Shown here: piece after piece, positions 1 through 64,000 of the stretch
Layout of the letters: each line of letters begins with the position of its first letter
Position numbering within the stretch: position 1 is the stretch's first letter
NCBI GenBank assembly: GCA_964416505.1
Contig: CAYQEJ010000004.1
Coordinates: 59,331 to 123,330, forward strand
Direction of reading: 5' to 3'
Length of the DNA stretch: 64,000 bases
Origin: an uncultured Gammaproteobacteria bacterium
GTDB lineage: Bacteria > Patescibacteriota > Microgenomatia > Levybacterales > UBA12049
The notes under the pieces: generated by a model
What the model saw: the letters and a program-made list of their open reading frames with translations, nothing else
The model's database searches: none
Told to the model about the DNA's origin: nothing
Made by a program: the position numbers and the translations under genes

Positions 1-40
1 AGTAGTAGACGTTCTATATGGAGATCTTATTACAAGAAGC

Positions 41-1705
41 TTGATGATTCCTAGAAGCAGAGAGCGATCATCTCAATTAATTGATGCTTCCATAGACTCC
101 CGAGATAGAGCAAAAGAAAAAATTGAAACCATAAACCGAGAAAGACAGGCAAAAGGACTTAGGACATTTTCGTTAACTAGTGACATAGATTATTCTCAAA
201 CAGGATTTCATTTCCATAATAAAGGTCCTGTAGACGGCTACAATCTCCATTTCCACATGGCAGAAAGACCAGATTCTCCAAGATTAAGAGCTTATATCAC
301 ACTCTCTCTTGATGACATTGATCAGGTAGCAGATCATTTCATTGACCTCTCAAATACTCTTTATAATGCAGGTGTAAATTTTTCAGGAAAAGTTGATTCT
401 CCCGCCGGAGCAGCTGAAAGAACAGAAAATATGGTCTTTTACATAAATGACGCTGATCAACCTAAAGCTGCTGAGATAATAAGAAATTTCTTAAGTACAA
501 ATAGGATCGGCGAAGGTCATGTGCTAGCTGCGATCCCAAGCAAGCAAGAAGGATTATCGTGGGCATTTGAACCTGGTCAAGCAGAAGTCAAACTATATCA
601 AGAAATTACTGGGTCCATAAAAAATGCAGCAAGCTTTAACCAGTTTGCATCTGCAATGACAATTCCAACATATTTAACCCGATTAGCAAATGCACATGCT
701 ACGAATGGAAATACCTTAGAGGCTGAGACATTTAGAAAAGAAGCGGAAAGAGTAAGAACTCTAATTCGTTCTTATGAATCTTCACTTCCTAAACCACCTA
801 CGCCAAAAGGTGGAATAACTGGTAGAGTTTCGCAGGCAGGAGAAAGACTACAATCAACACTAAGAAGATCTGAGGGATCTAAACCTGAAAGATTTGATTA
901 TAAAAAGGCGTATGTTGAAAGATTTACAAGAGATGGAGAAAAAACTTCGGAAGACGGAGCAGATAACTATGTTTATCCACCTGATATAAGACAAGGATGG
1001 CAACTCCACTTAAATCTGGTCGCAAAATCCAGCAATCTCCTCCCTGAAATTTATAGCTTCCTTAAAGAAAATGGATTATTTGGAGAATTTAGATATAGTG
1101 AAAATCCCGATGATCAAGGAATTTTCAGTATATATGTGGGAAATAGAAACGACAGTCTTAAATTCGCAAGATTAATTCAGGAAAAGTTTGGTGACAGACT
1201 GGCGCCACCTACCCAAACTATGAAATTAAAAGACACTCCTCTGCTCGGAAGAGATGTGTCAATAGGAGCTTCCTTTGACTTAACAGAAGGACAAAAAGTA
1301 GACGGATTACCCAAAGTAGATGAAATGTTTAAGCGAGGCTCAGGAGGATTAATTTACCTGGAACAAGATGCACCAAGATCTTCATATGCTTCAGTCCGCC
1401 CTGAAGACATTGATCAGATTGTCGCAAACGCAGATGCGCAGTTTAGAAAAGTTTTCGGCGCATTCTACACTGGCTCAGGAGAAAATGAGTTTAATCCAAT
1501 AAATAGATTTGAAGAATCGGTTACGTCAACAAGAACTACAATACCCCCGCAAAGAACTCCCATTGCACCACCGCTTCCAATTATTTCACCGACTCCAGCT
1601 CCAAAAACTGCCTCAGCTCCTGTATTCACTAATAGACCGCATCTACCACCTGTATCTCCTATACCTAAAGGGTCTACCACTGCAACGCAGCCAAACTCTA
1701 CCTAA
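41..1705 (+). CDS. Hypothetical protein with an internally duplicated domain and a Pro/Thr/Ser-rich C-terminal tail. The reading frame stays open back to the window start, so it may be 5'-truncated.
   Basis: Long ORF. Two similar segments occur: HFHMAERPD...DDIDQVADHF near the N-terminus and LHLNL...EDIDQIVANADAQF near the C-terminus. The C-terminus is proline-rich (PPLPIISPTPAPK). GC content is higher than neighbouring genes. No family recognised. Confidence 0.5.
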   Translation: MMIPRSRERSSQLIDASIDSRDRAKEKIETINRERQAKGLRTFSLTSDIDYSQTGFHFHNKGPVDGYNLHFHMAERPDSPRLRAYITLSLDDIDQVADHFIDLSNTLYNAGVNFSGKVDSPAGAAERTENMVFYINDADQPKAAEIIRNFLSTNRIGEGHVLAAIPSKQEGLSWAFEPGQAEVKLYQEITGSIKNAASFNQFASAMTIPTYLTRLANAHATNGNTLEAETFRKEAERVRTLIRSYESSLPKPPTPKGGITGRVSQAGERLQSTLRRSEGSKPERFDYKKAYVERFTRDGEKTSEDGADNYVYPPDIRQGWQLHLNLVAKSSNLLPEIYSFLKENGLFGEFRYSENPDDQGIFSIYVGNRNDSLKFARLIQEKFGDRLAPPTQTMKLKDTPLLGRDVSIGASFDLTEGQKVDGLPKVDEMFKRGSGGLIYLEQDAPRSSYASVRPEDIDQIVANADAQFRKVFGAFYTGSGENEFNPINRFEESVTSTRTTIPPQRTPIAPPLPIISPTPAPKTASAPVFTNRPHLPPVSPIPKGSTTATQPNST

Positions 1706-1801
1706 AATTCCATAGCAGAAACCCAGAGAAGCGTAATCTAAACCTTCTTGAAATATTAAGATAGAAGCTGAGTAATGCTTAGGAATTAGATTTTCAAAAG
1801 C

Positions 1802-2473
1802 TTAACGCTTTTTTAAAGAGAACTTGGCTAGAAGAATTATTCCCAGATCAATTCCAATAGGAAATAACAAAACCCAAATACCCTTTTTCATAATTTCTAT
1901 AAAAGATTCAGAATTAAAATATTCTATTAGCACTTCTGGGGGTCTTATTCCTAAAAAGTAAGCTGCAATTATTACAAATACAATTACAATAAAAAGAAAA
2001 AGTGAACCTTCTAAATCTTTCTTGCTGGAAAACATCGTGTTTCCTATCTGAAATACCATAAAGAAAACTAATAAATAATTCCAGGGAATACTTAAAGGAG
2101 ATTTTTCAGATAGAAAATAAAAAACGAAAAAAGAAATGAGCATAATTCCGACCAAAACAGGAGCAAAACCGATTATAGCTCTTCTGAATGGATCTGTTTC
2201 TTCAATCCCTACGCTTCCCATTACTATCTTGTCTTCTGATGGCTCTGGAGAAAAGCTAAGACCTCCAGTACGAACCAGCATAGCTTCCGCAACCAAAAGA
2301 TGTGCAAGCTCATGAATTACTACACCTGGTAAAAGAAATAAATGAAAAAGCCTTATTGCAAGAGATTCATTCTTAGCTAATTTCATAAAAACATATGAAA
2401 TCAACCTGGTAAGAATTCTAGAAAGAAAGAAAAGCGTGATGAATTCTAGAATAAATATTAATAAATAGATCAC
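1802..2473 (-). CDS. Polytopic membrane protein with an HExxH motif, a putative intramembrane zinc metallopeptidase (M50-like).
   Basis: HELAHLLVAEA sits inside a hydrophobic segment. Multiple TM helices are predicted. Confidence 0.4.
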   Translation of the reverse strand: MIYLLIFILEFITLFFLSRILTRLISYVFMKLAKNESLAIRLFHLFLLPGVVIHELAHLLVAEAMLVRTGGLSFSPEPSEDKIVMGSVGIEETDPFRRAIIGFAPVLVGIMLISFFVFYFLSEKSPLSIPWNYLLVFFMVFQIGNTMFSSKKDLEGSLFLFIVIVFVIIAAYFLGIRPPEVLIEYFNSESFIEIMKKGIWVLLFPIGIDLGIILLAKFSLKKR

Positions 2474-2478
2474 TCAGC

Positions 2479-3660
2479 TTATTTTAACCTATTTATATTT
2501 TCTTCGCTCGGAATAACAAATAAAATATATAAAGCAAACGGAATAACAAATAAAATTATTTTTGGATGATATTCAAAAATTGGAATAATTAATAAATTTA
2601 AAAATGATATTAGGTAAATTATCTCTTCTTTTTTATTTTCCTTTGCAAAAATAAATAAACTAAGAACGAAACCAAAAAAAGCTGGCAAAGAATATCTAAA
2701 TACAGAAACAATTATGTGGTAATGGTAATCTGAAGGTAGAAATAAAAAAATTACAAAACAGATTGTTCCAATAAATAAATATTTAATTGACTTTGTTTTA
2801 CTTCTTTTCAAAAGATATCTGAACCAAATATAAAGTCCTGTAAAAAAACTAAGTATCCAAAATCCATATTCACCAAAGCCTGCGTTAAGAAAATCTATAA
2901 CTCCGGGTAAAGATTTAAATGAAACTTCCCAAACCTGATTACTCAAGCCATATTCTCCATAAAAAAATAAAAAAGGTTGAGGATAAAATGGATTTCCAGT
3001 AACTATATAATTTCTTGCATACCAAAATAAACCTAAAAATGAAAAAGGAATCATAAACAAAAATATTTTCTGAATACTATTTTTTGCAAATTCTTTGTTT
3101 ACATTTAGAAAAAATAATATTAAAAAATAAATCGGCCCAGTCAATTTAGATCCAATCAACATTCCACTTGAAACACCTAATAATAAAATGCTCTTAAACG
3201 ATAAAACGGATTTTTCCAATAAATATAAAGTCAGAATAAAAAAACCTAACAGCCATATATCTATAATTTGCATATTTATCCATCGAAACATAATCGGGGA
3301 AGATGAAACTGACACAGCAAATACACTTGCGTAACTGGAAGAAAATTTTAAATTTTTTGCCAAAATAAAACTTACTAAAAATACAAACAAAACTCCAAAA
3401 AAATTAAAAAGTTGAATTGGAATTTTCATAAAGATTAGCAAAGCAAGAATACCTTCAGAGGATCCAGGAAAAAACTTTAAATATTTTGCAGCTTCAAAAG
3501 TATTTGGATTTAAAAATGATCCATTAAGGAAAGATTTCGCAATTGGTATGTGATAGTTGAGACTATCCCCATCTGGCGTAGGATATGAAAACGCAAAAAA
3601 GAAAAAATATATTAGAAGATATATAAAACTAATTAGAACTAACTTAGAAAATAAATTCAT
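2479..3660 (-). CDS. Polytopic membrane protein, putative GT-C fold glycosyltransferase (PMT_2/ArnT-like).
   Basis: About 11 hydrophobic helices. The first extracytoplasmic loop carries PDGDSLNY...AKSFLNGSF, which resembles the D/E loop motif of GT-C enzymes. Confidence 0.35.
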   Translation of the reverse strand: MNLFSKLVLISFIYLLIYFFFFAFSYPTPDGDSLNYHIPIAKSFLNGSFLNPNTFEAAKYLKFFPGSSEGILALLIFMKIPIQLFNFFGVLFVFLVSFILAKNLKFSSSYASVFAVSVSSSPIMFRWINMQIIDIWLLGFFILTLYLLEKSVLSFKSILLLGVSSGMLIGSKLTGPIYFLILFFLNVNKEFAKNSIQKIFLFMIPFSFLGLFWYARNYIVTGNPFYPQPFLFFYGEYGLSNQVWEVSFKSLPGVIDFLNAGFGEYGFWILSFFTGLYIWFRYLLKRSKTKSIKYLFIGTICFVIFLFLPSDYHYHIIVSVFRYSLPAFFGFVLSLFIFAKENKKEEIIYLISFLNLLIIPIFEYHPKIILFVIPFALYILFVIPSEENINRLK

Positions 3661-3712
3661 TTCTAAAAATGGATTATACCAAATACTAATTTATGTAGAG
3701 TATAATACTTTA

Positions 3713-5161
3713 AAAATGAAGAAGCTTGGATTCACTCTATCATTCCTAATATTCTCAGCACTGTTTTTATTCGTTATTTTTTATCATACTCATGGAATTG
3801 TTCCATATGACGAAGGATGGTTTTTGCAGGCAGGAAAAAGATTACTAAATGGAGAAAAAATTTATAAAGATTTTGAATTTCTTTATAATCCAGGTGGAGC
3901 TTATTTAAATAAAATTGCTTTTAAGCTTTTAGGGGAATCTGTATTATCTTCAAGAATTATTGCTATTCTAAATACAACAGTATCTGTAATTTTCCTATTT
4001 AAAATATTTAGAAAAATAGAATTAAATGGAATTATTTCTTTGATTTTACTTTTTTCATTTGTTTTTTGGGGGGCAGGCCACATAAATTTTATTTGGCCTG
4101 TAATGATATGCTTAACCTTCGCAATAATATCGATATATTTATTCATAAGTTATTCTAATAAAGAAAGTTATTTTTTACTGGGAGTTCTTACATTTTTTAC
4201 TTTTTTCTTCAAACAAAACTTTGGCCTAGCCATATTTATAGCAAATATTATTTCAATACTTTTACTAAATAAAGAAAAATTTAAAAAAATTAAATTTTAT
4301 ATTTTAGGAATTATTTTTTTATTAATAGTACAAATAATTTACTTTTTAAACCTAGGAATACTTTCAGATTACTTAAAAGATATTTATTTTTATACATACG
4401 TTAAAATTTTTAAAGAAGGTGTTTTAAATTCAGACCTCCCATGGAATTACCCGGCACCCATATTTATTCAATTTTTTAAATTAGTTTTGTACTCATCGCC
4501 AATACTTATTTCATTATTTTCCATTTATTTAGTTGGGAATAAAAAAAATTTACTTTATATACCAATTATAATTATTTGTTTTTCGCTTCTAAGTATTAGG
4601 CCTACTACAGATTTTATTCATTTGACTCCTTTAATTTCACTTTCATTAATCTCGCTTGGTTTAATTTACATTCAAATAAAAAATTTATTTACAAAATTAA
4701 TAATCCTTATATTCTTTGTTTTTGTTTTTAGTTTTGGATTATATTCATCTTTCTATAGAAATTATTACAGATGGAATCCTCCTTTGGTGGGAAATAAATT
4801 CTATATTGAAAACAAACATGTAAAAATCTGGGCAGATAAAAAGGAATTTGAAAATATAAGTTTTTTAGAAAACCAACTTAAATCCTACCATGACGAAGAA
4901 GTATTTATTTATAATTTCGCCCCAATTTACTACTTAACTCTTGATAAGAATAATGCTACAAGATTTGATTATCTTCATAGTGGAATGATTTCCGAAAGTA
5001 ATGAGAATGAGATAATAATGGATTTAAATAAAAAGAAAACACGAATTATTATTTCCAATATTAATGTTTTTATTACTAGAACTAAAGTTGCTAGATATAT
5101 ACTAAGCAAATACAAACCAATAAAATCTGCAAATGAAATAACAGTTTGGAAATTGGATTAA
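3713..5161 (+). CDS. GT-C fold glycosyltransferase (ArnT/PMT family 39/83-like) integral membrane protein. The start is taken at MKKLGF rather than the track's upstream M.
   Basis: The N-terminal TM is followed by a loop YDEGWFLQAGKRLLNGEKIY, the DE motif typical of ArnT/PMT. Many TM helices follow. The upstream start in the track would overlap the convergent gene. Confidence 0.5.
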   Translation, partial: KMKKLGFTLSFLIFSALFLFVIFYHTHGIVPYDEGWFLQAGKRLLNGEKIYKDFEFLYNPGGAYLNKIAFKLLGESVLSSRIIAILNTTVSVIFLFKIFRKIELNGIISLILLFSFVFWGAGHINFIWPVMICLTFAIISIYLFISYSNKESYFLLGVLTFFTFFFKQNFGLAIFIANIISILLLNKEKFKKIKFYILGIIFLLIVQIIYFLNLGILSDYLKDIYFYTYVKIFKEGVLNSDLPWNYPAPIFIQFFKLVLYSSPILISLFSIYLVGNKKNLLYIPIIIICFSLLSIRPTTDFIHLTPLISLSLISLGLIYIQIKNLFTKLIILIFFVFVFSFGLYSSFYRNYYRWNPPLVGNKFYIENKHVKIWADKKEFENISFLENQLKSYHDEEVFIYNFAPIYYLTLDKNNATRFDYLHSGMISESNENEIIMDLNKKKTRIIISNINVFITRTKVARYILSKYKPIKSANEITVWKLD

Positions 5162-6147
5162 TTTTTCCAATTTTGTGGAAGAAGAGGACTACTTAACTCA
5201 ACTTCTTGAAATTTAGGTTTTTGATGCCCCTTCTTCTTTGCCCATCCCCATGTCTTTATTAATCCCTTTTCCAAATCAGTTCTATCTTTATACGCCAAAT
5301 ACTTTTTACTTAATCTATGATCACTTATTGCCTCTTTTACTTCCTGCGGCCTTTCTGGAAGATGAATGGGATTAATTTTGGAATTAGATATTTTAGATAT
5401 TAAATTTGCTAATTCATTTACAGTGTAGACATTGTCTGAACCTATATTAAACGTCATTCCATTTACTTTATTTCCCAGACATTTCACCAAGGCATCAACT
5501 ACATCATCTATATATGAGAAACATCTTTTTTGATTTCCTTTTCCATAAATATAATAAGGTTTATTTGCAAGAATAGAATTCATAAAAATTGTCACTACGT
5601 TTCTATATGGATCCTTCATGTTCTGTCTGGGACCATAAACATTGTGAGGTCTTGCTACAACAAAATCAAAATTGTGAATTTTACTTAAAATTTTTAATGC
5701 ATCTTCAAATGCTAGTTTTGAAATTCCATATAAATCTTCCGGCTTAGGCGTATCTTTTTCTTTAAAAGGTATTTGAAGACTACCATAAACAGCTATGCTT
5801 GAAGTAAAAATGAATTTTTTCATTCCACTTCTTATTCCAGCTGTTAATACTTTAATGCTGCCGTCAAAATTTCTAGAAGTTATGTCTACAGGTGAAAATT
5901 GAGCTTTATTTTCTGCGGCATTTGCAGCAAGATGATATATAACATCTGGTTTATATTCTGAAAGAATTTTATCTATTTTTTTAAAATTTCTTATATCTAC
6001 TTTTACTAACTTAGCTTTTTTATTGCAATTTTCTAAACTTCCTCCAGAAAAATCATCTAAAATTAAAACCTTATGTCCTTTAACAATCAATTTATCAACT
6101 AAATGACTTCCTATAAATCCTGCTCCACCTGTAACTACTATCTTCAT
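5158..6147 (-). CDS. NAD-dependent sugar-nucleotide epimerase/dehydratase (short-chain dehydrogenase/reductase (SDR) family).
   Basis: The N-terminus has MKIVVTGGAGFIGSHLVDKL (a Rossmann GxxGxxG motif). A YxxxK motif is present. The length of 329 aa fits. Confidence 0.8.
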   Translation of the reverse strand: MKIVVTGGAGFIGSHLVDKLIVKGHKVLILDDFSGGSLENCNKKAKLVKVDIRNFKKIDKILSEYKPDVIYHLAANAAENKAQFSPVDITSRNFDGSIKVLTAGIRSGMKKFIFTSSIAVYGSLQIPFKEKDTPKPEDLYGISKLAFEDALKILSKIHNFDFVVARPHNVYGPRQNMKDPYRNVVTIFMNSILANKPYYIYGKGNQKRCFSYIDDVVDALVKCLGNKVNGMTFNIGSDNVYTVNELANLISKISNSKINPIHLPERPQEVKEAISDHRLSKKYLAYKDRTDLEKGLIKTWGWAKKKGHQKPKFQEVELSSPLLPQNWKN

Positions 6148-6860
6148 ATCTTAAACCTATACCTTATTATCGTTTCAAACATTTTAAGTCCTACTAATAT
6201 AGACTTTTTCAATGATCCTGTGATTTTTGATTGACCTACTCTTTCATTATAATGAACAGGAACTTCTATGATTGAATTATTATTTAATAGAGCGAGAACA
6301 ATAAATTCTGAAAGAAAATAAGATCCTCCTACCTTAAACTTCGGAATTATATTTTCAATTGATGATCTTCTCATTACCCTAAAAGTACAACCACAATCCG
6401 TAAGAGATATAAAAGGATTATAAAGAAATTGAATTATTCTTGCTAAAACAATGTTTCCTATCCTTAAAAATCCATGCATATTAGCATTTTTTTCTATAAA
6501 TTTAGAGTTCGTCCTAGTTCCTAGAACAATTTCATATTTATCGATATATCGAAGCAGTTTTAATAAATCATTTGCTGAAAATGTTGCATCTGGTTCGCAA
6601 AAAGCTATTAAATCCCCTTTTACTTCTTTTAATCCTCTTCTAAGTGCATTTCCATATCCTTGTTTTTTTTCAAGAATTACTTTTGCTTTTTTTAATTTTG
6701 CAATTTCTGAGGTTCTATCTTTTGAATTATTATCAATAACCAAAATCTCATCAATTATTTTTAGTTTCTTAAAATCTGATATTGCTTTACCAATATTTTT
6801 CTCTTCATTATAAGCTGGAAAAATTAAAGAAATCTTTTTACCTTTGTACATTTTTACCAA
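6144..6860 (-). CDS. GT2 family glycosyltransferase, polyprenol-phosphate sugar transferase-like (DPM1/ArnC-like).
   Basis: Contains ISLIFPAYNEEKNI and VIDNNSKDRTSEIA, the DxD-type GT2 signatures. The gene overlaps the epimerase by 4 nt, which indicates an operon. Confidence 0.75.
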   Translation of the reverse strand: MVKMYKGKKISLIFPAYNEEKNIGKAISDFKKLKIIDEILVIDNNSKDRTSEIAKLKKAKVILEKKQGYGNALRRGLKEVKGDLIAFCEPDATFSANDLLKLLRYIDKYEIVLGTRTNSKFIEKNANMHGFLRIGNIVLARIIQFLYNPFISLTDCGCTFRVMRRSSIENIIPKFKVGGSYFLSEFIVLALLNNNSIIEVPVHYNERVGQSKITGSLKKSILVGLKMFETIIRYRFKI

Positions 6861-8293
6861 ATAGTTACTATTACAGACTGAAAGATAAACACTTGAACAA
6901 TCTGCAGCAAAAGGAGCAGAAAAAATTGCTGATTACGCAATTTTAATTTATTGGTACTGAAATTTGCAACAGTAATTATTAAAAAAGGAACAAATGGTAA
7001 CCAAATTCTGGCTGTCTCTGCTCTCACGCTCCCGGAAAAATTTACTGCTAACAAAATTATCAAGAATGAGACTCCAATAGCGTCAATTTTTGAAAAATTA
7101 AATTTACTTTTAATTAACAATCTTACATCACTAAACGCACCTAATAGAAATAAAACAGATAATGGGATTCCAGCAAAAAGGAAAAAATCATATAGATCAT
7201 AGAAGAGCCATATTAGATATCCTCTTGTAGACTGAGCAGATTCATGTAGAAACATTATTTTTCTTACCATTTCTATAAAATCTAATCCTAATATAAAGAG
7301 AATAAAAATTGGAAATAAAATTCCTAGTAGAAAATATAATCCAAATCTAAAATGTATAAAAAAATTCTTTTTCTTTAAAAATTCCAGCAAAAATAAAATT
7401 AAAAAGAATAACAAGATCGGAAGGAAAGTTAATGTAAAAAAAGCTCCAATGAATAATACAAATCCAGAAATCACAAAATTAAATTTATTCATTAACTTGT
7501 ATCCTCTTAGAAAGTAATAAAGAGAAATACTAGTAAATAGAGGCATAAAGATATCTATAAGAGGAGAAAACATCAATACGCTCGGTATGAATAATGAAAT
7601 AAATAATGCATTTTTTGCTGCTTTTTTTCCATAGGCAATTTTAGCTGATCCAAAAATAAAGATACTATACAAAGATGCAATAAATGAAATAATTATTCCT
7701 GAAAATATTCCATTTGTCTTTTGAACGATGTCTAGCTGATTCCATACTAATGAAATATTTTGCTCTGAAGGCTGCATGCTTAAAACAAATTTTAAAAGCG
7801 GTTCAAAAGGCCTAAGAAATAAATCAAGCAAATAATAAAGTATTATTCCCCCAGGAGGGTGAAATCGTGCATACATGGGAAATCTTTCAATATTTGTTAT
7901 AAATTCCCTAATAAACTCATTCAAATTAACAATATTTAATGATGCAGTAAAATACCCACTAACTAATGGATTTATCGTTCTACCCAGCAATACCTCAATT
8001 CCTGCTCTGTTAAAAAACAAAAAAGTTATTTGAATAAAAAATCCTATTAAAGTTAAAAATAAAAGCTTAGTTAAAGTTATTTCTTTAAATCTAACAAAAC
8101 AAATTAAAGTAATTAAGGATACCAAAAAGGGTGCCCAAAATTTTAAAAAATTAAAACTCGGCAGATATGTCCATCTCCAATCAGGAGAATATGGTGCTGG
8201 ACCAAATAAAAAAGGACTGAAATTAATTGAAATAAGAACCAGCAGAAAAATGGTAAAAAGAAAAACAAAATACAAGGACTTTGATTTATTCAC
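6854..8293 (-). CDS. Polytopic membrane protein immediately downstream of the major pilin gene. It may be an O-antigen-ligase-like (Wzy_C/TfpO-like) or GT-C oligosaccharyltransferase.
   Basis: 479 aa with about 12 hydrophobic helices. Its position mirrors pilA-tfpO arrangements. No catalytic motif could be verified by eye. Confidence 0.3.
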   Translation of the reverse strand: MNKSKSLYFVFLFTIFLLVLISINFSPFLFGPAPYSPDWRWTYLPSFNFLKFWAPFLVSLITLICFVRFKEITLTKLLFLTLIGFFIQITFLFFNRAGIEVLLGRTINPLVSGYFTASLNIVNLNEFIREFITNIERFPMYARFHPPGGIILYYLLDLFLRPFEPLLKFVLSMQPSEQNISLVWNQLDIVQKTNGIFSGIIISFIASLYSIFIFGSAKIAYGKKAAKNALFISLFIPSVLMFSPLIDIFMPLFTSISLYYFLRGYKLMNKFNFVISGFVLFIGAFFTLTFLPILLFFLILFLLEFLKKKNFFIHFRFGLYFLLGILFPIFILFILGLDFIEMVRKIMFLHESAQSTRGYLIWLFYDLYDFFLFAGIPLSVLFLLGAFSDVRLLIKSKFNFSKIDAIGVSFLIILLAVNFSGSVRAETARIWLPFVPFLIITVANFSTNKLKLRNQQFFLLLLLQIVQVFIFQSVIVTIW

Positions 8294-8353
8294 AGATAAC
8301 TTATAATACCAAAAAACTAAAGAAAATTTGAATATTAGTTAGTATACCGGAGA

Positions 8354-8815
8354 TTAGCGGGAGTTTGTGATTGTTTCTCCATTTTCAGGAGTCATTGCTG
8401 CAACTGTTACTCTATTATTTGCATCTTTTACTACGCTATATCCTGTTGTATATGTAGTACAGCTTGTTACTTCAGCACCATTGTTTACTTGAGGATCAAC
8501 TGGTAGAGCTGGGATGTATGTTGTTAATAGGTCAGTGCAAATATCAGCTTTTCCTGCACCACTACCAATTTCCTGTACTGTAGTAGTTATTCCTGCTGGA
8601 AGTACACCTTTGTGATCTGCTGAATATGCACCAATTGCATTAAGGATCTGAGTTACGTCACTTTTTCTCTTTGTGTTGTTTGCTTGTCCGAATTGTCTTG
8701 CTGGATTAATTGCGATTAAAACAATTGAGAGGAGGATTGCTAAAATTCCGATTACGACTAAAAGTTCTATTAATGTGAATCCTGAATTTTTCTTGAAAAC
8801 TTTTGGGCAGTTCAT
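8354..8815 (-). CDS. pilA: Major type IV pilin (PilA-like).
   Basis: Class III signal peptide ...KNSG|FTLIELLVVIGILAIL with Glu at +5. Two Cys lie in the C-terminal D-region. The length is 153 aa. Confidence 0.85.
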   Translation of the reverse strand: MNCPKVFKKNSGFTLIELLVVIGILAILLSIVLIAINPARQFGQANNTKRKSDVTQILNAIGAYSADHKGVLPAGITTTVQEIGSGAGKADICTDLLTTYIPALPVDPQVNNGAEVTSCTTYTTGYSVVKDANNRVTVAAMTPENGETITNSR

Positions 8816-8847
8816 AGTTATATATCTAGACTAAATAAAATTTAATT

Positions 8848-8861
8848 GCTTGTCAAGGGGG
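8848..8861 (-). promoter_or_regulatory. Promoter-like motif upstream of the major pilin gene. The minus strand reads CCCCCTTGACAAGC, which contains a -35 TTGACA.
   Basis: It shares GCTTGTCAAGrGGG with the hup upstream region and is followed by an AT-rich spacer about 35 nt before the pilA ATG. Confidence 0.35.
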
Positions 8862-8874
8862 TAATTTTTCAGCT

Positions 8875-9714
8875 TTAATTAGCTTCAGAATTATTTTCCC
8901 CAGTTCCACTATTTGATGAAAAATTTGACGAAAAATCTGGAGAAATTGCTGGTGAATTTGATGGCGCTATTACAGAAGGAACAGGAGCCGCTGGGTTATT
9001 AACCGGTAAAGCACTAGTTGGTTTTGGTGCCGAAAAAATATATTTATATAAAACAAATACCAGAATTAAAATAAGAAAAACAAAAACACCTGTTAACATA
9101 TAAAGCCTTTTGTTATCTTTTTTATTTTTCTCATTTGATTGCGCAAGCTGAGCCTGATCCGTGAGTAAGCTATAGGCTCTAAGATCTGGAACCTTATCTA
9201 AGATCAAACCAAGATCAAGATTGTTTTGTAAATTTGGCATAACTTCCATACAAGCTGAAAGAGGAATCACTGAGCTTACAACGAATCCAGAATCGACAAA
9301 CGCATTCCTAACAGCATCACATAGCTCCCTATTCGCAGCGGTAATCTTTGTCTTCTTAGTAAATTTCGATTTCTTGCTCAAGTAATCTTGAAATGGAACC
9401 AATTCTAAAAAATCTTGAACATTTTGATCTATCTGAACAGTACCATCAGTAAAATCTTTATCGAAAGTTACTGTTGTGGAAAGAAGAATTACAATATTCT
9501 CAGGAATTATTTTATAATTTGACACCAATGATTGAATCGCTGTCTCTATCTTTTTTTTGCTTATAACTTCAAGATCGCTAATCATATCCGGAGGAAAATC
9601 CACACCTACCGGAGAAGACAATCCGTGGTCATAAAAAAATCCTCTATTATTTTCTAGATAAAATATTCCTGTGGGTCTTTTTGGTAATTCTTTTTTTAAT
9701 TTATCTCTTTCCAT
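8875..9714 (-). CDS. Bitopic membrane protein within the pilus operon, with a cytoplasmic N-domain, one TM and a Pro/Ser-rich tail. It may play a PilM/PilN-like assembly role.
   Basis: A single TM helix (LYMLTGVFVFLILILVFVLY) follows a roughly 195-aa soluble domain. The C-terminal PxxP/S-rich region follows the TM. The gene sits between the minor and major pilin genes. Confidence 0.25.
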   Translation of the reverse strand: MERDKLKKELPKRPTGIFYLENNRGFFYDHGLSSPVGVDFPPDMISDLEVISKKKIETAIQSLVSNYKIIPENIVILLSTTVTFDKDFTDGTVQIDQNVQDFLELVPFQDYLSKKSKFTKKTKITAANRELCDAVRNAFVDSGFVVSSVIPLSACMEVMPNLQNNLDLGLILDKVPDLRAYSLLTDQAQLAQSNEKNKKDNKRLYMLTGVFVFLILILVFVLYKYIFSAPKPTSALPVNNPAAPVPSVIAPSNSPAISPDFSSNFSSNSGTGENNSEAN

Positions 9715-10064
9715 GAAGTAACAGTTAATTGATTATTTGTATTCGATGTCTGGACTTGGACTTTCCGAATTGTATTCGAAAAAGTAGCTGCACTAGTTAT
9801 CGTACCACTATTTACTACTATTACAACAGATCCACCATCAATACTCATAGTCTCTCCTGTATACGAAGGGTCACGAATCAACCTAAGTAACGCATTTTCA
9901 GCTCCTGTCTCTGCCATATAATATGCGGTAGTCCCCTGATCTACGCTACTAGTTGAGATTGCATTATTTAAAACAACCACCACGACTCCAGTAATTATCG
10001 CTAGGGAAATTGCCATAAAAAAAAGCAAAGTTATCAGCGCATTTCCTTTTTGAGATCTAATCAT
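9696..10064 (-). CDS. Minor pilin-like protein (PilX-like, atypical leader).
   Basis: The N-terminus MIRSQKG|NALITLLFFMAISLAII is a prepilin-like hydrophobic helix but lacks Glu at +5. Confidence 0.5.
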   Translation of the reverse strand: MIRSQKGNALITLLFFMAISLAIITGVVVVVLNNAISTSSVDQGTTAYYMAETGAENALLRLIRDPSYTGETMSIDGGSVVIVVNSGTITSAATFSNTIRKVQVQTSNTNNQLTVTSWKEIN

Positions 10065-10570
10065 CTAAGTCCTCCTGTAGTCTTAAAATTCACGACTTCT
10101 TTTCCTGATCTTCTATTTGCTTCTGAAGTTAAGGTATAAGAAATTTGTAATATATCTTTCCCATTGGAATCGCCCTCTATCCTTAGAAAAGAGAGATTCG
10201 ATACTTTTGTTTCATTGCTATTTAATTGGTCAGATGTGCCAGTAATAGAATTTTCTAGAATTAAATTCCCATCGTCTAATCCGTAAGATATATTCTGACT
10301 ATTAGCTACAATTGTCATAGCAGATCCTGAAGCACCTATTAGAGAAGGAATTGTTATACTTGATGCTCTTGACACATCATACCTAAATCTTTCTGCAATA
10401 TATCTTCCATCTACATTTACAGACGAAGTTGCTTGCGATTCTAATTGTAAATCAAAAACTGATCCATACATCTGAAGAGTTACTGCCAAAAGTATGCTAA
10501 ATATTCCCATATAAATGAGCAACTCTATTAAGGTGAATCCTTTTTTAACTTTAAATATTTTTTTAATCAT
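10061..10570 (-). CDS. Minor type IV pilin.
   Basis: KVKKG|FTLIELLIYMGIFSIL is a canonical prepilin cleavage motif with Glu at +5. Confidence 0.75.
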   Translation of the reverse strand: MIKKIFKVKKGFTLIELLIYMGIFSILLAVTLQMYGSVFDLQLESQATSSVNVDGRYIAERFRYDVSRASSITIPSLIGASGSAMTIVANSQNISYGLDDGNLILENSITGTSDQLNSNETKVSNLSFLRIEGDSNGKDILQISYTLTSEANRRSGKEVVNFKTTGGLR

Positions 10571-13530
10571 TAAGGTGAATAATTAACTCCAAAATCATAA
10601 AGAATTGGCGTCTGCGCTTGATCATTTGAGGACATATATATTTTATATCTCATACACTGTCCTGAATTTTCATAACCAGAGCCATCCGAATTCTTAGGAA
10701 GCTCTCCAGCAGCTGTAAAATAACTGCTTGATGTACCATCAGGCCCAACGTATACATAATTTGCGCCACCACACGATCCACCAACAGGATCTGCGATTGC
10801 CACCTGGTATGTTAATGTTGTTTGAGATGGAACGTTAACTGTAGAAAAAAATCTATTAAACATTGATTCTCCCGTTGCGTTAAAAGGCGCAGATTCAAAA
10901 GTACCAATTGATGAGTAAATCGCATCGTCAGGCCCTCCTTCAATTATTTTTAATTCATTTAGCGTAGTATTTGCCACCATGTAAACAAAATTATCACTAT
11001 CTGCTTCCGTTACTGAAGTTAAATCATTAAATCCTTGATCAAAATTTATTCCTGCACAATAAGTCGGCGAGGCCTCATTGGAACTATTCAAAACCTGGTA
11101 TTCTTCAGCATTATTTGAATTTCCAGTATTTCCATCTTTTCCAACTAAAACCACACGCTCTCCGTTTAGAACGGTTAAGGAACGTCTAGGATAAAGATCT
11201 GCATTAGCACCAGTTCCATAATAAAATCCACTCGTTGGACCATAGCTAGGAGATCCAGATGTGCCAGATAAAAATGCTGGAGCAGTTTTATTCGACGTAT
11301 TAATTACATAGAATTGCTTACTATCGGGCACCCCATTGTTATCCTTGTCGACTCCTCCATTTGATGAAATATAAGCTCTAGTTCCATCTGACTTTGCAAA
11401 TACTGAATTAGCTGCTTCTTCGGTAAACTGCTGAGAATTAAAATCAAGTCCGCTTACAACTTTCCAGCTAGCATCTCCACCTGAAATTGCACCGCAAGTG
11501 TTTTCTGCGCTTCTCGCAGTAGATGGAACAGTTGACACATCAACTATTTCAAATTCTCGGTCAGTTACCCCTCCTACGGCAACGTAAACGTATGTATTCA
11601 CTCCAACTTTAACAGGATATATATCATTTGTGGCATAAAGCTCTATATTTCCACCATCAGAACAGTCAGGGTGAATTGGGGTTGTAGTTGCCCAATTACT
11701 GCCACTTTGGCCTAAGGAATATTTCGCTGCTGAAGAAGTACCCGGATCACACTCATACCCATCCAACTGTATTCTGCAACCTTGCATATCAAGCCCGCTT
11801 GAAGTAGATTTTGTATCAATATTACTTAAATCAAAAATGTATAAAAATCCTCCTGAAGCCACATAACCTTTATTATCATAAACAGCTAATGATGTTGCCC
11901 CATAACCAAAAGGTGATCGGTCATAGGAATCATCATTAAAATAAACCTTAACAGTCGCCCAATCAAGTGAAAAATCACGAGTGGTATCACTCGCTACATC
12001 AATAACTCTAACTCTAAAATTCGAATTTGAAAAATCAGCATCGGCCCATGTTCTTCCCCAGTTATCGGTTGACCCTCCTAAAGAATAGGATACTTCTCCT
12101 GTTGTTAGGTTTGCAGTTGTCTTTGCAGTAGTCCAAGTAGATCCCCCATCCCACGAAAGCTGCACGCAAATCTTCGGGCTCCCCGTAGTAGAATCTGCCT
12201 TTGCATCAAGCCTTACCTCTATACCATTGATCGTGGATCCTGATGGAATATTGACGCCATAATTATAATACCTATGCTTGTCTTTATCTGCGCCCGTACA
12301 ATTCGTCCCAGTACCATTTCCAGAGTTGGTATCTACAGCGAAAGAATTATTATCACTATATGCTCTTGTCGGGTTCGTCGCGTAACCATCTCCATCTCCC
12401 CCAGTATCAGATGCATTTGAGGTTGGATTTAAAAATCCGGTATCTGTAGGAGCGTATGTGGAATAAATTTTTGTGTTAAAAAAAGTCCAGTATTTAAAAA
12501 TTTTATTTATAGGATCTTGATATTCACCAGTATTTGAACTGTTATTCGATGGATCTCCGTCATCCACCAAAACAGCAATTACTTCTTTATTAGGAAGATT
12601 CGTTCCCATAAGAGCATAAGTTTTACCCGCTGAAGATTTATAATACTTAATGTCTGTTGTCTTGAAATTATTATCTAAACCAGTTCCCGTTTGTGGAGAA
12701 TATCCTCCTGAAAACTCAGAAGAATTCATGGTAAATTTACCCGCCAAAACAGCTGAAGGAGTGCTTGTATTTGCCGTCACAGTAACATATGCCATTTTTA
12801 TAGAATTCGAAGTTGTAGGAGACGTAGCAACATAAACATTATTTGGAATACTTACAGAAGAACTAGCAGTAGCAGCAACAGCAACGGGTGGACCATCAGG
12901 AAGATCTATCGTGGTTGCAGAAAATGCCGGAGAACACCACTTAGCTTTGTTATCATTTATCAATTTCAACTCTCCTCCCCCTGTGTTAGTTACTTGAATA
13001 TTACTTGCAGTTCCAGAATTAAACTGAGATGAGGTAGTTTCTGTATATGAGAGATTTTTATATCTAGTAAAGTACGAGGTAGAACTAACATTTGACACAA
13101 GCGGAGTATTCCAGCTAACAGTTGTTACAACTTTTTTTGTTGATGGATCAACTGTTCCTCCAGAATTTACAATACCTCCACTGGAGTTTCTTTGCGCATC
13201 TGAGACATCAACTGAAATTGAAAAACCCTCAACTGCCTGGGCGCCTGATGTAAGCACGTACCTTCCATTGGAAATAACTGCATGGTAACTCCCATTTGCC
13301 GGAATATTACTCCATCCTCTTTCCGCTATGCTTCTTACTGCTTCTTGTGTTTCTTTTAAATAGGTTGTTGCCTGAAGTCTTTGCTCCTGCTGCGCTCTTC
13401 CTCCTCTTCCTGCTGCAAGCCCTGTAAGAAGAGCGGGTAAAATTAAAGTTGCAAGTCCGATAGCAATTAGAAGCTCAACTAACGACTGTCCTTTTTGACT
13501 TCTAAATTTTATCAATTTCCTTAAATTCAT
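10570..13530 (-). CDS. Giant pilin-like protein (986 aa) with a class III signal peptide; a putative modular minor pilin or tip adhesin.
   Basis: The N-terminus MNLRKLIKFRSQKG|QSLVELLIAIGLATLIL has Glu at +5. The remainder is Ser/Thr/Gly/Asn/Tyr-rich and predicted beta-rich. The gene lies between minor pilin genes. Confidence 0.7.
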   Translation of the reverse strand: MNLRKLIKFRSQKGQSLVELLIAIGLATLILPALLTGLAAGRGGRAQQEQRLQATTYLKETQEAVRSIAERGWSNIPANGSYHAVISNGRYVLTSGAQAVEGFSISVDVSDAQRNSSGGIVNSGGTVDPSTKKVVTTVSWNTPLVSNVSSTSYFTRYKNLSYTETTSSQFNSGTASNIQVTNTGGGELKLINDNKAKWCSPAFSATTIDLPDGPPVAVAATASSSVSIPNNVYVATSPTTSNSIKMAYVTVTANTSTPSAVLAGKFTMNSSEFSGGYSPQTGTGLDNNFKTTDIKYYKSSAGKTYALMGTNLPNKEVIAVLVDDGDPSNNSSNTGEYQDPINKIFKYWTFFNTKIYSTYAPTDTGFLNPTSNASDTGGDGDGYATNPTRAYSDNNSFAVDTNSGNGTGTNCTGADKDKHRYYNYGVNIPSGSTINGIEVRLDAKADSTTGSPKICVQLSWDGGSTWTTAKTTANLTTGEVSYSLGGSTDNWGRTWADADFSNSNFRVRVIDVASDTTRDFSLDWATVKVYFNDDSYDRSPFGYGATSLAVYDNKGYVASGGFLYIFDLSNIDTKSTSSGLDMQGCRIQLDGYECDPGTSSAAKYSLGQSGSNWATTTPIHPDCSDGGNIELYATNDIYPVKVGVNTYVYVAVGGVTDREFEIVDVSTVPSTARSAENTCGAISGGDASWKVVSGLDFNSQQFTEEAANSVFAKSDGTRAYISSNGGVDKDNNGVPDSKQFYVINTSNKTAPAFLSGTSGSPSYGPTSGFYYGTGANADLYPRRSLTVLNGERVVLVGKDGNTGNSNNAEEYQVLNSSNEASPTYCAGINFDQGFNDLTSVTEADSDNFVYMVANTTLNELKIIEGGPDDAIYSSIGTFESAPFNATGESMFNRFFSTVNVPSQTTLTYQVAIADPVGGSCGGANYVYVGPDGTSSSYFTAAGELPKNSDGSGYENSGQCMRYKIYMSSNDQAQTPILYDFGVNYSP

Positions 13531-14051
13531 CAGTTTACCCCCGTAATAACACCATACCTATTTATAGTTATAATTATTTCTTTATTAATTGCTATCGATC
13601 TGAGCGTTATAGTATTTGATGATGATGAATAACCTACCATTTCTCCACTTAGGGCTGAGAAAAGAAGAGTATTACTCGGTAATGTAGTACTCTTAATTTC
13701 TAGATCAGAAGGCAAATCTACAGTAAAATTAGTCGAATCTCCGCTGTTGTAGGTTCCACCATGAAACAAAATATATTTATTTGACATAAAATATATTCCG
13801 TAATTATCAGCTGAAGCTCTTCCCTCCGTGTTTCCAGTCATCGCCTTTATTTGCTGAGCTCTAATATCAGAAACAAGCTTATCTGTATTTGAAGTTTCAG
13901 AGGCGGATCCCTGAGCACGCAGTAAATTGAAAGTTATAACTCCAAAAAGGACCATCATAATTGAAGAAGCAAGAAGAATCTCAATAAAACTAAAACCTTT
14001 TTGAGACTTAAATTTCTTTAAATGTATAAATCTTGGCATACTATCTAGCAC
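13530..14051 (-). CDS. Minor type IV pilin (GspH/PilE-like).
   Basis: FKSQKG|FSFIEILLASSIMMVLFGVI is a prepilin motif. Confidence 0.75.
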   Translation of the reverse strand: MLDSMPRFIHLKKFKSQKGFSFIEILLASSIMMVLFGVITFNLLRAQGSASETSNTDKLVSDIRAQQIKAMTGNTEGRASADNYGIYFMSNKYILFHGGTYNSGDSTNFTVDLPSDLEIKSTTLPSNTLLFSALSGEMVGYSSSSNTITLRSIAINKEIIITINRYGVITGVN

Positions 14052-15096
14052 TCACCTGACCAATTAGTCCATATATTGGAGCAATTATTGAAAGCATAAC
14101 TCCACCTACTAAAAGACCTACAACTACAAGCATTACTGGCTCAAGAAGTGTAGTTAAATTTTTCAAACTATTAGTAACTCTATAGTCCTGCTGTTCAGAA
14201 ATATCTTGCATAGATTTATCTAAGGTTCCTGTCTTTTCTCCAGCTTCAACAATTTTTATGATTATTGATGAAAATATTTTCTTCTGGTTTTTGAAACCTT
14301 GCGATAAATTCTTTCCTCCCAAAACCGTATCTTCGGCATATTTTATGGCTGCTTCTATGTCTTTTCTTCTTACAACTTGAATCGATAAATCAAGAGCATT
14401 TGTAATCGTAATTCCTGAAGACAAAAGTAAATACATACTTCTTGAAAATCTTGCCAAGTCGATCTCCTTAACTAAATTAGAAACGACTGGAGCCATATAA
14501 AAGACATTAAGAATTCTTCTTCTCTGAGCCTTGAATAATAAAACTCCAAAAATTAAACTCACCAACATAACTACCAAAAAAGGCACTGTATAATCCAACA
14601 AGAGATTGGAAGCAGATATAAGAATCTTTGTAGGAAGAGGAAGTTTTACATTTAATCTAGAAAATACTGTTGAAATTTTTGGAATTACGACAGTTAAGAT
14701 CAAAAGCAAAACACCGGCAAAAACTGCAAGAATAACAACGGGATAAATCATTGCAGATTTTACCTTATCGTTAAATTCCATATCTTTTTGAATCTGCACT
14801 TTTAAATCTTTAAGAGTTACATCCATTGTTCCTGCTTCTTCTGAAGCACGCAAAACATTAACTGTAACCTTATCGAAAATTTCAGGAAATTTTGCAAAAG
14901 AGGAATATAAATGTTGACCCTGCATAAGATCTTCCCTCATTGTTTCTAAAACTCTTTTGGTATTCCCTTTTGAATCCTCAAGCAAAGAATCTATACTCTC
15001 GAGAATTGGAATTCCAGCAGTAATCATGGTAGATAGATTTCCCAAAAGGGCCAATTTATCACCACCCTTTAATGTAAGCTTTTCATTTGGTGTCAT
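14041..15096 (-). CDS. pilC: Type IV pilus assembly platform protein PilC (GspF family).
   Basis: Two GspF-like repeats contain 3 TM segments. The gene is adjacent to pilB. Confidence 0.8.
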   Translation of the reverse strand: MTPNEKLTLKGGDKLALLGNLSTMITAGIPILESIDSLLEDSKGNTKRVLETMREDLMQGQHLYSSFAKFPEIFDKVTVNVLRASEEAGTMDVTLKDLKVQIQKDMEFNDKVKSAMIYPVVILAVFAGVLLLILTVVIPKISTVFSRLNVKLPLPTKILISASNLLLDYTVPFLVVMLVSLIFGVLLFKAQRRRILNVFYMAPVVSNLVKEIDLARFSRSMYLLLSSGITITNALDLSIQVVRRKDIEAAIKYAEDTVLGGKNLSQGFKNQKKIFSSIIIKIVEAGEKTGTLDKSMQDISEQQDYRVTNSLKNLTTLLEPVMLVVVGLLVGGVMLSIIAPIYGLIGQVSAR

Positions 15097-15097
15097 T

Positions 15098-16780
15098 TTA
15101 TGCTGATTCTACTTTGGTAACTCTAAGAACTTCTTTTATAGTGGTCTTACCTTTTACAACCTTATCTAACCCGTCATCAAGCATAGTAGTCATTCCATCA
15201 GCTATCGCCTGCTTTGCAATTTCATCAGAATCACTTTTTGATGTAATAAGTTCTCTGATTTTTTCTGACATATCAATTACTTCAAAAATTCCAATTCTTC
15301 CACTATAGCCAGTGGCATGACAAACCTTACAACCTTTACCTTCATATACCCTAATCTGATCTCCAGGACCGAAGTATTTTGTAACTGCATCATCAGGAAT
15401 ATCTTTTAAAACTGCTTTTCTACTTATCACTATCTGAGCTTTACAAGAATCACAAATTTTCCTAACAAGTCTTTGAGCAATTATCACGTTCACGGTTGAA
15501 GCAACTAAAAAGGGCTCTATTTTCATATCAATCAAGCGTGGAAGGGTAGTAGCAGCATCATTGGTGTGAATCGTAGATAAAACCAAATGCCCGGTTAAAG
15601 CTGCATTTACGGCAATTCCTGCAGTTTCGCTGTCCCTAATTTCTCCTACAAAAATAACATTTGGATCTTGTCTTAAAATAGAACGAAGTCCGCTTGCGAA
15701 CGTTAAATTTGTTTTAGGATTTACTTGAATTTGATTAACACCTTTTATTCTGTATTCAACAGGCTCTTCAATAGTAGTTATATTTTTCTCTCTAGTATTA
15801 ACAATTTTTAAAATTGCATATACCGATGTTGTCTTACCAGATCCTGTAGGACCTGAGGACAGAATCATTCCGTAAGATTTATTAATTGCATTAGTCACTT
15901 TAGTTAAATCTCTTTCGTTCATACCAAGATCCTGAAGAGTGAATTGTCTAAATTTAGAAGACAAAAGTCTCATAACTATTTTTTCCCCTTCAGTAACTGG
16001 AATTATAGAAACACGAATATCCAGATTCTCCTCGTCTACCACAATTCTCATTTTTCCATCCTGCGCACTCAAATGCTCATCTGTTCTAAGACGAGATAAA
16101 ACCTTAATTCTTGTTACGATTCTGTCGTGAAGTTTTTTATCAACATACAAAACATCATGTAAAATTCCATCAATCCTAAATCTAACAAGTGAATTTTTTT
16201 CCTCTGGCTCTATGTGAACATCTGATGCTTTATCTCGATAAGCATAGGTGATAAGCAAATCTACAATTTTTGCAATCGGTGCCTCATCGAGCGTAGAAGC
16301 CGTCCTTGTTATTTCCGCTTGAAGCATTTGATCAAATGTTTGCTGAAGATCTTTTCTATAGAGCTGAAGCACATTTTCTATATCTTTTTCCGTTGCCATG
16401 TAGACGGTCACTTTTTGACCTGTCTTTTTGCTTATCATCTCAGGAAGTTTTGTATTAACTGGATCTGCAGCTGCAAGCTTTATACCATCTGCATCTTTTG
16501 CAAAAACAATTGCTTTGTGTTTCCTGGCCAATCTCTCCGGAACAATTCTATATACCCCTTCTGAAATCGTAATATTAGACAAAACTACAAAAGGATATTT
16601 AATATGATTCGCTATTAGTTGACCAAGCTTATCATCTGGAATTACATCTTTTTCCATTATTGCTTGCTGGAGAGGAATTCTTCCATTCGCCGCAAATACC
16701 AAAACATCCCTCATGGTCTTAGTGTCAACTAGACCAGACTGAAGAAGCAGTTGTTGTATCTCAATATCGGGCAGAAGCAT
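15098..16780 (-). CDS. pilB: Type IV pilus assembly ATPase PilB (GspE family).
   Basis: Walker A GPTGSGKTT is present, along with GspE Asp/His boxes and a tetra-Cys motif CDSCK...CKVC. The length is 560 aa. Confidence 0.9.
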   Translation of the reverse strand: MLLPDIEIQQLLLQSGLVDTKTMRDVLVFAANGRIPLQQAIMEKDVIPDDKLGQLIANHIKYPFVVLSNITISEGVYRIVPERLARKHKAIVFAKDADGIKLAAADPVNTKLPEMISKKTGQKVTVYMATEKDIENVLQLYRKDLQQTFDQMLQAEITRTASTLDEAPIAKIVDLLITYAYRDKASDVHIEPEEKNSLVRFRIDGILHDVLYVDKKLHDRIVTRIKVLSRLRTDEHLSAQDGKMRIVVDEENLDIRVSIIPVTEGEKIVMRLLSSKFRQFTLQDLGMNERDLTKVTNAINKSYGMILSSGPTGSGKTTSVYAILKIVNTREKNITTIEEPVEYRIKGVNQIQVNPKTNLTFASGLRSILRQDPNVIFVGEIRDSETAGIAVNAALTGHLVLSTIHTNDAATTLPRLIDMKIEPFLVASTVNVIIAQRLVRKICDSCKAQIVISRKAVLKDIPDDAVTKYFGPGDQIRVYEGKGCKVCHATGYSGRIGIFEVIDMSEKIRELITSKSDSDEIAKQAIADGMTTMLDDGLDKVVKGKTTIKEVLRVTKVESA

Positions 16781-16869
16781 AGTCTTTAATCACCAATAAA
16801 GGCTTAATTTTATCCTAACATAAAAAAAGAAAAGTTGTATCAAGTTAATATTAATCTTGTGCTAGAATA

Positions 16870-18603
16870 TTGGAAACAATGAAGCTAATCGCATTTATAG
16901 TTTTTTTAATTGCAGGAATTTTTATTACATATCCCTGGATCTTTCATTTAAGTGATTTCGTAACTGGGTATGGAGACAATTTCGTTTATACATGGATACA
17001 TACTTGGGTAATTGAATCTATAATAAATGGAAATATTACACAAATTTTCAATACTAATATTTTCTATCCTTATCAGGTAGGGCTTTCAGTCTCTGATCCA
17101 AATATATCAACAGCAATCCTCTCAATACCCATTTACTTGTTAACTAGAGAGCCAATTTCGACTGTAAATTTCACAACAATATTTTCTATAGTTTTCCTAG
17201 GGTTTTCCATTTACTTACTTTCTTATTATTTAACAAAAAATTATCTAGCTTCTATTTTTTCCGGACTGCTCATAGCATTTTCACCGGCATATCTTAGTTT
17301 CTATGGACATTTACAAATGATGTCTATTGCCTTTACTCCACTTTCTATTCTTTGTTTTTTAATTTTTATAAAAACCAAAAAACAAAAAAATCTAATAATT
17401 TCTTTATTTTTATTTCTTTTACAAACTTATAATAATTTTTTGGGAGGCTACTTTATTCTTTTTTCCTATTTGATCATTTTTTTATTTAATTTAATTGGAA
17501 ATAAATCAAAAACAATTGGTCTGATTTCCAAAAAAAATATTATTATTTTTATTTCTTTTTTTGCACTAATTATTCCAGTCGCTAATTCATACTTTTCGGT
17601 TTCCAAGGAGTTTAATTACAAAAGAGATATTAGAGATGCAGTTCATTTCGCAAACCAACCTGAAGATTTTCTCCTAACTATGGAATTTAGCCGTTTACAA
17701 AAGCCCTTAAAATCACTTCCTTTTAATCAGGTTTCACAAAATTCAGAATTTAAACCTGCATTTTTAGGATTTATATTTAGTCTTTTGTTCTTATTCTCAA
17801 TTTTTTATTTTTTTAAAAATTTAAAAAGGAAAAACATATATTTAAATTCATTTATGACTATAGCTGCTCTCGGATTTGTCTTAAGCCTAGGCCCCGTACT
17901 TCATCTTGGTAGGCAAACCATACATAATCCTATTATTCCTCTCCCTTATGCTCTTTTTTATTATATTGTTCCCGGATTTCAAGGATTCAGGAATTCAGCG
18001 AGATGGGAAGTTCTCATGCTTATCGGGGCTTCCGTTGTAATAGCTGTTATTCTTAGCAAAGTTTTTGGAAAATTTAGTACCAAGAAACAATTCATAATTT
18101 ATTCTCTTCTAACATTAGTGTGCATAATTGAATTAAATCTTCCTCTTAAGTTCGTAAAAATGCAGTCAATAAAAAATATTCCCCAAGAATACCATTGGCT
18201 CGCAACAACTCCTGAGGATACAAAACTAATTGAAATGCCGGTTTACAACTGGAACATGTTCCCCTATGGCAATCAAGAACTTTGGAGACTTTATTATTCA
18301 ACGAGTAATTTCAGAAGAACCGTAAATGGAACTGGAGGATTTACTCCACCTCCTTGGCAGGAAATGGCATATGAACTAGATGAAAATTTCCCAAATGAAA
18401 AATCCATCACCAAACTAAAGAATCTCAACCTCAACTATATTCTTGTTCATAAAAATGAATTTGATAAATTAAATAGTGATAAATTTACAATAAATAAAAA
18501 AATTATACCTAGTGGAGAATTCGTTATTAGAAATTTAAATAAAAATCCAGAATTAAAACTTATCAACAGATTTGGGGATACGTATATTTACAGCCTTAAT
18601 TAG
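16870..18603 (+). CDS. Polytopic membrane protein with a C-terminal soluble domain; a putative GT-C-like glycosyltransferase. The likely ATG start is at 16879.
   Basis: About 12 TM helices. An early loop carries TGYGDNFVYTW. A roughly 150-aa C-terminal extracytoplasmic domain follows. Confidence 0.3.
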   Translation: METMKLIAFIVFLIAGIFITYPWIFHLSDFVTGYGDNFVYTWIHTWVIESIINGNITQIFNTNIFYPYQVGLSVSDPNISTAILSIPIYLLTREPISTVNFTTIFSIVFLGFSIYLLSYYLTKNYLASIFSGLLIAFSPAYLSFYGHLQMMSIAFTPLSILCFLIFIKTKKQKNLIISLFLFLLQTYNNFLGGYFILFSYLIIFLFNLIGNKSKTIGLISKKNIIIFISFFALIIPVANSYFSVSKEFNYKRDIRDAVHFANQPEDFLLTMEFSRLQKPLKSLPFNQVSQNSEFKPAFLGFIFSLLFLFSIFYFFKNLKRKNIYLNSFMTIAALGFVLSLGPVLHLGRQTIHNPIIPLPYALFYYIVPGFQGFRNSARWEVLMLIGASVVIAVILSKVFGKFSTKKQFIIYSLLTLVCIIELNLPLKFVKMQSIKNIPQEYHWLATTPEDTKLIEMPVYNWNMFPYGNQELWRLYYSTSNFRRTVNGTGGFTPPPWQEMAYELDENFPNEKSITKLKNLNLNYILVHKNEFDKLNSDKFTINKKIIPSGEFVIRNLNKNPELKLINRFGDTYIYSLN

Positions 18604-18620
18604 GATAGTGGCATTTTTTG
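18596..18620. repeat. Left copy of a 25-bp perfect direct repeat, ttaattaggatagtggcattttttg.
   Basis: It is identical to 20425-20449, and the pair flanks the 18630-20237 gene. Confidence 0.9.
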
Positions 18621-18629
18621 AACTGCTGA

Positions 18630-20237
18630 TCAATTAGGAGACCATATAGCATTTTCAAATTTTATATTTTTATCCTCATAATTGATCTCACCAGTTTTTT
18701 CTCCAGTTTCTTTATCTTTAAATTGCAGTCCGGCATTAGTTTCTTCTATTTTTGAAGTTATTATTTTATTAAAAGTGTTATATAAATCTGTAAACTGCTT
18801 CTCGCTAAGAATTGCATTTGGTGATGAAATTGAATCAACTAAATCTGACTCAGATCCTGTCTTTAGATCTAATAATTTTACATAAACGGAATCTGATAAT
18901 TTATAAGGCTGAAAGTTACCAGCATACCTACCAATTAAAATTACAAATCTTTTACGTGAGTCGACGTGTAATAATTCAGGTGGAATAGGTGCATTAATTT
19001 TTAGATCATATATTTTTTTAGGGAATTCTCCTTTTTTTAAAACATAAATCCCATCACCTGCTAATAAATTGTACTGCGAATTAATTTTTTCCAAGGGGTA
19101 ATAACTTTTAAGAAACCCCATATCTCTGCTTATTATTCTATTTTCTTCATCTATAAATTTATATTCAGCCTGCGGTGCAATATTTTTTATAGGCACGGTG
19201 TCTTTTGGAATACTGGTAACTAATTTCCAATTCTTATTGGAAATATCATAGGCGTAACTTTTCCAAACATTATCTTGAGCTAATTTGAAATAGATAAATG
19301 AAGGAGAATAGGAAACTATTTCATAATTCTTAAATTCAAACGGAATCAGCGGAGATTCAATCCACCCATTCTTTGTTTGAATGAAGATTTTCTTACAACT
19401 TCTTATCCCATCAAATAGATTTGTATTTACTTTAACTAATCTACCATCTAAACAGCCAGGGATTCCCAATTCTTTAGGCAATTGATCTTGGGGAATGATC
19501 TTAATTTCATTTGAAACAGGATCTATTTTCGTTATCAAAGAATTTCCATTTACAAAATTAAAATCATTTAAAATTAAAATTTTTCCATTCTGATTAAATA
19601 ATTCAGAATTAACAAAATAAGGTTTACTCGATGATTGCTTGGAATAATTAACTACTTCTGGATCCTCATAGGAATCAAAATATTCTGAAGTTATATTTCC
19701 TGAACTTAAATCTAATTTATAAATTCCTCTCTTTATTTGCTTTGAAGAATTACCACAAAAGATAAATAAGAAATTATTAACTTTAGCTACTGAATTCACA
19801 CATCCGAAGACAGTAGGATTTAATTGTCTAACGATGTTTTTATTTTTTGGATCATATTCTACTATCCAATTTAAACCAGCAATCAACTGATGCTCTTTAT
19901 ACTGATAAACTGCACGAACTTCAGGGAAGAAATAAAGAAAATCTTTTTCACTAAGACTATCAAAATTATCAATATGATCAATAAAAACATTTTTTATAAC
20001 TTCATTTTTTACATTTACAGCAACAGTATTTACAATCTCCGAATCCTGCTTTCTATTCTCATTAATAGTAAAGCGACTGCTTAATATTGAAATTATTCCT
20101 ATAAAAAGCGGAATCAAAATTATTACAAAGATAAATAAAAATAATTTTTTTCTAGCAGTTTTTGAAGTTTTTTGGGACCAAGATAAAGCTTTTGGAAGCT
20201 CTGCCCTAGCGCTTTTGTCTGATTGATTTTGATCCAT
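18630..20237 (-). CDS. Hypothetical exported protein anchored by an N-terminal TM. It sits on a cassette bounded by 25-bp direct repeats.
   Basis: An N-terminal basic stretch and TM (LFLFIFVIILIPLFIGIISIL) precede a large Asn/Lys-rich ectodomain. No family recognised. Confidence 0.5.
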   Translation of the reverse strand: MDQNQSDKSARAELPKALSWSQKTSKTARKKLFLFIFVIILIPLFIGIISILSSRFTINENRKQDSEIVNTVAVNVKNEVIKNVFIDHIDNFDSLSEKDFLYFFPEVRAVYQYKEHQLIAGLNWIVEYDPKNKNIVRQLNPTVFGCVNSVAKVNNFLFIFCGNSSKQIKRGIYKLDLSSGNITSEYFDSYEDPEVVNYSKQSSSKPYFVNSELFNQNGKILILNDFNFVNGNSLITKIDPVSNEIKIIPQDQLPKELGIPGCLDGRLVKVNTNLFDGIRSCKKIFIQTKNGWIESPLIPFEFKNYEIVSYSPSFIYFKLAQDNVWKSYAYDISNKNWKLVTSIPKDTVPIKNIAPQAEYKFIDEENRIISRDMGFLKSYYPLEKINSQYNLLAGDGIYVLKKGEFPKKIYDLKINAPIPPELLHVDSRKRFVILIGRYAGNFQPYKLSDSVYVKLLDLKTGSESDLVDSISSPNAILSEKQFTDLYNTFNKIITSKIEETNAGLQFKDKETGEKTGEINYEDKNIKFENAIWSPN

Positions 20238-20424
20238 GTTCTTATTTAGGCAAATTTCTAATTCCTAGTCAATAAAATCCACATGGTAATAGGTGGTTAT
20301 AAAAAGTGATTTTTTGAATAAACAAAAAGTAATAAGTTTACCAAAAATCTGAAAATTTATGAGGCTAGTAAATTTCTCCTGTAAGGCAACTAAATCATGG
20401 ATCTAGATTGACTTGACAATCTAA

Positions 20425-20449
20425 TTAATTAGGATAGTGGCATTTTTTG
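20425..20449. repeat. Right copy of the 25-bp perfect direct repeat. It coincides with the secA 3' end, encoding ...KKCHYPN*.
   Basis: Identical to 18596-18620. Confidence 0.9.
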
Positions 20450-23166
20450 TATTTTTTTCCGCTTCCACACCAACATGGATCATTTCTACCTAACTTCTTT
20501 TTATCAACCGGTGCCGAAGTATTTACCGGAGATAAATTTGGAGCTACAGATATTGGCACACTTTTAGTTTCTTTTGATTTTCTTGCTGATTTTTTAGGCG
20601 CTTCATCAGCTCCCAATTCTCCACCTGCAGGAGTTTCATGAATATGCATATGTGGAGTTTCGGGAGTAGCTACATGAACCTTGAATATTCTATGAGAGAT
20701 CTCATCGTTAATTCCAGCAATTAATTTTTCAAACATCTTAAATGCTTCATTTTTATATTCGACTAGTGGATCCTTCTGACCGTATGCTCGAAGTCTTATT
20801 CCTTCTCTTAAGTTATCTACTACGTCCAAATGCTCCATCCAAAGATTATCTATCACCGAAAGAGTCACGAAATTATCAATTTGACGCATGGTTTTTTCAC
20901 CAAGCTCTTTTTCCCGATTCTCATACATATCTCTGGCTATATTACTTAAAAATTCTATCCTTGAATTAATTTCAGGCCTATCTTCAATTTGCTTAGCAAG
21001 CTCTTTCTGTGACGCCTCATCAAAAGGAATAATTGTTGAGAATTCAGAAATAATTTTTTCAGAAACACTTTCGCCAGCTGCGCCTAAATCTCCTGAATTT
21101 ACAATATTGGCGATAGAGGTATCCAAATTTTCTAAAATTTCCTCTTTAGAAGTTTTTGATTGGGCATGTGCATTTTCGAGCGCTACTCTTCTTCTTTGAT
21201 AAATAATCTCTCTTTGTTTATTTAAAACATCATCATATTCAACGAGCTGCTTTCTTGAATCAAAATTAAATCCTTCAACCTTAACTTGAGCCTGCTCGAT
21301 TGCCCGACTTACAATCGGATGCTCCAATGGAACATCTTCAGGCATGTTGAATTTAGTCATAATTCCAGCGATACTATCTCCTCCGAAAAGCCTCATGATT
21401 TCATCATCAAGCGCCACATAGAATCTGGATTTACCAGGATCTCCCTGACGTCCAGATCTTCCCCTTAACTGATTATCAATTCTTCGAGATTCATGTCTTT
21501 CGGTACCAATGACATAGAGTCCGCCAAGAGACAATACTTCATCATGAGCCTTCTGCCATCTTTCCCATTCGCGAGTACCTTTAAGATCTATTCCATCCTC
21601 TCCCACCGGAGCAGCTCCACCAAGAATAATATCAACTCCACGTCCAGCCATATTTGTGGCTACCGTTACCGCTCCTTTTTCTCCTGCTTTGGCAATAATT
21701 TCTGCTTCTCTTTCATGATTTTTTGCATTAAGAAGTTCGTGTTTTATGCCGCGTCTTCTAAGAAGCTCTGAGAGAATTTCATTTTTATCAATTGAAGTTG
21801 TTCCTACCAAAACAGGCTGACCTGTTTTATTGGCTTTCTCTATTTCTGCAACAACTGCGCTAAACTTAGCTCTAGTGGTTTTGTAAATAGCATCAGAAAA
21901 ATCTTCTCTCTGAACTATTTTATTGGTAGGAATTACTACTACATCAAGCTTATAAATTTTATGGAATTCCTGAGCTTCTGTTACTGCTGTACCAGTCATT
22001 CCAGCCAATCTTTCATACATCCTGAAATAATTCTGAAGCGAGACCGTAGCTAAAGTTTTTGATTCGCGCTGGATCGCAACTCCTTCTTTGGCTTCAATTG
22101 CTTGATGAAGACCATCAGACAAGCGACGACCAATCATAAGACGCCCGGTAAATTCATCAACCAAAATTACTTCTCCATCTCTAACGATATAATCTTTTTC
22201 TTTTTTAAATAACGTTCTTGCTTTTAATGCAGCCTCAATGTGATAAACCGTATCAAAATCTTTTTCGTATATGTTTTGTATTCCAAAAAGCTTTTCTATC
22301 TTTCCAAGTCCATGATCTGTTAAGTGAGCTGTGTGAAGCTTTTCATCAATTTTATAATCGGTATCCGGAGAAAGTTTTTCTACTAACTTAGCGTAATCAT
22401 AATATTTATTTGTGGGAGTTTCATCTGGAGCAGATATAATATGAGGAGTTCTAGCTTCATCAATAAGAACTGAATCCACCTCATCGACTATTGCAAAGTA
22501 ATAACCTCTTTGAGTTACATTTTCAATATTTTGCTGCATATTATCTCTTAAATAATCAAATCCAAATTCAGAATTGATTCCATAAACGACATCTGCTTGA
22601 TATGCCTCTTTTCTAGTTACCGGTTTTAGATGAGTAAGTCTAAAATCGTGCGCATCTTTATTCGCAAAGCTCGAGTCATAAATAAAAGATTGCTCTGAAA
22701 TAATTGATGCAACTTTCATACCAAGAAACTCAAATACAGGGCCCATCCATCCGGCATCACGCCTAGCTAGATAGTCATTAACCGTTACCAAATGTACAGC
22801 TTTTCCTGAAAGAGCATGTAAGTAGAGAGCTGGAGTAGCTGAGAGAGTTTTTCCTTCTCCTGTTTTTTGCTCTGCAATTTTTCCTAAATAGAGAGACGCA
22901 GAAGCCATAAGCTGAACATCATAATGACGTTGCCCTATGGTTCGCCTTGCAGCTTCTCTGACTAAGGCAAACGCTTCAGGAAGTAGTAAATCCAAACTTT
23001 CTCCCTCAAGAGCTCTTTTTTTAAGTTCTTTTGTTTTTTTAGGAAAATCTGAATCTTTTAGTTTTTTTGTTTTATCTTCGAGTGCATTTATTTCAGAAAT
23101 AAGAGGTTCTAGCTTTTTTATTTCCTTTTCGTTGGAATCGAATAATTTTCCGAGGATGGGTAACAT
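20425..23166 (-). CDS. secA: Preprotein translocase ATPase SecA.
   Basis: The N-terminus MLPILGKLFDSNEKEIKKL is SecA-like. DEAD-like motor motifs are present, and there is a C-terminal zinc finger CWCGSGKKYKKCH. Confidence 0.95.
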   Translation of the reverse strand: MLPILGKLFDSNEKEIKKLEPLISEINALEDKTKKLKDSDFPKKTKELKKRALEGESLDLLLPEAFALVREAARRTIGQRHYDVQLMASASLYLGKIAEQKTGEGKTLSATPALYLHALSGKAVHLVTVNDYLARRDAGWMGPVFEFLGMKVASIISEQSFIYDSSFANKDAHDFRLTHLKPVTRKEAYQADVVYGINSEFGFDYLRDNMQQNIENVTQRGYYFAIVDEVDSVLIDEARTPHIISAPDETPTNKYYDYAKLVEKLSPDTDYKIDEKLHTAHLTDHGLGKIEKLFGIQNIYEKDFDTVYHIEAALKARTLFKKEKDYIVRDGEVILVDEFTGRLMIGRRLSDGLHQAIEAKEGVAIQRESKTLATVSLQNYFRMYERLAGMTGTAVTEAQEFHKIYKLDVVVIPTNKIVQREDFSDAIYKTTRAKFSAVVAEIEKANKTGQPVLVGTTSIDKNEILSELLRRRGIKHELLNAKNHEREAEIIAKAGEKGAVTVATNMAGRGVDIILGGAAPVGEDGIDLKGTREWERWQKAHDEVLSLGGLYVIGTERHESRRIDNQLRGRSGRQGDPGKSRFYVALDDEIMRLFGGDSIAGIMTKFNMPEDVPLEHPIVSRAIEQAQVKVEGFNFDSRKQLVEYDDVLNKQREIIYQRRRVALENAHAQSKTSKEEILENLDTSIANIVNSGDLGAAGESVSEKIISEFSTIIPFDEASQKELAKQIEDRPEINSRIEFLSNIARDMYENREKELGEKTMRQIDNFVTLSVIDNLWMEHLDVVDNLREGIRLRAYGQKDPLVEYKNEAFKMFEKLIAGINDEISHRIFKVHVATPETPHMHIHETPAGGELGADEAPKKSARKSKETKSVPISVAPNLSPVNTSAPVDKKKLGRNDPCWCGSGKKYKKCHYPN

Positions 23167-23199
23167 GCGTATTAGTATAGCAGATTCGAGGCTAGCTTA

Positions 23200-24459
23200 C
23201 TAGCTTTTCTTCTCTATTTTCGTAAGACCACCAAGGTATTTTTGAAGAACTTCAGGAATAAGCACTGATCCATCAGGCTGTTGATAATTTTCTATAATTG
23301 CAATAAGAGTTCTACCGATTGCAAAAGCAGTTCCATTTAGAATATTTGCGTACTTTTTATTCCCCGCGTCATTATATTTAATATTTAATCTTCTAGATTG
23401 GAAATCAGTTATAGTAGAAACACTTGTAACCTCTCTGTATTTATTTTGACCAGGCATCCACGCTTCTATATCAAATTTTCTAGCTGCTGGAAAACCAAGA
23501 TCACCACTACACATCTTAATTACTTGATAGGGAATTCCAAGCGCCTGAAATAATTTCTCCTCAATAGAAAGAAGAAAATCTTGCTCCTTATCATCTTCTC
23601 CCTCAGGAACGAATGAAACCATTTCTACTTTATCAAACTGGTGAACTCTTAAAATTCCTTTAGTATCTTTTCCATACGAACCAGCTTCGCGCCTAAATGC
23701 CGTTGAAAAACCAACATATCTTAGCGGCATATCTTTAACATCAAAAGTTTCATCCATATGCATTGGAACGACTGAATGCTCAGCAGTTCCAACTAAAGTA
23801 AATCCATCATTTGGAATGTGGAACATATCTTCATCTCCACCATTCTCCATATAACCTAAACCCCTCATTACCTCAGTCTTTATAAGCACTGGAGGAACAA
23901 CAGGCTTAAAACCTTCTTTCATTAGTGTCTCTATTGCAAACTGAACTAATGCAAATTCTAGAAGTGCTCCTTCATTTTTTAAGTAAGCAAATCTTGCTCC
24001 ACTTACCTTTGCGGCTCTTTCAACATCAATAATTCCTAAAGCTTGTCCGATATCTAAATGGTCTTTGGCCTGAAAATCAAACTTAGGTAGTTCTCCCACT
24101 GTTTTAACTACATCATTTTCACTATCGTCTTTTCCTACCTTAACATCAGGCTTTGAAGGATTAGGAACTTTTAAAAGAAGCTCTTTTAATTCTTTATCTA
24201 AATCATTTAATGCGCCTTCTTTTTGATCTAATTCTTCTTTAATTTTTTTGCCTGTCTCAATTTGCTCTGGAGTAGGTTTTCCTTTTATACCAGATACGTG
24301 TTGATTTCTTTTCTCTCTAAGCACCTGAACTTCTGAATCCAAAACTTTCTTTTTAGAATCAACTTCCAGGATTTGAGAAACGTCAATTTTAACTCTTTTT
24401 GCAAGAGCTGCCTTTTCAATTTCCTCAGAATTTTCTCTAATTATTTTTATATCAATCAT
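23200..24459 (-). CDS. serS: Seryl-tRNA synthetase.
   Basis: An N-terminal coiled-coil arm precedes a class II core (FRREAGS..G). Confidence 0.9.
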   Translation of the reverse strand: MIDIKIIRENSEEIEKAALAKRVKIDVSQILEVDSKKKVLDSEVQVLREKRNQHVSGIKGKPTPEQIETGKKIKEELDQKEGALNDLDKELKELLLKVPNPSKPDVKVGKDDSENDVVKTVGELPKFDFQAKDHLDIGQALGIIDVERAAKVSGARFAYLKNEGALLEFALVQFAIETLMKEGFKPVVPPVLIKTEVMRGLGYMENGGDEDMFHIPNDGFTLVGTAEHSVVPMHMDETFDVKDMPLRYVGFSTAFRREAGSYGKDTKGILRVHQFDKVEMVSFVPEGEDDKEQDFLLSIEEKLFQALGIPYQVIKMCSGDLGFPAARKFDIEAWMPGQNKYREVTSVSTITDFQSRRLNIKYNDAGNKKYANILNGTAFAIGRTLIAIIENYQQPDGSVLIPEVLQKYLGGLTKIEKKS

Positions 24460-24466
24460 AGACGTA

Positions 24467-25033
24467 TTATACTACTTTAGCCTCATTTAGGAAATCACTT
24501 AACTTTTTAAGCGCAATTTTACGATGAGAAATTTTATCTTTTTCTGAAGGAGTCATTTCGGCAAAAGTTTTTCTTTCTCCGTCTGGCACAAAAACCGGAT
24601 CCCAACCAAAACCATTTTCCCCTCTTATTTCTTTGGAAATCTCTCCATCAATTTCCCCAATAAATAAATAAGGATTTTTTCCATCATGATAACCAATCGC
24701 AAGCTTTGCTATAGCTTTTCTATTTTCTTCATTTTTTAATAATCTTAAAAGAAGATTTGCGGTATCATTTTCGGACTTTAACATCCATTTAATCAAAGGC
24801 CCAGGAAATCCATTCCATGCGCTAATTTCTAAAGAAATGTCATCGATAATCACAGGGCCTTTTACTATACCGAAAGCCTGATTCAACTTATTCAGTGCAA
24901 CTTTTTCTAAATTAATTTCTTGAATTTCTTCAATTTCGGTTTCTAATATTTCTAAAGGGATATTTAGAATTCTCGAAACTTCTTTAGCTTTTGCCTTATT
25001 TCCTGTGACAAAAGTTATCTTGGAAGTTTTCAT
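24467..25033 (-). CDS. rdgB: Non-canonical purine NTP pyrophosphatase (Ham1/RdgB).
   Basis: ITFVTGNKAKAKE, ...FGWDPVF... and the Ham1 length fit. Confidence 0.85.
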   Translation of the reverse strand: MKTSKITFVTGNKAKAKEVSRILNIPLEILETEIEEIQEINLEKVALNKLNQAFGIVKGPVIIDDISLEISAWNGFPGPLIKWMLKSENDTANLLLRLLKNEENRKAIAKLAIGYHDGKNPYLFIGEIDGEISKEIRGENGFGWDPVFVPDGERKTFAEMTPSEKDKISHRKIALKKLSDFLNEAKVV

Positions 25034-26544
25034 TTTGAGGCCTCTTCTAGTCTTTCTTTCACAAATGATTTATCCAGAGAAAGCAAAAACCAAGCTAGCC
25101 TTGGACCATGATCTTTTCCAATCAATGCTTTATAAAATGCCGAAAATGTATCCCCAGATGCTAATTCAAGACTTTTTCCTAAATCATAAATTTTAGTTTG
25201 GAGCTCCGAAGGATCTTTTACTTCAGAAATAAATTCTGCAGTTTTTCTTAAAAGCTCTTTTTGTTCTTCTGATAGGTCAATATTTTTTGGCAACTCTTTC
25301 TGAACCGTAAATTTTTGATCATCTGGAGCAAACCGTTCCACCCATACCCTGGCATATTTCGCCCATTCCTCCAATCCTCCTTCTTTAATCTTTCCATCCA
25401 TGTTTGGCATTTGCACCCAAGAAGTTAAAATCGAAAATCTAATCATTGGTGGTTTTTTTATTTCTTCTATTTGAGAAATTTCAAATGCTCTGCCTAAATC
25501 TTCATCACTTTTACTGAAATATGCTTCTGCTGCTTTTTGATAATCATCAAAAAGAGAGGGGATAGCATTCTTATCTTCGGGATCAAAATTTGTTTGAGAT
25601 TTAATTCCATTTCTTGCAAACAAAAACCTGGCTACATTTGGAGGAAGTATTTCTATTAAGTCGTGTGCTTTAAGACCCAAACCTTTCGAGGAAGACATTT
25701 TCTTGCCACCGATTAGAATAAATTCATATGGGAGCCTAAACGGAGGAGCGAAATCGAATACCTCTTTGCATATTTCCATTGCAATATCATATGAACCACC
25801 CTTTGAAGCATGATCTTTTCCAGCCCCCTCAATTGTTACCCCAATCACTTTCCAATGAGCTGGCCAATCAACTTTCCACGGAAGCTTCCCAGTTCCACCA
25901 AAGGGAGTAATTTTCCCTTCATATCCACAACCGACAGCCCATTTAACCAAATTGGGTTCACATTTGTATGAAACTTTTTCAGAATCCCATGCGAAAACTT
26001 TGGTGGTTCCCAATTTCCCGCATTGCTCGCAGATAACCTGGAAAGGAAGCCAGCCGGATTGTTTCTTCTGACTTCCAGAAATTCTTTGATAGATATCCTG
26101 AATTTTTTCTGCATTATCTAGTGCCTTTTTTATGACCTCATCAAACTTTCCTTGATGATAAAGTTCCCATGAGGATAATACTTTAACATTAACTCCCAGA
26201 TTTTTTATTGCATTTAGAAAATCCGTAGAAAACAAATCTGCCATTGACTCAAATTTTGGATCAGGTGATTTTGCTAATTTTAAAGGCTTCCCAAGTTCCG
26301 ATTCATGAGTACCTTTTATTTCTGGGAGAAGATCATCTGCGGGATCGAAATCATTTATCACAAATGTATAATCTACCTCTTTCCCAAGATCTTTTAAGCT
26401 TTGAAAAATCATACTATGAATCACAGGCCCCATAAGCGAGCCCACATGTGCATAGCCAGAAGGAGTCTTCATATCATCTACCCAATAGGGGACGTATTTT
26501 CCAGAATCAATAATATCTTTTGCAATTTTATCAGCCCAAAACAT
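25030..26544 (-). CDS. lysK: Class I (archaeal-type) lysyl-tRNA synthetase.
   Basis: The N-terminus MFWADKIAKDII...PSGYAHVG matches class I LysRS. A KMSSSKG (KMSKS-like) motif is present. Confidence 0.7.
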   Translation of the reverse strand: MFWADKIAKDIIDSGKYVPYWVDDMKTPSGYAHVGSLMGPVIHSMIFQSLKDLGKEVDYTFVINDFDPADDLLPEIKGTHESELGKPLKLAKSPDPKFESMADLFSTDFLNAIKNLGVNVKVLSSWELYHQGKFDEVIKKALDNAEKIQDIYQRISGSQKKQSGWLPFQVICEQCGKLGTTKVFAWDSEKVSYKCEPNLVKWAVGCGYEGKITPFGGTGKLPWKVDWPAHWKVIGVTIEGAGKDHASKGGSYDIAMEICKEVFDFAPPFRLPYEFILIGGKKMSSSKGLGLKAHDLIEILPPNVARFLFARNGIKSQTNFDPEDKNAIPSLFDDYQKAAEAYFSKSDEDLGRAFEISQIEEIKKPPMIRFSILTSWVQMPNMDGKIKEGGLEEWAKYARVWVERFAPDDQKFTVQKELPKNIDLSEEQKELLRKTAEFISEVKDPSELQTKIYDLGKSLELASGDTFSAFYKALIGKDHGPRLAWFLLSLDKSFVKERLEEASK

Positions 26545-26598
26545 ATTCGTATTTTACCTCAAAATTGATTTTTTTGCCTCAATTAATTCTTTAGGAGT

Positions 26599-27606
26599 TT
26601 AAAAAGTAAATTTACTGATAATTTCAAATATTTTCTCTTTGTTCTCTTCCGTTACTTTTATTTCCACCATTCCTTCATTAGGTTTACCCTTGGAAGCTTT
26701 AGCGAAAGAGGGCTGACCATAATAAATAGAAAACCCAAGTGGAGCTACGAGAACAGCTGGCAAAACCGTTAAATCTTCTTCTCCATCAATTAAGATCACA
26801 TATTTCTTGTTTGACTCTATACATTTTTTTACTTCTTCAAAAATACTCCCTGAAATTTCACCCGCTGAGTTTTTTATTTTAATTGTTTTAATTTCCTTTT
26901 CGAAATTTAAGTCTTCCATTTTTTCAAACTTTTTCTTTCTCTGAACTTGAAAATCCACAATTGAAAGAATCTGATTAATTTTATTTAGGTTAAATTCTTT
27001 AGTTGTTATGTCACCAATAGTAATTATCTTTTGCCCATCTAGATTTCTTGATATTTTTTTAAGCACATCTCCCATTGGTTTTTGCAATAAAGGTCGCATC
27101 TCTTGCGGTAATTTTAAACTTTTATTTATCCACTCATCTTTAACATATAGTCTTCCATCTCTATTTATTTCTCCGTTTCTGATTCTCGTACTTGATATTA
27201 AACCATTATCTTCTGCTCGATCCATTTCGATAACTTCAACTGCAATTTCCGGAATACCAATAGCTTTCCTTTCTTCATTAATTCCAATTACAGTTCTATT
27301 TGTTTGTGGCGTCACAGCTACAGCCGAAACTTTAAAATTTTTATCTAAGAGAGGACCATAGATATCATCTATTTCAATAATTTCAAGCTTATTTGAGGCC
27401 TTAAGGGTTTTTAAAAAATTAAAAACATTTCGTTCTCGAGTTCTATAATCTTCAAAATTATTATTCTTGAATCTTGATACATATGAATCGCTTGTCACTC
27501 CAATTATAACTTTATCTCCTAATTGGGCTACTTTTTCTAAAAAGCTTTTGTGTCCTTTATGAAGAAGATCAAATGTTCCACCGCTTACTATGACATCATA
27601 TTTCAT
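26599..27606 (-). CDS. Fusion protein: an N-terminal archaeal-type phosphopantetheine adenylyltransferase (cytidylyltransferase fold) and a C-terminal DUF359-like domain (archaeal GTP-dependent dephospho-CoA kinase-like).
   Basis: The N-terminus has GGTFDLLHKGHKSFL...GVTSD. The C-terminal half has GDITT...ILIDGEEDL..LPAVLVAPLGFSIYYGQP. The DUF359 assignment is from memory of the family and needs checking. Confidence 0.45.
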   Translation of the reverse strand: MKYDVIVSGGTFDLLHKGHKSFLEKVAQLGDKVIIGVTSDSYVSRFKNNNFEDYRTRERNVFNFLKTLKASNKLEIIEIDDIYGPLLDKNFKVSAVAVTPQTNRTVIGINEERKAIGIPEIAVEVIEMDRAEDNGLISSTRIRNGEINRDGRLYVKDEWINKSLKLPQEMRPLLQKPMGDVLKKISRNLDGQKIITIGDITTKEFNLNKINQILSIVDFQVQRKKKFEKMEDLNFEKEIKTIKIKNSAGEISGSIFEEVKKCIESNKKYVILIDGEEDLTVLPAVLVAPLGFSIYYGQPSFAKASKGKPNEGMVEIKVTEENKEKIFEIISKFTF

Positions 27607-27610
27607 GAGG

Positions 27611-28798
27611 CTAAATTCCTAATTCTTCTTTTACGCTTTTAAATGCTGCTATACCTTTATCTAAATCCTCTCTTGAATGTGCTGCGGAAGGAATAACTCT
27701 AATTCGAGCTGTGCCTTTTGGTACCATAGGAAAAACAATCGGAGTTGCGAATACATCCATCTCGTATAGTTTTTTAGAGAATTCCTTTGCTTTTTCTTCA
27801 TCTCCAATCAAAACTGGAGTAATGGGGCTTACGCTTTTCCCGGTATTGAATCCTAATTTCTTAAATTCTTCTTTTATATATTTTACATTCTCCCATAACT
27901 TATCAACGGTTTCAGTCGATTCTGAAAGAATATTTATTGCTTCAAGAGCTGCTGCGGTATCGGGAATTGAGAGCGCAATTGAAAAAAGTCTCTGACGCGC
28001 TTTCAGCTTATAATAGCCTATTAATGTTTTATTTCCTGCAATAAATCCGCCCAAAGAAGAAAATGCTTTGGATAAGCTGCCTACTTCAATATCAATTTTT
28101 CCTACTAAGCCAAAATGATCGACAACACCACGTCCACCTTTCCCCATCACTCCTTCACCATGAGCGTCATCAACCATCGTCAATGCATTATATTTTTCTG
28201 CTAGTTCAACAATCTCAGGAAGAGGAGCTAGATCTCCATCCATAGAGAAAACTCCATCGGTAACTATAAGAACTAATGGTAAATTTCCATCAGACTTAAC
28301 ATTCTTTCGAATCTCATCTATTTCTTGAAGTTTTTTTTCTAGATCAGCGGAATCTCCATGCTTGTAAATAAATTTATTTTTTACACCTGATAATCTCACT
28401 GCATCAATTATTGATGCATGGTTTAACTCATCAGAAATTACTATATCTTCTTTACCTATAATCGTTTGAATTGCTGCAGCATTTGCCAAATAAGCACTTG
28501 AAAAAGTTAACGCAGCCTCCGTACCTTTAAATTTAGCAATCGCTTCCTCGAGCTCTAAATGAAGAACGTGTGTTCCGGCCAAAGTTCTATATCCTGTCCC
28601 AATTCCATATTTCTCAACAGCTGCAATCACTGCATCTTTTACTTTTTGATTTTCTGCTAATCCTAAATAATGACTTGAACAAAAATTGAGTTTTCTTACA
28701 CCATCAATAGTAAGATATGCTCCTTGACCTGATTGAATAACCCTAGGAGTAACACCAGCTTTTACAACTTCTTCAAGTTCTTTATAAAAATCATCCAT
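27611..28798 (-). CDS. kbl: 2-amino-3-ketobutyrate CoA ligase (glycine C-acetyltransferase), a PLP-dependent enzyme.
   Basis: Class II aminotransferase fold with an SLSKAF lysine motif. It is adjacent to tdh. Confidence 0.8.
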   Translation of the reverse strand: MDDFYKELEEVVKAGVTPRVIQSGQGAYLTIDGVRKLNFCSSHYLGLAENQKVKDAVIAAVEKYGIGTGYRTLAGTHVLHLELEEAIAKFKGTEAALTFSSAYLANAAAIQTIIGKEDIVISDELNHASIIDAVRLSGVKNKFIYKHGDSADLEKKLQEIDEIRKNVKSDGNLPLVLIVTDGVFSMDGDLAPLPEIVELAEKYNALTMVDDAHGEGVMGKGGRGVVDHFGLVGKIDIEVGSLSKAFSSLGGFIAGNKTLIGYYKLKARQRLFSIALSIPDTAAALEAINILSESTETVDKLWENVKYIKEEFKKLGFNTGKSVSPITPVLIGDEEKAKEFSKKLYEMDVFATPIVFPMVPKGTARIRVIPSAAHSREDLDKGIAAFKSVKEELGI

Positions 28799-28800
28799 AG

Positions 28801-29820
28801 TTAAGGGGTAAGAACTATTTTTCCGCTTTCTCCAGATTTCATTACCTTCATAGCCTCCTCAAAATCTTTAAGAGCAAATCTATGTGTAATGATTTTAGAT
28901 AAATCTACTTTTCCCGAAGTTAATAATTCCGAAGTCTGTTCCCATGTTTCCCAAATTCTTCTACCGAAAACGCTTTTTAAATTTAATTCTTTATTTATAA
29001 AATACTTACCAAAATCAACTGCAACAGGTGCTTTAGGAATTCCAAAAATTATTATTACTCCAGCTATTCTTACTGCATCAAGAGCTGTTTGAATAGCGTC
29101 TGGATTTCCCGACATTTCTAAAACAGCATCTATCTTATTTAAATATTTTTCAGGAAGCTTGTCATAAATCTCATCTGCACCCATTTTTTCCGCAAGCTTT
29201 CTTCTATATTCTCCACGGTTGAGAGCGATTACTTTCTTCGCACCAAAGGCCTTAGCAGCTGCCACTGCACATAATCCGGTAGGACCAAGTCCCGTTACCA
29301 AAACCGTTTTCCCCTCAACTTCTGCTTTTTTTGCTACATGAACGGCATTTCCAAGAGGCTCTTGAGAACTCATTGCCTCCAAAGGAACTCTAGGATCATT
29401 TTTCCATGATGTTCTAATTGGAATTGTCGCATACTCTGCAAATCCACCATTTCTTCCAATTCCAAAAAGCTCCATATTTTCACAAATATGCTTATTGCCA
29501 ATTTCACATTGATAACATTTTCCACAATAAATATGAGTTTCAGATGAAACTAAGTCTCCAATTTTTAAACCTTTTGGATTATCTCCGTTGATTTCAAGAA
29601 TTTCTCCTACTACCTCATGACCTATCACGATTGGTGGAGCGATATGCCCTTCTGCCCAGGGAGTCCAATCATAAATCGAGATATCTGTACCACAAATTGA
29701 GGCTGCTTTTACTTTTACTAAGAGTTCTCCATCTAGAGGCTTGGGGATGGGGATTTTTTTAATAGAAACGCCTGGTGCTTTGTTTTCCTTAAGAACTGCG
29801 AGCATCAGATCATTAGCCAT
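28801..29820 (-). CDS. tdh: L-threonine 3-dehydrogenase (zinc-dependent alcohol dehydrogenase (ADH) family).
   Basis: ICGTDISIYDW...GHEVVGE and the NAD-binding glycine motif GLGPTG are present. Confidence 0.8.
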   Translation of the reverse strand: MANDLMLAVLKENKAPGVSIKKIPIPKPLDGELLVKVKAASICGTDISIYDWTPWAEGHIAPPIVIGHEVVGEILEINGDNPKGLKIGDLVSSETHIYCGKCYQCEIGNKHICENMELFGIGRNGGFAEYATIPIRTSWKNDPRVPLEAMSSQEPLGNAVHVAKKAEVEGKTVLVTGLGPTGLCAVAAAKAFGAKKVIALNRGEYRRKLAEKMGADEIYDKLPEKYLNKIDAVLEMSGNPDAIQTALDAVRIAGVIIIFGIPKAPVAVDFGKYFINKELNLKSVFGRRIWETWEQTSELLTSGKVDLSKIITHRFALKDFEEAMKVMKSGESGKIVLTP

Positions 29821-29821
29821 A

Positions 29822-30283
29822 TTAATTTATTGCTTCTATCGTGTAAATAATTTTCCCTGCTGGAGCTTCAACTTCTACCTTTTCGCCAACCTTTTTACCT
29901 AAAAGAGCTTTTCCCAAAGGAGATTCATGAGAGATTTTACTTTCTTTAGGATCCGCTTCCCATTCTCCTACTACTGTAAATGTTTCTTTTCCTGAATCTG
30001 TGTTTACTTTCACTGTTGAACCTAATTTTATAGTATTTGAATGATTATTGCTAATTATCGCAACTTGCTTTAAAAGCTCTTCAAGCTCATCAATTCTGCC
30101 ATCTATAAAGGATAATTCTTCACGAGCTACTGTATATTCTGCGTTTTCAGAGAGATCTCCCATGTTTCTGGCTTGAGAAACTCTTTCTAAAACTTCAGGT
30201 CTTTTAACTTTCGTGAGCTCTTCCAATTCTCTCTTTAGTTCGTCTAAACCTTCTTTTGTTAAATATATTTTTTTACTATCCAT
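29822..30283 (-). CDS. greA: Transcription elongation factor GreA. The start is taken at MDSKKIY.
   Basis: An N-terminal coiled coil (LTKEGLDELKRELEEL) precedes an FKBP-like C-terminal domain. Confidence 0.85.
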   Translation of the reverse strand: MDSKKIYLTKEGLDELKRELEELTKVKRPEVLERVSQARNMGDLSENAEYTVAREELSFIDGRIDELEELLKQVAIISNNHSNTIKLGSTVKVNTDSGKETFTVVGEWEADPKESKISHESPLGKALLGKKVGEKVEVEAPAGKIIYTIEAIN

Positions 30284-30390
30284 AATAAAAATCCCTCCAA
30301 AGAGCAGTTGGTGGGAAATAAGTTCTGGAAGATGATAAATCAAATCTAAATCAATGTCAATGTCCTAGAGTTAATGAAAAATATTAATTT

Positions 30391-31893
30391 TTACTTTTTA
30401 ACCGTTGGCTGAGGTTCAAGTTTTTGGAAAACGGAATTAAGTCCATCAATTATAGATCCTGAAGCACTATCTACGTTTTCATTTTGCAATATAGAATTTA
30501 TACTTTCCTGCAAAAGCTTATTTGATTCCAAATTAAGACTTGAGTCAAACGTTGAGTCCGCGAAAGGACTAGAAACAGCATTTAGGCCTTGATCAGAGAA
30601 AACTTTAATATCAGAATTTTTAAATTCAGCTATCAAACTTTTTCCAGCGGGAACTTTTCCTAAACCATTTTTCTTTACTTGCTGTTCATATATTTTTCTT
30701 TGAGTCTCCTCGCTTAATAAAAATTTCATAAACAACATCGATTCTTTTTGATGCAAACCTCTAGAAGAAACTCCATTTACCCAATAACTTGCTATGTTAG
30801 CTTTACTATCTTGCAATAACTGCGGAACGGGATAAACCCTGAAATCAAGATCTGAGTTTTTTGATTTAATTTCGACAAAGTCCCTATGATATCCAAAAAT
30901 CATTGCAACCTTACCCTGAGAAAAAGCTTCCATTGAAGGCTCCAGAGTAACATCCCAAACCGAATTTTCATTTAATGCAAAAGTGGTATAGAAAGTAAGC
31001 GCATCCGATATTTTTTCTACAAATTCATTTGGTTTTTTTATATTTACTCCATTTTGCGCAAACAATAGAGAAATTAAATCAGGTGCATTTTTTATATTGT
31101 CATAAGTCCCAATCGCAGCACCACCTATAACTATTTTTCCTGTTTCATCTCTTTTCGTTAAAACTTCACTTAAGTCAATAAATTCTTGCCATGTTTTCGG
31201 TGCAACTAATTGCCTGTTAAAACTTTTAGAAGCACTTTCAATAATAGCGGTATTTATGAAAAGCGCTAGAGTATCCATCTCTAACGGAATACCATAAATT
31301 GCACCATTTTTAATTAAGTCGTCTTCATTTACATTGTAAAATCTTTTAGTAAATTCTTCTTTGGAAATTGTCTCCTGCGTAAGGGGAGAAAGATTATTTT
31401 TAAATATTGGATACCATGTGTTATGGAACATGAATACATCTGGCCCATTACCGTTCTCAATTCTTGTTGTAAGCTTTTCTCTATAATCAATTATATCTTC
31501 TTGGGAATACGATACTTTTATATTCGGATTTTTTTTCTCAAAATCGGATATTACAGGATTTATTACCTCAGGGTCTTCATTAACCCCCCAGTAAGAAATA
31601 GTAACTTCTTCAGCTTTACCCCTGTTCCCTCGATTAATAATTGATGAAGCAATAAACACAACCGTTAAGATTAAGAAAATTAAAAATCCAATTTTTAAAA
31701 TTCCTCTTGGGGAAAATCTTGAATGTTTTTTTTCATTAACTACAGATTCATTTTGGGATTGAGGGATATTAGTGGGATTATTTTGAACGTCAGAAACCCC
31801 ATCCTGAAAGATTGTTCCTTCTGGCATACTTATATAGTATAATATCATGATCTTAGCCACAATGAAATCTTCCATAAAAAAGATAAACAGCAT
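30391..31893 (-). CDS. Extracellular solute-binding protein (ABC transporter family 1-like) with an N-terminal membrane anchor.
   Basis: A TM anchor is followed by ISYWGVNEDPEVINPVISDFEKKNPNIKV, typical of the SBP_bac_1 family. Confidence 0.5.
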   Translation of the reverse strand: MLFIFFMEDFIVAKIMILYYISMPEGTIFQDGVSDVQNNPTNIPQSQNESVVNEKKHSRFSPRGILKIGFLIFLILTVVFIASSIINRGNRGKAEEVTISYWGVNEDPEVINPVISDFEKKNPNIKVSYSQEDIIDYREKLTTRIENGNGPDVFMFHNTWYPIFKNNLSPLTQETISKEEFTKRFYNVNEDDLIKNGAIYGIPLEMDTLALFINTAIIESASKSFNRQLVAPKTWQEFIDLSEVLTKRDETGKIVIGGAAIGTYDNIKNAPDLISLLFAQNGVNIKKPNEFVEKISDALTFYTTFALNENSVWDVTLEPSMEAFSQGKVAMIFGYHRDFVEIKSKNSDLDFRVYPVPQLLQDSKANIASYWVNGVSSRGLHQKESMLFMKFLLSEETQRKIYEQQVKKNGLGKVPAGKSLIAEFKNSDIKVFSDQGLNAVSSPFADSTFDSSLNLESNKLLQESINSILQNENVDSASGSIIDGLNSVFQKLEPQPTVKK

Positions 31894-33295
31894 AAAAAAA
31901 GCTCACTTAAAATCAGCAAGCAAAACTGTCTTTTGGTTCTCGATGGGAGCCGTAATGGCTCTATTTTTAATTTCTAGTTTTTCCTACATAGGATTTCAAA
32001 AATACTATAAAAATAAAATTTATCCAGGAATAACAATCGATAATGTTAATTTTGGTAGCAAATCAAAAGAACAAGTTGTAAAGCACATTCAAGAAAAAAA
32101 TGATAAAGCCTCAAATGGTGTTTTTGTTTTTAAATTTGATGACGAAATCGCAACAGTTTCTGCAAAAGAAATTGATTTTGGATACGATGAAAACCTACTA
32201 GCTGAACAGGCTATCAGCATTGGCCGCTCAAAAGACCCAATTACAAATTTAAGTTTAATTTTTCAGGCATATACAATTGGGATAAATCTTTCCCCTGCAT
32301 ACAGATATTCAAGTGAAAAACTAGATAAAAAGCTTGAACCACTTATTGAAAACATAAATACAAAACCAGTCGAGGCGGTATTTACATTTGAAAATGGGAG
32401 AGTAACAGAATTTAAAGCTTCATCCGATGGCCGAGAAGTAAATAAAGAAGAATTGAATAATAAACTACTTTCGCAAGCTAAAGCAGTCTTAGGAAATTCT
32501 CTTCAAAAAGTGGTGATTATCCAAATTCCAATAAAAATTTTAAAACCAAATCTCACGACAGACAAAGTAAATCAGATGGGAATAAGAGAACTTATCGGAA
32601 CAGGTACATCTTTATATCAACACTCAATTGACAGTAGAATTTATAATGTTGCACTTGCTGCGTCTAGAGTAAATGGAGTGCTTGTCGCCCCAGGTGAAAT
32701 ATTTTCTTTTGCAAAAGCTGTAGGAGATGTCTCTTCGCTTACAGGATACAAACAAGCATATGTTATATCCGGGGGAAAAACGGTTTTAGGAGACGGGGGA
32801 GGAGTTTGTCAGGTATCAACTACACTTTTTAGAGCTGCTCTAAATGCAGGTCTTCCCATAGTCGAGAGACATCCACATGCATACAGAGTTGGTTACTATG
32901 AACAGGATTCTCCACCAGGAATTGATGCAACAGTTTATGTACCAAGCGTTGATTTTAAATTCAAAAATGACACTGGTCATCATATACTAATCCAAACAAT
33001 AGTTGATCCCGTAGAACTTAGGTTAACTTTTATGTTTTATGGAACTAGTGATGGAAGAATTTCTGAAGTATCTAGTCCAGTAATAACCAATCAGGTTCCT
33101 GCTCCTGAAGCAAAATATGAAGATGATCCTTCTTTACCCAAGGGTCAAATAAAACAAGTGGATTTTGCTGCTCCCGGCGCGAAGTCAACTTTTTCCAGAA
33201 TCGTAAAAAGAGATGGAAAAATTATCTCCGAAGATACATTTGTTTCAAACTATAGACCATGGCAGGCAGTATTCTTAAGAGGCACAAAAGAATAG
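31847..33295 (+). CDS. VanW-like protein with an N-terminal TM.
   Basis: GGGVCQVSTTLFRAALNAGLPIVER resembles the VanW core. A TM anchor is present. Confidence 0.55.
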   Translation: MILATMKSSIKKINSIKKAHLKSASKTVFWFSMGAVMALFLISSFSYIGFQKYYKNKIYPGITIDNVNFGSKSKEQVVKHIQEKNDKASNGVFVFKFDDEIATVSAKEIDFGYDENLLAEQAISIGRSKDPITNLSLIFQAYTIGINLSPAYRYSSEKLDKKLEPLIENINTKPVEAVFTFENGRVTEFKASSDGREVNKEELNNKLLSQAKAVLGNSLQKVVIIQIPIKILKPNLTTDKVNQMGIRELIGTGTSLYQHSIDSRIYNVALAASRVNGVLVAPGEIFSFAKAVGDVSSLTGYKQAYVISGGKTVLGDGGGVCQVSTTLFRAALNAGLPIVERHPHAYRVGYYEQDSPPGIDATVYVPSVDFKFKNDTGHHILIQTIVDPVELRLTFMFYGTSDGRISEVSSPVITNQVPAPEAKYEDDPSLPKGQIKQVDFAAPGAKSTFSRIVKRDGKIISEDTFVSNYRPWQAVFLRGTKE

Positions 33296-33771
33296 TGGGA
33301 AAAATTCTAGAAACTGAAAATATTTCTTCTGAAATAAGTATACTTAAAAAACAAAATAAAAAAATTGTTTTAGTAGGAGGCTGTTTTGACATTCTTCATC
33401 TTGGACATTTACTTTTTCTTGAGGCAGCAAAAAAAGAAGGAAACATACTCATAGTTCTTCTTGAAAGCGATGAAAATATTAAAAAACGAAAAGGAAATAA
33501 TAGACCAATAAATAATGCGCACAGCAGGCAAATAATAGTTAGTTCTATAAAGAGCGTTGATTACGTTATTCCCTTAAAAGGCGTGACATCAGATTTAGAA
33601 TATGATAGACTAATGTCTCAAATTAAGCCTGACGTTGTTGCAATAACAGAAGGAGATTCGCAAACCGAAAAAAGAAAAATTCAATGCGAAGAAACTGGAA
33701 CAAAACTAAAAACTGTAATTAAATTGATTGATAATAATTCAACTACTGCTCTTATCAATAAAATAAAATAA
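33259..33771 (+). CDS. Cytidylyltransferase-family nucleotidyltransferase (RfaE domain II / RibL / TagD-like).
   Basis: GGCFDILHLGHLLFLEAAKKEG...KG.NRP (HxGH plus the downstream KG/RP motif). Confidence 0.65.
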   Translation: MAGSILKRHKRIVGKILETENISSEISILKKQNKKIVLVGGCFDILHLGHLLFLEAAKKEGNILIVLLESDENIKKRKGNNRPINNAHSRQIIVSSIKSVDYVIPLKGVTSDLEYDRLMSQIKPDVVAITEGDSQTEKRKIQCEETGTKLKTVIKLIDNNSTTALINKIK

Positions 33772-34244
33772 TGGAAAGCTTATCAAAATTTCTAAAAGAA
33801 AACATTCGACTTTTATTAGGTGCAATTGTAGTTATATTTCTCGCATTATTAATAATCAGTTATGTTTTAAGTAGACAAACCACAAAAGTCACTGTTGGGA
33901 CAACCACTTTCAATGCAAAAATCGCCGACAGTGAAAAAGAAAGAGAAATAGGTCTTTCAAAAACTAATAAACTCACAGACAAAGAGGGCATGCTTTTCTT
34001 ATTTGAAAATTCTTCAAAATATTCTTTTTGGATGAAAGACATGAAATTTCCAATAGATATTATTTTTATTAGAAATGGAAAAGTTGTAGATGTAGTAAAA
34101 AACGCAAAACCAGTTAACGCAAACTCTCCTTTAGATATTTACCAACCAGAAGAAGAAGCTGATAAGGTTCTGGAAATTAATGCTGGACTAAGTGATAAAT
34201 TAAATATCGTAAAAGGTACAATTATTAAAATAGAAAACCTCTAA
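33771..34244 (+). CDS. DUF192 family protein.
   Basis: An N-terminal TM is followed by GLS..EGMLFLF..PIDIIFI, typical of DUF192. Confidence 0.5.
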   Translation: MESLSKFLKENIRLLLGAIVVIFLALLIISYVLSRQTTKVTVGTTTFNAKIADSEKEREIGLSKTNKLTDKEGMLFLFENSSKYSFWMKDMKFPIDIIFIRNGKVVDVVKNAKPVNANSPLDIYQPEEEADKVLEINAGLSDKLNIVKGTIIKIENL

Positions 34245-34247
34245 CTT

Positions 34248-35273
34248 ATGCTAATTCTAGGCATCGAAAGTAGTTGCGATGAAACAGGCGCAGCAATAAT
34301 TAAAGGAAAAACCAAGGCAGAAAAAGTTGAACTTTTATCAAATACTGTTGCTTCTTCATTGGTTATGCATTCGAAAACAGGTGGAATAATTCCAGAAAAC
34401 GCAGCAAGAGAACAAGTAAAGTACATAATTCCTGTTGTCAAAGAAGCGCTTGATCAAGCAAAACTTAATATTACAGATTTAGATGCAATATCTGTAACAT
34501 ATGGTCCGGGCTTAATTGGATCACTTCTGATTGGTGTTGAGACTGCAAAAGCAATTTCCTATGCAACAGGAATCCCGATTATTCCAGCAAATCATCTTTA
34601 TGGACACATTTATGCGAATTGGATCTCCCAGAAAACAAATGAACAGATTGAATTTCCTGCAATAGGTCTAATTGTTTCAGGGGGACACACTGACCTTATT
34701 CTTATAAAAAATCATGGAGATATTACTTGGCTTGGAGGAACTAGAGACGATGCAGCAGGAGAAGCATTAGATAAAATTGGAAGACTTTTAAATATTCCCT
34801 ATCCTGGTGGACCTCATATAGAAACATTTGCAAAACTAGGTGATCCGAAAAAATTTAATTTTCCAAGACCATTGATCGGATCAAAAGATTATGATTTCAG
34901 TTTTAGCGGATTAAAGACTGCTGTGCTTAGAGAGGTAAGTTCTATAAAAAGCATAAATGAACAAACAAAAAATGATTTATGCGCCAGTGTTCAGAAAGTA
35001 ATTATTGAAATTTTAGTAAAAAAAACTCTAAACGCAGCTAGGGAATTTGGCGCCAAAAAAATACTCATTGGTGGAGGAGTTGCAGCCAATTCAAAACTTA
35101 GAGAAGAACTTGAAAACTCAATATCAGGTTCTAATTTAAATAGTAAGCTAATTGCCCCTCCAAAATATCTTTGCACTGATAATGGTGCAATGATTGCGGC
35201 AACTGCTTTTTATAACGATCAAAAAAAAGAATGGCGGGAAATCGACGCCAATCCTAATTTATACTTTGACTAA
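34248..35273 (+). CDS. tsaD: tRNA N6-adenosine threonylcarbamoyltransferase TsaD.
   Basis: MLILGIESSCDETGAAII... and HxxGH metal-site motifs are present. Confidence 0.9.
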   Translation: MLILGIESSCDETGAAIIKGKTKAEKVELLSNTVASSLVMHSKTGGIIPENAAREQVKYIIPVVKEALDQAKLNITDLDAISVTYGPGLIGSLLIGVETAKAISYATGIPIIPANHLYGHIYANWISQKTNEQIEFPAIGLIVSGGHTDLILIKNHGDITWLGGTRDDAAGEALDKIGRLLNIPYPGGPHIETFAKLGDPKKFNFPRPLIGSKDYDFSFSGLKTAVLREVSSIKSINEQTKNDLCASVQKVIIEILVKKTLNAAREFGAKKILIGGGVAANSKLREELENSISGSNLNSKLIAPPKYLCTDNGAMIAATAFYNDQKKEWREIDANPNLYFD

Positions 35274-35292
35274 TGTGGTAAAATATTGATCC

Positions 35293-36312
35293 ATGCAAAT
35301 AGACCTGCTCATAATAATTGCAACTCTTCTAATAGGATTCTTCTCTTTGTACTTTCTTTTGAATAAAAAAAATAAAAATAATCCTGAATCCAACGATGCT
35401 TTAGTGGAATGGCTTAAAAGCATGCAAACTTCCCTTGATGAAACTAATAAAAGCCTCAATCAGTCTATGAGAAACTCCTCTTTAGAAATGACAAGAACTC
35501 TTCAAGAAAATAATAAACAAATTAATGACAGACTAACTAAAGCAGCTGAGGTTATCAGAGATGTATCAAAAGAAGTAGGACAAATGTCGGAGATAGGAAG
35601 AAGCATGCGAGAACTTCAGGATTTCCTAAAAAGCCCAAAGCTTAGAGGAAATATCGGAGAAGAAGTATTAAAAGATTTAATTTCCCAAACGTTTCCTAAA
35701 AACAGTTTTAATCTCCAATACCAGTTTCGCTCTGGTGAAAAAGTTGATGCTGCAATAAAAACAGATGCAGGGATTCTACCAATCGACTCTAAATTTCCCA
35801 TGGAAAATTTCCAAAAAATGAATAAAAGTGAATCTCAAACAGAAAAAGAATCTTATAAAAAAGAGTTCGTTAGAGATGTTAAAAAACATATCGATGCCAT
35901 TTCGAAGAAATATATTCTACCCGATGAAGGAACTATGGATTTCTGTCTTATGTATATACCTTCAGAACCAGTCTATTATGAAGTTGCAAATAATCCTGAA
36001 CTTCTAGACTACGCTAGAAAAATGAGAGTCTATGCAGTATCACCCACAACTCTTTATGCTCATCTCCAGGTTATTCTTCTATCATTCGAGGGAAAGAAAA
36101 TTGAATCAAAATCTCGTGAAGTATTCGCACTACTTAGAGGATTAAAAGTAGATTACGATAAGGTAAATGAAAATTTAGGAGTATTAGGAAAGCATATTGG
36201 AAACTCATCGGCTCAATTCAATAATTTATTATCTTCTTTTCAAAAAATTGGGAAAAAACTTGATAGCACAAGAAATTTAGAACCTGAAGAACAAAATACA
36301 TTACCAAGTTAA
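35293..36312 (+). CDS. rmuC: DNA recombination protein RmuC-like.
   Basis: An N-terminal TM, a central coiled coil and a conserved C-terminal region (YVSPTTLYA) fit RmuC. Confidence 0.5.
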   Translation: MQIDLLIIIATLLIGFFSLYFLLNKKNKNNPESNDALVEWLKSMQTSLDETNKSLNQSMRNSSLEMTRTLQENNKQINDRLTKAAEVIRDVSKEVGQMSEIGRSMRELQDFLKSPKLRGNIGEEVLKDLISQTFPKNSFNLQYQFRSGEKVDAAIKTDAGILPIDSKFPMENFQKMNKSESQTEKESYKKEFVRDVKKHIDAISKKYILPDEGTMDFCLMYIPSEPVYYEVANNPELLDYARKMRVYAVSPTTLYAHLQVILLSFEGKKIESKSREVFALLRGLKVDYDKVNENLGVLGKHIGNSSAQFNNLLSSFQKIGKKLDSTRNLEPEEQNTLPS

Positions 36313-37019
36313 TACCCTGGGAAATTTTCTTTAAATATTTTTTCCTCTTTTATCCCAATACTTTTAATAATCTCATATACTCCATATTCAAAATCTTCAG
36401 AACCAACTATATAATACTTCGCTTTTTTATAATTTTTAGAATACCCCTGGATTAATTCCTCTGATATTCTTTCATTTTCAAAATTTTTTATTTTTTCTTT
36501 TGTAACATTAAAAATAATTTTTAAGTTTTCATTTCTTGACTCAATCTCCTTTAACTCATCATAAAAAATAACATCATTTTTTTTTGAAAAAGAAGCGATT
36601 AATTTAATTTTGGTATTAATTTTTTCTTGATCTATAAATTTTATGATTGAATGAAAAGGAGTAATTCCCATGCCACCAGACAGAAAAATTTGCTCCTCTC
36701 TATTTTTTGGATCAAAATTAAAATATCCCATTGGACCAAACGCGTTTACATTATCTCCTGATTTTAAGTTTTTTAAATATTTCTTAAAACTGCTTTTTCC
36801 GATTCTAGTAGTAATTGCTATAAATTTATCCAATGGACTTGATGAAATAGTAAAATATCTTGATGTTCCTTTTTCATCAGGATTAGGAATAGGCAAATTA
36901 AGTCTTATATACTGTCCTGGTAAAAAATCTACTTTTTTATCAAAATAAAATATAAAAATATTTTTATTTAATTCATCTTTTTTTTGAAACTCAAGAATAA
37001 TTTTTTCTGCTTTTTTCAT
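36309..37019 (-). CDS. FAD/NAD(P)-binding oxidoreductase (ferredoxin-NADP reductase (FNR)-like flavin reductase domain).
   Basis: RYFTISSSP (an RxYS FAD motif) and LSGGMGITP (an NAD(P) motif) are present. Confidence 0.6.
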   Translation of the reverse strand: MKKAEKIILEFQKKDELNKNIFIFYFDKKVDFLPGQYIRLNLPIPNPDEKGTSRYFTISSSPLDKFIAITTRIGKSSFKKYLKNLKSGDNVNAFGPMGYFNFDPKNREEQIFLSGGMGITPFHSIIKFIDQEKINTKIKLIASFSKKNDVIFYDELKEIESRNENLKIIFNVTKEKIKNFENERISEELIQGYSKNYKKAKYYIVGSEDFEYGVYEIIKSIGIKEEKIFKENFPGY

Positions 37020-37048
37020 TTTGATTCGTTTGATTATAACAGCTACTT

Positions 37049-39949
37049 ATGATAGAGTTAATACCACTCCAAACTCATCAAATGGCAGAAAAAAAACTTA
37101 ACCCAGAACAACTTAGCGCGGTAGAACACGGAAAAGGTCCGCTTTTAATCATTGCAGGAGCAGGCACTGGAAAGACAACTGTTATTACTGAAAGAATTAG
37201 ACATCTAATAATTGACGAAAAAAATCCCCCACACTCTCTACTAGCTTTAACATTTACGGAAAAGGCTGCATACGAAATGCAGGATCGAATTGATAAGCTG
37301 CTTCCATATGGCTACACAAATTTATGGATCTACACTTTCCACTCTTTTTGCGACAGAATACTTCGAGATGAAGCACATAGCATAGGACTTGATCCAAGTT
37401 ATAAACTAATTTCTGAATCAGAGTCGGTGTTCCTAATGAGACAGAATATTTTTGAGCTCGGTTTGAAAAAATTCAGACCTCTAGGAAATCCCACTAAATT
37501 TCTAGAAGCACTCTTAACACATTTTTCTAGATTAAAAGATGAAGATATTACCCCGGTAGAATATTTAGAATGGGCAAATAAAAATAAAGATATCGAAGAG
37601 AAGGAACAATACCTAGAACTCGCTAATGCATATAAAAATTATGAAGAAATAAAAATCAAGAGCTCCGTAATGGATTTTTCTGACTTAATTTCCAATACAT
37701 TAAAGTTATTTAGAGAAAGAAAAAATATTCTTAAAAGATATCAGGATCAATTTAAATTTGTTTTAGTTGATGAGTTCCAGGATACTAACTATGCCCAAAA
37801 TGAATTATCAATTCTCTTAGCTGGAGAGAACAAAAATCTTACTGTAGTTGCTGATGATGATCAATCAATTTACAGATTCAGAGGCGCTGCAGTTTCCAAT
37901 GTTCTTCAATTTAAAAATAATTTTCCACAAGCAAAAATTATTACCTTAAACAAAAACTACAGATCTACCCAAATAATTCTTGATGCATCATATTCCTTAA
38001 TTCAAAATAATAATCCTAATAGATTAGAGGTCGTTGAAAATATAAATAAAAAACTTATTTCTGAAACCAAAAATCCAGATATTGAAATCGAAATGATTTA
38101 TGAACAAAGATCCGAAGATGAAGCGGATGAAATTTCTAAAAAAATTAATGAACTATCTAAAAAATATGATTATAAAGATATTGCAATTCTGGTTCGAGCA
38201 AATAATCATTCGCAACTTATTACATCTTCTTTAGCAAGAAGAAAAATTCCATATCAATTTTTAGGACCTGGGTATTTATTTCAACAGGAAGAAATAAAAG
38301 ATTTAATTGCATACATTACTTTTTTGACTAATCTCTCTGACACAATTTCTCTTTTCAGAGTTTTATCTATGGACATTTTTAAAATTCCTTATCTCGAACT
38401 TAATTATTTACTAAACTTTGCAAAGAAGAAAAACTTAACACTTTTCGAAGCACTTGAAACCCCGGATCAGTCTTTCCTAAAAGAAAATACTAAGGAGAAA
38501 CTTATAGATTTTCGAAAAATGGTTTTGAGTCACTTAGAAAAAAGTAAAAAAGAACAAGCTGGACAAGTACTTTATGATTTCTTAGTTGACTCCGGATTAT
38601 ATGAAACATTTAATGAAACAAAATCCACTAAAGATGAAAAAAGAATACAGAATGTGGCAAAATTCTTTGATAGAATTAAAAACTTTGAAATGGAAAGGGC
38701 TGACGCAAATATATTTATATTAGCTGAGTGGCTCAATCTCATGCTTCAAATGGGAGATAGTCCTACAGCCGCAGATGTTGATTTAAGAGATAGAAATGCA
38801 GTAAATATCTTAACAGTACATTCCTCAAAAGGACTCGAATTTAAAATAGTTTTCTTAGTGAATCTTGTTTCAGATAGATTCCCATCTCGCGAAAGATCAG
38901 AAAAAATTCCTCTACCTGTAGAGATACTTAAGGAAAAATTAGCAGACGGAACTGATTTCCATCTAGAAGAAGAGCGAAGATTATTCTATGTAGGAATGAC
39001 AAGAGCACGGGAAAGATTATATTTTACAGCGGCAGATTTCTATGGAACCGGAAAGAGAGTAAAAAAAATTTCTCCATTTATCTATGAGGCTTTGCCAAAA
39101 TTAAAAAAAGATCAAGAAATAAAGAAAAGCGTAAAACAATTGTCCTTACCAGAAGTTCTTTCTTCATATGAGGACTTAAAAGAAGTTGAAGAAAAAAAGA
39201 TAGATTATAAAGTAAACTATATTACCTTTTCAAACCTACAGATGTTTGATATTTGTCCGTTGCATTATAAGGCAAAGGTAATCTTTAATATTCCAAGCCC
39301 TGCAACTTCGGCTCAGAGTTTTGGAATTTCCATGCATGCAACACTTCAGAATTTCTACAAACTCGCACAAGAAAGAAATACTTACCCATCTGAAAAAGAA
39401 CTGCTAAAAATTCTCCAAGAAGAATGGGAAAGTGAGGGATATGTAAACAAAAAGCATGAGGAAGAAAGATTCGCCCAGGCAAAAGAAGTCTTAAAAAAGT
39501 TCTATTCCACGGAATGCCAAAAAATCAATATACCCTTAAAACTTGAATATCCTTTTAACTTTAATTTAAAAAATGGAATTAAGGTTTTTGGGAAAATAGA
39601 TAGAATTGATTCCAAAGGAAACGGAATAGAAATTATTGACTATAAAACTGGTGAAGATAATCCAAAAGCAGAAGAAGCACACAAACTACAGCTTGCAATT
39701 TACGCCCTAGCAGCAAGTAGAGTTAGAGACGAAGTATTGAATAAGAATGCAGAAAATATAACCCTAACTCTTCATTTCCTAGACGGAAATACTAAAAAGT
39801 CAATGAATTTTAATACTAAAGATTTAGAGGAACTTGAGAACAATCTATTAGAAAAAATAAAAGATATAGAAAAAAGTGAATTTAATTGCTCGGGAAGTGT
39901 ACTTTGCGTCAACTGTGAATATAAACTTCTTTGTAATACTATAAGCTGA
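37049..39949 (+). CDS. UvrD/PcrA-family ATP-dependent DNA helicase fused to a C-terminal PD-(D/E)xK nuclease with a 4-Cys cluster (AddA/AddB- or Cas4-like nuclease module).
   Basis: Walker A AGAGTGKTT, a UvrD motif Ia/II (VDEFQDTN) and motif VI (YVGMTRAR) are present. In the C-terminus, EIIDYKTGE is a nuclease motif III, and the Cys pattern is C...CSGSVLCVNCEYKLLC. Confidence 0.8.
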   Translation: MIELIPLQTHQMAEKKLNPEQLSAVEHGKGPLLIIAGAGTGKTTVITERIRHLIIDEKNPPHSLLALTFTEKAAYEMQDRIDKLLPYGYTNLWIYTFHSFCDRILRDEAHSIGLDPSYKLISESESVFLMRQNIFELGLKKFRPLGNPTKFLEALLTHFSRLKDEDITPVEYLEWANKNKDIEEKEQYLELANAYKNYEEIKIKSSVMDFSDLISNTLKLFRERKNILKRYQDQFKFVLVDEFQDTNYAQNELSILLAGENKNLTVVADDDQSIYRFRGAAVSNVLQFKNNFPQAKIITLNKNYRSTQIILDASYSLIQNNNPNRLEVVENINKKLISETKNPDIEIEMIYEQRSEDEADEISKKINELSKKYDYKDIAILVRANNHSQLITSSLARRKIPYQFLGPGYLFQQEEIKDLIAYITFLTNLSDTISLFRVLSMDIFKIPYLELNYLLNFAKKKNLTLFEALETPDQSFLKENTKEKLIDFRKMVLSHLEKSKKEQAGQVLYDFLVDSGLYETFNETKSTKDEKRIQNVAKFFDRIKNFEMERADANIFILAEWLNLMLQMGDSPTAADVDLRDRNAVNILTVHSSKGLEFKIVFLVNLVSDRFPSRERSEKIPLPVEILKEKLADGTDFHLEEERRLFYVGMTRARERLYFTAADFYGTGKRVKKISPFIYEALPKLKKDQEIKKSVKQLSLPEVLSSYEDLKEVEEKKIDYKVNYITFSNLQMFDICPLHYKAKVIFNIPSPATSAQSFGISMHATLQNFYKLAQERNTYPSEKELLKILQEEWESEGYVNKKHEEERFAQAKEVLKKFYSTECQKINIPLKLEYPFNFNLKNGIKVFGKIDRIDSKGNGIEIIDYKTGEDNPKAEEAHKLQLAIYALAASRVRDEVLNKNAENITLTLHFLDGNTKKSMNFNTKDLEELENNLLEKIKDIEKSEFNCSGSVLCVNCEYKLLCNTIS

Positions 39950-39951
39950 TA

Positions 39952-39960
39952 TGGTATAAT
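39952..39960 (+). promoter_or_regulatory. Extended -10 promoter element TGgTATAAT upstream of rnpB.
   Basis: A perfect TGnTATAAT lies about 4-5 nt upstream of the predicted P1 5' strand of RNase P RNA. Confidence 0.45.
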
Positions 39961-39962
39961 AC

Positions 39963-40318
39963 TGATGCCGGGAAGAAGATCTGCTAGTCCGATACATTAG
40001 GACAGGAAAGTCCAGACAGATCTTAAAACAGGGATGGAGCATAAGCTCTGACTAGTGATAGCTGGTGACTAAATTCTTAGACTACTAAACGGAATTAAGT
40101 ACAGGTTTTGAATTGACAAAACTTGAGAGCAACAGAGACGAGTAGTTATGAAACGGGCAATCCTACCTGCTGCAACCCATGACCAATGCGTTTGAGCTTT
40201 TTTAAGGCGAGCATTAAAAATGGGGCATCCTGATAACATCAGGACAGGTGACTAAACATCACAATGAGAAAGATTGCAGATTAAAACAGAATCTGGCTTA
40301 CTACCTTCCCGGCATTAT
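39963..40318 (+). ncRNA. rnpB: RNase P RNA (bacterial type A-like).
   Basis: The P1 helix pairs atgccgggaag (39965-39975) with cttcccggcat (40305-40315). A conserved GGAAAGUCCaGaC lies near the 5' end and ACAGAAuCuGGCUUAcuACC near the 3' end. The region is non-coding. Confidence 0.8.
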
Positions 40319-40590
40319 TATTTAACCGCTTTTTTAAGAGTTTTTCCTGGAGTAAAACCTGGCGCGCGGCGGGCAGGTAGTGTTATTTTTTCTCCTGTTT
40401 TCGGATTCCTTCCTGGACGTTCTGATCTATTTCTAATACTGAAAGTTCCAAAACCAGTTATTACCACTTTCTCTCCTTTTTTAAGTGAATCTCTAATACC
40501 ATTGAGCATAGCCGTAACTGAATCATTTGCGGCTTTATTTGTTAAATTTGCTTTCTTAGCAACATGCACTATCAAATCTTTTTTAGTCAT
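40318..40590 (-). CDS. hup: DNA-binding protein HU.
   Basis: MTKKDLIVHVAKKANLTNKAANDSVTAMLNGI...GFGTFSIRNRSERPGRNPKTGE is an HU/IHF fold signature. Confidence 0.9.
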   Translation of the reverse strand: MTKKDLIVHVAKKANLTNKAANDSVTAMLNGIRDSLKKGEKVVITGFGTFSIRNRSERPGRNPKTGEKITLPARRAPGFTPGKTLKKAVK

Positions 40591-40667
40591 ACAAATCACC
40601 TACCTCTAAAGTTGAAAAAGAAAAACGAAGAATGCTCAATCAGACTTACAATACAATGCAATCAAAT

Positions 40668-40681
40668 AGCTTGTCAAGAGG
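40668..40681 (-). promoter_or_regulatory. Promoter-like motif upstream of hup. The minus strand reads CCCTCTTGACAAGC, which contains a -35 TTGACA.
   Basis: A near-identical motif lies upstream of the major pilin gene. The spacing to a TATTGT -10 candidate is 17-18 nt. Confidence 0.35.
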
Positions 40682-40689
40682 GATGAAAT

Positions 40690-41946
40690 TTACTCATTTC
40701 CCGAGACCGCGCGGAATTCTCTAATAGCAGTGACTTTCACTTCTCCTGGAATTGCTAAAGATCTACTTACTTCTTCTCTTATTTTATCAGCAATAAGTGT
40801 TGTTTCTGAATCATTCAACTTACCAGGATTAATGATCACCCGAAGCTCTCTTCCAGCTTCAAAAGCATAAGCATCCTCTACTCCATCATATTTCTTAGCG
40901 ATATCCTCCATCTCAGAAAGCCTTACACCATATTCCTCTATGTCTTCGTAACGCGCACCAGGTCTTGCTCCAGAAATTTGATCAGCGATATGAACAATTA
41001 CAGATTCGACTGATGAAAAAGGCTTATCCTCATGATGCTCAGCAACACAATTGATAATAGGTTCAGGAATATTATGCTTTTTAAGCAAATCTACTCCTAA
41101 TTTAACATGGCTTCCTTCTCCTGGAACGACCTTTCCAATATCATGAAGCATACAGGCGATCCTCACTATATTTACATCTGCTTTAATTTCTTCAGCGATA
41201 TGAGTTCCTATTTTTGCTGTTTCGAGCAAATGAAGTGTTAAGTTTTGACCATATGATGTTCTGAACTTTGCTCTTCCTAAAACTGCGATAAGATCTGCTG
41301 GAAGATTAAATACACCTACTTCATGTGAAAGTTTTTCTCCTTCTTCAAACATAATCTTCTCAACTTCTTTTTTTGTTTCTTCAACTATTTCTTCTATCCT
41401 AAAAGGCTGAACTCTAGTATCCTTAATAAGCTTCTCAAGTGATCTTCTGGCAATTTCACGTCTGACTTGATCAAAAGATGAAAGCCTAATCACTCCTTCC
41501 TCATCTAAGTCCACATCGACACCCGTAGCCTGTTCAAAAGCCCTAATATTTCTTCCTTCTTTCCCTATTATTCTTCCTTTTATTTCTTCATCAGGAATTC
41601 TAACGATAGAGACTGTATATTCTGGAATATAACTAACGGCACCATGGCGCATTGATTCCACTACTATCTCTTGCGCTCTTTTATCTGCAGTTCTTTTTGC
41701 CTCTTCTTCTCTTTCTCTAATTATTTTTGCTAAAATCTGCGCTTCTTTTTCTTCTATTTGGAGAAGTAACTCCTTCTTTGCCTCCTCTGAAGTTAACCCT
41801 GAAACTTTTTGAAGTTTTTCTATGTATTCATCTTTTTTATCTGCAATTTGCTTTTTTTCGCGCTCCAAATCTTCCCGCGCTTCATCGAGTTTTTCTTGTC
41901 TTTCTATTAATTTTTTTTCTAATTGGATTAAATCTTGATCAGCCAT
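40690..41946 (-). CDS. rny: Ribonuclease Y (KH + HD domain endoribonuclease). It lacks the usual N-terminal TM helix.
   Basis: An N-terminal coiled coil precedes a KH motif (IGKEGRNIRAFE) and an HD domain (HLLETAKIG...MLHDIGK). Confidence 0.8.
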   Translation of the reverse strand: MADQDLIQLEKKLIERQEKLDEAREDLEREKKQIADKKDEYIEKLQKVSGLTSEEAKKELLLQIEEKEAQILAKIIREREEEAKRTADKRAQEIVVESMRHGAVSYIPEYTVSIVRIPDEEIKGRIIGKEGRNIRAFEQATGVDVDLDEEGVIRLSSFDQVRREIARRSLEKLIKDTRVQPFRIEEIVEETKKEVEKIMFEEGEKLSHEVGVFNLPADLIAVLGRAKFRTSYGQNLTLHLLETAKIGTHIAEEIKADVNIVRIACMLHDIGKVVPGEGSHVKLGVDLLKKHNIPEPIINCVAEHHEDKPFSSVESVIVHIADQISGARPGARYEDIEEYGVRLSEMEDIAKKYDGVEDAYAFEAGRELRVIINPGKLNDSETTLIADKIREEVSRSLAIPGEVKVTAIREFRAVSGNE

Positions 41947-42094
41947 AAACTAAGAATAAAAAGAAATTCGGAAATAAATCCGGAAGCTTATCCTTCTATC
42001 AAATTGAGGTATAAATTAGATTTCATAATCCTCTTTTGACAATTTCTTCTTGTCTAATGCGTATTATATTACTTATGCTTTAGAAAATCAAAGT

Positions 42095-42125
42095 TAGCCT
42101 CGCAAGGCCAGGCCTTGCGAGGCTA
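42095..42125. repeat. GC-rich perfect palindrome TAGCCTCGCAAGGCC-a-GGCCTTGCGAGGCTA, repeat family copy 1. It lies downstream of recX.
   Basis: 15-bp perfect arms. Near-identical copies occur at 62621 and 63651. The GC-rich element stands out against an AT-rich background. Confidence 0.85.
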
Positions 42126-42152
42126 ATGAAATACAATTCTTTAATTAAAAAT

Positions 42153-42626
42153 CTAGGAAAATATTTTTTTAACTATATCATAAGAAAAACCTTTTCTAAG
42201 TAAATAATTCATTACTTTCTCATGTCTTTTTTTAGGCTCCAAAGCTCTATAGAAATCCAATTTCTTTTCAGCTAACTTTTTAGCACTTTCGTAATCTATA
42301 TCTTTATTTTCTCGATCTTCAAGCAACTCGCTTACTAAACTTTGTGAAATCCCCTTCTGACTTAATTCATACCTAATAACCCTAAGGGGCCTGTTTCTAA
42401 ACTGCGTTCTCTGTTTTATCCAAAATTTTGCAAACTCTAGATCATTTATAAATTTGTATTCTTGAAGCTTAGACATAATTGAAAAAATCATCTCATCTGT
42501 TAATCCTGGAGATTTTTTCTGCTTTTCTTTTAGATAATCTAGAACTTCTTTTTCACTACGAGGCCTATATGAGAGGTATCTAAGAGACAGATTGTAATAG
42601 CGGGCAAAAATGATATCCGTGTCCAT
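42153..42626 (-). CDS. recX: Recombination regulator RecX.
   Basis: RecX repeat helices are present (YLSYRPRSEKEVLDYLKEK), and the gene immediately follows recA. Confidence 0.8.
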   Translation of the reverse strand: MDTDIIFARYYNLSLRYLSYRPRSEKEVLDYLKEKQKKSPGLTDEMIFSIMSKLQEYKFINDLEFAKFWIKQRTQFRNRPLRVIRYELSQKGISQSLVSELLEDRENKDIDYESAKKLAEKKLDFYRALEPKKRHEKVMNYLLRKGFSYDIVKKIFS

Positions 42627-43718
42627 TTAAGATTCTTCACTATCAGAATCTTCATCGTTTTCAACTCCCACTTCGACAGGGGTTCCGTCTGATTTATTTT
42701 TCTTCATAATCTCATCTGTAATCTTTTTTGCCAGATTTGGATTTTCTTTCAAATAGTCCTTCGTTGCTTCTTTTCCTTGACCTAACATATCTTCCCCATA
42801 TCTATAAAACGCCCCTGATTTATTAATAATCCCCATCTCAACTCCCACATCTACAATTGCTCCTTCACGAGAAATCCCACCCTGCATAACATCATATTCT
42901 GCAATTCTAAAAGGCGAGGAAACTTTATTTTTTACTATTTTTACTCTATGACGAGATCCAATTACCTTATCTCCATCTTTTAAAGTTTCTATTTTTCTAG
43001 AATCAAGACGTACTGAAGCATAAAATTTAAGCGCTAAACCTCCAGTTGTAGTTTCTGGATTTCCAAACATGACCCCAATTTTTTGCCTTAGCTGATTAGT
43101 AAAAATTACAACTGTTTTAGACTTAGAAATCACTCCGGTAAGCTTTCTTAAAGCTTGAGACATAAGCCTAGCCTGAAGACCTACCATAGCATCTCCCATT
43201 TCTCCTTCTATTTCTGCCCTTGGGACAAGCGCCGCGACTGAATCAATTACTAAGACATCAATTCCCCCGGATCTAATAAGGCTTTCTGCAATTTCCAGTG
43301 CTTGCTCTCCAGTGTCTGGTTGAGAAATTAATAAGTCATCTAACTTCACACCAATTGTTTCTGCCCAAATCGGATCCAGCGCATGCTCTGCATCAATAAA
43401 TGCTGCTACTCCGCCTGTTTTCTGAGCTTCAGCAATCAAAGACAATGCTAAAGTGGTTTTTCCAGAAGCTTCTGGTCCATAGATTTCAATTATTCTACCT
43501 CTTGGAAGCCCACCAACTCCCAGCGCTATGTCCACAGGAAGAATTCCTGTGGGAATTACCTGGATATCTAGCTTCTGAGCTGCTTCCCCCATACGCATGA
43601 TAGAACCTCTACCATACTGCTTTTCAATTTGCTCCATAGCCATCCTAACTGCGTCAAGCTTTGCGGATTGCTCTACTTTTTCAACTGCTGGAAGTGGATT
43701 TTTTGCGGTCCTTGCCAT
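42627..43718 (-). CDS. recA: Recombinase RecA.
   Basis: [19 protein letters not shown] is a RecA Walker A. The L1/L2 loops are present, and there is an acidic C-terminal tail. Confidence 0.95.
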
Positions 43719-43776
43719 GTCAAAATAATAGACTACATTTCAGTAAAATTCAAGAACCGATTTCGTAAGAGATTAG

Positions 43777-43847
43777 TCGGGGTGCCGAGAATCGAACTTG
43801 GACCACACGGCCCCCAGCCGCGCATTCTACCACTAAACTACACCCCG
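43777..43847 (-). tRNA. tRNA-Pro (anticodon GGG).
   Basis: Manual fold: acceptor CGGGGUG/CACCCCG, anticodon stem CGCGG/CCGUG with loop CUGGGGG (U33, G37), T-loop UUCGAUU, discriminator A. No CCA is encoded. Confidence 0.75.
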
Positions 43848-43909
43848 AAATCACAAGTATTTTACCATAAATTTGTTCTTTAGCCTCCTCTCAAGTATAA
43901 TTAACTACC

Positions 43910-44656
43910 ATGAATGATCTTTCTGAAAAAAGAAAAGAAGCTATAAAAAAATATCCCAAACTAGGAGAAGTGTCCGATGAAAATTTTCCTAAACATATTT
44001 TTATAATTCCTGATGGAAACAGAAGGTATGCTTCGAAAAACAATAAACCTGCATTTTGGGGACATGAAAAAGGATTTAAAGTAGCAATTAATTTACTTAG
44101 ATTTTTCAGACCATTTCCGATAAAAACAGTGACACTTTGGGGTTTTTCTTCTGACAATTGGAAAAGAGACACTGGGGAAATTAAGAATCTCATGCGAATC
44201 TTCGGATTCATAATAGACAACTACTTAGATGAAATTAAGGAGTACAACTCCAGATTTGTTCATCTCGGGAGACGCGATAGATTACCAAAAAATCTGCTTA
44301 ATAAGATAGAAAAGGCTGAGAGAGAAACTAAGAATAATACTGGTCAGATTGTCTGTCTGGCGCTGGACTTCGGCGGAGAAGACTCTAACGTAAGAAGCGC
44401 TTTAAAAGCCAGGCAAACAAACTTTGAAATAAATGAAGAAACGATTTGGAAATTAAGAGACACTGAAGGCTTAATAAGATCAGCAGATTTAATCTTTAGA
44501 ACCAGCGAAAAAAGAACATCTGATGTGGGTTTTCTGAACGGAAAACACTCTGTATTGTTTTTTGCAGAAGATAAATTATTCCCTGAAGTAACTGAAGATG
44601 ACCTAGCAGATGCAATTTATTATTATTCACAAACAAAAAGAAACGAAGGAAAATGA
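43910..44656 (+). CDS. uppS: Undecaprenyl (isoprenyl) diphosphate synthase.
   Basis: IPDGNRRYA is a cis-prenyltransferase signature. A second conserved region ...FRTS... is present. Confidence 0.85.
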   Translation: MNDLSEKRKEAIKKYPKLGEVSDENFPKHIFIIPDGNRRYASKNNKPAFWGHEKGFKVAINLLRFFRPFPIKTVTLWGFSSDNWKRDTGEIKNLMRIFGFIIDNYLDEIKEYNSRFVHLGRRDRLPKNLLNKIEKAERETKNNTGQIVCLALDFGGEDSNVRSALKARQTNFEINEETIWKLRDTEGLIRSADLIFRTSEKRTSDVGFLNGKHSVLFFAEDKLFPEVTEDDLADAIYYYSQTKRNEGK

Positions 44657-45195
44657 TGCTTAATTATTACAAACAAAAGCAACTTATTGCTAAAGTTGAC
44701 GAGAAAGGAAATATATTAGGAGAGATTGAAAAATGGGAAGCACATAAAAATGGAATTCTTCATAAAGCTATAACAGTAACAATTTTTTTTAATAATAAAC
44801 TCATAATCCAACATAGGCGACATCCAGCTTTTGACAAAACTTACGACGTAACCTCATCTTCACACCAGCTATTTATAAAAGGAAAGCTCCAAACTAGTAA
44901 AGATACAGCAAGAGATTGTTTAAAAAGAGAATGGAATCTTAACGAAGATCAATATTCTAATTTAAAAAATCTTGGATCAATATACTATAAAGCAAAGGAT
45001 CCCAATAGCGAATTTACAGAACATGAGATTTGTGACGTTTTAACAGTGGAAGTAAATAGTAAACCTGAACCAAACTTAGATTTTTCCTATGACGCTCTCT
45101 TGGTAAGTCTCGAAGAATTAAAAAATAAAGATTCGAGGATTTTTAAAAACCTTGCACCGTGGGTAAAGGTAATGATAGAAGAAGGAAAAATTTAA
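44653..45195 (+). CDS. Nudix-fold protein resembling type 1 isopentenyl-diphosphate isomerase. The catalytic Cys is not evident.
   Basis: EKWEAHKNGILHKAITVTIFFNNKLIIQHRRHPAFDKTYDVTSSSH parallels IDI-1 ...AH..G.LHRAFS..LFN...LLLQRR....W.NTCCSHP. It overlaps uppS by 4 nt. Confidence 0.4.
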   Translation: MMLNYYKQKQLIAKVDEKGNILGEIEKWEAHKNGILHKAITVTIFFNNKLIIQHRRHPAFDKTYDVTSSSHQLFIKGKLQTSKDTARDCLKREWNLNEDQYSNLKNLGSIYYKAKDPNSEFTEHEICDVLTVEVNSKPEPNLDFSYDALLVSLEELKNKDSRIFKNLAPWVKVMIEEGKI

Positions 45196-45665
45196 CGTTT
45201 TGGAGATTGTTTTTGTCTTCTTGCTTTTCCGCCAGTTCCAACTTTTCTTCTCTCCCTAACTCTTTGATCACGAGTTAATAATCCTTTTTTTCGAAGCACT
45301 GGCTTTACTCCCTCATCAATTGCAGCTAAAGCTCTAGAAAGACCTAAAACAAAAGCTCCAAGTTGAGATGCAGTTCCTCCACCGACTACTCTTGCTGTAA
45401 TAGCATACTTATTCAATGCATCTGCTAATTTAAGTGGTTCTTCATATGTAGCTTTTGCTACAACTCCACTAAAATATTCAGAAATATTTCTTCCGTTAAC
45501 AACTAAATCGCCTTTCTTAACTTCGTATTCTTCAAATTTTAGAGCATCTGGAACTTTAGAATAGACTCTAACACGAGCCACTGCTGCTCTTCTTCGTCCT
45601 ACAGCAAACATAAATTCCTTATATTTTTTTGTTCCCCCAACTTGTGTTTTTAATTCTTCTGCCAT
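45192..45665 (-). CDS. rpsI: 30S ribosomal protein S9.
   Basis: GRRRAAVARVRV... and a C-terminal basic tail ending KR are present. Confidence 0.9.
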   Translation of the reverse strand: MAEELKTQVGGTKKYKEFMFAVGRRRAAVARVRVYSKVPDALKFEEYEVKKGDLVVNGRNISEYFSGVVAKATYEEPLKLADALNKYAITARVVGGGTASQLGAFVLGLSRALAAIDEGVKPVLRKKGLLTRDQRVRERRKVGTGGKARRQKQSPKR

Positions 45666-45667
45666 AT

Positions 45668-46090
45668 TTAGTTTGTACCTTTCTTTGTAAATTTATCTGA
45701 AAATGTATGCTCAACTCCACCAAATACCTTAAGTCTTCCTAGCATTTCATCCCTTAATTTGTTTTGAGGAAGCATTCCTTTTACAGCGTGAACTATTATA
45801 TCAGAAGATTTTCTATTTCTAAGCTCTCCAAGCGTTTCTTCTTTAAATCCTCCTGGATATCCAGAATGTCTTCTGTAAACTTTTTTTGTTTCTTTATTTC
45901 CTGTAACTGCAACTTTATCTGAATTTATTACAACTACAAAATCTCCGCAGTCTAAGTTCTTAACAAAGTATGGTTTACCTTTTCCCATTAAAAGTCCTGC
46001 AATTTCAGTTGACGTTCTACCTAGATTTTTACCATCTACATCAATCAAATGCCACACTCTTTTTATTTCTGCTGCTCTTGTTGCTTTCAT
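45668..46090 (-). CDS. rplM: 50S ribosomal protein L13.
   Basis: WHLIDVDGKNLGRTSTEIAGLLMGKGKPYF... Confidence 0.9.
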   Translation of the reverse strand: MKATRAAEIKRVWHLIDVDGKNLGRTSTEIAGLLMGKGKPYFVKNLDCGDFVVVINSDKVAVTGNKETKKVYRRHSGYPGGFKEETLGELRNRKSSDIIVHAVKGMLPQNKLRDEMLGRLKVFGGVEHTFSDKFTKKGTN

Positions 46091-46572
46091 TATTTAGTTT
46101 TCCCTTCTGTTTTCTTTGCTGGTTTCTTAACTGTCTTTACCTTAACTGCTTTAGCTTTTACTTCCTTGGGTTTAGCTTCTTTCTTTGATTCTTTAGCTTC
46201 TACTTTCGGAGCAACTGCTTCGCCCTCCACCCATTCCATTATAACCATCGATGCATTATCATTAAATCTATTTCCCGCTCTTACAATCCTTGTATATCCT
46301 CCAGCTCTATTCTTAAATCTTGGTGCAATATCTGAAATCATCTTATCTAGCTCATGCTTTTTAAGGCTACCTGATAAAAGTCTTCTTGCGTTGATTTCTT
46401 CTTTCTTCGCCTTTGTAACCATTTTTTCTAGATCAGCTCTTATGGATTTTGCTTTTTCCTCTGTTGTACTTATTTTTCCATACATTATCATAGAAGAAAT
46501 AAGACCATTAAATAAGGCTTTTCTTTCATTTGAATCTCTTTTAAATTTTCTACCAAAAACTTGTTTTCTCAT
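46090..46572 (-). CDS. rplQ: 50S ribosomal protein L17, with a Lys/Glu/Ala-rich C-terminal extension.
   Basis: MRKQVFGRKFKRDSNERKALFNGLISSMIMYGKISTTEEKAK; the C-terminal roughly 45 aa are highly basic. Confidence 0.9.
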   Translation of the reverse strand: MRKQVFGRKFKRDSNERKALFNGLISSMIMYGKISTTEEKAKSIRADLEKMVTKAKKEEINARRLLSGSLKKHELDKMISDIAPRFKNRAGGYTRIVRAGNRFNDNASMVIMEWVEGEAVAPKVEAKESKKEAKPKEVKAKAVKVKTVKKPAKKTEGKTK

Positions 46573-46580
46573 AATCTAAA

Positions 46581-46678
46581 AAATCCGAAGCTCGAAATCA
46601 GAAATACGAAACAATTTTCAAAACTTTAATCTTTCAAAATTTTTTTGTTTCGAGTTTCGAAATTCGAATTTCGGATTT
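46581..46678. repeat. Long imperfect inverted repeat (about 32-nt arms) in the rpoA-rplQ spacer.
   Basis: The arm aaatccgaagctcgaaatcagaaatacgaaac matches the reverse complement of gtttcgagtttcgaaattcgaatttcggattt at about 75% identity. Confidence 0.5.
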
Positions 46679-46681
46679 ATA

Positions 46682-47605
46682 TTAGGCAGACAGCTCTATC
46701 CCTTTTTCTTTAAGCTTATCTTCAATTATAGAGATAGATTTTCCTCCCATATTTCTCATAGAAATAAGGTCTTTTCTAGGAGCTTCTACTAGCTGTCCAA
46801 TTGTTTCAATTCCGCCATTCCTTAGAGAATTATAAATTCTGGTTGGAAGATCCAATTCATCTATTGTTAATTTAAGTGTAGTATCTGGGATATCAGATCT
46901 AGATGAATCTGACTCAGAAACTACTTCTGTTTTTGGATCAAATATTTGATGGAAGTATGAATTAAGATTTCTAGCTGCATAATCAAGAGCTTCTTTTGGA
47001 GATACTACTCCATTTGTCCAAATATGAAGCGTAAGTTTATCTAAATTAGTTTGTCTTCCAACACGAGTTGCTGAAACTGTATAATTAACTCTTTTTACTG
47101 GTGTAAAAATAGCATCAGTTGGAATCACTCCAAGAGATGAGCTTCTTCTTTCTTCGGAAAGAGAATAACTAAATCCCCTCTCAATAGTCATTTCAAGATC
47201 TAATTTTCCTTTCTTATCTGCAAGTGTTCCTATGTAATGATCTGGATTTGCAATCTCTACATCTTCAGGGAGATCTAAATCCTTTGCGGTAATTTCTTTT
47301 GGACCTTTTACTGATAACTTAACTACGCTTTGATCTTTTGAATTTAGAAGTTTAAAGTTAAGCCCTTTTATATTTAATAAAAGGTCAATAACATTTTCCT
47401 TAACCCCAGGAATAGTAGAGAATCTATGCTTTGCTCCTCCGATCTTAACTGAAGTTACTGCAACTCCGGGCATAGAGATTAGAAGAACGCGTCTAAGAGC
47501 TGTTCCCAATGTATGTCCGTAACCTGGCTCTAAAGGTTCTATTACGAACTCTCCGTAGTCAGCTGTCAACTTTTCTTCTTTAATTTTAAAGGTTGGTTCT
47601 GTCAT
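46682..47605 (-). CDS. rpoA: DNA-directed RNA polymerase alpha subunit. The C-terminal domain is short.
   Basis: The N-terminal domain has ...EPLEPGYGHTLGTALRRVLL.... A C-terminal helix-hairpin-helix (alpha-CTD) is present. Confidence 0.9.
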   Translation of the reverse strand: MTEPTFKIKEEKLTADYGEFVIEPLEPGYGHTLGTALRRVLLISMPGVAVTSVKIGGAKHRFSTIPGVKENVIDLLLNIKGLNFKLLNSKDQSVVKLSVKGPKEITAKDLDLPEDVEIANPDHYIGTLADKKGKLDLEMTIERGFSYSLSEERRSSSLGVIPTDAIFTPVKRVNYTVSATRVGRQTNLDKLTLHIWTNGVVSPKEALDYAARNLNSYFHQIFDPKTEVVSESDSSRSDIPDTTLKLTIDELDLPTRIYNSLRNGGIETIGQLVEAPRKDLISMRNMGGKSISIIEDKLKEKGIELSA

Positions 47606-47622
47606 AAAGAATTATTTTACCA

Positions 47623-48225
47623 TTATCTTGAATAATATTCAATAATCAACTGTGTATTGAAAGGGACCTCTAGATCGTCTTTTTTTGGCGCTTTTAAAAG
47701 TTTTCCTACGCTTCCTTTACGCTCAACAAATGCAACCAAATCCTGTCTTTCTTCCATAGCCTGTAATATTAATGGATTGGCTTGTGATTTTTCCCTTAGC
47801 GAAATAACATCGTCAACTTTAACCTGATATGAAGGAATGTTTACTCTTTTATCGTTTACTAAAACATGACCATGAGAAACTAATTGTCTTGCTCCAGCAC
47901 GTGATCTAGAAAATCCAAGTCTATATACGATGTTATCCAGCCTAGTTTCTAAAAGAGAAACCAAAAGCTCGCCCGTTTCATCTGTTTGATTTTCTGCATA
48001 TTTAAAAAGCTTTTTAAATTGCTTTTCCATAATGCCATACATTGCTTTTGCTTTTTGTTTTTCTCTTAACTGTTCTCCGTATTCAGAAAGTCTCTTTTTT
48101 CTTTTTCTTGCATGCTGTCCTGGTGGGATATTTAATCTTCTGGATAAGGTATTTGATGTCTTATCTAAAAGATTTATTCCTTCGCGTCTAGATAATTTAT
48201 GTTTTGGTCCTGTATATCTTGCCAT
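47623..48225 (-). CDS. rpsD: 30S ribosomal protein S4.
   Basis: MARYTGPKHKLSRREG... and an S4 domain are present. Confidence 0.95.
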   Translation of the reverse strand: MARYTGPKHKLSRREGINLLDKTSNTLSRRLNIPPGQHARKRKKRLSEYGEQLREKQKAKAMYGIMEKQFKKLFKYAENQTDETGELLVSLLETRLDNIVYRLGFSRSRAGARQLVSHGHVLVNDKRVNIPSYQVKVDDVISLREKSQANPLILQAMEERQDLVAFVERKGSVGKLLKAPKKDDLEVPFNTQLIIEYYSR

Positions 48226-48227
48226 AA

Positions 48228-48626
48228 TTAAATTCTTCTTTTCTTACTTGCTCTTGGTCCATTATGTGGAATTGGTGTCGTATCTGCGATTTGAATAATT
48301 GAAAGACCCGCACCTTTAATTGCTCGAAGCGCTGAATCTCTTCCCGCGCCTGGTCCTTTAATATAAACTTCTACGCTTTTTAGTCCCCCTGCTATAGCTT
48401 TTTTTGCAACTGATTCAACAGCTGTACTAGCTGCAAAAGGAGTAGATTTTCTGGTTCCTTTAAATCCGCTTGCTCCAGCCGAAGACCATCCGATCGTATC
48501 GCCTTTATTATTTGTGAAAGTTACTAGCGTATTATTAAATGTTGCAGTTATATAAACCTTACCGTTTTCAGTAATTCTATTAACTTTTTTCTTTGTTGTT
48601 ACTTTTTTTGTTGCTTCTTTTGCCAT
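48228..48626 (-). CDS. rpsK: 30S ribosomal protein S11.
   Basis: ...[17 protein letters not shown]...[13 protein letters not shown]... Confidence 0.95.
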
Positions 48627-48631
48627 ATTTA

Positions 48632-49024
48632 TTATTCAGATAATCCCATTTTTACTGCTACTTCTTTTTTAATTGCTCCGATTGTTACTCTCTTTCCTCT
48701 TTTTGTTCTTGCATTTGATCTTGTTCTTTGTCCTCTGGATGGTAGATTTCTAGCATGCCTCATTCCTCTGTAGGCTCCAATATCTCTTAATCTCCTAATA
48801 TTTGCATTAACTTCAGTTCTTAAATCTCCTTCAGTTTTATATGTCTCAAGAGCCTGCTGAATCATTTTTTGCTCTTCTTCTGTTAATGCTTTAACTCTTT
48901 TTGATCCATCAACTTTAGCTTTTTCAAGAATTTCATAAACATTTTTTCTTCCAACCCCATAAATATAGCCTAATGCTATTTCTAATTTCTTTTCATCTGG
49001 TATGTTTACTCCTGAAATTCTCAT
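48632..49024 (-). CDS. rpsM: 30S ribosomal protein S13.
   Basis: [25 protein letters not shown]... Confidence 0.95.
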
Positions 49025-49027
49025 AAT

Positions 49028-49141
49028 TTAACCTTGTCTTTGCTTATGTCTAGGATTATCACAGATAACCCTTACGACTCCACGTCTTTTAATAACTTTA
49101 CATTTTGAACATCTTGGACCAATACTTGCTTGAACTTTCAT
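49028..49141 (-). CDS. rpmJ: 50S ribosomal protein L36. It is not in the ORF track and was found by manual translation.
   Basis: The minus strand translates to [37 protein letters not shown], a perfect match to the L36 pattern (C..C...C..H zinc ribbon). It lies between infA and rpsM. Confidence 0.9.
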
Positions 49142-49142
49142 A

Positions 49143-49361
49143 TTACTTTAACCTAAAGGTTATCCTTCCTTTTGATTCATCATATGGCGTCATCTCTACT
49201 CTCACCCTGTCTCCAGGAAGAATTTTTATAAAATGCATCCGCATTTTTCCAGACAAATGACAAATGATTATTTTGCCATCCGGAAGCTCAACTCTAAATA
49301 ATGTATTAGGCAGAGATTCCAAAACTTTTCCTTCAACTTCAAATGACCCCTGATGCGCCAT
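49143..49361 (-). CDS. infA: Translation initiation factor IF-1.
   Basis: ...[52 protein letters not shown]... Confidence 0.95.
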
Positions 49362-49453
49362 AAATATTAAACGATAGATCTAGAAGATAGACTCCTATTT
49401 CTACCGTCGTTATTGTGCCCTCAATTATAGCAAAACAGGCTCGAAAGAGCAAG

Positions 49454-50212
49454 TTATTTTGTTAAGATTTCTACGCCACCTTCAGATACTAATACTGTTC
49501 TTTCGAAAAGACCTGATAAAGAGCCATCTTCAGTCGAAATTGTCCAGTTGTCATCATTATAATATTTAACTTCAAAACTACCCATATTATAAATTACTTC
49601 TACAGCAATGGTCATACCTTCTTTAAGTAGAGGGGTTTTCTCAATTTTTTTATTTAAATAACCTGGAACCTCTGGATCTTCATGTAAATTTCTCCCAACA
49701 CCATGCCCAATAAGACTCCTAACTACAGAGTATCCATTTTCTTTTTCAACAATATCCTGGATCGTTTTGGAAATATGACCAATACGATTTCCCGGCATAA
49801 CTTGTAAAATAGCTTCATTTAGAGCTCTTTCTCCCACTTCAAGAAACTTTTCTAATTCAGAACTTTTTTTATTACCTACAATTTTTGAATGAGACATGTC
49901 CGTATGAAAACCTTTATAAAAAACTCCACAATCTACTCCTACAATATCTCCATCTTTAAATACATAGTTGCTAGGAATTCCATGAACCACTACATCATTC
50001 GTAGAGATGCAAGTTGCATATGAATAGCCCTCTACTTTTTTGAATCCAGGTTCTCCTCCTTTTTCAACAATTAGTCGATCAGCTAAAGCATCTACTTCTT
50101 TCTCCGAAACACCGGGTTTTATAAAATCCATTACCTCCCATAATGTTTCAGCAAGAATTTTGCCTCCTGCTCTCATTATTTCAATTTCTTCTTTTGTCTT
50201 TATATCAACCAT
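49454..50212 (-). CDS. map: Methionine aminopeptidase type I.
   Basis: The pita-bread fold is indicated by the D, D, H, E, E metal ligands (...VVHGIP..., ...DCGV..., ...HGVG...). Confidence 0.9.
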   Translation of the reverse strand: MVDIKTKEEIEIMRAGGKILAETLWEVMDFIKPGVSEKEVDALADRLIVEKGGEPGFKKVEGYSYATCISTNDVVVHGIPSNYVFKDGDIVGVDCGVFYKGFHTDMSHSKIVGNKKSSELEKFLEVGERALNEAILQVMPGNRIGHISKTIQDIVEKENGYSVVRSLIGHGVGRNLHEDPEVPGYLNKKIEKTPLLKEGMTIAVEVIYNMGSFEVKYYNDDNWTISTEDGSLSGLFERTVLVSEGGVEILTK

Positions 50213-50753
50213 AAATATAGCTAATTATTTTATTATGAATCTCGTCAATTGGACCAGTTCCATCAATTTCTCTTAAAAGTCCTTCTTTTTTATAGAACTC
50301 AAGAACTTTTTCTCTATCTCTATCCTGATTTTCCCTTCTCTTTAAAACTATTTCTGGCTTATCGTCATCCCTTCCGCGATAAACCATTCTCTTTAACATT
50401 TCTTCTTTAGAAATATTTAAATAAAAAACATAATCAACCTTAAGTTTTTTTTCTTTAATATAATTATTAAAAGTCTCTAAGTCTTCTTGTGTACCAGGAA
50501 AATTATCAATTATACAGCCATTTACCGTTTCCTCAATTTTATCTTTTAAAAGCTCGAATTTAAGATTAACTGGAACATGCATTCCTTTCATGCTATATTT
50601 TTCAAATCCTTCAACTGCCCTAGGGTCTTTTCTTTCATATGCATCTCGAATCAAAGCACCCATAGAAAAAACTGGCAAGTTAATTCTTCCCCCCAACATT
50701 TTTGCTTGAGTATCTTTTCCTGAAAAAGGCGGACCAGTAAAAATAATTATCAT
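50205..50753 (-). CDS. Adenylate-kinase-like NMP kinase paralog (short type, possibly a UMP/CMP or second adenylate kinase).
   Basis: GPPFSGKDTQA (P-loop), DNFPGTQEDL (NMP-binding) and RGRDDDKPEIVLKRRE (a LID-less RxDD motif) are present. Confidence 0.6.
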   Translation of the reverse strand: MIIIFTGPPFSGKDTQAKMLGGRINLPVFSMGALIRDAYERKDPRAVEGFEKYSMKGMHVPVNLKFELLKDKIEETVNGCIIDNFPGTQEDLETFNNYIKEKKLKVDYVFYLNISKEEMLKRMVYRGRDDDKPEIVLKRRENQDRDREKVLEFYKKEGLLREIDGTGPIDEIHNKIISYIYG

Positions 50754-51310
50754 AATTTATTAAAAAGCTCTTCCAATTTTTCTTCTAAATTTCCTCCATT
50801 GTTTGAAATAAAATAATCAGCAACTGCAAAACACTTAGCTACCTGTAAACCATTAATTTCATTTTCAGAAATTCCTAAATCTCTATAATCAAGCCTATCG
50901 AAAAGCTCAGGTGTAAGTTCTTCTCGATTTTTTATTTTTTTTACTCTTTCGAATCTTATTTTTCTATCTGCTACAATTCCAAGCAATATAAATTTTTCAA
51001 ACTTCTTTAACTCTTCTATTTCACCTAAATTTCTTATTCCATCAATTACTGCTCTTTCAATATTATTTTCTCTAATAAAGTCGATTGCTTTTTTTGCCAG
51101 AACCCCAGCTCCTTCATTTTTTCTCCATAAATTCCCTAAGTCTTGCAGATTATTCCTAGTTATTTCTTTTTTATTTTTCGAGAGCTCTTTCTCAAGAAAT
51201 GATGAAAGAGTTATTTTAGTAAAATCTTTTGCTTGAAAAAAAGAAGCTGCGGTAGATTTTCCGCTACCAAATGGCCCGGTAATTCCTATAACAGTTACAT
51301 TCCCATTCAC
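50750..51310 (-). CDS. P-loop nucleoside/nucleotide kinase (dephospho-CoA-kinase-like or other small kinase).
   Basis: VIGITGPFGSGKSTAASFF is a Walker A. The 186-aa protein is all-alpha/beta and sits between adk and the adk-like gene with 4-nt overlaps. Confidence 0.4.
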   Translation of the reverse strand: MNGNVTVIGITGPFGSGKSTAASFFQAKDFTKITLSSFLEKELSKNKKEITRNNLQDLGNLWRKNEGAGVLAKKAIDFIRENNIERAVIDGIRNLGEIEELKKFEKFILLGIVADRKIRFERVKKIKNREELTPELFDRLDYRDLGISENEINGLQVAKCFAVADYFISNNGGNLEEKLEELFNKL

Positions 51311-51852
51311 TTCTGAATACTCCTGAGAATTTCTTTTGTAATATCTTCAACCGACTGTTCGCCATCAATCTCTATTAACTGTCCCTTTTCTCTATAATAT
51401 TCAATAACTGGTTCTGTAAATTTATGAAAAAGATCAATTCTTTTTCTAATGGCGATGAGCGTCTCATCCTCTCTTTCTGCTTCTCTTCCTGAAATCCTCC
51501 ATAGAGCTTCCTTATCTGAGATCTTTAAATAAATTACTTTATCAATTCCATTCTTAAAACTTTTAGCTTGAACTAAAGTTCTTGGATATCCATCCATAAT
51601 ATAACCTTTTTCATATTCTGAACGAGAAAGATAATCACTTACAATCTTATTTGTTTTTTTATCAGAGATAAGAAGTCCTGCATTCATAACCAACTTTATT
51701 TGACGTCCAAGTGGAGAATGCTCTTTAGCAAGATTTCTAAAAATATGTCCTGTTGATAAATATGGAATACCAAGTTTTTCAGAAAGATTATTTCCCTGTG
51801 TAGATTTTCCTGATCCTTGTATTCCAATTAAAATTAATTTCATCAAAATCAC
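51307..51852 (-). CDS. adk: Adenylate kinase (short form).
   Basis: MKLILIGIQGSGKSTQGNNL..., ...DGYPRT..QA... and its position right after secY fit adk. Confidence 0.85.
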   Translation of the reverse strand: MILMKLILIGIQGSGKSTQGNNLSEKLGIPYLSTGHIFRNLAKEHSPLGRQIKLVMNAGLLISDKKTNKIVSDYLSRSEYEKGYIMDGYPRTLVQAKSFKNGIDKVIYLKISDKEALWRISGREAEREDETLIAIRKRIDLFHKFTEPVIEYYREKGQLIEIDGEQSVEDITKEILRSIQK

Positions 51853-51859
51853 CCCTTTT

Positions 51860-53146
51860 TTATTTTTGATAGATTTCGTAATTCTTCATTACAAGCTGTG
51901 CTTCTATTGATTTAATAGTTTCAAGTACTACTGAGACCACGATAAGCATTCCAGTTCCCCCCAGTAAAAGAGTTTGAACATCTGTAATATGTCTACTTAC
52001 TACTGGAAGAATTGCAATAAGACCTAAGAAAAGAGCACCACCTGATGTGATCCTAGATAATATGTAATTTAAGTACTTTGCGGTTTCTCCTCCTGGTCTA
52101 ATTCCTGGAATAAACCCTCCTTGTTTTTGAATCTCTTCAGAAATTTTCTTCGGATTAAAAACAACTGCCGTATAAAAATATGTAAAAACAACTACGAGAA
52201 CAAAATAAACAACATTGTAGGTCATACCATTTGGATTAAACCAAACTGAAACATTTGCAGCAAAACTTCTTAAAGCCGCATTTGAAGAAGCAGTTAAATA
52301 ATTAGCAAATAAGCTTGGCAGAAGAACCAAAGATACTGCAAAAATAATTGGTATTACTCCTGCCTGATTTAATCTAAGAGGCAAATGAGTTGACTGACCT
52401 CCATACATTTTATTTCCTCTAACTCTTTTTGCATAATTGATAGTTATTCTCCTTGTAGCTTCGTTCACAATAACAATCAAAATTACCACAGCTAAAGACA
52501 TCACTCCGAAAGTTAAAATATTAAATAAATTCTGAGATGAAGTTGTTGATGCTGTTTGCCCTAATGAAATAGGAAGTCTTCCTACTATTCCTGCAAATAT
52601 TAATACCGAAATTCCATTACCCACGCCTTTTTCTGTTATAAGCTCTCCAAGCCAAACCAAAAGCATTGTTCCTGCAGTCATCGTAAGAATAAAAGCTAAA
52701 ATCTGAATTGGATTATTCATAGCTATAATATTTTGACTCTTAAGAAGAGCAAACATTCCAACCGCTTGAACAGCAGCAAGAGGCACAGTAAGAATTCTTG
52801 TGTACTGATTAATTTTCTGCCTTCCAGTCTCTCCTTCTTTTTGAAGCTCTTCAAGCTTTGGAAATACCAAAGTTCCAAGATTCATAATAATAGATGCGTT
52901 AATGTATGGATTAAGTCCTAAAGCCATTACAGAAAAATTGGCTAACGTTCCACCTGAAAAAATATCTAAAAGACCTAGAAGTTGGTTTTGTGAAAATAAA
53001 GATTTAAGCTGAACAAGATCAACTCCAGAAACTGGAATATGTGCGAATATGCGGAAAACTACGAGGACTAAAGCCGTAAAAAGTATTTTTCTTCGAACGT
53101 CTGGAGCTCGAAAAATATTTCTAAATAAACTTAAAAGATTATCCAT
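51860..53146 (-). CDS. secY: Protein translocase subunit SecY.
   Basis: 10 TM helices are predicted, with the SecY signature regions. It follows rplO. Confidence 0.95.
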
Positions 53147-53154
53147 TTATGGGA

Positions 53155-53607
53155 TTATTTCTTTGGATTAAGCTCTAATTTTCCACCTGCTTTTTCAATT
53201 TTCTTTAGAGCGCTATTTGAAACTGGAATTCTAAATATTAAGCTTTCCTTAATCTCTCCATCTCCTAGTATTTTAACACCAAATTCTTTTGCGTCGTTTG
53301 CTTTAACAATTCCCCTCTTAACAAGCGATTCGACATCTACTACATCATTCTTTTTAAAATCCACTAAATATTTTAAATTAACAATTAATGGAACATTTCT
53401 AAAACTTTTATTTCTACCTTTACCACGCCTAAATGGAAGTCTTTTAATTAATGGTAGAGCTCCTCCTTCGAAATACAAAGGAACTTTACCTCTAGCTTTT
53501 TGACCCTTCGTTCCTCTTCCTCCTGTTTTAACTTTTCCTGATCCATGACCTTGACCTAGTCTTTTTTTAGATTTTGATTTTATTTTTACTAACTTATTAA
53601 GACTCAT
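53155..53607 (-). CDS. rplO: 50S ribosomal protein L15.
   Basis: ...GQGHGSGKVKTGGRGTKGQKARG... Confidence 0.9.
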   Translation of the reverse strand: MSLNKLVKIKSKSKKRLGQGHGSGKVKTGGRGTKGQKARGKVPLYFEGGALPLIKRLPFRRGKGRNKSFRNVPLIVNLKYLVDFKKNDVVDVESLVKRGIVKANDAKEFGVKILGDGEIKESLIFRIPVSNSALKKIEKAGGKLELNPKK

Positions 53608-54107
53608 TATTTAGTTTTCCTTTCTTCTTCCCTCTTATATCTTTGAGCCAAAAGTCTCAATGCTTCAATCGTTGCATAAACATTACTTGCTTGATTTTTC
53701 GTACCAAGAACTTTAGAAGAGATATTGTGAATTCCAGCAGCTGTCACAACACTTCTAACTGCTCCACCAGCGATTACACCTGATCCCGGAGGTGCTGGCT
53801 TAATTAAAACCTTTGCTGCACCTAATTTTATATAAAATTCAAAAGGAATCGTACCATTTATGATTGGAACTTCAACTAAATTTTTCTTTGCAGTTAGAAC
53901 TCCTTTTCTAATCGCCGCAGAAACATCAGGCGCTTTTCCAAGACCAACCCCTACTTTTCCTTTTCCATCTCCCACAACTGCGAGAGCAGAAAAACCTATC
54001 TTATTTCCACCTTTTGTTTTTTTAGAAACACGGCTTACCTGAACAATTTTTTCTTCAAAATCATCCTGTCTTCGGTCTATTTGATTCGTAAATCTTGCGT
54101 CAGCCAT
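53607..54107 (-). CDS. rpsE: 30S ribosomal protein S5.
   Basis: ...IVQVSRVSKKTKGGNKIGFSALAVVGDGKGKVG... Confidence 0.95.
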   Translation of the reverse strand: MADARFTNQIDRRQDDFEEKIVQVSRVSKKTKGGNKIGFSALAVVGDGKGKVGVGLGKAPDVSAAIRKGVLTAKKNLVEVPIINGTIPFEFYIKLGAAKVLIKPAPPGSGVIAGGAVRSVVTAAGIHNISSKVLGTKNQASNVYATIEALRLLAQRYKREEERKTK

Positions 54108-54448
54108 TAGAATTCCATTCCTCCTTCACGTAATCCTTCTGCGATGTTTTTAATTCTTCCATGATATGCATAACTTCCTCTATCAAAAATTATTTTTGTT
54201 ATTTTTTTTGTTTTTAATTTATTGGCTAATTCCAATCCAAGAGCTTTTGCTTTTTCTGTTTTGGTTCCAGTTGCTTTAATATTTTTTTGTGAAATCCCAA
54301 CAATTGTTACACCTTTTATATCATCAATCGCTTGTGCCGCAACATATTTGTTTGACCTATATACTGAGACTCTTGGTCTATCGCTAGATGCATTTATTTT
54401 AGATCTAACTCTTATTTGTCTCTTATTTTTTCTAGCTAATTTGTTCAT
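54107..54448 (-). CDS. rplR: 50S ribosomal protein L18.
   Basis: ...RPRVSVYRSNKYVAAQAIDD... Confidence 0.9.
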   Translation of the reverse strand: MNKLARKNKRQIRVRSKINASSDRPRVSVYRSNKYVAAQAIDDIKGVTIVGISQKNIKATGTKTEKAKALGLELANKLKTKKITKIIFDRGSYAYHGRIKNIAEGLREGGMEF

Positions 54449-54450
54449 AA

Positions 54451-55008
54451 TTATTTTGCTCCTGCAGCTCCTACTGCTTTTGCCGCCTTTCCAACTTTTC
54501 TCCTAATTCTTTCTCCCTGATACTTAATTCCTTTTCCTTTGTATGGCTCAGGTGGTCGCACACGTCTTACCTCCGCTGCAACATCTCCCACCATTGCCTT
54601 ATCTACTCCTGAGACTATAACCACATTGTCTTCAACGCTAAAAGAAATTGTTGGATCAGCTTTTATAATAACAGGATGCGAATAACCAACAGATAAAGTT
54701 AAAGTACTACCTGATGCTTGCGCCCGATAACCTACTCCAGTTAATTCTAGCTTTTTTGTAAAACCATCACTAACTCCTTTAACCATATTTGCAACATATG
54801 CTCTAACAAGCCCTGACAATGCTCTTGCTTTATCATTATCTTCTGTTTGTTTAACCAATACATTTCCTTCTTCAATTTTCACACTAACTCCACCGGGAAG
54901 CGGGAAAACTAAATTTCCTTTTGCACCACTTACCTTCACTTCATTATTTTCAAGTGTTACTGTAACTCCTTCTTTTATTTGAACTGGTATTTTAGCAATT
55001 TTAGACAT
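54451..55008 (-). CDS. rplF: 50S ribosomal protein L6.
   Basis: MSKIAKIPVQIKEGVTVTLE... is a tandem L6 domain. Confidence 0.95.
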   Translation of the reverse strand: MSKIAKIPVQIKEGVTVTLENNEVKVSGAKGNLVFPLPGGVSVKIEEGNVLVKQTEDNDKARALSGLVRAYVANMVKGVSDGFTKKLELTGVGYRAQASGSTLTLSVGYSHPVIIKADPTISFSVEDNVVIVSGVDKAMVGDVAAEVRRVRPPEPYKGKGIKYQGERIRRKVGKAAKAVGAAGAK

Positions 55009-55023
55009 ATATATAAACTCTTA

Positions 55024-55416
55024 TTACCAAATCTCGAATAAGATTTCTCCTCCTACTCCTTTTTTCTTTGCATCAGCTCCACTCATCACGCCTTGGCTTG
55101 TTGATAGAACTACCTTATGCTTTCCACGTCTTTCTACTCCAGCTATTTTATCTGCACCCTTGTAAACTCTAAGAGATGGCTTAGAAACGATTACCACATC
55201 TGATAAAACAGGATTTCTCTTCTCATAGGAAATAGTTACCTGAAGAGTTCTCTTATTTCCATCTTTTATTTCTTTAACTTCTTCTAAAAATCCTTCTTTT
55301 TGTAAAACTTTCCCGATTTCCTTATTAATATTTGAATAAGGAAGCACTATTTGTTTTCTCCTTGCTAAAGAAGCATTTTTTATTCTAATTATAAAATCCG
55401 AAACTGAATGATTCAT
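55024..55416 (-). CDS. rpsH: 30S ribosomal protein S8.
   Basis: ...SDFIIRIKNASLARRKQIVLPYS... Confidence 0.95.
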   Translation of the reverse strand: MNHSVSDFIIRIKNASLARRKQIVLPYSNINKEIGKVLQKEGFLEEVKEIKDGNKRTLQVTISYEKRNPVLSDVVIVSKPSLRVYKGADKIAGVERRGKHKVVLSTSQGVMSGADAKKKGVGGEILFEIW

Positions 55417-55418
55417 AT

Positions 55419-55604
55419 TTACCAGCTTGCCTTTATTACTCCAGGCATTTCTCCTTTCGATGCTAATTCTCTAAAACAAATTCTACAAATTCCAAATTTC
55501 CTCATGTAGCCTCTGTTTCTTCCACAAATCTTACATATATTCTTGTGTCGAACTGAAAACTTTTGCTTTTTTTGATATTTAACTACATTTGATTTTTTTG
55601 CCAT
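55419..55604 (-). CDS. rpsZ: 30S ribosomal protein S14, zinc-binding type Z.
   Basis: 61 aa with [20 protein letters not shown], a C4 zinc ribbon. Confidence 0.9.
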
Positions 55605-55607
55605 ATA

Positions 55608-56147
55608 TTATTTTTGAAAAGGCATTCCTAAGGCTTTTAAGAGCGCCATTCCCTCCTTATTATCTCTAGCAGATGTAACAATTGTTATTTCTAAGCCTTG
55701 TGTTCTCTCAAGTTTTGACGGATCTATTTCTGGAAAAACAATTGGCTCTGCAAAACCTAACGAATAATTCCCTCTACCATCAAAACTTTTTACTGACACT
55801 CCTCTGAAATCTCTTAAACGAGGAAGAACAATATTAACTAATTTTTCATAAAAATCATACATTCTTTTTCCCCTAAGAGTTACTGCCACTCCAATTTTAT
55901 CTCCTTCTCTGAGCTTAAAAGTAGCAATTGATTTTCTAGCTTTGGTAATCTTGGGTTTTTGTCCAGTAATCTGTGATAAAACACCTGCTGCGATTTCAAC
56001 ATTTTTTTTATCAGCAATTGCATCTTTTACCCCAGTATTTATAACAATCTTTTTAAGTTTTGGAATTGCAAAGAAATTATTTATCTCCAATTCTTTCTGA
56101 AGATCGTTAACTATTTTTGTATTAAATTTTGTCATTAAATTATCCAT
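55608..56147 (-). CDS. rplE: 50S ribosomal protein L5.
   Basis: ...LMTKFNTKIVNDLQKELEINNFFAIPKLKKIVINTGV... Confidence 0.9.
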   Translation of the reverse strand: MDNLMTKFNTKIVNDLQKELEINNFFAIPKLKKIVINTGVKDAIADKKNVEIAAGVLSQITGQKPKITKARKSIATFKLREGDKIGVAVTLRGKRMYDFYEKLVNIVLPRLRDFRGVSVKSFDGRGNYSLGFAEPIVFPEIDPSKLERTQGLEITIVTSARDNKEGMALLKALGMPFQK

Positions 56148-56149
56148 AA

Positions 56150-56455
56150 TTAAATTTTCTTTTCGCACTTAGCGCAAATTCTAACCTTTTCTTTGTTATC
56201 AAGTTTATATGCTATTCTTGTTTCCTTATGACAGTTCGGACAAATTAAAGAAACATTTTGAGCCGGAAAAGGTCTTACAATATCTCTAATCTCTGAAGGC
56301 TTATCTTGAACTCTTGATTTGTAATGTCTTTTATAAACATTAAGCCCAGGAATCAAAACAGAATTTAGCTTATCAAAAACCTTTTCAATCTTTCCTCTTT
56401 TTCCTTTATCTTTTCCTCTTGTAATAATAACTTCGTCACCTTTTTTAAGTTTCAT
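56150..56455 (-). CDS. rplX: 50S ribosomal protein L24 with a C-terminal C4 zinc-ribbon.
   Basis: A KOW domain (KLKKGDEVIITRGKDKGKRGKI) is followed by CPNCHKETRIAYKLDNKEKVRICAKCEKK. Confidence 0.85.
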   Translation of the reverse strand: MKLKKGDEVIITRGKDKGKRGKIEKVFDKLNSVLIPGLNVYKRHYKSRVQDKPSEIRDIVRPFPAQNVSLICPNCHKETRIAYKLDNKEKVRICAKCEKKI

Positions 56456-56456
56456 A

Positions 56457-56831
56457 TTATAACACCTCAACAGCCATACTTGAAATTTTCATAAATCCTT
56501 TATCTCTAATTTCTCTTGCGACTGGTCCAAAAATACGAGTCCCAACTGGATTCTTATCTGTTTTATTATCGATTACTACTGCTGCATTATCAGAGAATCT
56601 AATAAATGATCCGTCTGCTCTTCTGAATTCTTTTCTTGATCTCACAAGCACTGCTTCAACCATTTCACTTTCTTTTACAGTTCCAGTAGGAGATGCTTCT
56701 TTTACAACGCACTTAATTACATCTCCAATATAACCAAATCTTCTCTTGGATCCATTTCTTGCTTGGATAACTAGTAAAATTTTTGCTCCACTATTATCTG
56801 CGACTCTTAAAAGACTTCTATGCTGTACCAT
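56457..56831 (-). CDS. rplN: 50S ribosomal protein L14.
   Basis: [17 protein letters not shown]... Confidence 0.95.
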
Positions 56832-57163
56832 TATTTGATTGCCTTTGAAGGACTTCCTTTCTTAGATTTTACTGATTTCTTAACTTCTTTTACTTCTTTT
56901 GGCTTCTCATCTTTTTGCACTAATTTAGCTTTTTGTCCGACAACTTCCATAATCTTAAAATATTTACTTTTTGAAATTGGTCTAGTTTCTACGATTTTCA
57001 CTTTGTTTCCAATTTCTATTTCGAATCCAGTTGTATCTGCTTTTAATTTTTTACTAAGTCTTATTAATTTTTTATACAATGGATGTGGAGTTCTTCTGGT
57101 AATTTCCACTACCGCTGTATTATTTTTATCTTTTGACACTACTAATCCTTCAAAAATTTTCAT
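56831..57163 (-). CDS. rpsQ: 30S ribosomal protein S17, with a Lys-rich C-terminal tail.
   Basis: ...[27 protein letters not shown]... Confidence 0.9.
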
Positions 57164-57164
57164 A

Positions 57165-57395
57165 TTACTTTGCTACCTCTACTTTCTTTTCTTCTTTGGG
57201 CATTAATTCCTTTTCTCTTAATAGAGTTAAGATTCTAGCAATTTCTTTCCTAGTATTAAAGATACTTCTAGAATTCTTTAATGTATTTTTTTTGCTATCC
57301 ATAATTAATTTAAATAACTCTTCTCTCTTAGAAGATACTAAATCTCTTAATTCTTTTTCACTCTTTACGCTAATTTCATTAACATTTTTTTTCAT
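57165..57395 (-). CDS. rpmC: 50S ribosomal protein L29.
   Basis: ...SVKSEKELRDLVSSKREELFKL... Confidence 0.85.
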   Translation of the reverse strand: MKKNVNEISVKSEKELRDLVSSKREELFKLIMDSKKNTLKNSRSIFNTRKEIARILTLLREKELMPKEEKKVEVAK

Positions 57396-57397
57396 AA

Positions 57398-57802
57398 TTA
57401 TTTATCTACAATTCTTGTTGTAACGCTAAGCTTATGAGCTGCTAACCTAAGAGCTTGATGCGCAACATCTGCTGGAACTCCTGCCATCTCAAAAAGCATT
57501 CTGCCTTTTTTTACTGGCGCTACAAACTCCGCAACATCTCCTTTTCCTCCACCCATTCTTACCTCAGGTGGTTTTTTACTAATTGGCTTATCTGGAAAAA
57601 TTCTTATCCAAACACGTCCACCACGCTGTGTATAGTGAGTAATTGCTCTTCTTGCTGCCTCTATCTGACGAGCTGAAATCCAACCAGTTTGCTCACTTAC
57701 CAGTCCAAAATCTCCAAAAGAAATTTTCGTTCCAGCATGCGCTACTCCTTTTAAATTTCCCCTAAATTGTTTTCTATATTTTGCTCTTTTAGGTGTTAAC
57801 AT
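57398..57802 (-). CDS. rplP: 50S ribosomal protein L16.
   Basis: MLTPKRAKYRKQFRGNLKG... Confidence 0.95.
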   Translation of the reverse strand: MLTPKRAKYRKQFRGNLKGVAHAGTKISFGDFGLVSEQTGWISARQIEAARRAITHYTQRGGRVWIRIFPDKPISKKPPEVRMGGGKGDVAEFVAPVKKGRMLFEMAGVPADVAHQALRLAAHKLSVTTRIVDK

Positions 57803-58446
57803 TATTCTTCCTTTCTATTGATCCAAACCTTTACCCCAATGTAACCCTTCTTTGTTAAAGATGGTACGCTTGCATAATTTACATGTTCTCTAATTGTAGA
57901 TAATGGCACGGTTCCCTGCTGAAGTTTTTCACGTCTTCCGATTTCTGCTCCACCAATTCTTCCCGATAGAATAACTCTAATTCCAAGCGCACCAGATGCC
58001 ATTGCTCGCTCAACAGCTTGACCCATAACTCTCTTATGCGGCATTCTTCTAGCAAGTTGATCTGAAATATTTTTTGCAACCAAATAAGCATCAAGATTTG
58101 GTTCTTTTACCGGTTCTATTCTAATATCTAATTTTGGAAGATTTTTCTTTCCTTTATTTTTAGAAAGAAGTTCCACTAAAAACTTTTTAAGATCTTCTAG
58201 TCCCGCTCCGCCTCGTCCGATAACCATTCCAGGCTTCGAGACATAAGCTGTAACCTTAATGCTATTTATGCTTCGCTCGATTTCTACGGTTGAAACTCCA
58301 GCTCCTTTTAATCTTTCAATTATAGATTTTCTCAAATGATAATCTTCTAAAAGGGTTTGAGCATAGTTTCTATCATCAAACCATCTGGAATCCCAATTAT
58401 AAATTGGTCCTATTCTAAATAATTTTGGATTTACTTTATGACCCAT
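57802..58446 (-). CDS. rpsC: 30S ribosomal protein S3.
   Basis: MGHKVNPKLFRIG..., KH domain. Confidence 0.95.
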   Translation of the reverse strand: MGHKVNPKLFRIGPIYNWDSRWFDDRNYAQTLLEDYHLRKSIIERLKGAGVSTVEIERSINSIKVTAYVSKPGMVIGRGGAGLEDLKKFLVELLSKNKGKKNLPKLDIRIEPVKEPNLDAYLVAKNISDQLARRMPHKRVMGQAVERAMASGALGIRVILSGRIGGAEIGRREKLQQGTVPLSTIREHVNYASVPSLTKKGYIGVKVWINRKEE

Positions 58447-58447
58447 T

Positions 58448-58792
58448 TTACTTCGATGCCTCCTTTTCCTCTAATACAATTCTTATATTGCTTGTCCTTT
58501 TCTTATATCTATGGATTCTACCTCTGGTAGAAGGCCTAAATCTTTTCAAAGATGTCCCTTCTCCAACATCGATACTTTTTATTTTTAAATTATTTTTGTC
58601 TAATTTTGAGTTATTTACAGCATTAGCTACAGCTGCATTGAGCGCCTTTCCTAAATCAGTTGCTCCTCTTTTTTCAATAACTGTTAAAGCATCCAACGCT
58701 TCAGGAATACTCAAATTCCTTATAGCATCTGCTACTATCCTTACTTTTCTCGTACTTGTTCTAACTTCATTAAATCTTGTTATAGTTTGCAT
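58448..58792 (-). CDS. rplV: 50S ribosomal protein L22.
   Basis: ...RTSTRKVRIVADAIRNLSIPEAL... Confidence 0.9.
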   Translation of the reverse strand: MQTITRFNEVRTSTRKVRIVADAIRNLSIPEALDALTVIEKRGATDLGKALNAAVANAVNNSKLDKNNLKIKSIDVGEGTSLKRFRPSTRGRIHRYKKRTSNIRIVLEEKEASK

Positions 58793-58801
58793 ATATTCTC
58801 C

Positions 58802-59086
58802 TTATGTCTTTGAAATTTCTCTAGCTACAATTCTTCCATGTGATCTAAATGTTCTAGTTGGAGAGAATTCTCCGAGACGATGTCCTACCATTCCCTCAAC
58901 AACATATACATTTATGAAATTCTTTCCATTGTGCACCGCGAAATTATGTCCCACAAACTCAGGTGGAATTTGACATGCCCTTGCCCATGTTTTTATAGCC
59001 GCTTTATCACCGGTTTGCTTCTGCATGTTTACTTTTTTTAATAATTTTGCGTCCACGAATGGACCCTTTTTACTACTCCTTGCCAT
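58802..59086 (-). CDS. rpsS: 30S ribosomal protein S19.
   Basis: [12 protein letters not shown]...[12 protein letters not shown]... Confidence 0.95.
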
Positions 59087-59088
59087 AT

Positions 59089-59826
59089 TTACTTAGTACC
59101 CCTTTTTTTTAATATAAATTTATTTGAATACTTTTTCGGATTTCTGGTTTTCCCAAATGCAGGACGACCCGCATATGTCTTTGGACGTTTTAGACCGATT
59201 CCTGAGCGTCCTTCTCCTCCTCCATGAGCATGTGATCTTGGATTCTGAGCTACTCCTCTTACAGTTGGCCTAATACCCATGTGCCTTCTTCTTCCAGCTT
59301 TTCCAAAAAACTCATTTTTCCAGTCAATGTTTGAAAGCACCCCGACAGTTGCCATACAAGCTCCAAGAACTCTTCTAACTTCTCCCGAAGGAAGTTTCAC
59401 ATGAACATAATTTCCTTCTCTTGCTTGAACTACTGCTCCAACTCCCGCACCTCTCGCAAGCTGTCCTCCTCTACCGGGTGTTAGCTCAACATTATGAACT
59501 ACTGTTCCAACTGGAATACTTGATAAAGGAAGGGAATTTCCTACTTTAGAAGAAACATCCTTTCCCGAGCTAATTTTATCGTTAACTTTTAGATCAAGAG
59601 GAGCAATTATATATCTTTTTTCTCCATCTGCATAGTGAACGAGCGCAATATCTGCAGTTCTGTTTGGATCATACTCGATAGAGACTACGCGACCAACTGT
59701 TCCAGATTTATCTCTTTTGAAATCTATTTTTCTAAGAAATCTTTTATGTTCTCCACCCTGATGTCTAACAACTACTTTTCCATTGCTTCTTCCTGCATTT
59801 TTCTTTCTAATTACTTTTAATTTCAT
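59089..59826 (-). CDS. rplB: 50S ribosomal protein L2. It appears about 30 aa shorter at the N-terminus than typical bacterial L2.
   Basis: ...[20 protein letters not shown]...[13 protein letters not shown]...GHGGGEGR... Confidence 0.9.
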
Positions 59827-59828
59827 AT

Positions 59829-60119
59829 TTAACTTTCTCCTCCTAATTCAAATAACCCAATTTTTTCTCCTTTTTTAAGAGTTACGATTGCTTTTTTCCA
59901 AGCAGTAAGAGATTTTTCATTTCTTCTTGCACCAACTCTAATTGATTTTCCTTTTAAAATATTTGTTGTAATTTTAGTCACATTTACACTAAATCTTTTT
60001 TCAATTTCTTTTTTGATTTCATCTTTATTAGCAGTTTTTAAAACTTTAAATGTAAATTTCCCATTACCTGCATCCAGCATAGATTTTTCTGTAATTAAAG
60101 CTTGAATTATTGCACTCAT
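59829..60119 (-). CDS. rplW: 50S ribosomal protein L23.
   Basis: ...[19 protein letters not shown]... Confidence 0.85.
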
Positions 60120-60907
60120 TATTTAGCACTCCTTTTTACTCCGCCAAGCGGAGCTAAAACTTCAACTGATTCTTTCATAAAAAGTATATTTTTATTTTTC
60201 AAAACCTCATAAGTATTTAAAAGTTTTGCATTCATAACTTCTACGTTTTTTATATTCCTTGCAGCTCTATAAACATTTGGTAATTCTTTTGGATTTGCAG
60301 AAATTACGAGCAAAACTCTATTCTTTGACTTTACATCTTCAGTTACTTTTACAATTAATTGATTCATGTTTTTTGTTTTTGCTTCTATCTTATCTAAACC
60401 CGAAAGAACAGTAATAGATCCTTCTTTTGCTTTTAGAGAAAGAGCGGATAAAAGAGCTGCTTTTTTCATTTTCTGAGGCATAGAAAGAGAATAATCTCTT
60501 AATCTTGGTCCATGAGCAACTCCTCCCTTTACAAAAATCGGAGCTCTCTTTCCTCCATGTCTTGCTCCACCTGTTCCTTTTTGTCTATAAATTTTCTTAG
60601 TTGATCCTATTACCTCTCCTCTTGTTAAGGTCTTAGCAGATCCTATTCTCTGATTTGCTAGATAAACCCTAACAGCTTGAGCCATGAGAGCATCATTTAT
60701 TTTTCCACCAAATACTTCTTTAGGAAGTGAAAATGTTCCATTTTTAGCACCTTTTACATCAAACATTGGGGCGTTCAAACCAGACACTTTTACTTCTGCT
60801 TCTACTTTTTCTGTTTTCGTAACTTTTGATACAGCAACCTTTTTAGCTGCTGCCTTTTTTACGGGTGTTTTTACTTCTTTAATTGTTTTTGTTTTACTTG
60901 TCGCCAT
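60119..60907 (-). CDS. rplD: 50S ribosomal protein L4 with a Lys/Ala-rich N-terminal extension.
   Basis: ...VSGLNAPMFDVKGAKNG...LANQRIGSAKTLTRGEV... An extra basic N-terminus of about 40-50 aa is present. Confidence 0.9.
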   Translation of the reverse strand: MATSKTKTIKEVKTPVKKAAAKKVAVSKVTKTEKVEAEVKVSGLNAPMFDVKGAKNGTFSLPKEVFGGKINDALMAQAVRVYLANQRIGSAKTLTRGEVIGSTKKIYRQKGTGGARHGGKRAPIFVKGGVAHGPRLRDYSLSMPQKMKKAALLSALSLKAKEGSITVLSGLDKIEAKTKNMNQLIVKVTEDVKSKNRVLLVISANPKELPNVYRAARNIKNVEVMNAKLLNTYEVLKNKNILFMKESVEVLAPLGGVKRSAK

Positions 60908-61775
60908 CTTTTACTTCCTCCTTGTTTTCTTGATTTTCCGCTTGCTCCTCTGCTTCCGTAGATGAAGTTACTTCTTCTGCTGGAGCTACATCTTGTGCAG
61001 AGTTTTCCTCAGCTGGTTTTTCAGCTTCTAATTTTGCTGCTTCTTCTGCAGCCACTCTATCAGCTTCTTCCTGTGCTGCTTTTGCAGCTGCTTCCTCAGC
61101 TGCTACCACTTCAGGATCCCTGAAAAGAGGAACAAATTTTTTATCTTCCCCCGCTTTTTCTATAAAAATCATTCCATTAATGATCCCTGGAACAAGACCT
61201 TTAATTACTAAAACGCCGTCATTTGTAATGTCTACAATTCTCAGATTTTTAACTGTAACTGTGTCATTTCCCATTCTCCCTGCCATTCTTTTTCCTTTAT
61301 AAACTCTTCCTGGAGTTGTTCCCTGACCAATTGAACCAGGAGCTCTCCATCTATCTGACTGACCATGAGTTTTTGGTCCTCCACTAAATCCATGCCTCTT
61401 CATTCCTCCTTGAAATCCTTTTCCTTTAGAAATTCCTGTTATATTTACCAAATCTCCAGGCTGAAAAACTTCTGAAGGATTCAAAGTTACACCTAATTCT
61501 GGAAGCACTTCGTCTTCATCTTTGATTCTTACTTCTCTTAAAAATTTAGGAGCTTTTTCTAAATTAGCTCCTTTTTTTGCGTGTCCTATTTCTGCTCTAC
61601 TAGCCTTTTTCTTAGCGCTAAATCCAAGCTGCACAGCTTGGTAATGATCTTTTTCGTTAGTTTTATGAGACACTACAACATTTCCGTTAACATCCACGAG
61701 AGTAACCGGAATTCTCATTCCGTTTTCTAAAAATCTTTGACTCTGTACTTTCTTGATACCTATTAGAGACTGCAT
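60894..61775 (-). CDS. rplC: 50S ribosomal protein L3 with an Ala/Glu-rich acidic C-terminal extension. The start is taken at MQSLIGIKK.
   Basis: ...LIGIKKVQSQRF...GKGFQGGMKRHGF.... About 85 C-terminal residues are low-complexity (AAEEAAAKAAQEEADRVAAEEAAKLEAEK...). Confidence 0.9.
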   Translation of the reverse strand: MQSLIGIKKVQSQRFLENGMRIPVTLVDVNGNVVVSHKTNEKDHYQAVQLGFSAKKKASRAEIGHAKKGANLEKAPKFLREVRIKDEDEVLPELGVTLNPSEVFQPGDLVNITGISKGKGFQGGMKRHGFSGGPKTHGQSDRWRAPGSIGQGTTPGRVYKGKRMAGRMGNDTVTVKNLRIVDITNDGVLVIKGLVPGIINGMIFIEKAGEDKKFVPLFRDPEVVAAEEAAAKAAQEEADRVAAEEAAKLEAEKPAEENSAQDVAPAEEVTSSTEAEEQAENQENKEEVKDGDK

Positions 61776-61974
61776 ATAGATAAAATTTACAAACAAAAAA
61801 GCGACCACATAGTGTCGCTCAATTCCCAAGTAGAAATTAAACTCAAACAGAAACTATGTAGCTATCACCTCCTGTGTTTGTAAAGCCATTTTGTACATGT
61901 AATTATAGCTAAGCGCGTGCGTAAATGCAAGGGGAAGGGAAGAATTTAATAAGAAAAGATCCCCAAACAAACCT

Positions 61975-62541
61975 TTATGTTCTCTTTTTAATTGGAGCAC
62001 TTGCTGTGTAAGTTTTTGGATTACGCACGTAGCTACCTACTTCATATCCTAATTCTTCAGCAAGCAACCTATATGCAGATAGTTTTTCTCGATCAGTCTC
62101 AGAAATTCCTTTCGGATCAGTAAAACTACCTATTGATCCCTTTTCTGCAGCTGAATGTATGTTTTCTATCATCACTTCCCTCATGCCTGGAGGCTGCCTA
62201 TCCCAAAATCTTTGCGCATACATCTCATCCGGCTTCACTTGTTTTCCTCCTACTACTTCAACTTTTCCATCTTTACCTTTTCTTAACTGTGGTGGATGAT
62301 GCGGCTCATACATTTTCCCATCCATTACAAATGGCTTAGGAATATATGGTCCACCCGGAAGACGCCTTGCTAATGAATTAAGAGCCTGGTTAATTCCTAA
62401 GGGCCCCGTATTCAAATTAGGCTCAATTTGTCGCACAAGACCCGCATTTCCTGGATGAGGAATACTAGGAGACTTGGAAGGACTAGTAGATCCAACTGGT
62501 TCTACTGTTTTAATCGGTTCAACATCTGCCATACATACCAA
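61975..62541 (-). CDS. Hypothetical Pro-rich protein inserted between rpsJ and rplC.
   Basis: 188-aa ORF with a GC content that looks above the local average. No family recognised. Confidence 0.4.
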   Translation of the reverse strand: MVCMADVEPIKTVEPVGSTSPSKSPSIPHPGNAGLVRQIEPNLNTGPLGINQALNSLARRLPGGPYIPKPFVMDGKMYEPHHPPQLRKGKDGKVEVVGGKQVKPDEMYAQRFWDRQPPGMREVMIENIHSAAEKGSIGSFTDPKGISETDREKLSAYRLLAEELGYEVGSYVRNPKTYTASAPIKKRT

Positions 62542-62620
62542 TATAACATTTATAAACGTTATGTAAATATCTTAAGCTCGCTTAAAAATAAAATCACTTC
62601 TTTCCCGATTGATTATATTC

Positions 62621-62651
62621 TAGCCTCGCAAGGCCTGGCCTTGCGAGGCTA
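62621..62651. repeat. GC-rich perfect palindrome, repeat family copy 2 (TAGCCTCGCAAGGCC-t-GGCCTTGCGAGGCTA).
   Basis: Its arms are identical to the copy at 42095. The 3' flank AAGCGCTATAAGATATCTG resembles the flank of copy 3. Confidence 0.85.
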
Positions 62652-62690
62652 AAGCGCTATAAGATATCTGAGAATTAAATTTATCTTGGA

Positions 62691-63239
62691 TTACTTTCTT
62701 CTAATCTTCTGTGCAATTGATTCTCGAACTTTTTTCACTCTATTAACAAAGGGGTCTATCCTTCCTGAAGCAATTAATGCATTAAAAGGAATAAACCACA
62801 CAGGAATTGTTAAGGATGTTGCAATAATACTGTCAACCAAAAGCTGATTATCATGATTATAAACTGCAATGGCATTTATTGGATTCGTTAACTGAAGATA
62901 AACATGATTTCCAGCATGCTCTAGAGCAGAAGACATAACTGGCCTTCCTGTCATAATATTAAAAGTTGTTCCATAGGGACTAGCGCTATATTGTCTTTCT
63001 CTTAAATTTCTCGCTTCTAGAGCAATACTAGCAGCATTCGCTACAAACGATACCCCTATTAATGTAGCTCTTGCTAAATCCGGCGTACCACTTGACAGTA
63101 AATGCGTAGCTGTAGTTAAACCTGCTTCTATTGGAAGTATTGATGGAATTGATGCTGTAAAAATCGCTGAAGTAACAGCAATTCCTTCTGGATTTATTCT
63201 ACCTTTGGCTGATTGATATCTCTCTCTAACGCTTGGCAT
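62691..63239 (-). CDS. Hypothetical protein, possibly membrane-associated, inserted between rpsJ and rplC.
   Basis: 182-aa ORF with hydrophobic stretches. No family recognised. Confidence 0.4.
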   Translation of the reverse strand: MPSVRERYQSAKGRINPEGIAVTSAIFTASIPSILPIEAGLTTATHLLSSGTPDLARATLIGVSFVANAASIALEARNLRERQYSASPYGTTFNIMTGRPVMSSALEHAGNHVYLQLTNPINAIAVYNHDNQLLVDSIIATSLTIPVWFIPFNALIASGRIDPFVNRVKKVRESIAQKIRRK

Positions 63240-63263
63240 ATGCCGGCAATTATAGCAAAGGGG

Positions 63264-63614
63264 CTATTGAATTCCTAAAATTCCTGAACCAATAATTACA
63301 GAGGCAACAGCTATTAATATAGCTACTATTATCAAAAAAAATACCATCCATATACGCTTAGTTCTTCTGTTTAAATCTTTTAAAACAATAGAATCCTGTG
63401 CGTATTGAAAGATTCTATTACATTTTAAACATCTATAAGCAACTACTCTCCTAAGATCTGTGAAATTAGCTTCATTTGTTCCAATAATATAGTTTTTTGT
63501 TCCGGACGGGACATTACCGCTTTTAGCATAACGCTGAATCAAAACTGCTCCGTAAGTACTATCGAGAATAACTCCATTTTCAAAATCTCCACCACAATCA
63601 GGACATTTTTTCAT
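63264..63614 (-). CDS. Small zinc-ribbon protein with a C-terminal TM helix.
   Basis: CPDCGG...CLKCNR forms a CxxC...CxxC ribbon. The C-terminal helix is MVFFLIIVAILIAVASVIIG. Confidence 0.45.
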   Translation of the reverse strand: MKKCPDCGGDFENGVILDSTYGAVLIQRYAKSGNVPSGTKNYIIGTNEANFTDLRRVVAYRCLKCNRIFQYAQDSIVLKDLNRRTKRIWMVFFLIIVAILIAVASVIIGSGILGIQ

Positions 63615-63650
63615 AAACTAATCATTTCAGATATTGCAAGTGAATTCAAT

Positions 63651-63681
63651 CAGCCTCGCAAGGCCAGGCCTTGCGAGACTA
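63651..63681. repeat. GC-rich palindrome, repeat family copy 3. It has one arm mismatch and lies between rpsJ and the inserted genes.
   Basis: CAGCCTCGCAAGGCC-a-GGCCTTGCGAGACTA, with the flank AAGACACTATAAGACTG. Confidence 0.8.
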
Positions 63682-63777
63682 AGACACTATAAGACTGTCA
63701 TAAAATTCACTACGAAATAATTTTCAGTGGGTAAAAAGGGTATAAGATGAAGATTAGAAAATATCAGAGAAGCAAGA

Positions 63778-64000
63778 TTACATCTTTATTTCGATGTTGA
63801 CTCCTGCTGGGAGCTCTAAATGTCCGAGGGAATCCATGGTTTTTTCTGTTGGACTAACAATATCTATAAGTCTTTTATGTACTTTAATTTCAAAATGATC
63901 TCTAGCGTCTTTATCAATGAAAGGGGACTTATTTACTGCGTAGACTGATCTTTTAGTAGGCAAAGGTATTGGTCCCACAACTTTAGCTCCGGTTCTAATA
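63778..64000 (-). CDS. rpsJ: 30S ribosomal protein S10. The N-terminus runs off the window edge, so it is partial.
   Basis: ...[72 protein letters not shown]. The frame stays open to position 64000. Confidence 0.9.

Follow-up and report, generated by a model that had tools for sequence, protein, structure and literature searches.

A secA-derived direct repeat probably marks a recombination scar around a variable cargo slot in Levybacteria

How did the sequence that ends secA come to lie a second time on the far side of a single neighbouring gene? The question is raised by a 64,000-nt stretch of DNA (hereafter the window) from the genome of a Levybacterium, a member of the CPR. As reported in the initial annotation, the 25-mer TTAATTAGGATAGTGGCATTTTTTG forms a perfect direct repeat: exactly two copies, in the same orientation and with no mismatch between them, lie 1.8 kb apart at positions 18596-18620 and 20425-20449. 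A third copy, sought throughout the 64-kb window at up to three mismatches, was not found, and none is expected by chance, with no such pair in 100 dinucleotide-preserving shuffles. The right copy (20425-20449, minus strand) is the live 3' end of secA, which agrees with the original reading. It reads C AAA AAA TGC CAC TAT CCT AAT TAA, i.e., the third base of a Tyr codon followed by KKCHYPN and the stop, and closes the gene for a 913-aa SecA (20425-23166, minus strand) carrying all SecA Pfam domains and the SEC-C motif. The left copy (18596-18620, minus strand) is a displaced secA terminus, referred to below as the relic; it is non-coding, since a TAG lies five codons upstream in the secA frame. 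This copy had been placed just past the stop of the gene for a 577-aa membrane protein (m577; 16870-18603, plus strand). It in fact contains that stop: on the plus strand, its first 8 nt are the last two codons and the TAG (18601-18603) of m577.

Between the copies lie only one gene and its upstream region, as first described. The gene, p535 (18630-20237, minus strand), encodes a protein of 535 aa that combines a single N-terminal transmembrane helix with a mostly-beta ectodomain; its GC content is 0.285, versus 0.337 in the window. The protein belongs to a sparse, fast-evolving family. Its sole recognisable homologue, P0002 (24% identity), is likewise encoded downstream of secA, with a diverged repeat copy behind it. 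The initial annotation had held that the same gene between diverged repeats in related strains would speak for an ancient chance duplication. P0002 touches this point in part, and its context suggests a cassette family that is old or travelling, rather than a chance duplication. The interval from the secA stop to the p535 start is a 187-nt leader (20238-20424, minus strand), in which a promoter-like pair (TTGACT-17-CTAAAT) can be read by eye; a promoter scan gave no call. The leader is about 70% identical to that of a different cargo gene in locus L005, and the homology extends into the cargo protein, over its first ~80 residues. The secA stop is immediately followed by an inverted repeat, TTAGATTG-N6-CAATCTAG (20403-20424, minus strand), that folds as a weak hairpin (-3.8 kcal/mol, z = -0.5). 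A motif of the form TTAG(A/C)TTG..CAATCTAA is present behind the secA end or an internal element in every case where a further cassette comes next (L005, L019, L026, L031 and L082), and is absent after terminal relics.

The genes on either side are conserved. The m577 product is DUF6311/DUF7657-like and has 233 homologues; its gene converges on the slot, with its stop inside the relic, and orthologues at 62-63% identity also lie divergently beside pilB. It is a chromosomal flank and conserved pilB neighbour, neither cargo nor boundary marker. The type IV pilus ATPase gene pilB itself (15098-16780, minus strand) is the conserved far flank of the variable interval, and serS and ham1 lie upstream of secA in all close relatives. 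An assembly artefact is an unlikely source of the repeat pair, because both junctions have independent backing. The left one (m577/repeat/p535) is 100% identical in a separate Logan assembly of SRR12487045, whose contig L001 corresponds to window positions 8726-20381, and the right one is backed by synteny with L005, where a homologous leader follows the secA end.

The slot varies among relatives. In the genus-level relatives L002, L004 and L006 it is empty: the order is ham1-serS-secA, one 25-mer, 73-84 bp and pilB. These are unoccupied single-copy sites, though they lack m577 and so do not represent the exact empty site of this genome; the predicted arrangement, in which the 577-aa gene comes directly after secA, was seen in none of the empty relatives, all of which run from secA to pilB. 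A 25-mer matching at 24 or more of the 25 positions terminates secA in these three loci and in L084, L085 and L091. Cargo is unrelated between loci, comprising p535, p407, Phd/PIN with a DEAD helicase, a RelE-type pair, an ABC transporter, APH(6), an alpha/beta hydrolase, AadA-type enzymes, a peptidase and ORFans. Even within the species it is polymorphic: a contig from another sample (L098), 98.5% identical in nucleotide sequence over the pil genes and m577, carries a different gene in the slot, and its homology to the window stops inside the left repeat, at position 18611. Loci that bear elements or altered secA tails are dispersed across the SecA tree. The same interval is occupied in L102-L105 by another single gene, which lies between 40-nt imperfect direct repeats of a different sequence, which is the pilB upstream region; thus, flanking duplications here are not tied to one att sequence.

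Relics equivalent to the left copy were found in L005, L009, L019, L022, L030, L031, L036, L046, L082, L084 and others. The ~30 nt upstream of the relic in the secA orientation (18621-18649, minus strand; overlapping the p535 stop codon) are kept among relics of different lineages, with the consensus ATGTGGyaCCCTATTTGAaTAGCAGTTC. This arm and the 25-mer together make up a ~55-nt cassette-end element, whose nhmmer profile matches the window at 18597-18649 (E about 1e-12 to 1e-16). The arm aligns with the secA codons for PCWCGSGKKY, and L102 has a less decayed relic of ~75 nt, still recognisable as secA, which reads DDSCRCGSGKKYKKC. Complete elements are present in the window, L005, L009, L019, L022, L031 (two), L036, L046, L082 (two) and L084. 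These elements lie downstream of secA, always on its strand, in at least 10 Levybacteria loci besides the window; about 80 loci had none within 8 kb on the upstream side of secA. Arrays of two to three co-oriented elements occur in L082, L031, L092 and L102, and L092 and L094 have paired elements with no secA in view. Relic 25-mers vary chiefly at third-codon positions of the secA frame (TGC/TGT, CAC/CAT, CCT/CCG/CCC, AAT/AAC and TAA/TGA/TAG), as expected if they were coding until displaced. In most loci the relic matches the tail of its own genome no better than those of other genomes, which argues against ongoing conversion. The length of the duplication is not fixed: it is about 13 nt in L005-type loci, 25 nt in the window, about 47 nt in L019 and about 75 nt in L102.

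Some secA genes bear traces of exchange. The L030 SecA is 88% identical to that of the window over residues 1-666 and only 66% over residues 651-913; its gene ends in a foreign-type tail, and a native-type tail (23/24) remains 35 nt downstream. Judged from sequence, this is clearly a recombinant secA in which about 800 nt appear to have been replaced, a signature of homologous recombination. An altered SecA end, CH|L-x-S/T-D-L.., is common to L005, L010, L022 and L082; it starts at the same nucleotide in each (after TGCCAC or TGTCAC) and continues in homologous sequence, which looks like a defined crossover point. Sliding-window identity along the window's own secA showed no breakpoint, the available relatives being too distant to reveal one.

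The statement that the window has no integrase holds for the 10 candidate ORFs, and Pfam scans of about 60 cargo and flanking ORFs, taken from the window and about 17 related loci, yielded no integrase or transposase. Tyrosine and serine recombinases were absent from all cargo and from the 8-kb flanks of element-bearing loci, and no integrase-bearing element using the secA site turned up in about 100 loci or 2.9 million viral contigs. The 25-mer has neither dyad symmetry nor the 11-6-11 structure of dif; no inverted recombinase-binding repeats surround the crossover, no inverted repeats lie inside the copies and no terminal inverted repeats were seen. The 8-6-8 inverted repeat occurs in the window only at the secA copy and is missing from the terminal relic. 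RNAalifold predicted no pairs across 13 elements, and single-strand DNA folds were no better than shuffles (z = 0.1 to 0.7). The elements have no attC-like hairpin, and the window ORFs tested include no IntI beside the array. Neither copy has an Rfam match or a terminator or promoter call, and cumulative GC skew falls monotonically through the site without a turning point.

Altogether, these data make it probable that recombination left the 25-mer pair as a scar on either side of a cargo slot with variable content. Part of the initial interpretation is retained here: an insertion-type event at the secA 3' end, with a terminus kept or regained and the older one displaced downstream, is backed by the single-copy relatives, the same architecture with other cargo in many Levybacteria and the within-species polymorphism. 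The accompanying idea of a target-site duplication is not. We infer the following direction of events. Incoming DNA would join at the secA end, supplying or keeping a complete terminus, and the former terminus would be pushed downstream to become a non-coding relic made of a decayed secA-like arm and the 25-mer. Later gain, loss or exchange of cargo would proceed by crossing-over within or beside the 25-mer and in the long conserved flanks, namely secA on one side and the relic, m577 and pilB on the other. RecA, which is encoded in the window (42627-43718), would be the enzyme, with DNA acquired from related Levybacteria as its substrate, and would work either through a double crossover or through Campbell-type insertion and loop-out via the short repeat; with homologous recombination as the engine, no dedicated integrase is needed. 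We favour such RecA-type exchange over a recombinase acting in trans, and give a homology-driven engine for cargo exchange somewhat less than an even chance of being correct. The locus has traits of a homologous-recombination hotspot: conserved flanks, strain-variable content, no mobile-element genes and, in L030, evidence of allelic replacement. Several points weigh against the homology-driven engine. A homology of 25 nt lies at the lower limit for RecA-dependent crossover in Escherichia coli; distant lineages agree more closely in the arm than would be expected of a neutral relic; altered SecA ends start at the same nucleotide in four lineages; element pairs exist apart from secA (L092 and L094); and cargo such as toxin-antitoxin pairs and aminoglycoside-modifying enzymes is characteristic of cassette systems driven by a recombinase.

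These last points bear on whether the copies might be a true attL/attR pair, flanking an integrase-less, cis-mobilisable cassette (CIME- or pseudo-SCC-like, and functionally like an integron cassette) inserted and excised by a site-specific recombinase that the genome encodes elsewhere or a helper element supplies. The cassette site would then be the arm and 25-mer, with or without the inverted repeat, and the chromosomal site the secA end. We hold this to be possible, if doubtful. A conserved ~55-nt element at the same site and in the same orientation in at least 10 lineages, arrays of two to three cassettes, cargo types usual in cassette systems (toxin-antitoxin, APH and AadA-like), scattered states on the SecA tree and a window repeat without mismatches around cargo that varies within the species would all suit it. 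L005, L022 and L082 moreover fit a classical att exchange: at the near end, secA..AAAAAATGCCAC runs into element sequence, CTG(G/A)A(C/T)AGTGATTTAGG.., that is homologous among them; at the other end, arm..AA(A/G)AATGCCAC continues into native TATCCTAATTAA and native downstream DNA. Against this stand the lack of a tyrosine or serine recombinase in cargo, 8-kb flanks and candidate ORFs of the 64-kb window, of a dyad-symmetric core or conserved hairpin, and of the inverted repeat at the window's terminal relic. Repeat length also differs between loci, the viral contigs gave no match, and L030 is a homologous replacement of about 800 nt of secA. That an integrase made an attL/attR pair here is unproven. 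The homologies shared by the window and L005 (leader and first ~80 cargo residues), the position of P0002 between secA and a relic, and the resemblance of the arms to decayed secA could be explained by an old, vertically inherited duplication of the secA 3' end, with the gene between diverging or being replaced in place and nothing now mobile. The perfect identity in the window would in that case reflect recent gene conversion between tail and relic, which might also have restored a tail that is broken in L005 and L082. This is unlikely in view of the different cargo in the same-species strain L098, the relics that are mostly no closer to their own tails than to those of other genomes, the extra events required by arrays and by elements without secA, and the scattered states on the tree.

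The 25-mer might be present twice because it functions as DNA or RNA, be it as terminator, operator, 3'-UTR element or regulatory region of pilB or m577. Its nucleotides, including the GC-ending codons TGC CAC, are identical in loci whose SecA is only 56-58% identical (L085, L087 and L090, in a sample picked by search pattern), and pilB is preceded by a copy at a distance of 70-85 nt in empty loci and in L005. Synonymous differences are seen in many secA tails, however, the window relic adjoins the 3' end of m577 and not pilB, and the absence of a conserved RNAalifold structure, of fold energies better than those of shuffles, of an Rfam family and of terminator or promoter calls makes such a role very improbable. 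We give hardly any credence to a target-site duplication by a transposase or Cas1-like integrase, or to a chance repeat or assembly artefact. The repeat-gene-repeat geometry is what speaks for them; the copies contain no inverted repeats, no transposase was found, repeat length varies, none of the 100 shuffles reproduced the pair, and the junctions are independently assembled (left) and syntenic (right). A transposon target-site duplication was rejected, there being neither terminal inverted repeats nor transposase and a duplicated length of about 13-75 nt.

The slot shares features with several known systems. Phage 21 and e14 at icd, and SCCmec and pseudo-SCC elements at rlmH/orfX, insert at a gene's 3' end and carry a replacement end. 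Here too insertion is aimed at the final codons of a conserved gene, which is intact afterwards, and the old end or identity block remains as a far-side direct repeat; successive insertions give arrays split by repeat copies, and integrase-less forms (pseudo-SCC) are known. The slot differs in that no Int or Ccr-like recombinase was found within or close to about 16 cargo sets and no parent element with an integrase was seen at the secA site; the repeat has no dyad-symmetric core, and the units are single genes of 1-3 kb in a CPR host. CIMEs, described in Streptococcus thermophilus, are cis-mobilisable elements flanked by ICE att sites. They resemble the slot in having att-like direct repeats around cargo at a conserved gene's 3' end and no recombination genes of their own, but are defined by a cognate ICE on the same att site, and no such element or integrase was found here. 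Xer/dif elements (IMEX and pdif modules) are likewise integrase-less modules between copies of a short chromosomal site, one used by a host recombinase; the present locus differs in having no 11-6-11 dyad, in not lying at a GC-skew turning point and in having its copies as direct repeats within the end of a coding sequence. Integration hotspots, or "genomic islets", are turned over by homologous and homology-facilitated illegitimate recombination after natural transformation. The strain-variable interval between secA and pilB/m577, free of mobile-element genes, the recombinant 3' part of secA in L030 and the presence of RecA are as in such hotspots, which ordinarily have no conserved, oriented ~55-nt element after each cargo unit and no regenerated terminus of a flanking gene.

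Integrons and CALINs are similar in their one- or two-gene, co-oriented cassettes, each closed by a conserved ~55-nt site, their arrays at a fixed chromosomal position and their toxin-antitoxin and aminoglycoside-modifying cargo. The slot differs from them in lacking IntI. Its element does not form an imperfect palindrome, and neither R''/L''-L'/R' boxes nor a predicted hairpin are present; the site stems from the end of a housekeeping gene, with which it is identical, and at least the window's cassette has its own leader and promoter-like region. It is conceivable, and in our estimate rather unlikely, that Levybacteria have an undescribed integron-like cassette system moved by a recombinase encoded elsewhere. 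The last about 25 nt of secA would be its chromosomal dock, and every cassette would end in a ~55-nt secA-mimicking site made up of arm and 25-mer. Single-gene cassettes (surface proteins, toxin-antitoxin pairs and aminoglycoside-modifying enzymes) would be moved in and out and so form arrays by the type IV pilus operon.

CPR bacteria (Patescibacteria) have tiny genomes with few recognisable mobile elements, and we know of no genetic tools for them. The secA terminus and the ~55-nt element provide a fixed, recognisable docking point for unrelated accessory genes, which differ even between strains 98.5% identical. Searching downstream of secA in metagenomes offers a handle on the flexible gene pool of Levybacteria. 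For annotation, displaced ends and altered SecA C-termini (CH|LxSDL..) should be annotated as products of recombination rather than as sequencing errors. The type IV pilus genes beside the slot are thought to mediate DNA uptake and host attachment, and the slot makes it testable whether a recombinase is needed or RecA and natural transformation alone suffice. The findings also suggest the secA-end slot as a candidate neutral insertion site for engineering.

The 25-mer TTAATTAGGATAGTGGCATTTTTTG occurs at positions 18596-18620 and 20425-20449 and at no other site in the window, even when three mismatches are allowed. Its absence from all 100 dinucleotide-preserving shuffles rules out a chance repeat; the pair described in the initial annotation is thus real. 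One copy had been assigned to the 3' end of secA, and indeed the right copy, read on the minus strand, encodes ..KKCHYPN followed by the stop; all SecA domains and the SEC-C zinc motif are present in the protein (913 aa). The left copy takes in the final two codons and TAG stop of the gene for a 577-aa membrane protein (m577; 16870-18603, plus strand). The p535 gene (18630-20237, minus strand), which encodes a 535-aa protein, stops 9 nt upstream of this copy, and a 187-nt leader separates the gene from the secA stop. Local gene order is pilC-pilB (-), m577 (+), p535 (-), secA-serS-ham1 (-). The statement that only an exported-protein gene and its promoter region separate the copies holds for p535 and its leader, but the m577 stop, which the left copy was said to lie just past, sits inside that copy. 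Window positions 8726-20381 are reproduced at 100% identity in an independent Logan assembly of SRR12487045, which confirms the left junction. The right junction, where this assembly is too fragmented for a direct view, is backed by a homologous leader in the related locus L005. Both results argue against an assembly artefact. Two Logan contigs from different samples end 44 nt short of a 25-mer copy on its low-coordinate side (L001 at 20381, L097 at 18552); this may reflect strain variants branching the assembly graph close to the repeats, or coincidence.

SecA relatives place the host in Candidatus Levybacteria/Levyibacteriota, within the CPR (Patescibacteria). In three related loci whose SecA is 81-82% identical to that of the window (L002, L004 and L006), gene order is ham1-serS-secA-pilB-pilC, the secA-pilB gap measures only 73-84 bp and a single copy of the 25-mer (24/25) forms the end of secA. 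Unoccupied sites therefore exist. These loci lack m577 as well as p535, and searches of genome_contigs, metagenome_contigs and the same-species Logan contigs did not reveal the empty site that had been expected, with secA, one copy and then directly m577. The m577 family is widespread (233 homologues), with orthologues at 62-63% identity (L094-L096) divergently adjoining pilB. This rules out m577 as part of the cassette, and the gene does not delimit the event. Among relatives secA and pilB are between 73 bp and about 8 kb apart, and the interval contains, depending on the locus, a subtilisin-like peptidase, a TPR protein, enolase/PPDK, an APH-type kinase or ORFans. At two loci the end of a convergent gene falls within the palindromic CCTAATTAGG at the secA stop, and no second copy lies beyond it: a 370-aa ORFan in L003 (10778-11890, minus strand) and a 327-aa APH-family kinase gene in L091 (2000-2983). 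Both insertions sit precisely at the secA stop, and neither is accompanied by a duplication.

Where second copies of the 25-mer occur in related loci, they lie downstream of secA and always in secA orientation. An nhmmer profile showed that they have about 30 further upstream nucleotides in common (the arm); as a whole, the element has the consensus ATGTGGyaCCCTATTTGAaTAGCAGTTC-AAAAAATGCCACTATCCTAATTRA. Full elements were detected at 18597-18649 in the window, once each in L005, L009, L019, L022, L036, L046 and L084 and twice each in L031 and L082, all in secA orientation in these related loci, as well as in two contigs with no secA in view (L092, with two, and L094). At no locus was one found within 8 kb upstream of secA. 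The arm can be aligned with the secA codons for PCWCGSGKKY, and a less decayed copy of about 75 nt in L102 still reads DDSCRCGSGKKYKKC; the element is accordingly a secA 3' end that has been displaced. Most differences among these relic 25-mers are synonymous in the secA frame. The arm carries an in-frame TAG; the relics are therefore no longer coding.

A shorter arrangement is found in L026, L030, L089, L095 and L101, where the secA tail is followed by an old tail, either directly or after a GC-rich spacer of 31-39 nt. The spacer sits between a "new" secA tail of the KRCH(Y/F)PN type and the "old" one, and a version with (A)GCGCAGTCC(T)GAGC is homologous in five lineages (L026 10698-10728, L030 10934-10966, L089, L094 and L095); in L094 it comes after the full element, far from any secA in view. 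GC-rich or palindromic inserts of 17-23 nt are also present inside relic 25-mers near the TGT/TGC-CAC position (L031 11538-11654; L101 about 2182-2230; L102 about 3255-3300 and about 5090-5145; L098 about 665-705). Examples are TACCCTGAGCGAAGCCGAATGGG inserted between AAAAAATGTT and TCACTATCC, and TCCATTGGAATGAAATTCCCA between CAAAAAATATCAC and TATCC. Such inserts may represent targeted insertion of miniature elements, or shared ancestry. Elsewhere in this AT-rich genome, a perfect or near-perfect GC-rich palindrome, TAGCCTCGCAAGGCC(A/T)GGCCTTGCGAGGCTA, is found in three intergenic copies (42094-42125, 62621-62652 and 63652-63682), which could be REP-like repeats or terminator hairpins.

The cargo lying between secA and the element is unrelated from one locus to another. 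Besides p535 in the window, it comprises a 407-aa TM protein (L005), a Phd/PIN pair with a DEAD-box helicase (L009), a RelE-type pair (L019), an ABC transporter (L046), APH(6) (L036), an alpha/beta hydrolase (L031), an S8 peptidase (L102) and, between the two elements of L092, an AadA-like nucleotidyltransferase. The p535 gene has a GC content of 0.285 against 0.337 for the window. Its product has a single TM helix at the N-terminus and an ectodomain that is mostly beta, though the AlphaFold model is poor (pLDDT 47); the Pfam search gave a sub-threshold Kelch match only. A single word-index homologue (P0002, 24% identity) was retrieved among 5.8 billion proteins, along with 60 remote relatives among 1.84 billion cluster representatives, conservation being mainly in residues 25-190. 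P0002 was also the sole detection of a p535-family HMM among the related loci collected. The P0002 gene is likewise found downstream of serS-secA, with a relic bearing 3 mismatches after it. The initial annotation would have taken diverged repeats around the same gene in related strains as a sign of an ancient chance duplication; a diverged repeat does follow the P0002 cargo, but this speaks for an old or travelling cassette family and not for duplication by chance. The window leader is about 70% identical to that of L005, and the first 80 or so residues of the two cargo proteins align.

An inverted repeat, TTAG(A/C)TTG-N6-CAATCTAA (window 20403-20424), follows the secA end or an internal element wherever a cassette comes next, and is absent from terminal relics. 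In L005, L010, L022 and L082, SecA ends in CH followed by L-x-S/T-D-L.. in place of CHYPN; the switch occurs right after TGCCAC/TGTCAC and the sequences beyond it are homologous. All three of these loci with enough downstream sequence carry full elements. The far relic of L005 retains the native TATCCTAATTAA and then continues into the normal pilB upstream region, so that the L005 junctions match what a reciprocal exchange would leave if it crossed over in AA(A/G)AATGCCAC. More widely, SecA C-termini vary in patterns (CH then L-x-S/T-D-L-(G/A)(R); C-G-L-(I/V)-N-A-x-x-H..; CHYP plus 3-6 extra residues) that look like recombination junctions inside the zinc-finger tail (L005, L010, L022, L082; L007, L012, L035; L017, L025, L034, L036, L037, L041, L047, L054).

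Over the pil genes and m577, the window is matched at 98-99% identity by four more Logan contigs, all from other samples. One of them, L098, reaches the variable slot, where its match to the window stops at 18611, inside the left repeat; upstream of this break is a different ORF (229 aa, partial; GC 0.40) with no Pfam match. The L098 relic is split into CAAAAAATATCAC (11 of the 13 bases of the left half), a 21-nt palindromic insert and TATCCTAATTAA. A simple truncation between CAC and TAT is ruled out, the right 12 nt being intact beyond the insert. The cargo has therefore been swapped within the last 1.5% of sequence divergence, in keeping with the perfect repeat of the window.

As to mechanism, we tentatively favour homology-driven exchange, whereby cargo would be replaced at the secA end, over a recombinase acting in trans. 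Homologous recombination is suggested by L030, where the last ~260 residues of SecA are of a foreign type (66% versus 88% identity) and the native tail is left 35 nt downstream. In L102-L105 the gene directly upstream of pilB, a TPR-like gene of 576 aa, lies between the two copies of a 40-nt imperfect direct repeat (L102 5694-5733 and 7603-7642, and likewise in the others). It represents another type of single-gene insertion between repeats in the secA-pilB interval, and its repeat, being the pilB upstream region, has a different sequence, which again argues for homology, as do the variable repeat lengths between loci and the RecA encoded in the window. PilB is identical in L102, L104 and L105, yet these contigs diverge further upstream. 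Sliding identity, taken against relatives that are not close, revealed no breakpoint in the window's own secA. A site-specific enzyme supplied in trans is a rather unlikely but substantial competitor: the arm is conserved across distant lineages, altered SecA tails begin at the same nucleotide in four lineages, cassette arrays exist, cargo types are typical of cassette systems and occupancy states are scattered on the SecA tree. Against it, Pfam searches detected no recombinase among some 54 ORFs from the cargo and flanks of related loci, and none among the 10 window ORFs of integrase-like size (matches were RecA, RmuC, TsaD, RpoA and others), in agreement with the initial annotation. A degenerate 24-mer had no match in viral_contigs that would indicate a phage or plasmid carrier. 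We consider it improbable that the repeats are an old in-place duplication held identical by gene conversion, and very improbable that they are simply a functional motif. Least credible of all is a target-site duplication or an artefact; the long target-site duplication once proposed is contradicted by the variable repeat length and by the lack of terminal inverted repeats and of a transposase.

The type IV pilus cluster (window 8354-16780), comprising pilB, pilC, several N_methyl prepilin-like ORFs and a 986-aa protein, directly adjoins the variable slot. The established view is that in CPR bacteria such pili function in DNA uptake and in attachment to the host. The window also encodes an RmuC-family recombination protein (35293-36312), and its recA adjoins the sole tRNA of the window, tRNA-Pro GGG (43776-43847; recA-tRNA region 42627-43847).

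Unlike integron attC sites, the window and related elements have no predicted hairpin; RNAalifold and single-strand folds were negative, ruling out an attC-like or RNA structure, and Rfam returned no known RNA, only a sub-threshold miRNA match elsewhere. A dif/Xer site is likewise ruled out, as the 25-mer locus shows neither a GC-skew turn nor dyad symmetry. The secA system does not qualify under those class tests that call for a recombinase, a hairpin of the attC kind or a core with dyad symmetry. Phage 21/e14 (icd) and SCCmec and pseudo-SCC elements (rlmH) insert at the 3' terminus of their target gene and restore it. In mode of working, such elements come nearest, together with integrase-less CIMEs or CALIN-like arrays. 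The secA slot also qualifies as a recombination hotspot flanked by core genes, but ordinary hotspots lack the conserved, oriented cassette-end element that it has. We found no description in the literature of an attachment or docking site at the secA terminus or 3' end, nor of a CPR cassette system. Altogether, the original cassette reading is essentially right, the arrangement being real and not due to chance; what does not stand is the 577-aa gene as an event boundary and the idea of one insertion. Rather than a single insertion, the cassette phenomenon is lineage-wide.

Follow-up and report, generated by a model that had tools for sequence, protein, structure and literature searches.

A Levybacteria-like CPR bacterium carries a fused archaeal-type PPAT–DUF359 gene that very likely encodes a bifunctional CoA synthase

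Fusions of phosphopantetheine adenylyltransferase (PPAT) to a DUF359 domain were reported in uncultured marine archaea and gave the clue to the identity of the archaeal dephospho-CoA kinase (DPCK); this joining of PPAT to arCOG04076 is the published ground on which the DPCK function was assigned (Shimosaka 2019, PMC6650551). The DUF359 family (PF04019) is otherwise treated as pan-archaeal, and as a core gene. Eukaryotic COASY likewise combines PPAT and DPCK in one polypeptide, with a PPAT of the same archaeal/eukaryotic type and with the last two steps of CoA synthesis coupled; its DPCK, however, is an ATP-using P-loop kinase (CoaE family, PF01121) that is unrelated in fold to the DUF359 kinase considered here. 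The DUF359 fold is Rossmann-derived and related to that of thiamine pyrophosphokinase, and is not of the P-loop type. In bacteria, the same two reactions are catalysed by CoaD and CoaE, encoded by separate genes; CoaE is not homologous to DUF359.

The locus compared here with these systems lies in a 64-kb stretch of DNA (the window, to which all positions refer). A preliminary description had placed a PPAT–DUF359 fusion at 26599–27606, with no strand indicated, and had presented a single polypeptide for both steps as notable. A single ORF was found at exactly these positions, on the minus strand, and it contained all the motifs that had been quoted: GGTFDLLHKGH (aa 9–19, nt 27550–27582) in the N-terminal half, and GDITT (aa 198–202), DGEEDL (aa 274–279) and YGQP (aa 296–299) in the C-terminal half. 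The fusion of archaeal-type domains is real, but its singularity was overstated, since an archaeal fusion had already been described (PMC6650551) and COASY is another case. The architecture is thus already known from marine archaea, and the CPR proteins are a new, bacterial branch of it. The start codon of the ORF is the ATG at 27604–27606, with a Shine-Dalgarno-like AGGA about 10 nt upstream. A plus-strand ORF at 27008–27361 (117 aa), antisense to the conserved fusion gene, was regarded as spurious. The gene and its parts are as follows:

26599–27606, minus strand: PPAT–DPCK fusion ORF, complete, 335 codons plus a TAA stop (ORF call and domain matches)
27142–27606, minus strand: N-terminal archaeal/eukaryotic-type PPAT domain, aa 1–155 (NF001985, 3DO8 and motifs)
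27118–27141, minus strand: very short domain junction, KDEWINKS, aa 156–163 (alignments)
26602–27117, minus strand: C-terminal DUF359/arCOG04076 domain of the GTP-dependent DPCK type, aa 164–335 (PF04019, NF041125 and 8JVC)
27010–27012, minus strand: Asp199 codon, corresponding to catalytic Asp48 of TK1697, GD motif (alignment and published mutagenesis, PMC6650551)
26953–26955, minus strand: Asp218 codon, corresponding to catalytic Asp67 of TK1697 (alignment and published mutagenesis, PMC6650551)
26773–26775, minus strand: Asp278 codon, corresponding to Asp125 of TK1697, GEEDL motif (alignment and published mutagenesis, PMC6650551)
26680–26709, minus strand: lineage-variable insert after YGQP, SFAKASKGKP, aa 300–309 (alignments and structural model)

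The N-terminal half passed the curated cutoff of NF001985, the NCBIfam model for archaeal-type PPAT (138 bits against 104, E 2.7e-40; aa 4–155), in an alignment spanning positions 5–154 of the 157 in the profile. The expected match to PF01467 (Pfam) was also obtained (aa 9–144, E 7e-16, 59 bits against 21). Other cytidylyltransferase models of NCBIfam scored 56 bits at most, and the models for specific enzymes reached no more than 40 bits, far under their cutoffs. When sequences in the PDB were searched, the PPAT 3DO8 from A. fulgidus matched best (E 2.5e-19); weaker matches (E 3.5e-6 to 0.26) came from glycerol-3-phosphate cytidylyltransferases, 3GLV and NMNAT. The assignment of this half to archaeal PPATs, and not to RibL-like enzymes, was thus sustained. 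It shares its fold and the T/HxGH and ISxTxxR motifs with the archaeal/eukaryotic-type PPATs (COG1019; P. abyssi PAB0944, T. kodakarensis TK2128, A. fulgidus 3DO8), from which it differs in being fused to the next enzyme and in belonging to a bacterium. The C-terminal motif reads ISSTRIR (aa 137–143), and residues T11, H16, G18, H19, S138, T140, R141 and R143 were invariant in 24 CPR homologues. Bacterial CoaD, a distant superfamily relative, was matched only weakly (TIGR01510, 17 bits; cutoff 103).

The C-terminal half proved to be DUF359, as had been proposed, by family profile, by sequence similarity to the solved T. kodakarensis enzyme (Tk-DPCK, TK1697) and by predicted fold. PF04019 aligned with aa 201–333 (E 8e-28, 97 bits against a gathering score of 25), covering positions 1–125 of the 126 in the profile, and the PDB search retrieved 8JVC, the GTP-dependent DPCK of T. 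kodakarensis (E 1.2e-15). The models for the P-loop CoaE family, PF01121 and TIGR00152, gave no match in the fusion protein at E values up to 1. TK1697 (PDB 8JVC/8JVF/8JVG) is homologous to this half (26–28% identity) and keeps the GEEDL and YGQP motifs; TK1697 is a stand-alone protein of 19.7 kDa, whereas the window protein is joined to PPAT and has a 10-aa insert after YGQP. Residues D199, D218 and D278 aligned with D48, D67 and D125 of TK1697. Complementation of a ΔTK1697 strain with the D48A or D67A variants resulted in dramatically impaired growth, an effect that was smaller for D125A (PMC6650551). The three aspartates, as well as the GEEDL and YGQ motifs, were invariant across the 58 sequences compared, which included CPR-fused, Marine Group II (MGII)-fused and stand-alone archaeal proteins. 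The segment that follows the junction, LKLPQEMRPLLQKPMG, already aligned with the N-terminus of stand-alone archaeal DPCKs. Tk-DPCK and most homologues lack the SFAKASKGKP insert, for which the model predicts disorder (pLDDT <50).

Neither half reached the models built for Thermococcales. The PPAT equivalog model gave 62 bits against a cutoff of 290. The DPCK equivalog (NF041125) gave 74.9 bits (E 5e-21) against a cutoff of 300, but this model is lineage-specific, so the score rules out close orthology to the Thermococcales protein only, and not family membership. Low scores of this kind are expected for a distant lineage, and from the sequences we infer orthology at the family level only. The AlphaFold (AF2) model of the whole fusion (pLDDT 87.7, pTM 0.83) was confident through the domain junction; in Foldseek comparisons, the predicted DPCK half matched 8JVC and 8JVG with target TM scores of 0.77–0.81 (E 3e-13 to 2e-12), and the predicted PPAT half matched 3DO8 with TM scores of 0.78–0.80.

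Taken as a whole, these observations are very likely to be best explained by a resident CPR gene for a bifunctional ‘CoA synthase’ that combines two modules of archaeal type. The fusion is real, and the protein is probably active. Its N-terminal domain would convert 4′-phosphopantetheine and ATP into dephospho-CoA, and its DUF359 domain would phosphorylate the 3′-OH of dephospho-CoA to yield CoA, probably with GTP as the donor, by analogy with TK1697. The assignment is supported by the fusion itself, since the joining of two consecutive steps of a pathway is strong functional evidence, and this joining recurs in MGII archaea. That recurrence also argues against one or both domains having drifted to another substrate (FMN, NMN or a sugar phosphate for the nucleotidyltransferase, another nucleotide-like molecule for DUF359), in which case the protein would not be a CoA synthase. 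Such a drift would fit the breadth of the PF01467 superfamily, of which the window contains a second, RfaE-domain-II-like member (33259–33771), the equivalog-level scores below cutoff and the characterization of DUF359 in a single organism. It is nevertheless improbable given that the family-level PPAT model was passed, with the other cytidylyltransferase models far behind, and that the three DPCK aspartates and the GEEDL and YGQ motifs do not vary between CPR and archaea.

Among the described systems, the fusions of uncultured Marine Group II/III (MGII/III) euryarchaeota (e.g. AIF21550.1) resemble the window protein in layout, having the same domains in the same order (PPAT N-terminal, DUF359 C-terminal). 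They are also of comparable length (about 335 aa) and share its Asp triad. In tblastn searches, the MGII/III loci L038–L043 and L048 were colinear with the window protein over aa 9–335, and at these loci both domain HMMs matched a single ORF. The two groups differ in sequence (28–30% identity) and in their hosts, archaeal in one case and a CPR bacterium in the other. In neighbour-joining trees, a clade uniting the CPR and MGII fusions appeared in none of 200 bootstraps for the PPAT domain and in three of 200 for the DPCK domain, although with about 160 columns the deep nodes of these trees are poorly supported; in the DPCK tree, the MGII sequences grouped with Tk-DPCK (128 of 200 bootstraps). 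Since the CPR and MGII fusions almost never group in either tree, the fusion possibly arose twice, and the two sets may be of separate origin, with the reservation that applies to the deep nodes.

Homologues of the fusion numbered at least 300. Both domains were present in all but one of the 120 best listed (119 of 120); the exception (P0097, 290 aa) lies on a 1.2-kb contig. Fused homologues were present by the hundreds in Levybacteria, Curtissbacteria and CPR3. When DUF359 sequences were clustered at 50% identity (n = 1814), the 150 nearest clusters were almost all fusions of 320–340 aa. No stand-alone DUF359 gene was found within ∼6 kb of a stand-alone archaeal-type PPAT gene in the Nealsonbacteria, Parcubacteria and archaeal loci inspected. 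The named records of CPR fusions are labelled only ‘pantetheine-phosphate adenylyltransferase’ or ‘cytidyltransferase-like’. As these names cover the PPAT half alone, metabolic reconstructions of CPR genomes are likely to record the DPCK step as absent and would then make these bacteria look more auxotrophic for CoA than they are. The literature searched contained nothing relevant on DUF359, DPCK or PPAT in CPR/Patescibacteria, which is no proof that the matter is unpublished; the bacterial side of the PPAT–DUF359 fusion looks undescribed.

The fusion gene belongs to a CPR/Patescibacteria bacterium that is Levybacteria-like and has a small genome. In GC content (0.34–0.36) the gene matches the remainder of the window, whose gene content is bacterial (SecA, GreA, RecA, ribosomal proteins). 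Archaeal contamination, mis-binning or very recent horizontal transfer could be suspected from the use of PF04019 as a universal archaeal marker and from a PSI-BLAST search of 2019 that returned archaeal members only (PMC6650551). However, spacers of only 1–54 nt separate the genes of the array in which the fusion lies with its bacterial neighbours GreA, SecA and SerRS, the gene order is kept in more than 20 Levybacteria genomes while the identity of the fusion falls to ∼43%, and it recurs in four independent assemblies of near-identical sequence. Composition, bacterial neighbours and conserved synteny effectively refute such an origin, the probability of which we consider negligible. In its Levybacteria-like host, the fusion is very likely a housekeeping gene that is stably kept and passed on vertically.

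No member of the CoaBC, PanK or CoaX families was found among the window ORFs scanned, nor among the 10 immediate neighbours scanned with Pfam at four distant CPR loci (L029, L031, L032 and L035). The neighbours of distant CPR fusions were housekeeping genes only (CysRS, CCA-adding enzyme, TruB, NUDIX, DsbB, GNAT). A regex search for CoaBC and CoaE motifs in the six-frame translation of the window gave no match, which is a weak indication. Two candidates for further CoA enzymes were rejected: the cytidylyltransferase at 33259–33771, for its likeness to RfaE domain II, and a P-loop kinase at 50750–51310, which is UPF0200/AdkA-like and gave the one CoaE-like signal in the window, a faint match of 22.6 bits.

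The failure to find upstream CoA genes in the 64-kb window underlies the view that 4′-phosphopantetheine would be taken from the host or the environment, and not made de novo. The last two steps are exactly those that salvage of 4′-phosphopantetheine needs, so the fusion gene is compatible with salvage in CPR bacteria and does not contradict the earlier idea that they salvage intermediates. The same bifunctional enzyme could also end a complete de novo pathway, with coaBC and a kinase for pantothenate or pantoate encoded elsewhere in the genome and no dependence on salvage; the survey covered only 64 kb of the genome, and parts of cofactor pathways persist in some CPR lineages. We regard this as rather unlikely in view of the lack of CoaBC, PanK and CoaX in the window ORFs scanned and in the four distant CPR neighbourhoods, the report that Saccharibacteria, another CPR lineage, are without CoA and pantothenate modules (PMC11659515), and the frequent retention of the late steps alone in reduced-genome Mycoplasma (PMC8721197).

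A broader proposal, which we make tentatively and with less than even confidence, joins these elements. A large CPR clade (Levybacteria, Curtissbacteria, CPR3) would complete CoA with a fused archaeal-type PPAT and GTP-dependent DPCK, in a fusion independent of those of MGII and COASY; this would be the only CoA-pathway enzyme kept, and the bacteria would live on salvaged 4′-phosphopantetheine, a trait missed by standard annotation and by module-based reconstructions as only the PPAT half is named. If so, the DUF359 kinase would lose its standing as an enzyme and marker specific to archaea. PF04019 serves as a universal archaeal marker in estimates of genome quality, and such estimates need to allow for its systematic occurrence in a clade of bacteria. 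Were the fusion the sole CoA gene, it would fix 4′-phosphopantetheine as the import required by these putative symbionts, and would offer a bacterial case of a non-P-loop DPCK in which to consider nucleotide specificity and substrate channelling. Current understanding is not overturned by the CPR fusion.

The fusion gene is part of a dense, co-directional array, greA-tdh-kbl-fusion-lysK-ham1-serS-secA, in which no terminator-like site was found between kbl, the fusion and lysK. The two genes immediately upstream are:

27611–28798, minus strand: kbl-like glycine C-acetyltransferase (2-amino-3-ketobutyrate CoA ligase) gene (TIGR01825, 487 bits, and NF005394, 434 bits, each slightly short of its cutoff; synteny)
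28801–29820, minus strand: tdh, Zn-ADH-type L-threonine 3-dehydrogenase gene (TIGR00692, 371 bits)

Only 4 nt separate the kbl stop codon from the ATG of the fusion downstream, and tdh lies 2 nt upstream of kbl. Kbl is a CoA-consuming enzyme, and the CoA produced by the fusion protein would supply the adjacent Tdh–Kbl conversion of threonine into glycine and acetyl-CoA. Two loci (L026 and L028), however, showed the order greA-fusion-lysK and lacked both tdh and kbl, and in more distant CPR the fusion adjoins unrelated housekeeping genes; the link to tdh-kbl may therefore reflect only dense gene packing. The lysK gene that adjoins the fusion in this CPR genome encodes a class I LysRS, another archaeal-type gene.

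The fusion gene (window 26599-27606, minus strand) comprises 335 codons and a TAA stop. Its ATG start (27604-27606) is preceded by an AGGA sequence about 10 nt upstream, and the N-terminus of the product, MKYDVIVSGGTFD, aligned residue for residue with the homologues. All four motifs quoted in the preliminary description were found in the product:

Fusion aa 9-19, GGTFDLLHKGH
Fusion aa 198-202, GDITT
Fusion aa 274-279, DGEEDL
Fusion aa 296-299, YGQP

Antisense to this gene, which is conserved, runs a 117-aa ORF on the plus strand (27008-27361) that was regarded as spurious. The two domains are joined nearly end to end: PPAT homology stops at about aa 152-155, and aa 164-179 (LKLPQEMRPLLQKPMG) already match the N-terminal end of archaeal DPCKs that stand alone, for example P0260.

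Pfam analysis placed PF01467 (cytidylyltransferase-like) at aa 9-144 (E 7e-16) and, without overlap, PF04019 (DUF359) at aa 201-333, the latter match covering nearly the whole profile with 97 bits (gathering score, 25). The NCBIfam model for archaeal-type PPAT (NF001985) matched aa 4-155 with 138 bits (curated cutoff, 104), while the Thermococcales equivalogs for PPAT (NF041124) and DPCK (NF041125) gave 62 and 75 bits, respectively, scores that are significant but far under their lineage-specific cutoffs. Sequence comparison with solved structures matched aa 7-152 to the A. fulgidus PPAT (3DO8; E 2.5e-19) and aa 167-331 to the T. kodakarensis GTP-dependent DPCK (8JVC; E 1.2e-15). Since the glycerol-3-phosphate, choline-phosphate, NMNAT and bacterial CoaD cytidylyltransferases trailed 3DO8 by 10 to 18 orders of magnitude, a grouping of the N-terminal half with RibL or another transferase was not seen, and the initial assignment of the two halves to PPAT and DUF359 was upheld. 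An AlphaFold2 model built from 24 homologues had a mean pLDDT of 87.7 and a pTM of 0.83, with pLDDT values below 50 only at aa 300-309. When this model was compared with the PDB using Foldseek, 8JVC/8JVG ranked first (E 3e-13, target TM 0.77-0.81) and 3DO8 second (TM 0.78-0.80). The fusion is very probably a bifunctional PPAT/DPCK, predicted to convert 4'-phosphopantetheine into CoA by means of archaeal-type modules.

Shimosaka et al. showed TK1697 to be a GTP-dependent DPCK; complementation of a ΔTK1697 strain with the D48A or D67A variants led to dramatically slower growth than that of the wild type, while D125A reduced the growth rate, yet allowed better growth than D48A and D67A (PMC6650551). 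The HMMER alignment to 8JVC matched these residues to three aspartates of the fusion:

26953-26955, minus strand, codon of D218, aligned with TK1697 D67
26773-26775, minus strand, codon of D278, aligned with TK1697 D125
27010-27012, minus strand, codon of D199, aligned with TK1697 D48

The three aspartates, as well as Y296 of the YGQ motif, were invariant in 58 of 58 DPCK-domain sequences (33 CPR fusions, 7 Marine Group II (MGII) fusions and 18 stand-alone archaeal DPCKs). Residues T11, H16, G18, H19, S138, T140, R141 and R143 of the PPAT half were invariant in the 24 CPR homologues. After YGQP, the DPCK domain carries a 10-aa insert, SFAKASKGKP (aa 300-309; window 26680-26709, minus strand), for which the model predicts disorder (pLDDT below 50). 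Inserts of 10-20 aa at this point, often with an A-[KE]-A-S core, are found in some family members only, and Tk-DPCK has none.

A fusion of PPAT and DUF359 from group II/III euryarchaeota (AIF21550.1) led Makarova, Koonin, Atomi et al. to test TK1697, and hence to the discovery of the archaeal DPCK (PMC6650551); the architecture and its functional meaning were therefore already established. The proposal that a single polypeptide for the last two CoA steps would be notable thus stands in part: the fusion is present and its reading is supported, but the architecture was known in archaea, and what looks new is its bacterial members. Eukaryotic COASY is a functional analogue. The DUF359/arCOG04076 family was described as archaeal, with iterative PSI-BLAST retrieving arCOG04076 members only (PMC6650551); DUF359 was the last uncharacterised gene in the 218-gene pan-archaeal core, and PF04019 belongs to the universal archaeal markers for genome-quality assessment. 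A limited literature search found no link between DUF359 or archaeal DPCK and CPR bacteria, although one may have been published elsewhere. The bacterial fusions qualify the 'archaea-only' status of DUF359.

At least 300 homologues of the fusion were found among the 5.8 billion proteins searched, and 119 of the 120 best had 323-363 aa and both Pfam domains; the exception (P0097, 290 aa) lies on a 1.2-kb contig. Those with a name, from Candidatus Levybacteria/Levyibacteriota and 'Patescibacteria group', were called 'pantetheine-phosphate adenylyltransferase' or 'cytidyltransferase-like protein' and nothing more, a systematic half-annotation that is corrected here. When the C-terminal domain by itself served as the query of an exhaustive HMMER search, 1814 clusters (50% identity) matched with E up to 1e-3. 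Almost all of the 150 nearest had 320-340 aa, with the match beginning at about residue 160, and are therefore fusions; most of the shorter entries inspected were fragments still containing ISSTRIR. Among GTDB species representatives, the full-length fusion was found in Levyibacteriota, Curtissbacteria and candidate division CPR3, and in numerous MAGs whose titles read 'uncultured Gammaproteobacteria' or 'uncultured Pseudomonadales' (loci L005-L007, L009, L010, L012-L014, L017, L019, L024, L026, L027, L030-L032, L036 and L037). About a dozen of them (among others L005-L007, L009, L010, L012, L014 and L019) are clearly Levybacteria-like, with the gene order of Levybacteria and neighbouring genes (GreA, SecA, Kbl) that are 60-95% identical to theirs, so their proteobacterial titles look wrong. 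No synteny with the window was detectable at L030-L032, L036 and L037.

Levybacteria and related Microgenomates carry the fusion as a conserved, resident gene. Its neighbours in the window are unambiguously bacterial in kind (SecA, SerRS, Ham1 NTPase, GreA, a VanW-like protein, TsaD, RecA/RecX, RNase Y and UppS, plus a long ribosomal-protein/SecY/Adk/Map/RpoA operon), and the GC content of the locus (0.34-0.36) equals that elsewhere in the window. The gene lies in a tight, co-directional array, greA-tdh-kbl-fusion-lysK-ham1-serS-secA, with successive gaps of 1, 2, 4 and 54 nt up to lysK, then a 4-nt overlap with ham1 and gaps of 7 and 33 nt. No terminator-like site was found around the fusion; the top promoter-like site lay just upstream of greA, although such sites were no commoner here than in shuffled sequence. 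The downstream lysK (25030-26544, minus strand) encodes a class I, archaeal-type LysRS (TIGR00467 lysS_arch, 346 bits; cutoff 147.55), placing two archaeal-type genes side by side.

Fusions with 28-30% identity were also found in GTDB representatives of MGII archaea (Poseidoniales, Thalassarchaeaceae). Neighbour-joining trees (Kimura distances, 200 bootstraps) were built for the PPAT domain (80 sequences, 157 columns) and the DPCK domain (58 sequences, 168 columns). In the former, the MGII fusions formed a clade in 200/200 replicates and the CPR fusions another, weakly supported one (18/200); the two grouped together in 0/200, as did CPR stand-alone PPATs with CPR fusions. In the latter, MGII fusions grouped with Tk-DPCK in 128/200 replicates, and a CPR plus MGII clade appeared in 3/200. 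A single fusion event is thus unsupported by these crude trees, whose deep nodes lack resolution, and independent fusions would be compatible with them. Stand-alone archaeal-type PPATs occur in many archaea and some Nealsonbacteria and Parcubacteria (GTDB representatives), with no DUF359 gene within about 6 kb. Another, in a MAG titled Desulfobacteria (L069, 6001-6456), grouped weakly with the Nealsonbacteria/Parcubacteria ones and could reflect mis-binning or another inter-domain transfer.

Directly upstream of the fusion are tdh (28801-29820, minus strand; Zn-dependent, TIGR00692 371 bits) and then kbl, coding for a Kbl/BioF-family glycine C-acetyltransferase (TIGR01825, 487 bits; NF005394, 434 bits). 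Together, Tdh and Kbl convert threonine and free CoA into glycine and acetyl-CoA. Levybacteria retain the order greA-tdh-kbl-fusion-lysK even where fusion identity falls to about 43%. The Zn-ADH tdh, which precedes kbl in the window and in some Levybacteria, is missing at loci L005-L009, L012, L014, L018 and L025; in L009 an SDR-type threonine dehydrogenase gene (5036-5980, plus strand; 5Z75, E 1e-120; 2YY7, E 8e-101) lies between kbl and the fusion. The other loci (L005-L008, L012, L014, L018 and L025) likewise show a kbl-to-fusion interval of about 1 kb, the genes in the interval having been read at L009. The exchange of Zn-ADH tdh for the SDR-type enzyme of L009 is a non-orthologous replacement in which the Tdh-Kbl-fusion neighbourhood is retained. 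At L026 and L028, however, the fusion is flanked by greA and lysK without tdh or kbl, and distant CPR fusions adjoin CysRS, CCA-adding enzyme, TruB, a NUDIX protein, DsbB or GNAT; both observations count against a tight functional link, and adjacency to a CoA-consuming gene is suggestive only. In one distant CPR locus (L031), a NUDIX hydrolase gene (6905-7441, plus strand) overlaps the fusion 3' end and might encode a CoA or dephospho-CoA pyrophosphatase. In the CPR3 locus L035, a GNAT acetyltransferase gene (3791-4510, plus strand) lies two genes upstream of the fusion.

Among the ORFs scanned in the 64-kb window, which is too small to establish genome-wide absence, none encoded CoaBC, pantothenate/pantoate kinase, bacterial CoaD or a bona fide CoaE. 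A second cytidylyltransferase gene (33259-33771, plus strand) was rejected as a PPAT, being closest to RfaE domain II (heptose-1-phosphate adenylyltransferase; 109-111 bits, under cutoffs); many Levybacteria loci preserve it at a distance of about 6 kb from the fusion. Between secY and map (50205-51852, minus strand) stand three genes for P-loop nucleotide kinases in tandem:

51307-51852, minus strand, adk, first of the three
50750-51310, minus strand, UPF0200/AdkA-like kinase, middle gene
50205-50753, minus strand, second adk-like gene, third

The middle one was rejected as CoaE (TIGR00152, 22.6 bits; cutoff 65.55); it is archaeal-type (PDB 3LW7/3H0K, E ~1e-12). Archaeal homologues of bacterial DPCK had no DPCK activity in T. 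kodakarensis (PMC6650551). The 4'-phosphopantetheine is more likely to be salvaged, because Saccharibacteria, another CPR lineage, were reported to lack the CoA and pantothenate modules (PMC11659515) and reduced Mycoplasma genomes often keep the late CoA steps only (PMC8721197). The fusion would thereby point to the imports that these reduced bacteria require.

Elsewhere in the window, a low-GC stretch (2001-8000; 0.26-0.28) contains genes for a glycosyltransferase and an NAD-dependent epimerase as well as a PMT_2-like gene. After it comes a cluster resembling those for type IV pili (8354-16780), which comprises two pilin-like genes of the N-terminal-methylation type, T2SS-F, a T2SS-E ATPase and an ORF of 986 aa that matched no family. 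A NUDIX-family gene (44653-45195, plus strand) adjoins that for undecaprenyl-diphosphate synthase and matched type 1 IPP isomerase below the threshold (TIGR02150, 52 bits; cutoff 106).

Follow-up and report, generated by a model that had tools for sequence, protein, structure and literature searches.

Three 31-nt palindromes in the 64-kb window, the whole stretch of Levybacterales DNA analysed here, are probably solo copies of a REP-like repeat family of the Patescibacteria/Levybacteria type, the partner of which would be a RAYT-like HUH/Y1 single-stranded DNA (ssDNA) transposase. Most likely, they are mobile hairpins of the REP/RAYT type, not plain terminators, and the first to be described for a Levybacteria-like lineage of the Candidate Phyla Radiation (CPR). 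The best reading of the system is a REP/RAYT-like variant with few copies, a perfect palindrome, an IS200-type Y…Q site, and coding insertions like those of Rickettsia palindromic elements (RPEs). Most characterised REP/RAYT systems, which are regarded as long-lived replicators with vertical inheritance, come from Proteobacteria, Cyanobacteria, and Bacteroidetes. No link between RAYTs or REPINs and Patescibacteria was found in the literature searched.

A pattern search of the window for TAGCCTCGCAAGGCC-W-GGCCTTGCGAGGCTA, allowing up to three mismatches, returned exactly three sites, at 42096-42124 (0 mismatches), 62622-62650 (0), and 63652-63680 (1). In 100 dinucleotide-preserving shuffles of the window there were no sites, so that none is expected by chance. 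This search and direct reading of the sequence confirmed the three copies that a sequence-only reading had placed at 42095-42125, 62621-62651, and 63651-63681. That reading had also described 15-bp arms, perfect in two copies and with one mismatch in the third. In effect, copies 1 (TTAGCCTCGCAAGGCC-A-GGCCTTGCGAGGCTAA, 42094-42126) and 2 (TAGCCTCGCAAGGCC-T-GGCCTTGCGAGGCTA, 62621-62651), which like copy 3 are assigned no strand, have perfect arms of 16 and 15 bp, respectively, about one central W. Copy 3 (CAGCCTCGCAAGGCC-A-GGCCTTGCGAGACTA, 63651-63681), however, has an 11-bp perfect core and two arm mismatches, one inside the 14-nt arms (GAGACT) and the other at the outermost 15th pair (C for T). 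No other long GC-rich palindrome occurs in the 64 kb. With a core GC content of about 69%, against 33.7% in the window, the three copies are indeed GC-rich hairpins in AT-rich DNA, and as single strands they fold at -12 to -19 kcal/mol (z-scores -4.6 to -8.1). The resemblance noticed between the 3′ flanks of copies 2 and 3 is also real (…CTATAAGA). The modules that adjoin these copies, AAGCGCTATAAGA (62652-62664, + strand) and AGACACTATAAGA (63682-63694, + strand), are both instances of A-N-N(1-3)-YTATARG, and the common flank is part of a family-wide motif, YTATARG, which in other genomes adjoins about 20% of half-sites.

As originally described, the three copies lie 3′ of recX, of a 182-aa gene, and of rpsJ, at 28, 40, and 96 nt from the respective stop codons. 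Copy 1 is flanked by the recX stop (42153, - strand) on one side and the rny start (41946) on the other, copy 2 is upstream of a 188-aa ORF and rplC, and copy 3 is 37 nt upstream of a 116-aa gene. Such placement, and the high stability of the hairpins, would suit elements acting on RNA or transcription, such as bidirectional terminators or mRNA-stabilising or processing hairpins, selected site by site and neither mobile nor associated with an enzyme. Copy 1 in particular passes a terminator scan, has on the - strand a T-rich tail like that of a terminator (CTTTGATTTT), and precedes a promoter-like site for rny (42091-42063). Nevertheless, this explanation is quite improbable. Although Rho-independent terminators also have a GC-rich stem 3′ of genes, in the window a T-tail is present at copy 1 only and missing from copies 2 and 3, and there is no need for a terminator to have the same 31-mer at different loci and in different species. 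Moreover, family members in relatives are found between divergent genes (L001, L004, L006, L013, and L016), in promoter regions, and inside ORFs, including in-frame positions in at least eight coding genes. Rfam contains no match for the palindrome, and terminators leave unexplained the constant bracketing of a Y1 gene described below. As a general explanation, the suggestion that the palindromes might simply be terminators is not supported. As a possible secondary use, the position of copy 1 would suit a recA-recX terminator, and the hairpins of copies 2 and 3 would be stable in transcripts of the S10 region; we infer that the palindromes may have some role at the RNA level.

Copies 2 and 3 bracket two genes of 116 and 182 aa (62691-63614, - strand), neither of which encodes a transposase. 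The 116-aa product has a DUF6487/zinc ribbon and a hydrophobic tail, and the 182-aa product has no family match. It had been proposed that these two copies mediated the insertion between the genes for S10 and L3 (rpsJ and rplC). Two related genomes, CAZMGC and CAZBFH, give no support to this, as they carry a homologous 182-aa gene in the same interval: there is no palindrome there in CAZBFH, and the one variant copy of CAZMGC is at a different junction. The rpsJ-rplC interval is variable, with palindromes at junctions of differing gene content, and in the same strain, a Logan contig (L030) terminates within copy 2. The palindromes may have been involved in later rearrangements of this interval.

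When copies were counted across related genomes, a check that the sequence-only reading had proposed, the palindrome proved not to be confined to the window. Five related MAGs each carry 1-13 copies of the 31-mer, which is also present in 10 metagenome contigs, with no matches in viral contigs, and an identical core occurs at 19 loci across five GTDB genomes. The exact 25-mer core is found 5-10 times per MAG, plus variants (10 copies and 3 variants in CAZMGC, 5 copies in CAZWXQ, and 5 copies and 2 variants in CAZBFH). The hairpin is extremely conserved at orthologous sites and evolves by compensatory change. In six orthologous site pairs, the palindromes are identical at 30-31 of 31 positions, compared with 61-86% identity in the flanks; for instance, the ortholog of copy 1 after recX in CAZMGC (L005) is identical at 31 of 31 positions, with flanks at 72-80%. 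In a comparison of 28 hairpins, 87% of cells were paired, against at most 49% in slid controls, and compensatory changes were seen in 8 of the 15 stem pairs.

Symmetric compensatory changes would also be expected if the palindrome were a double-stranded site for a dimeric protein, such as a signal for DNA uptake, a partition or nucleoid site, or the target of a restriction-modification system. The perfect dyad symmetry would fit such a site, as would the centre, GGCCWGGCC, which includes CCWGG and two GGCC, and CPR bacteria carry competence genes (ComEC is close to one Y1 locus, perhaps by coincidence). This possibility is nevertheless very remote, since uptake signals number hundreds to thousands per genome, in contrast to the 5-13 copies observed here, and since a family of hairpin-binding enzymes is linked to the palindrome, but no candidate protein for such a site. 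In addition, G·T pairs occur in hairpin variants, which suits a single-strand hairpin.

This repeat family brackets a gene with the fold and the catalytic motifs of Y1 transposases. In three MAGs (L016, L006, and L011), a Y1_Tnp (HUH) gene of 219-236 aa lies tightly between one palindrome pair; about 25-50 nt separate the upstream copy from the start of the gene, and the downstream copy overlaps or abuts the stop. Five more homologous loci from other CPR genomes (L031, L033, L034, L036, and L037) are each bracketed by a lineage-specific hairpin variant, which brings the flanking on both sides to 8 loci in 8 genomes. Only one pair per MAG flanks a Y1 gene, and solo hairpins exceed such pairs by 3-11 to 1 per genome; the repeat is therefore commoner than the Y1 gene, as in RAYT systems, albeit at low abundance. 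The Y1 protein matches Pfam Y1_Tnp (PF01797) with E ~1e-11 to 1e-12, and its best NCBIfam match is REP_Tyr_transpos ("REP-associated tyrosine transposase"), with E ~1e-9 compared with ~0.03 for IS200. When an AlphaFold (AF2) model of the protein (pLDDT 84) was searched with Foldseek, the top PDB match was chain A of 4ER8, which is E. coli TnpA_REP in complex with a REP hairpin; the TnpA proteins of ISDra2 and IS608 came next. NHFH (H95/H97) and Y155-I-H-K-Q159 are invariant in the family alignment. The dispersal of an identical palindrome in relatives, where it brackets a RAYT-like Y1 gene, agrees with the early proposal of a REP-like or small mobile palindrome. As there is no Y1 gene anywhere in the 64-kb window, the link between the enzyme and the window palindromes rests on the identical 31-mers in related genomes. 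Protein P0002 (80% identical, from a 102-kb NCBI contig) is only a candidate for the product of the Y1 gene that the genome of the window would carry.

A Y1 gene with two hairpins might also be an ordinary autonomous insertion sequence (IS) of the IS200/IS605 type, the solo palindromes being its decayed ends or PATE/MITE-like derivatives. IS200/IS605 elements (IS608 and ISDra2) and PATEs resemble the present system in their Y1 HUH fold, Y…Q site, hairpin-flanked transposase gene, ssDNA chemistry, and lack of target-site duplication. Instead of the RAYT motif Y-x-x-x-N-P, the Y1 protein contains YIHKQ, an IS200-type Y…Q site that aligns with Y132/Q136 of ISDra2; Y-x-x-x-Q is the signature of IS200 subclass 1.1 (PMC6006769). 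Copy numbers are low, and the protein scores 36-38 bits against a cut-off of 80 for the curated RAYT model NF047646, though this is its best-scoring family. Nevertheless, an ordinary IS is unlikely. Such an element would have differing left and right ends, and in this case the same palindrome is found on both sides. With the IS200 HMM, the protein scores 14-15 bits against a cut-off of 55, which is worse than with the RAYT HMM. There is no tnpB near the Y1 genes, the viral contigs lack matches, and the Y1 gene gives no sign of multicopy behaviour or mobility. In fact, it occupies orthologous positions across species, between M23 and M50 genes in L006 and L016 and between SpaA and Nramp-MgtE-Lon in L034 and L036, despite divergence of the protein to 67-75% identity between syntenic species. 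The excess of solo hairpins also argues against an ordinary IS, and these are single 31-nt hairpins instead of two-ended miniature elements, as PATE derivatives would be.

The likeness to REP/RAYT systems (E. coli REP-BIME/TnpA_REP, PDB 4ER8, and Pseudomonas REPIN-RAYT) comprises a short GC-rich hairpin repeat that is mainly intergenic and a Y1 HUH gene bracketed by the same repeat, apparently single-copy where seen and syntenic in two species pairs. In addition, the sequence of the hairpin changes together with the lineage of the enzyme, orthologous sites retain their copies, and the best HMM and solved-fold matches of the protein are RAYTs. By contrast, the CPR/Levybacteria host, the Y…Q site and sub-threshold score of the enzyme, the frequent in-frame coding copies, and the small number of copies (just about 5-13 per ~1-Mb genome) are all unlike these systems, as is the perfect 31-nt palindrome with its loop of 1-3 nt. 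Classical REPs are imperfect hairpins of 20-40 nt with an unpaired GTAG/CGTC tag. This conserved tetranucleotide, which is found at the hairpin foot (PMC3733652, PMC3479197), is absent from the present family, where the ends, (T/C)TAG…CTA(A/G), belong to the stem and GTAG occurs only in L031. Window-type copies also lack the REPIN (REP doublet) structure and are single 31-nt palindromes; two hairpin types form doublets, with a spacing of about 45 nt, in L034 and L036 only.

Regarding copy number, the family resembles RAYT groups 1 and 4 of Bertels, which have about 12-14 flanking-repeat copies, and not the REP-rich groups 2 and 3, which have 57-140 (PMC5581495). Further parallels come from the survey of Quentin et al. 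2018 (PMC6006769), the consulted parts of which do not mention CPR genomes. The NH[YF]H and FQ motifs and a length of about 238 aa are shared with TnpA_Y1 subclass 2.1 (Bertels group 1). According to the same survey, however, this subclass is without REPs and has Y[IV]HLNP, whereas REP-like hairpins are always present here and the Y motif is YIHKQ. A REP copy within tnpA, reported there as unique to subclass 2.4 (group 4), is also found in L034, L036, and L037.

The coding genes that contain in-frame copies in relatives include MurT, CopA, RarA-like, ValRS, UvrC, glycosyltransferase, LeuRS, and the Y1 gene itself, and the added peptide is SLARPGLARL or ASQGxALR (10-11 aa). Gain or loss is observed at one of these sites. 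The MurT site is occupied in 22 of 120 orthologs: it is filled in L007, empty in the 18 closest orthologs of L007, and occupied by lineage-matched hairpin variants in 21 others. The alignment of filled and empty sites lacks clean insertion boundaries, and no target-site duplication is evident at the site. Similarly, RPEs are palindromic repeats tolerated in-frame in housekeeping genes, to which they add a short surface-loop peptide. They are about 100-150 bp long and specific to Rickettsia, and we know of no transposase associated with them. In contrast, the window element is 31 nt long, unrelated in sequence, linked to a Y1 gene, and hosted by CPR bacteria.

A mechanism can be proposed from the analogous systems that have been solved, E. 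coli TnpA_REP and IS608/ISDra2. Where DNA becomes single-stranded, for instance at the replication fork, the 31-nt sequence would fold into a 15-bp hairpin. The Y1 enzyme would bind this hairpin and then cut and rejoin ssDNA at its foot, with the tyrosine as nucleophile and a metal held by His-x-His, leaving no target duplication. Biochemically, TnpA_REP binds its hairpin, cleaves ssDNA, and transfers strands (PMC3479197), and comparable binding and cleavage, and a transposition pathway, are plausible for the Y1 enzyme. Two copies bracket its own gene, and its activity in trans could spread, replace, or homogenise the others.

A broader interpretation, conceivable if rather doubtful, is a CPR-wide, vertically inherited partnership in which the Y1 nuclease actively keeps all hairpin copies of a genome identical, as a host-integrated ssDNA processing system. 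Concerted evolution would then extend to the copies within essential proteins and within the nuclease gene itself, and the SLARPGLARL/ASQGxALR module would be a recurrent, enzyme-written protein insertion. Such a partnership might have roles beyond merely selfish DNA, such as replication-linked genome maintenance or operon insulation.

CPR genomes are about 1 Mb in size, repeats in them should face strong pressure, and genetics is impossible in these bacteria. The palindromes would also be a practical marker, as they break assemblies and mark junctions where gene content changes. As an enzyme-substrate pair, the Y1 protein (219 aa) and the hairpin (31 nt) are small and easily testable and, because an IS200-type active site goes together here with RAYT-type genomic behaviour, they bear on how transposases become domesticated. 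If the interpretation is correct, the family would offer a natural example in which short hairpins linked to an enzyme have been written in-frame into essential proteins, and a compact REP/RAYT system in the CPR would mean that the phenomenon reaches a large and poorly understood share of bacterial diversity.

A pattern search of the window for AGCCTCGCAAGGCC-N-GGCCTTGCGAGGCT, in which up to three mismatches were tolerated, returned matches at exactly 42096-42124, 62622-62650 and 63652-63680 (copies 1, 2 and 3, respectively), and the palindrome family with three copies that had been proposed from the sequence alone is thus confirmed. Copies 1 and 2 match the pattern without mismatches and copy 3 with one, and there were no matches in 100 dinucleotide-preserving shuffles. 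When the outer T·A pair is counted, the palindromes of copies 1 and 2 are perfect, with arms of 16 and 15 bp, respectively, and one central A or T, while copy 3 has an 11-bp perfect core and two mismatches in its arms. No other long GC-rich palindrome is present in the 64-kb window, whose GC content is 33.7%, and folding as single-stranded DNA gives -12 to -19 kcal/mol (z-scores of -4.6 to -8.1). The 14-nt arm (GCCT-CGCA-AGGC) is weakly self-complementary, but it forms a stem of only 4 bp and it is the long hairpin that prevails in folding, so that a reading as a mini-REPIN was rejected. The neighbouring genes are also those first described. Copy 1 is flanked by recX (42153-42626, - strand) on one side and rny (40690-41946, - strand) on the other, copy 2 is 40 nt past the gene of a 182-aa protein and copy 3 is 96 nt past rpsJ. 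These positions give the following order along the - strand: rpsJ, copy 3, a 116-aa gene, the 182-aa gene, copy 2, a 188-aa ORF and rplC. A tRNA was the sole match in an Rfam scan of the window, which places the palindromes outside any known RNA family.

One of the roles suggested for these elements was that of a terminator. Copy 1 does pass a scan for hairpins with a T-tail, and a promoter-like site for rny comes next. However, it is the only copy that passes; a T-tail is missing from copies 2 and 3, and in relatives palindromes are also found between divergently transcribed genes (loci L001, L004, L006, L013 and L016 of related MAGs or metagenome contigs), which argues against simple termination. 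Directly downstream of copy 1 on the coding strand, there is a promoter-like TTGATT-17-TATAAT (42063-42091, - strand) and, in the same position relative to copy 2, a TTTACA-16-TATATT with TG (62540-62567, - strand). Both are matches to the consensus only, and by them the palindromes look as if they were placed at terminator/promoter junctions. Since the TTG at which the 188-aa ORF is predicted to start is overlapped by the second site, the true start of this ORF is probably further in. An additional flank module, A-N-N(1-3)-YTATARG, is present at ~20% of half-sites; it takes the form CTATAAGA in copies 2 and 3, and another instance, AAGTTATAGGCC, is found again at four loci. Thus, some of the propagated units are longer than 31 nt. 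By inspection, the central A or T does not correlate with the side on which the flank motif lies, and no orientation is defined.

A mobile or REP family would have been less likely if the three copies were unique and missing from relatives, but relatives do carry the palindrome. A scan of GTDB (one genome per species) for exact matches to a 25-nt core returned 19 loci in five MAGs. The copy counts per genome, which are taken from MAGs, are ten in CAZMGC, five in CAZWXQ (three contigs totalling ~0.98 Mb), five in CAZBFH, and one each in CAYIXE and JBBTXW ("Patescibacteria"). Ten further loci were found in JGI/ENA metagenomes, while there were no matches in the viral contigs of IMG/VR, which makes a phage-borne origin unlikely. 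Tolerating mismatches added a few degenerate copies, and almost all are within 0-2 bases of the consensus. Readings as an integron attC site, a CRISPR or a group II intron were rejected, since integrase, array and intron features are all absent, and an assembly artefact was also rejected, as the palindrome recurs in assemblies made independently by many projects and leaves reading frames intact. Two Logan short-read contigs from sample SRR12487045, L030 (1286 nt, from the window strain) and L039 (1910 nt, from a co-occurring CAZMGC-like strain), end or start within the palindrome; the repeat thus breaks assemblies. Partial tandem duplications of one arm (for instance, GTTAGCCTCGAT-TAGCCTCGC… and …GCGAAGCTATTTGCGAAGCTA) lie beside full copies at L012 514-557, L033 10661-10715, L037 10689-10730 and L038 9360-9432, and may be footprints of slippage or nuclease action at the hairpin foot.

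The sequence-only reading also suggested that palindromes may have mediated the insertion between the genes of S10 and L3. The 182-aa protein has 12 homologs, all within the clade of the window, and in CAZMGC (L038) and CAZBFH (L040) its gene occupies the same rpsJ-rplC interval, among others such as that of a 529-aa PMT_2 glycosyltransferase. However, this interval has no palindrome in L040, and in L038 its single palindrome is a compensated variant at another junction, so that the proposal is not sustained. No counterpart of the 116-aa and 188-aa ORFs was found in L038 or L040. The normally contiguous rpsJ-rplC junction holds here three to four non-ribosomal genes in a set that varies by species, with the 182-aa gene alone in common (window 61975-63614, between rplC at 60894-61829 and rpsJ at 63778 and beyond; L038 8488-13231; L040 4246-9247). 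This interval is a gene-turnover hotspot in the S10 operon that is older than the palindromes of the window; the palindromes mark junctions of gene-content difference, and causing the insertion is more than can be shown for them. The L3 protein has a low-complexity C-terminal extension of ~90 aa, rich in Ala, Glu and Lys (…AAEEAAAKAAQEEADRVAAEEAAKLEAEKPAEENSAQD…). Elsewhere in the window (53155-54107), rplO (L15) comes immediately after rpsE (S5), with base 53607 common to both, and rpmD (L30) is absent. A missing L30 reportedly characterises the Candidate Phyla Radiation (CPR), as described by Brown et al. in 2015, and its absence supports the assignment of the window to this lineage. The homologs of linked proteins have Candidatus Levybacteria or Patescibacteria as source names. 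CAZWXQ, CAZMGC, CAZBFH and CAYIXE are titled 'uncultured Gammaproteobacteria bacterium'; gene content and homolog names indicate that this title is wrong and that all four clearly belong to the clade of the window.

In six pairs of orthologous sites, one of them made up of copy 1 and the CAZMGC copy downstream of recX, the 150-nt flanks are 61-86% identical and the palindromes match at 30-31 of 31 positions, the central A/T being the sole difference. Such near-identity within diverged flanks demands selection or ongoing homogenisation. Some copies are coding. In-frame palindromes are found in the genes of MurT (L007), a CopA-type ATPase (L008 and L021, orthologous), a RarA-like ATPase (L022), ValRS (L024), UvrC (L026) and a glycosyltransferase (L029), and in-frame variants in those of LeuRS and a giant protein (L031). 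They are read in two frames only, as SLARPGLARL(E/K) or ASQGxALR; TAG falls in the third frame. Relative to solved MurT structures, the MurT segment is an additional loop of 8-10 residues. Among 120 MurT orthologs, the site is filled in 22: L007 has a perfect palindrome (net +18 nt), and 21 more distant orthologs have lineage-typical variants, such as SFARPGLAKL, the translation of the L037/L038 hairpin variant. It is empty in the 18 orthologs nearest to L007 (69-78% identity). Comparison of filled with empty DNA at this site revealed no target duplication, and the boundaries of the insertion are ambiguous because both states have TTAG…CTA. The CopA copy is not callable as an insertion, as the protein is of the same length as CopA of A. 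fulgidus. A second, unrelated insert of ~35 aa, rich in Ser, Arg and Pro (GPVGSSSRPTSSAGQPAGARRDTLRSRHPSSVR), is present in L008 (~3900-4020, CopA residues ~464-499) and missing from A. fulgidus CopA.

Three MAGs each have one locus (L016, L006 and L011) at which a single gene, 219-236 aa in length, is closely flanked by a copy on either side. Its product matches Y1_Tnp, the IS200-like HUH transposase family, in Pfam (E ~1e-11 to 1e-12), and its best NCBIfam match is "REP-associated tyrosine transposase" (E ~1e-9), with 36-38 bits against a curated cutoff of 80; the IS200 model scores far worse (E ~0.03). More than 7,800 homologs of this Y1 family were found in metagenomes; those with a name come from Levybacteria or Patescibacteria. 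N94-H95-F96-H97 (the HUH motif) and Y155-I-H-K-Q159 are invariant, and a weak profile alignment (E 0.2) pairs them with the HUH, Y132 and Q136 of ISDra2 TnpA. A phmmer search of PDB sequences found nothing. With an AlphaFold model (pLDDT 84, pTM 0.81), the top solved structure in Foldseek was 4ER8 (E 5.8e-4, probability 1.0), the E. coli REP-associated tyrosine transposase with a bound REP hairpin, followed by the ISDra2 and IS608 transposases. The position of the gene is conserved across species in two cases of synteny: it lies between those of M23 and M50 peptidases in L006 and L016, and between SpaA-like and Nramp-MgtE-Lon genes in L034 and L036. No tnpB is present at the Y1 loci, and tblastn over the 64 kb of the window found no Y1 gene.

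Five more CPR Y1 loci (L031, L033, L034, L036 and L037) all have a hairpin 25-50 nt before the start and a second one overlapping or just past the stop codon. The hairpin sequence varies between lineages: AGCTTCGCAAGGC-GAG-GCCTTGCGAAGCT in L037, TTCCGCAAGGCG-A-CGCCTTGCGGAA in L034, TAGCTTTGCAGGGG-GAC-GCCTTGCAAAGCTA in L033 and AGCCTTGCAAGGT-GAG-ACCTTGCGAGGC in L031. When 28 hairpins from nine genomes were aligned without gaps, 87% of cells were paired, compared with at most 49% in slid-partner controls, and compensatory double changes occurred at 8 of 15 stem positions. At pairs 7-29 and 8-28, for instance, 17 sequences have U·A, 11 have C·G and none is unpaired. In L034, L036 and L037, a third copy, of the genome's own variant, lies in-frame within the Y1 gene, just past the catalytic helix. 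Doublets of two hairpin types ~45 nt apart, CCGCAAGGCG-A-CGCCTTGCGG plus CTTTAAGGCG-T-CGCCTTGAAG, flank Y1 in L034 (9889-9973 and 10678-10750) and L036 (9904-9972), and a solo doublet lies away from it at L034 1113-1181; they are reminiscent of BIME/REPIN organisation. The gene upstream of a palindrome repeatedly ends on the TAG with which the palindrome opens (recX of CAZMGC at L005 1756-1758; L011 5445-5447), and this TAG also supplies the Y1 stops in L031, L033 and L037.

The mechanism of IS608 and ISDra2 was reportedly set out by Barabas et al. in 2008. By analogy with it and with TnpA_REP (PMC3479197), the Y1 enzyme would recognise the palindrome hairpin on single-stranded DNA; since the palindrome is perfect, both strands offer the same hairpin. 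For the steps past binding, we infer from the same analogy that cleavage would occur near the hairpin foot through the HUH-bound metal and Tyr155, with a 5′-phosphotyrosine intermediate, and that the strands would then be rejoined, so that hairpins may be copied or replaced without target duplication. It is tempting to speculate that the conserved foot, TAG…CTA, sets AG opposite CT, the guide and cleavage dinucleotides of E. coli.

A full-text literature search returned no paper tying RAYT, REPIN or REP to Patescibacteria or CPR. In contrast to REP/RAYT systems, the score of the Y1 protein falls short of the curated HMM threshold, its Y motif is Y…Q in place of the Y…NP of RAYTs, and the palindrome has no unpaired GTAG/CGTC tag. 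Its abundance is also low (only ~5-13 copies per genome), similar to that of Bertels' groups 1 and 4 (PMC5581495). In Quentin's classification (PMC6006769), subclass 2.1 has similar motifs (NHFH, [FYC]Q, ~220-240 aa) and is reported without REPs, and subclass 2.4 has a similar in-gene REP copy. The coding insertions are akin to those of Rickettsia palindromic elements. Although it lacks several of the features by which membership is recognised, the system behaves like REP/RAYT.
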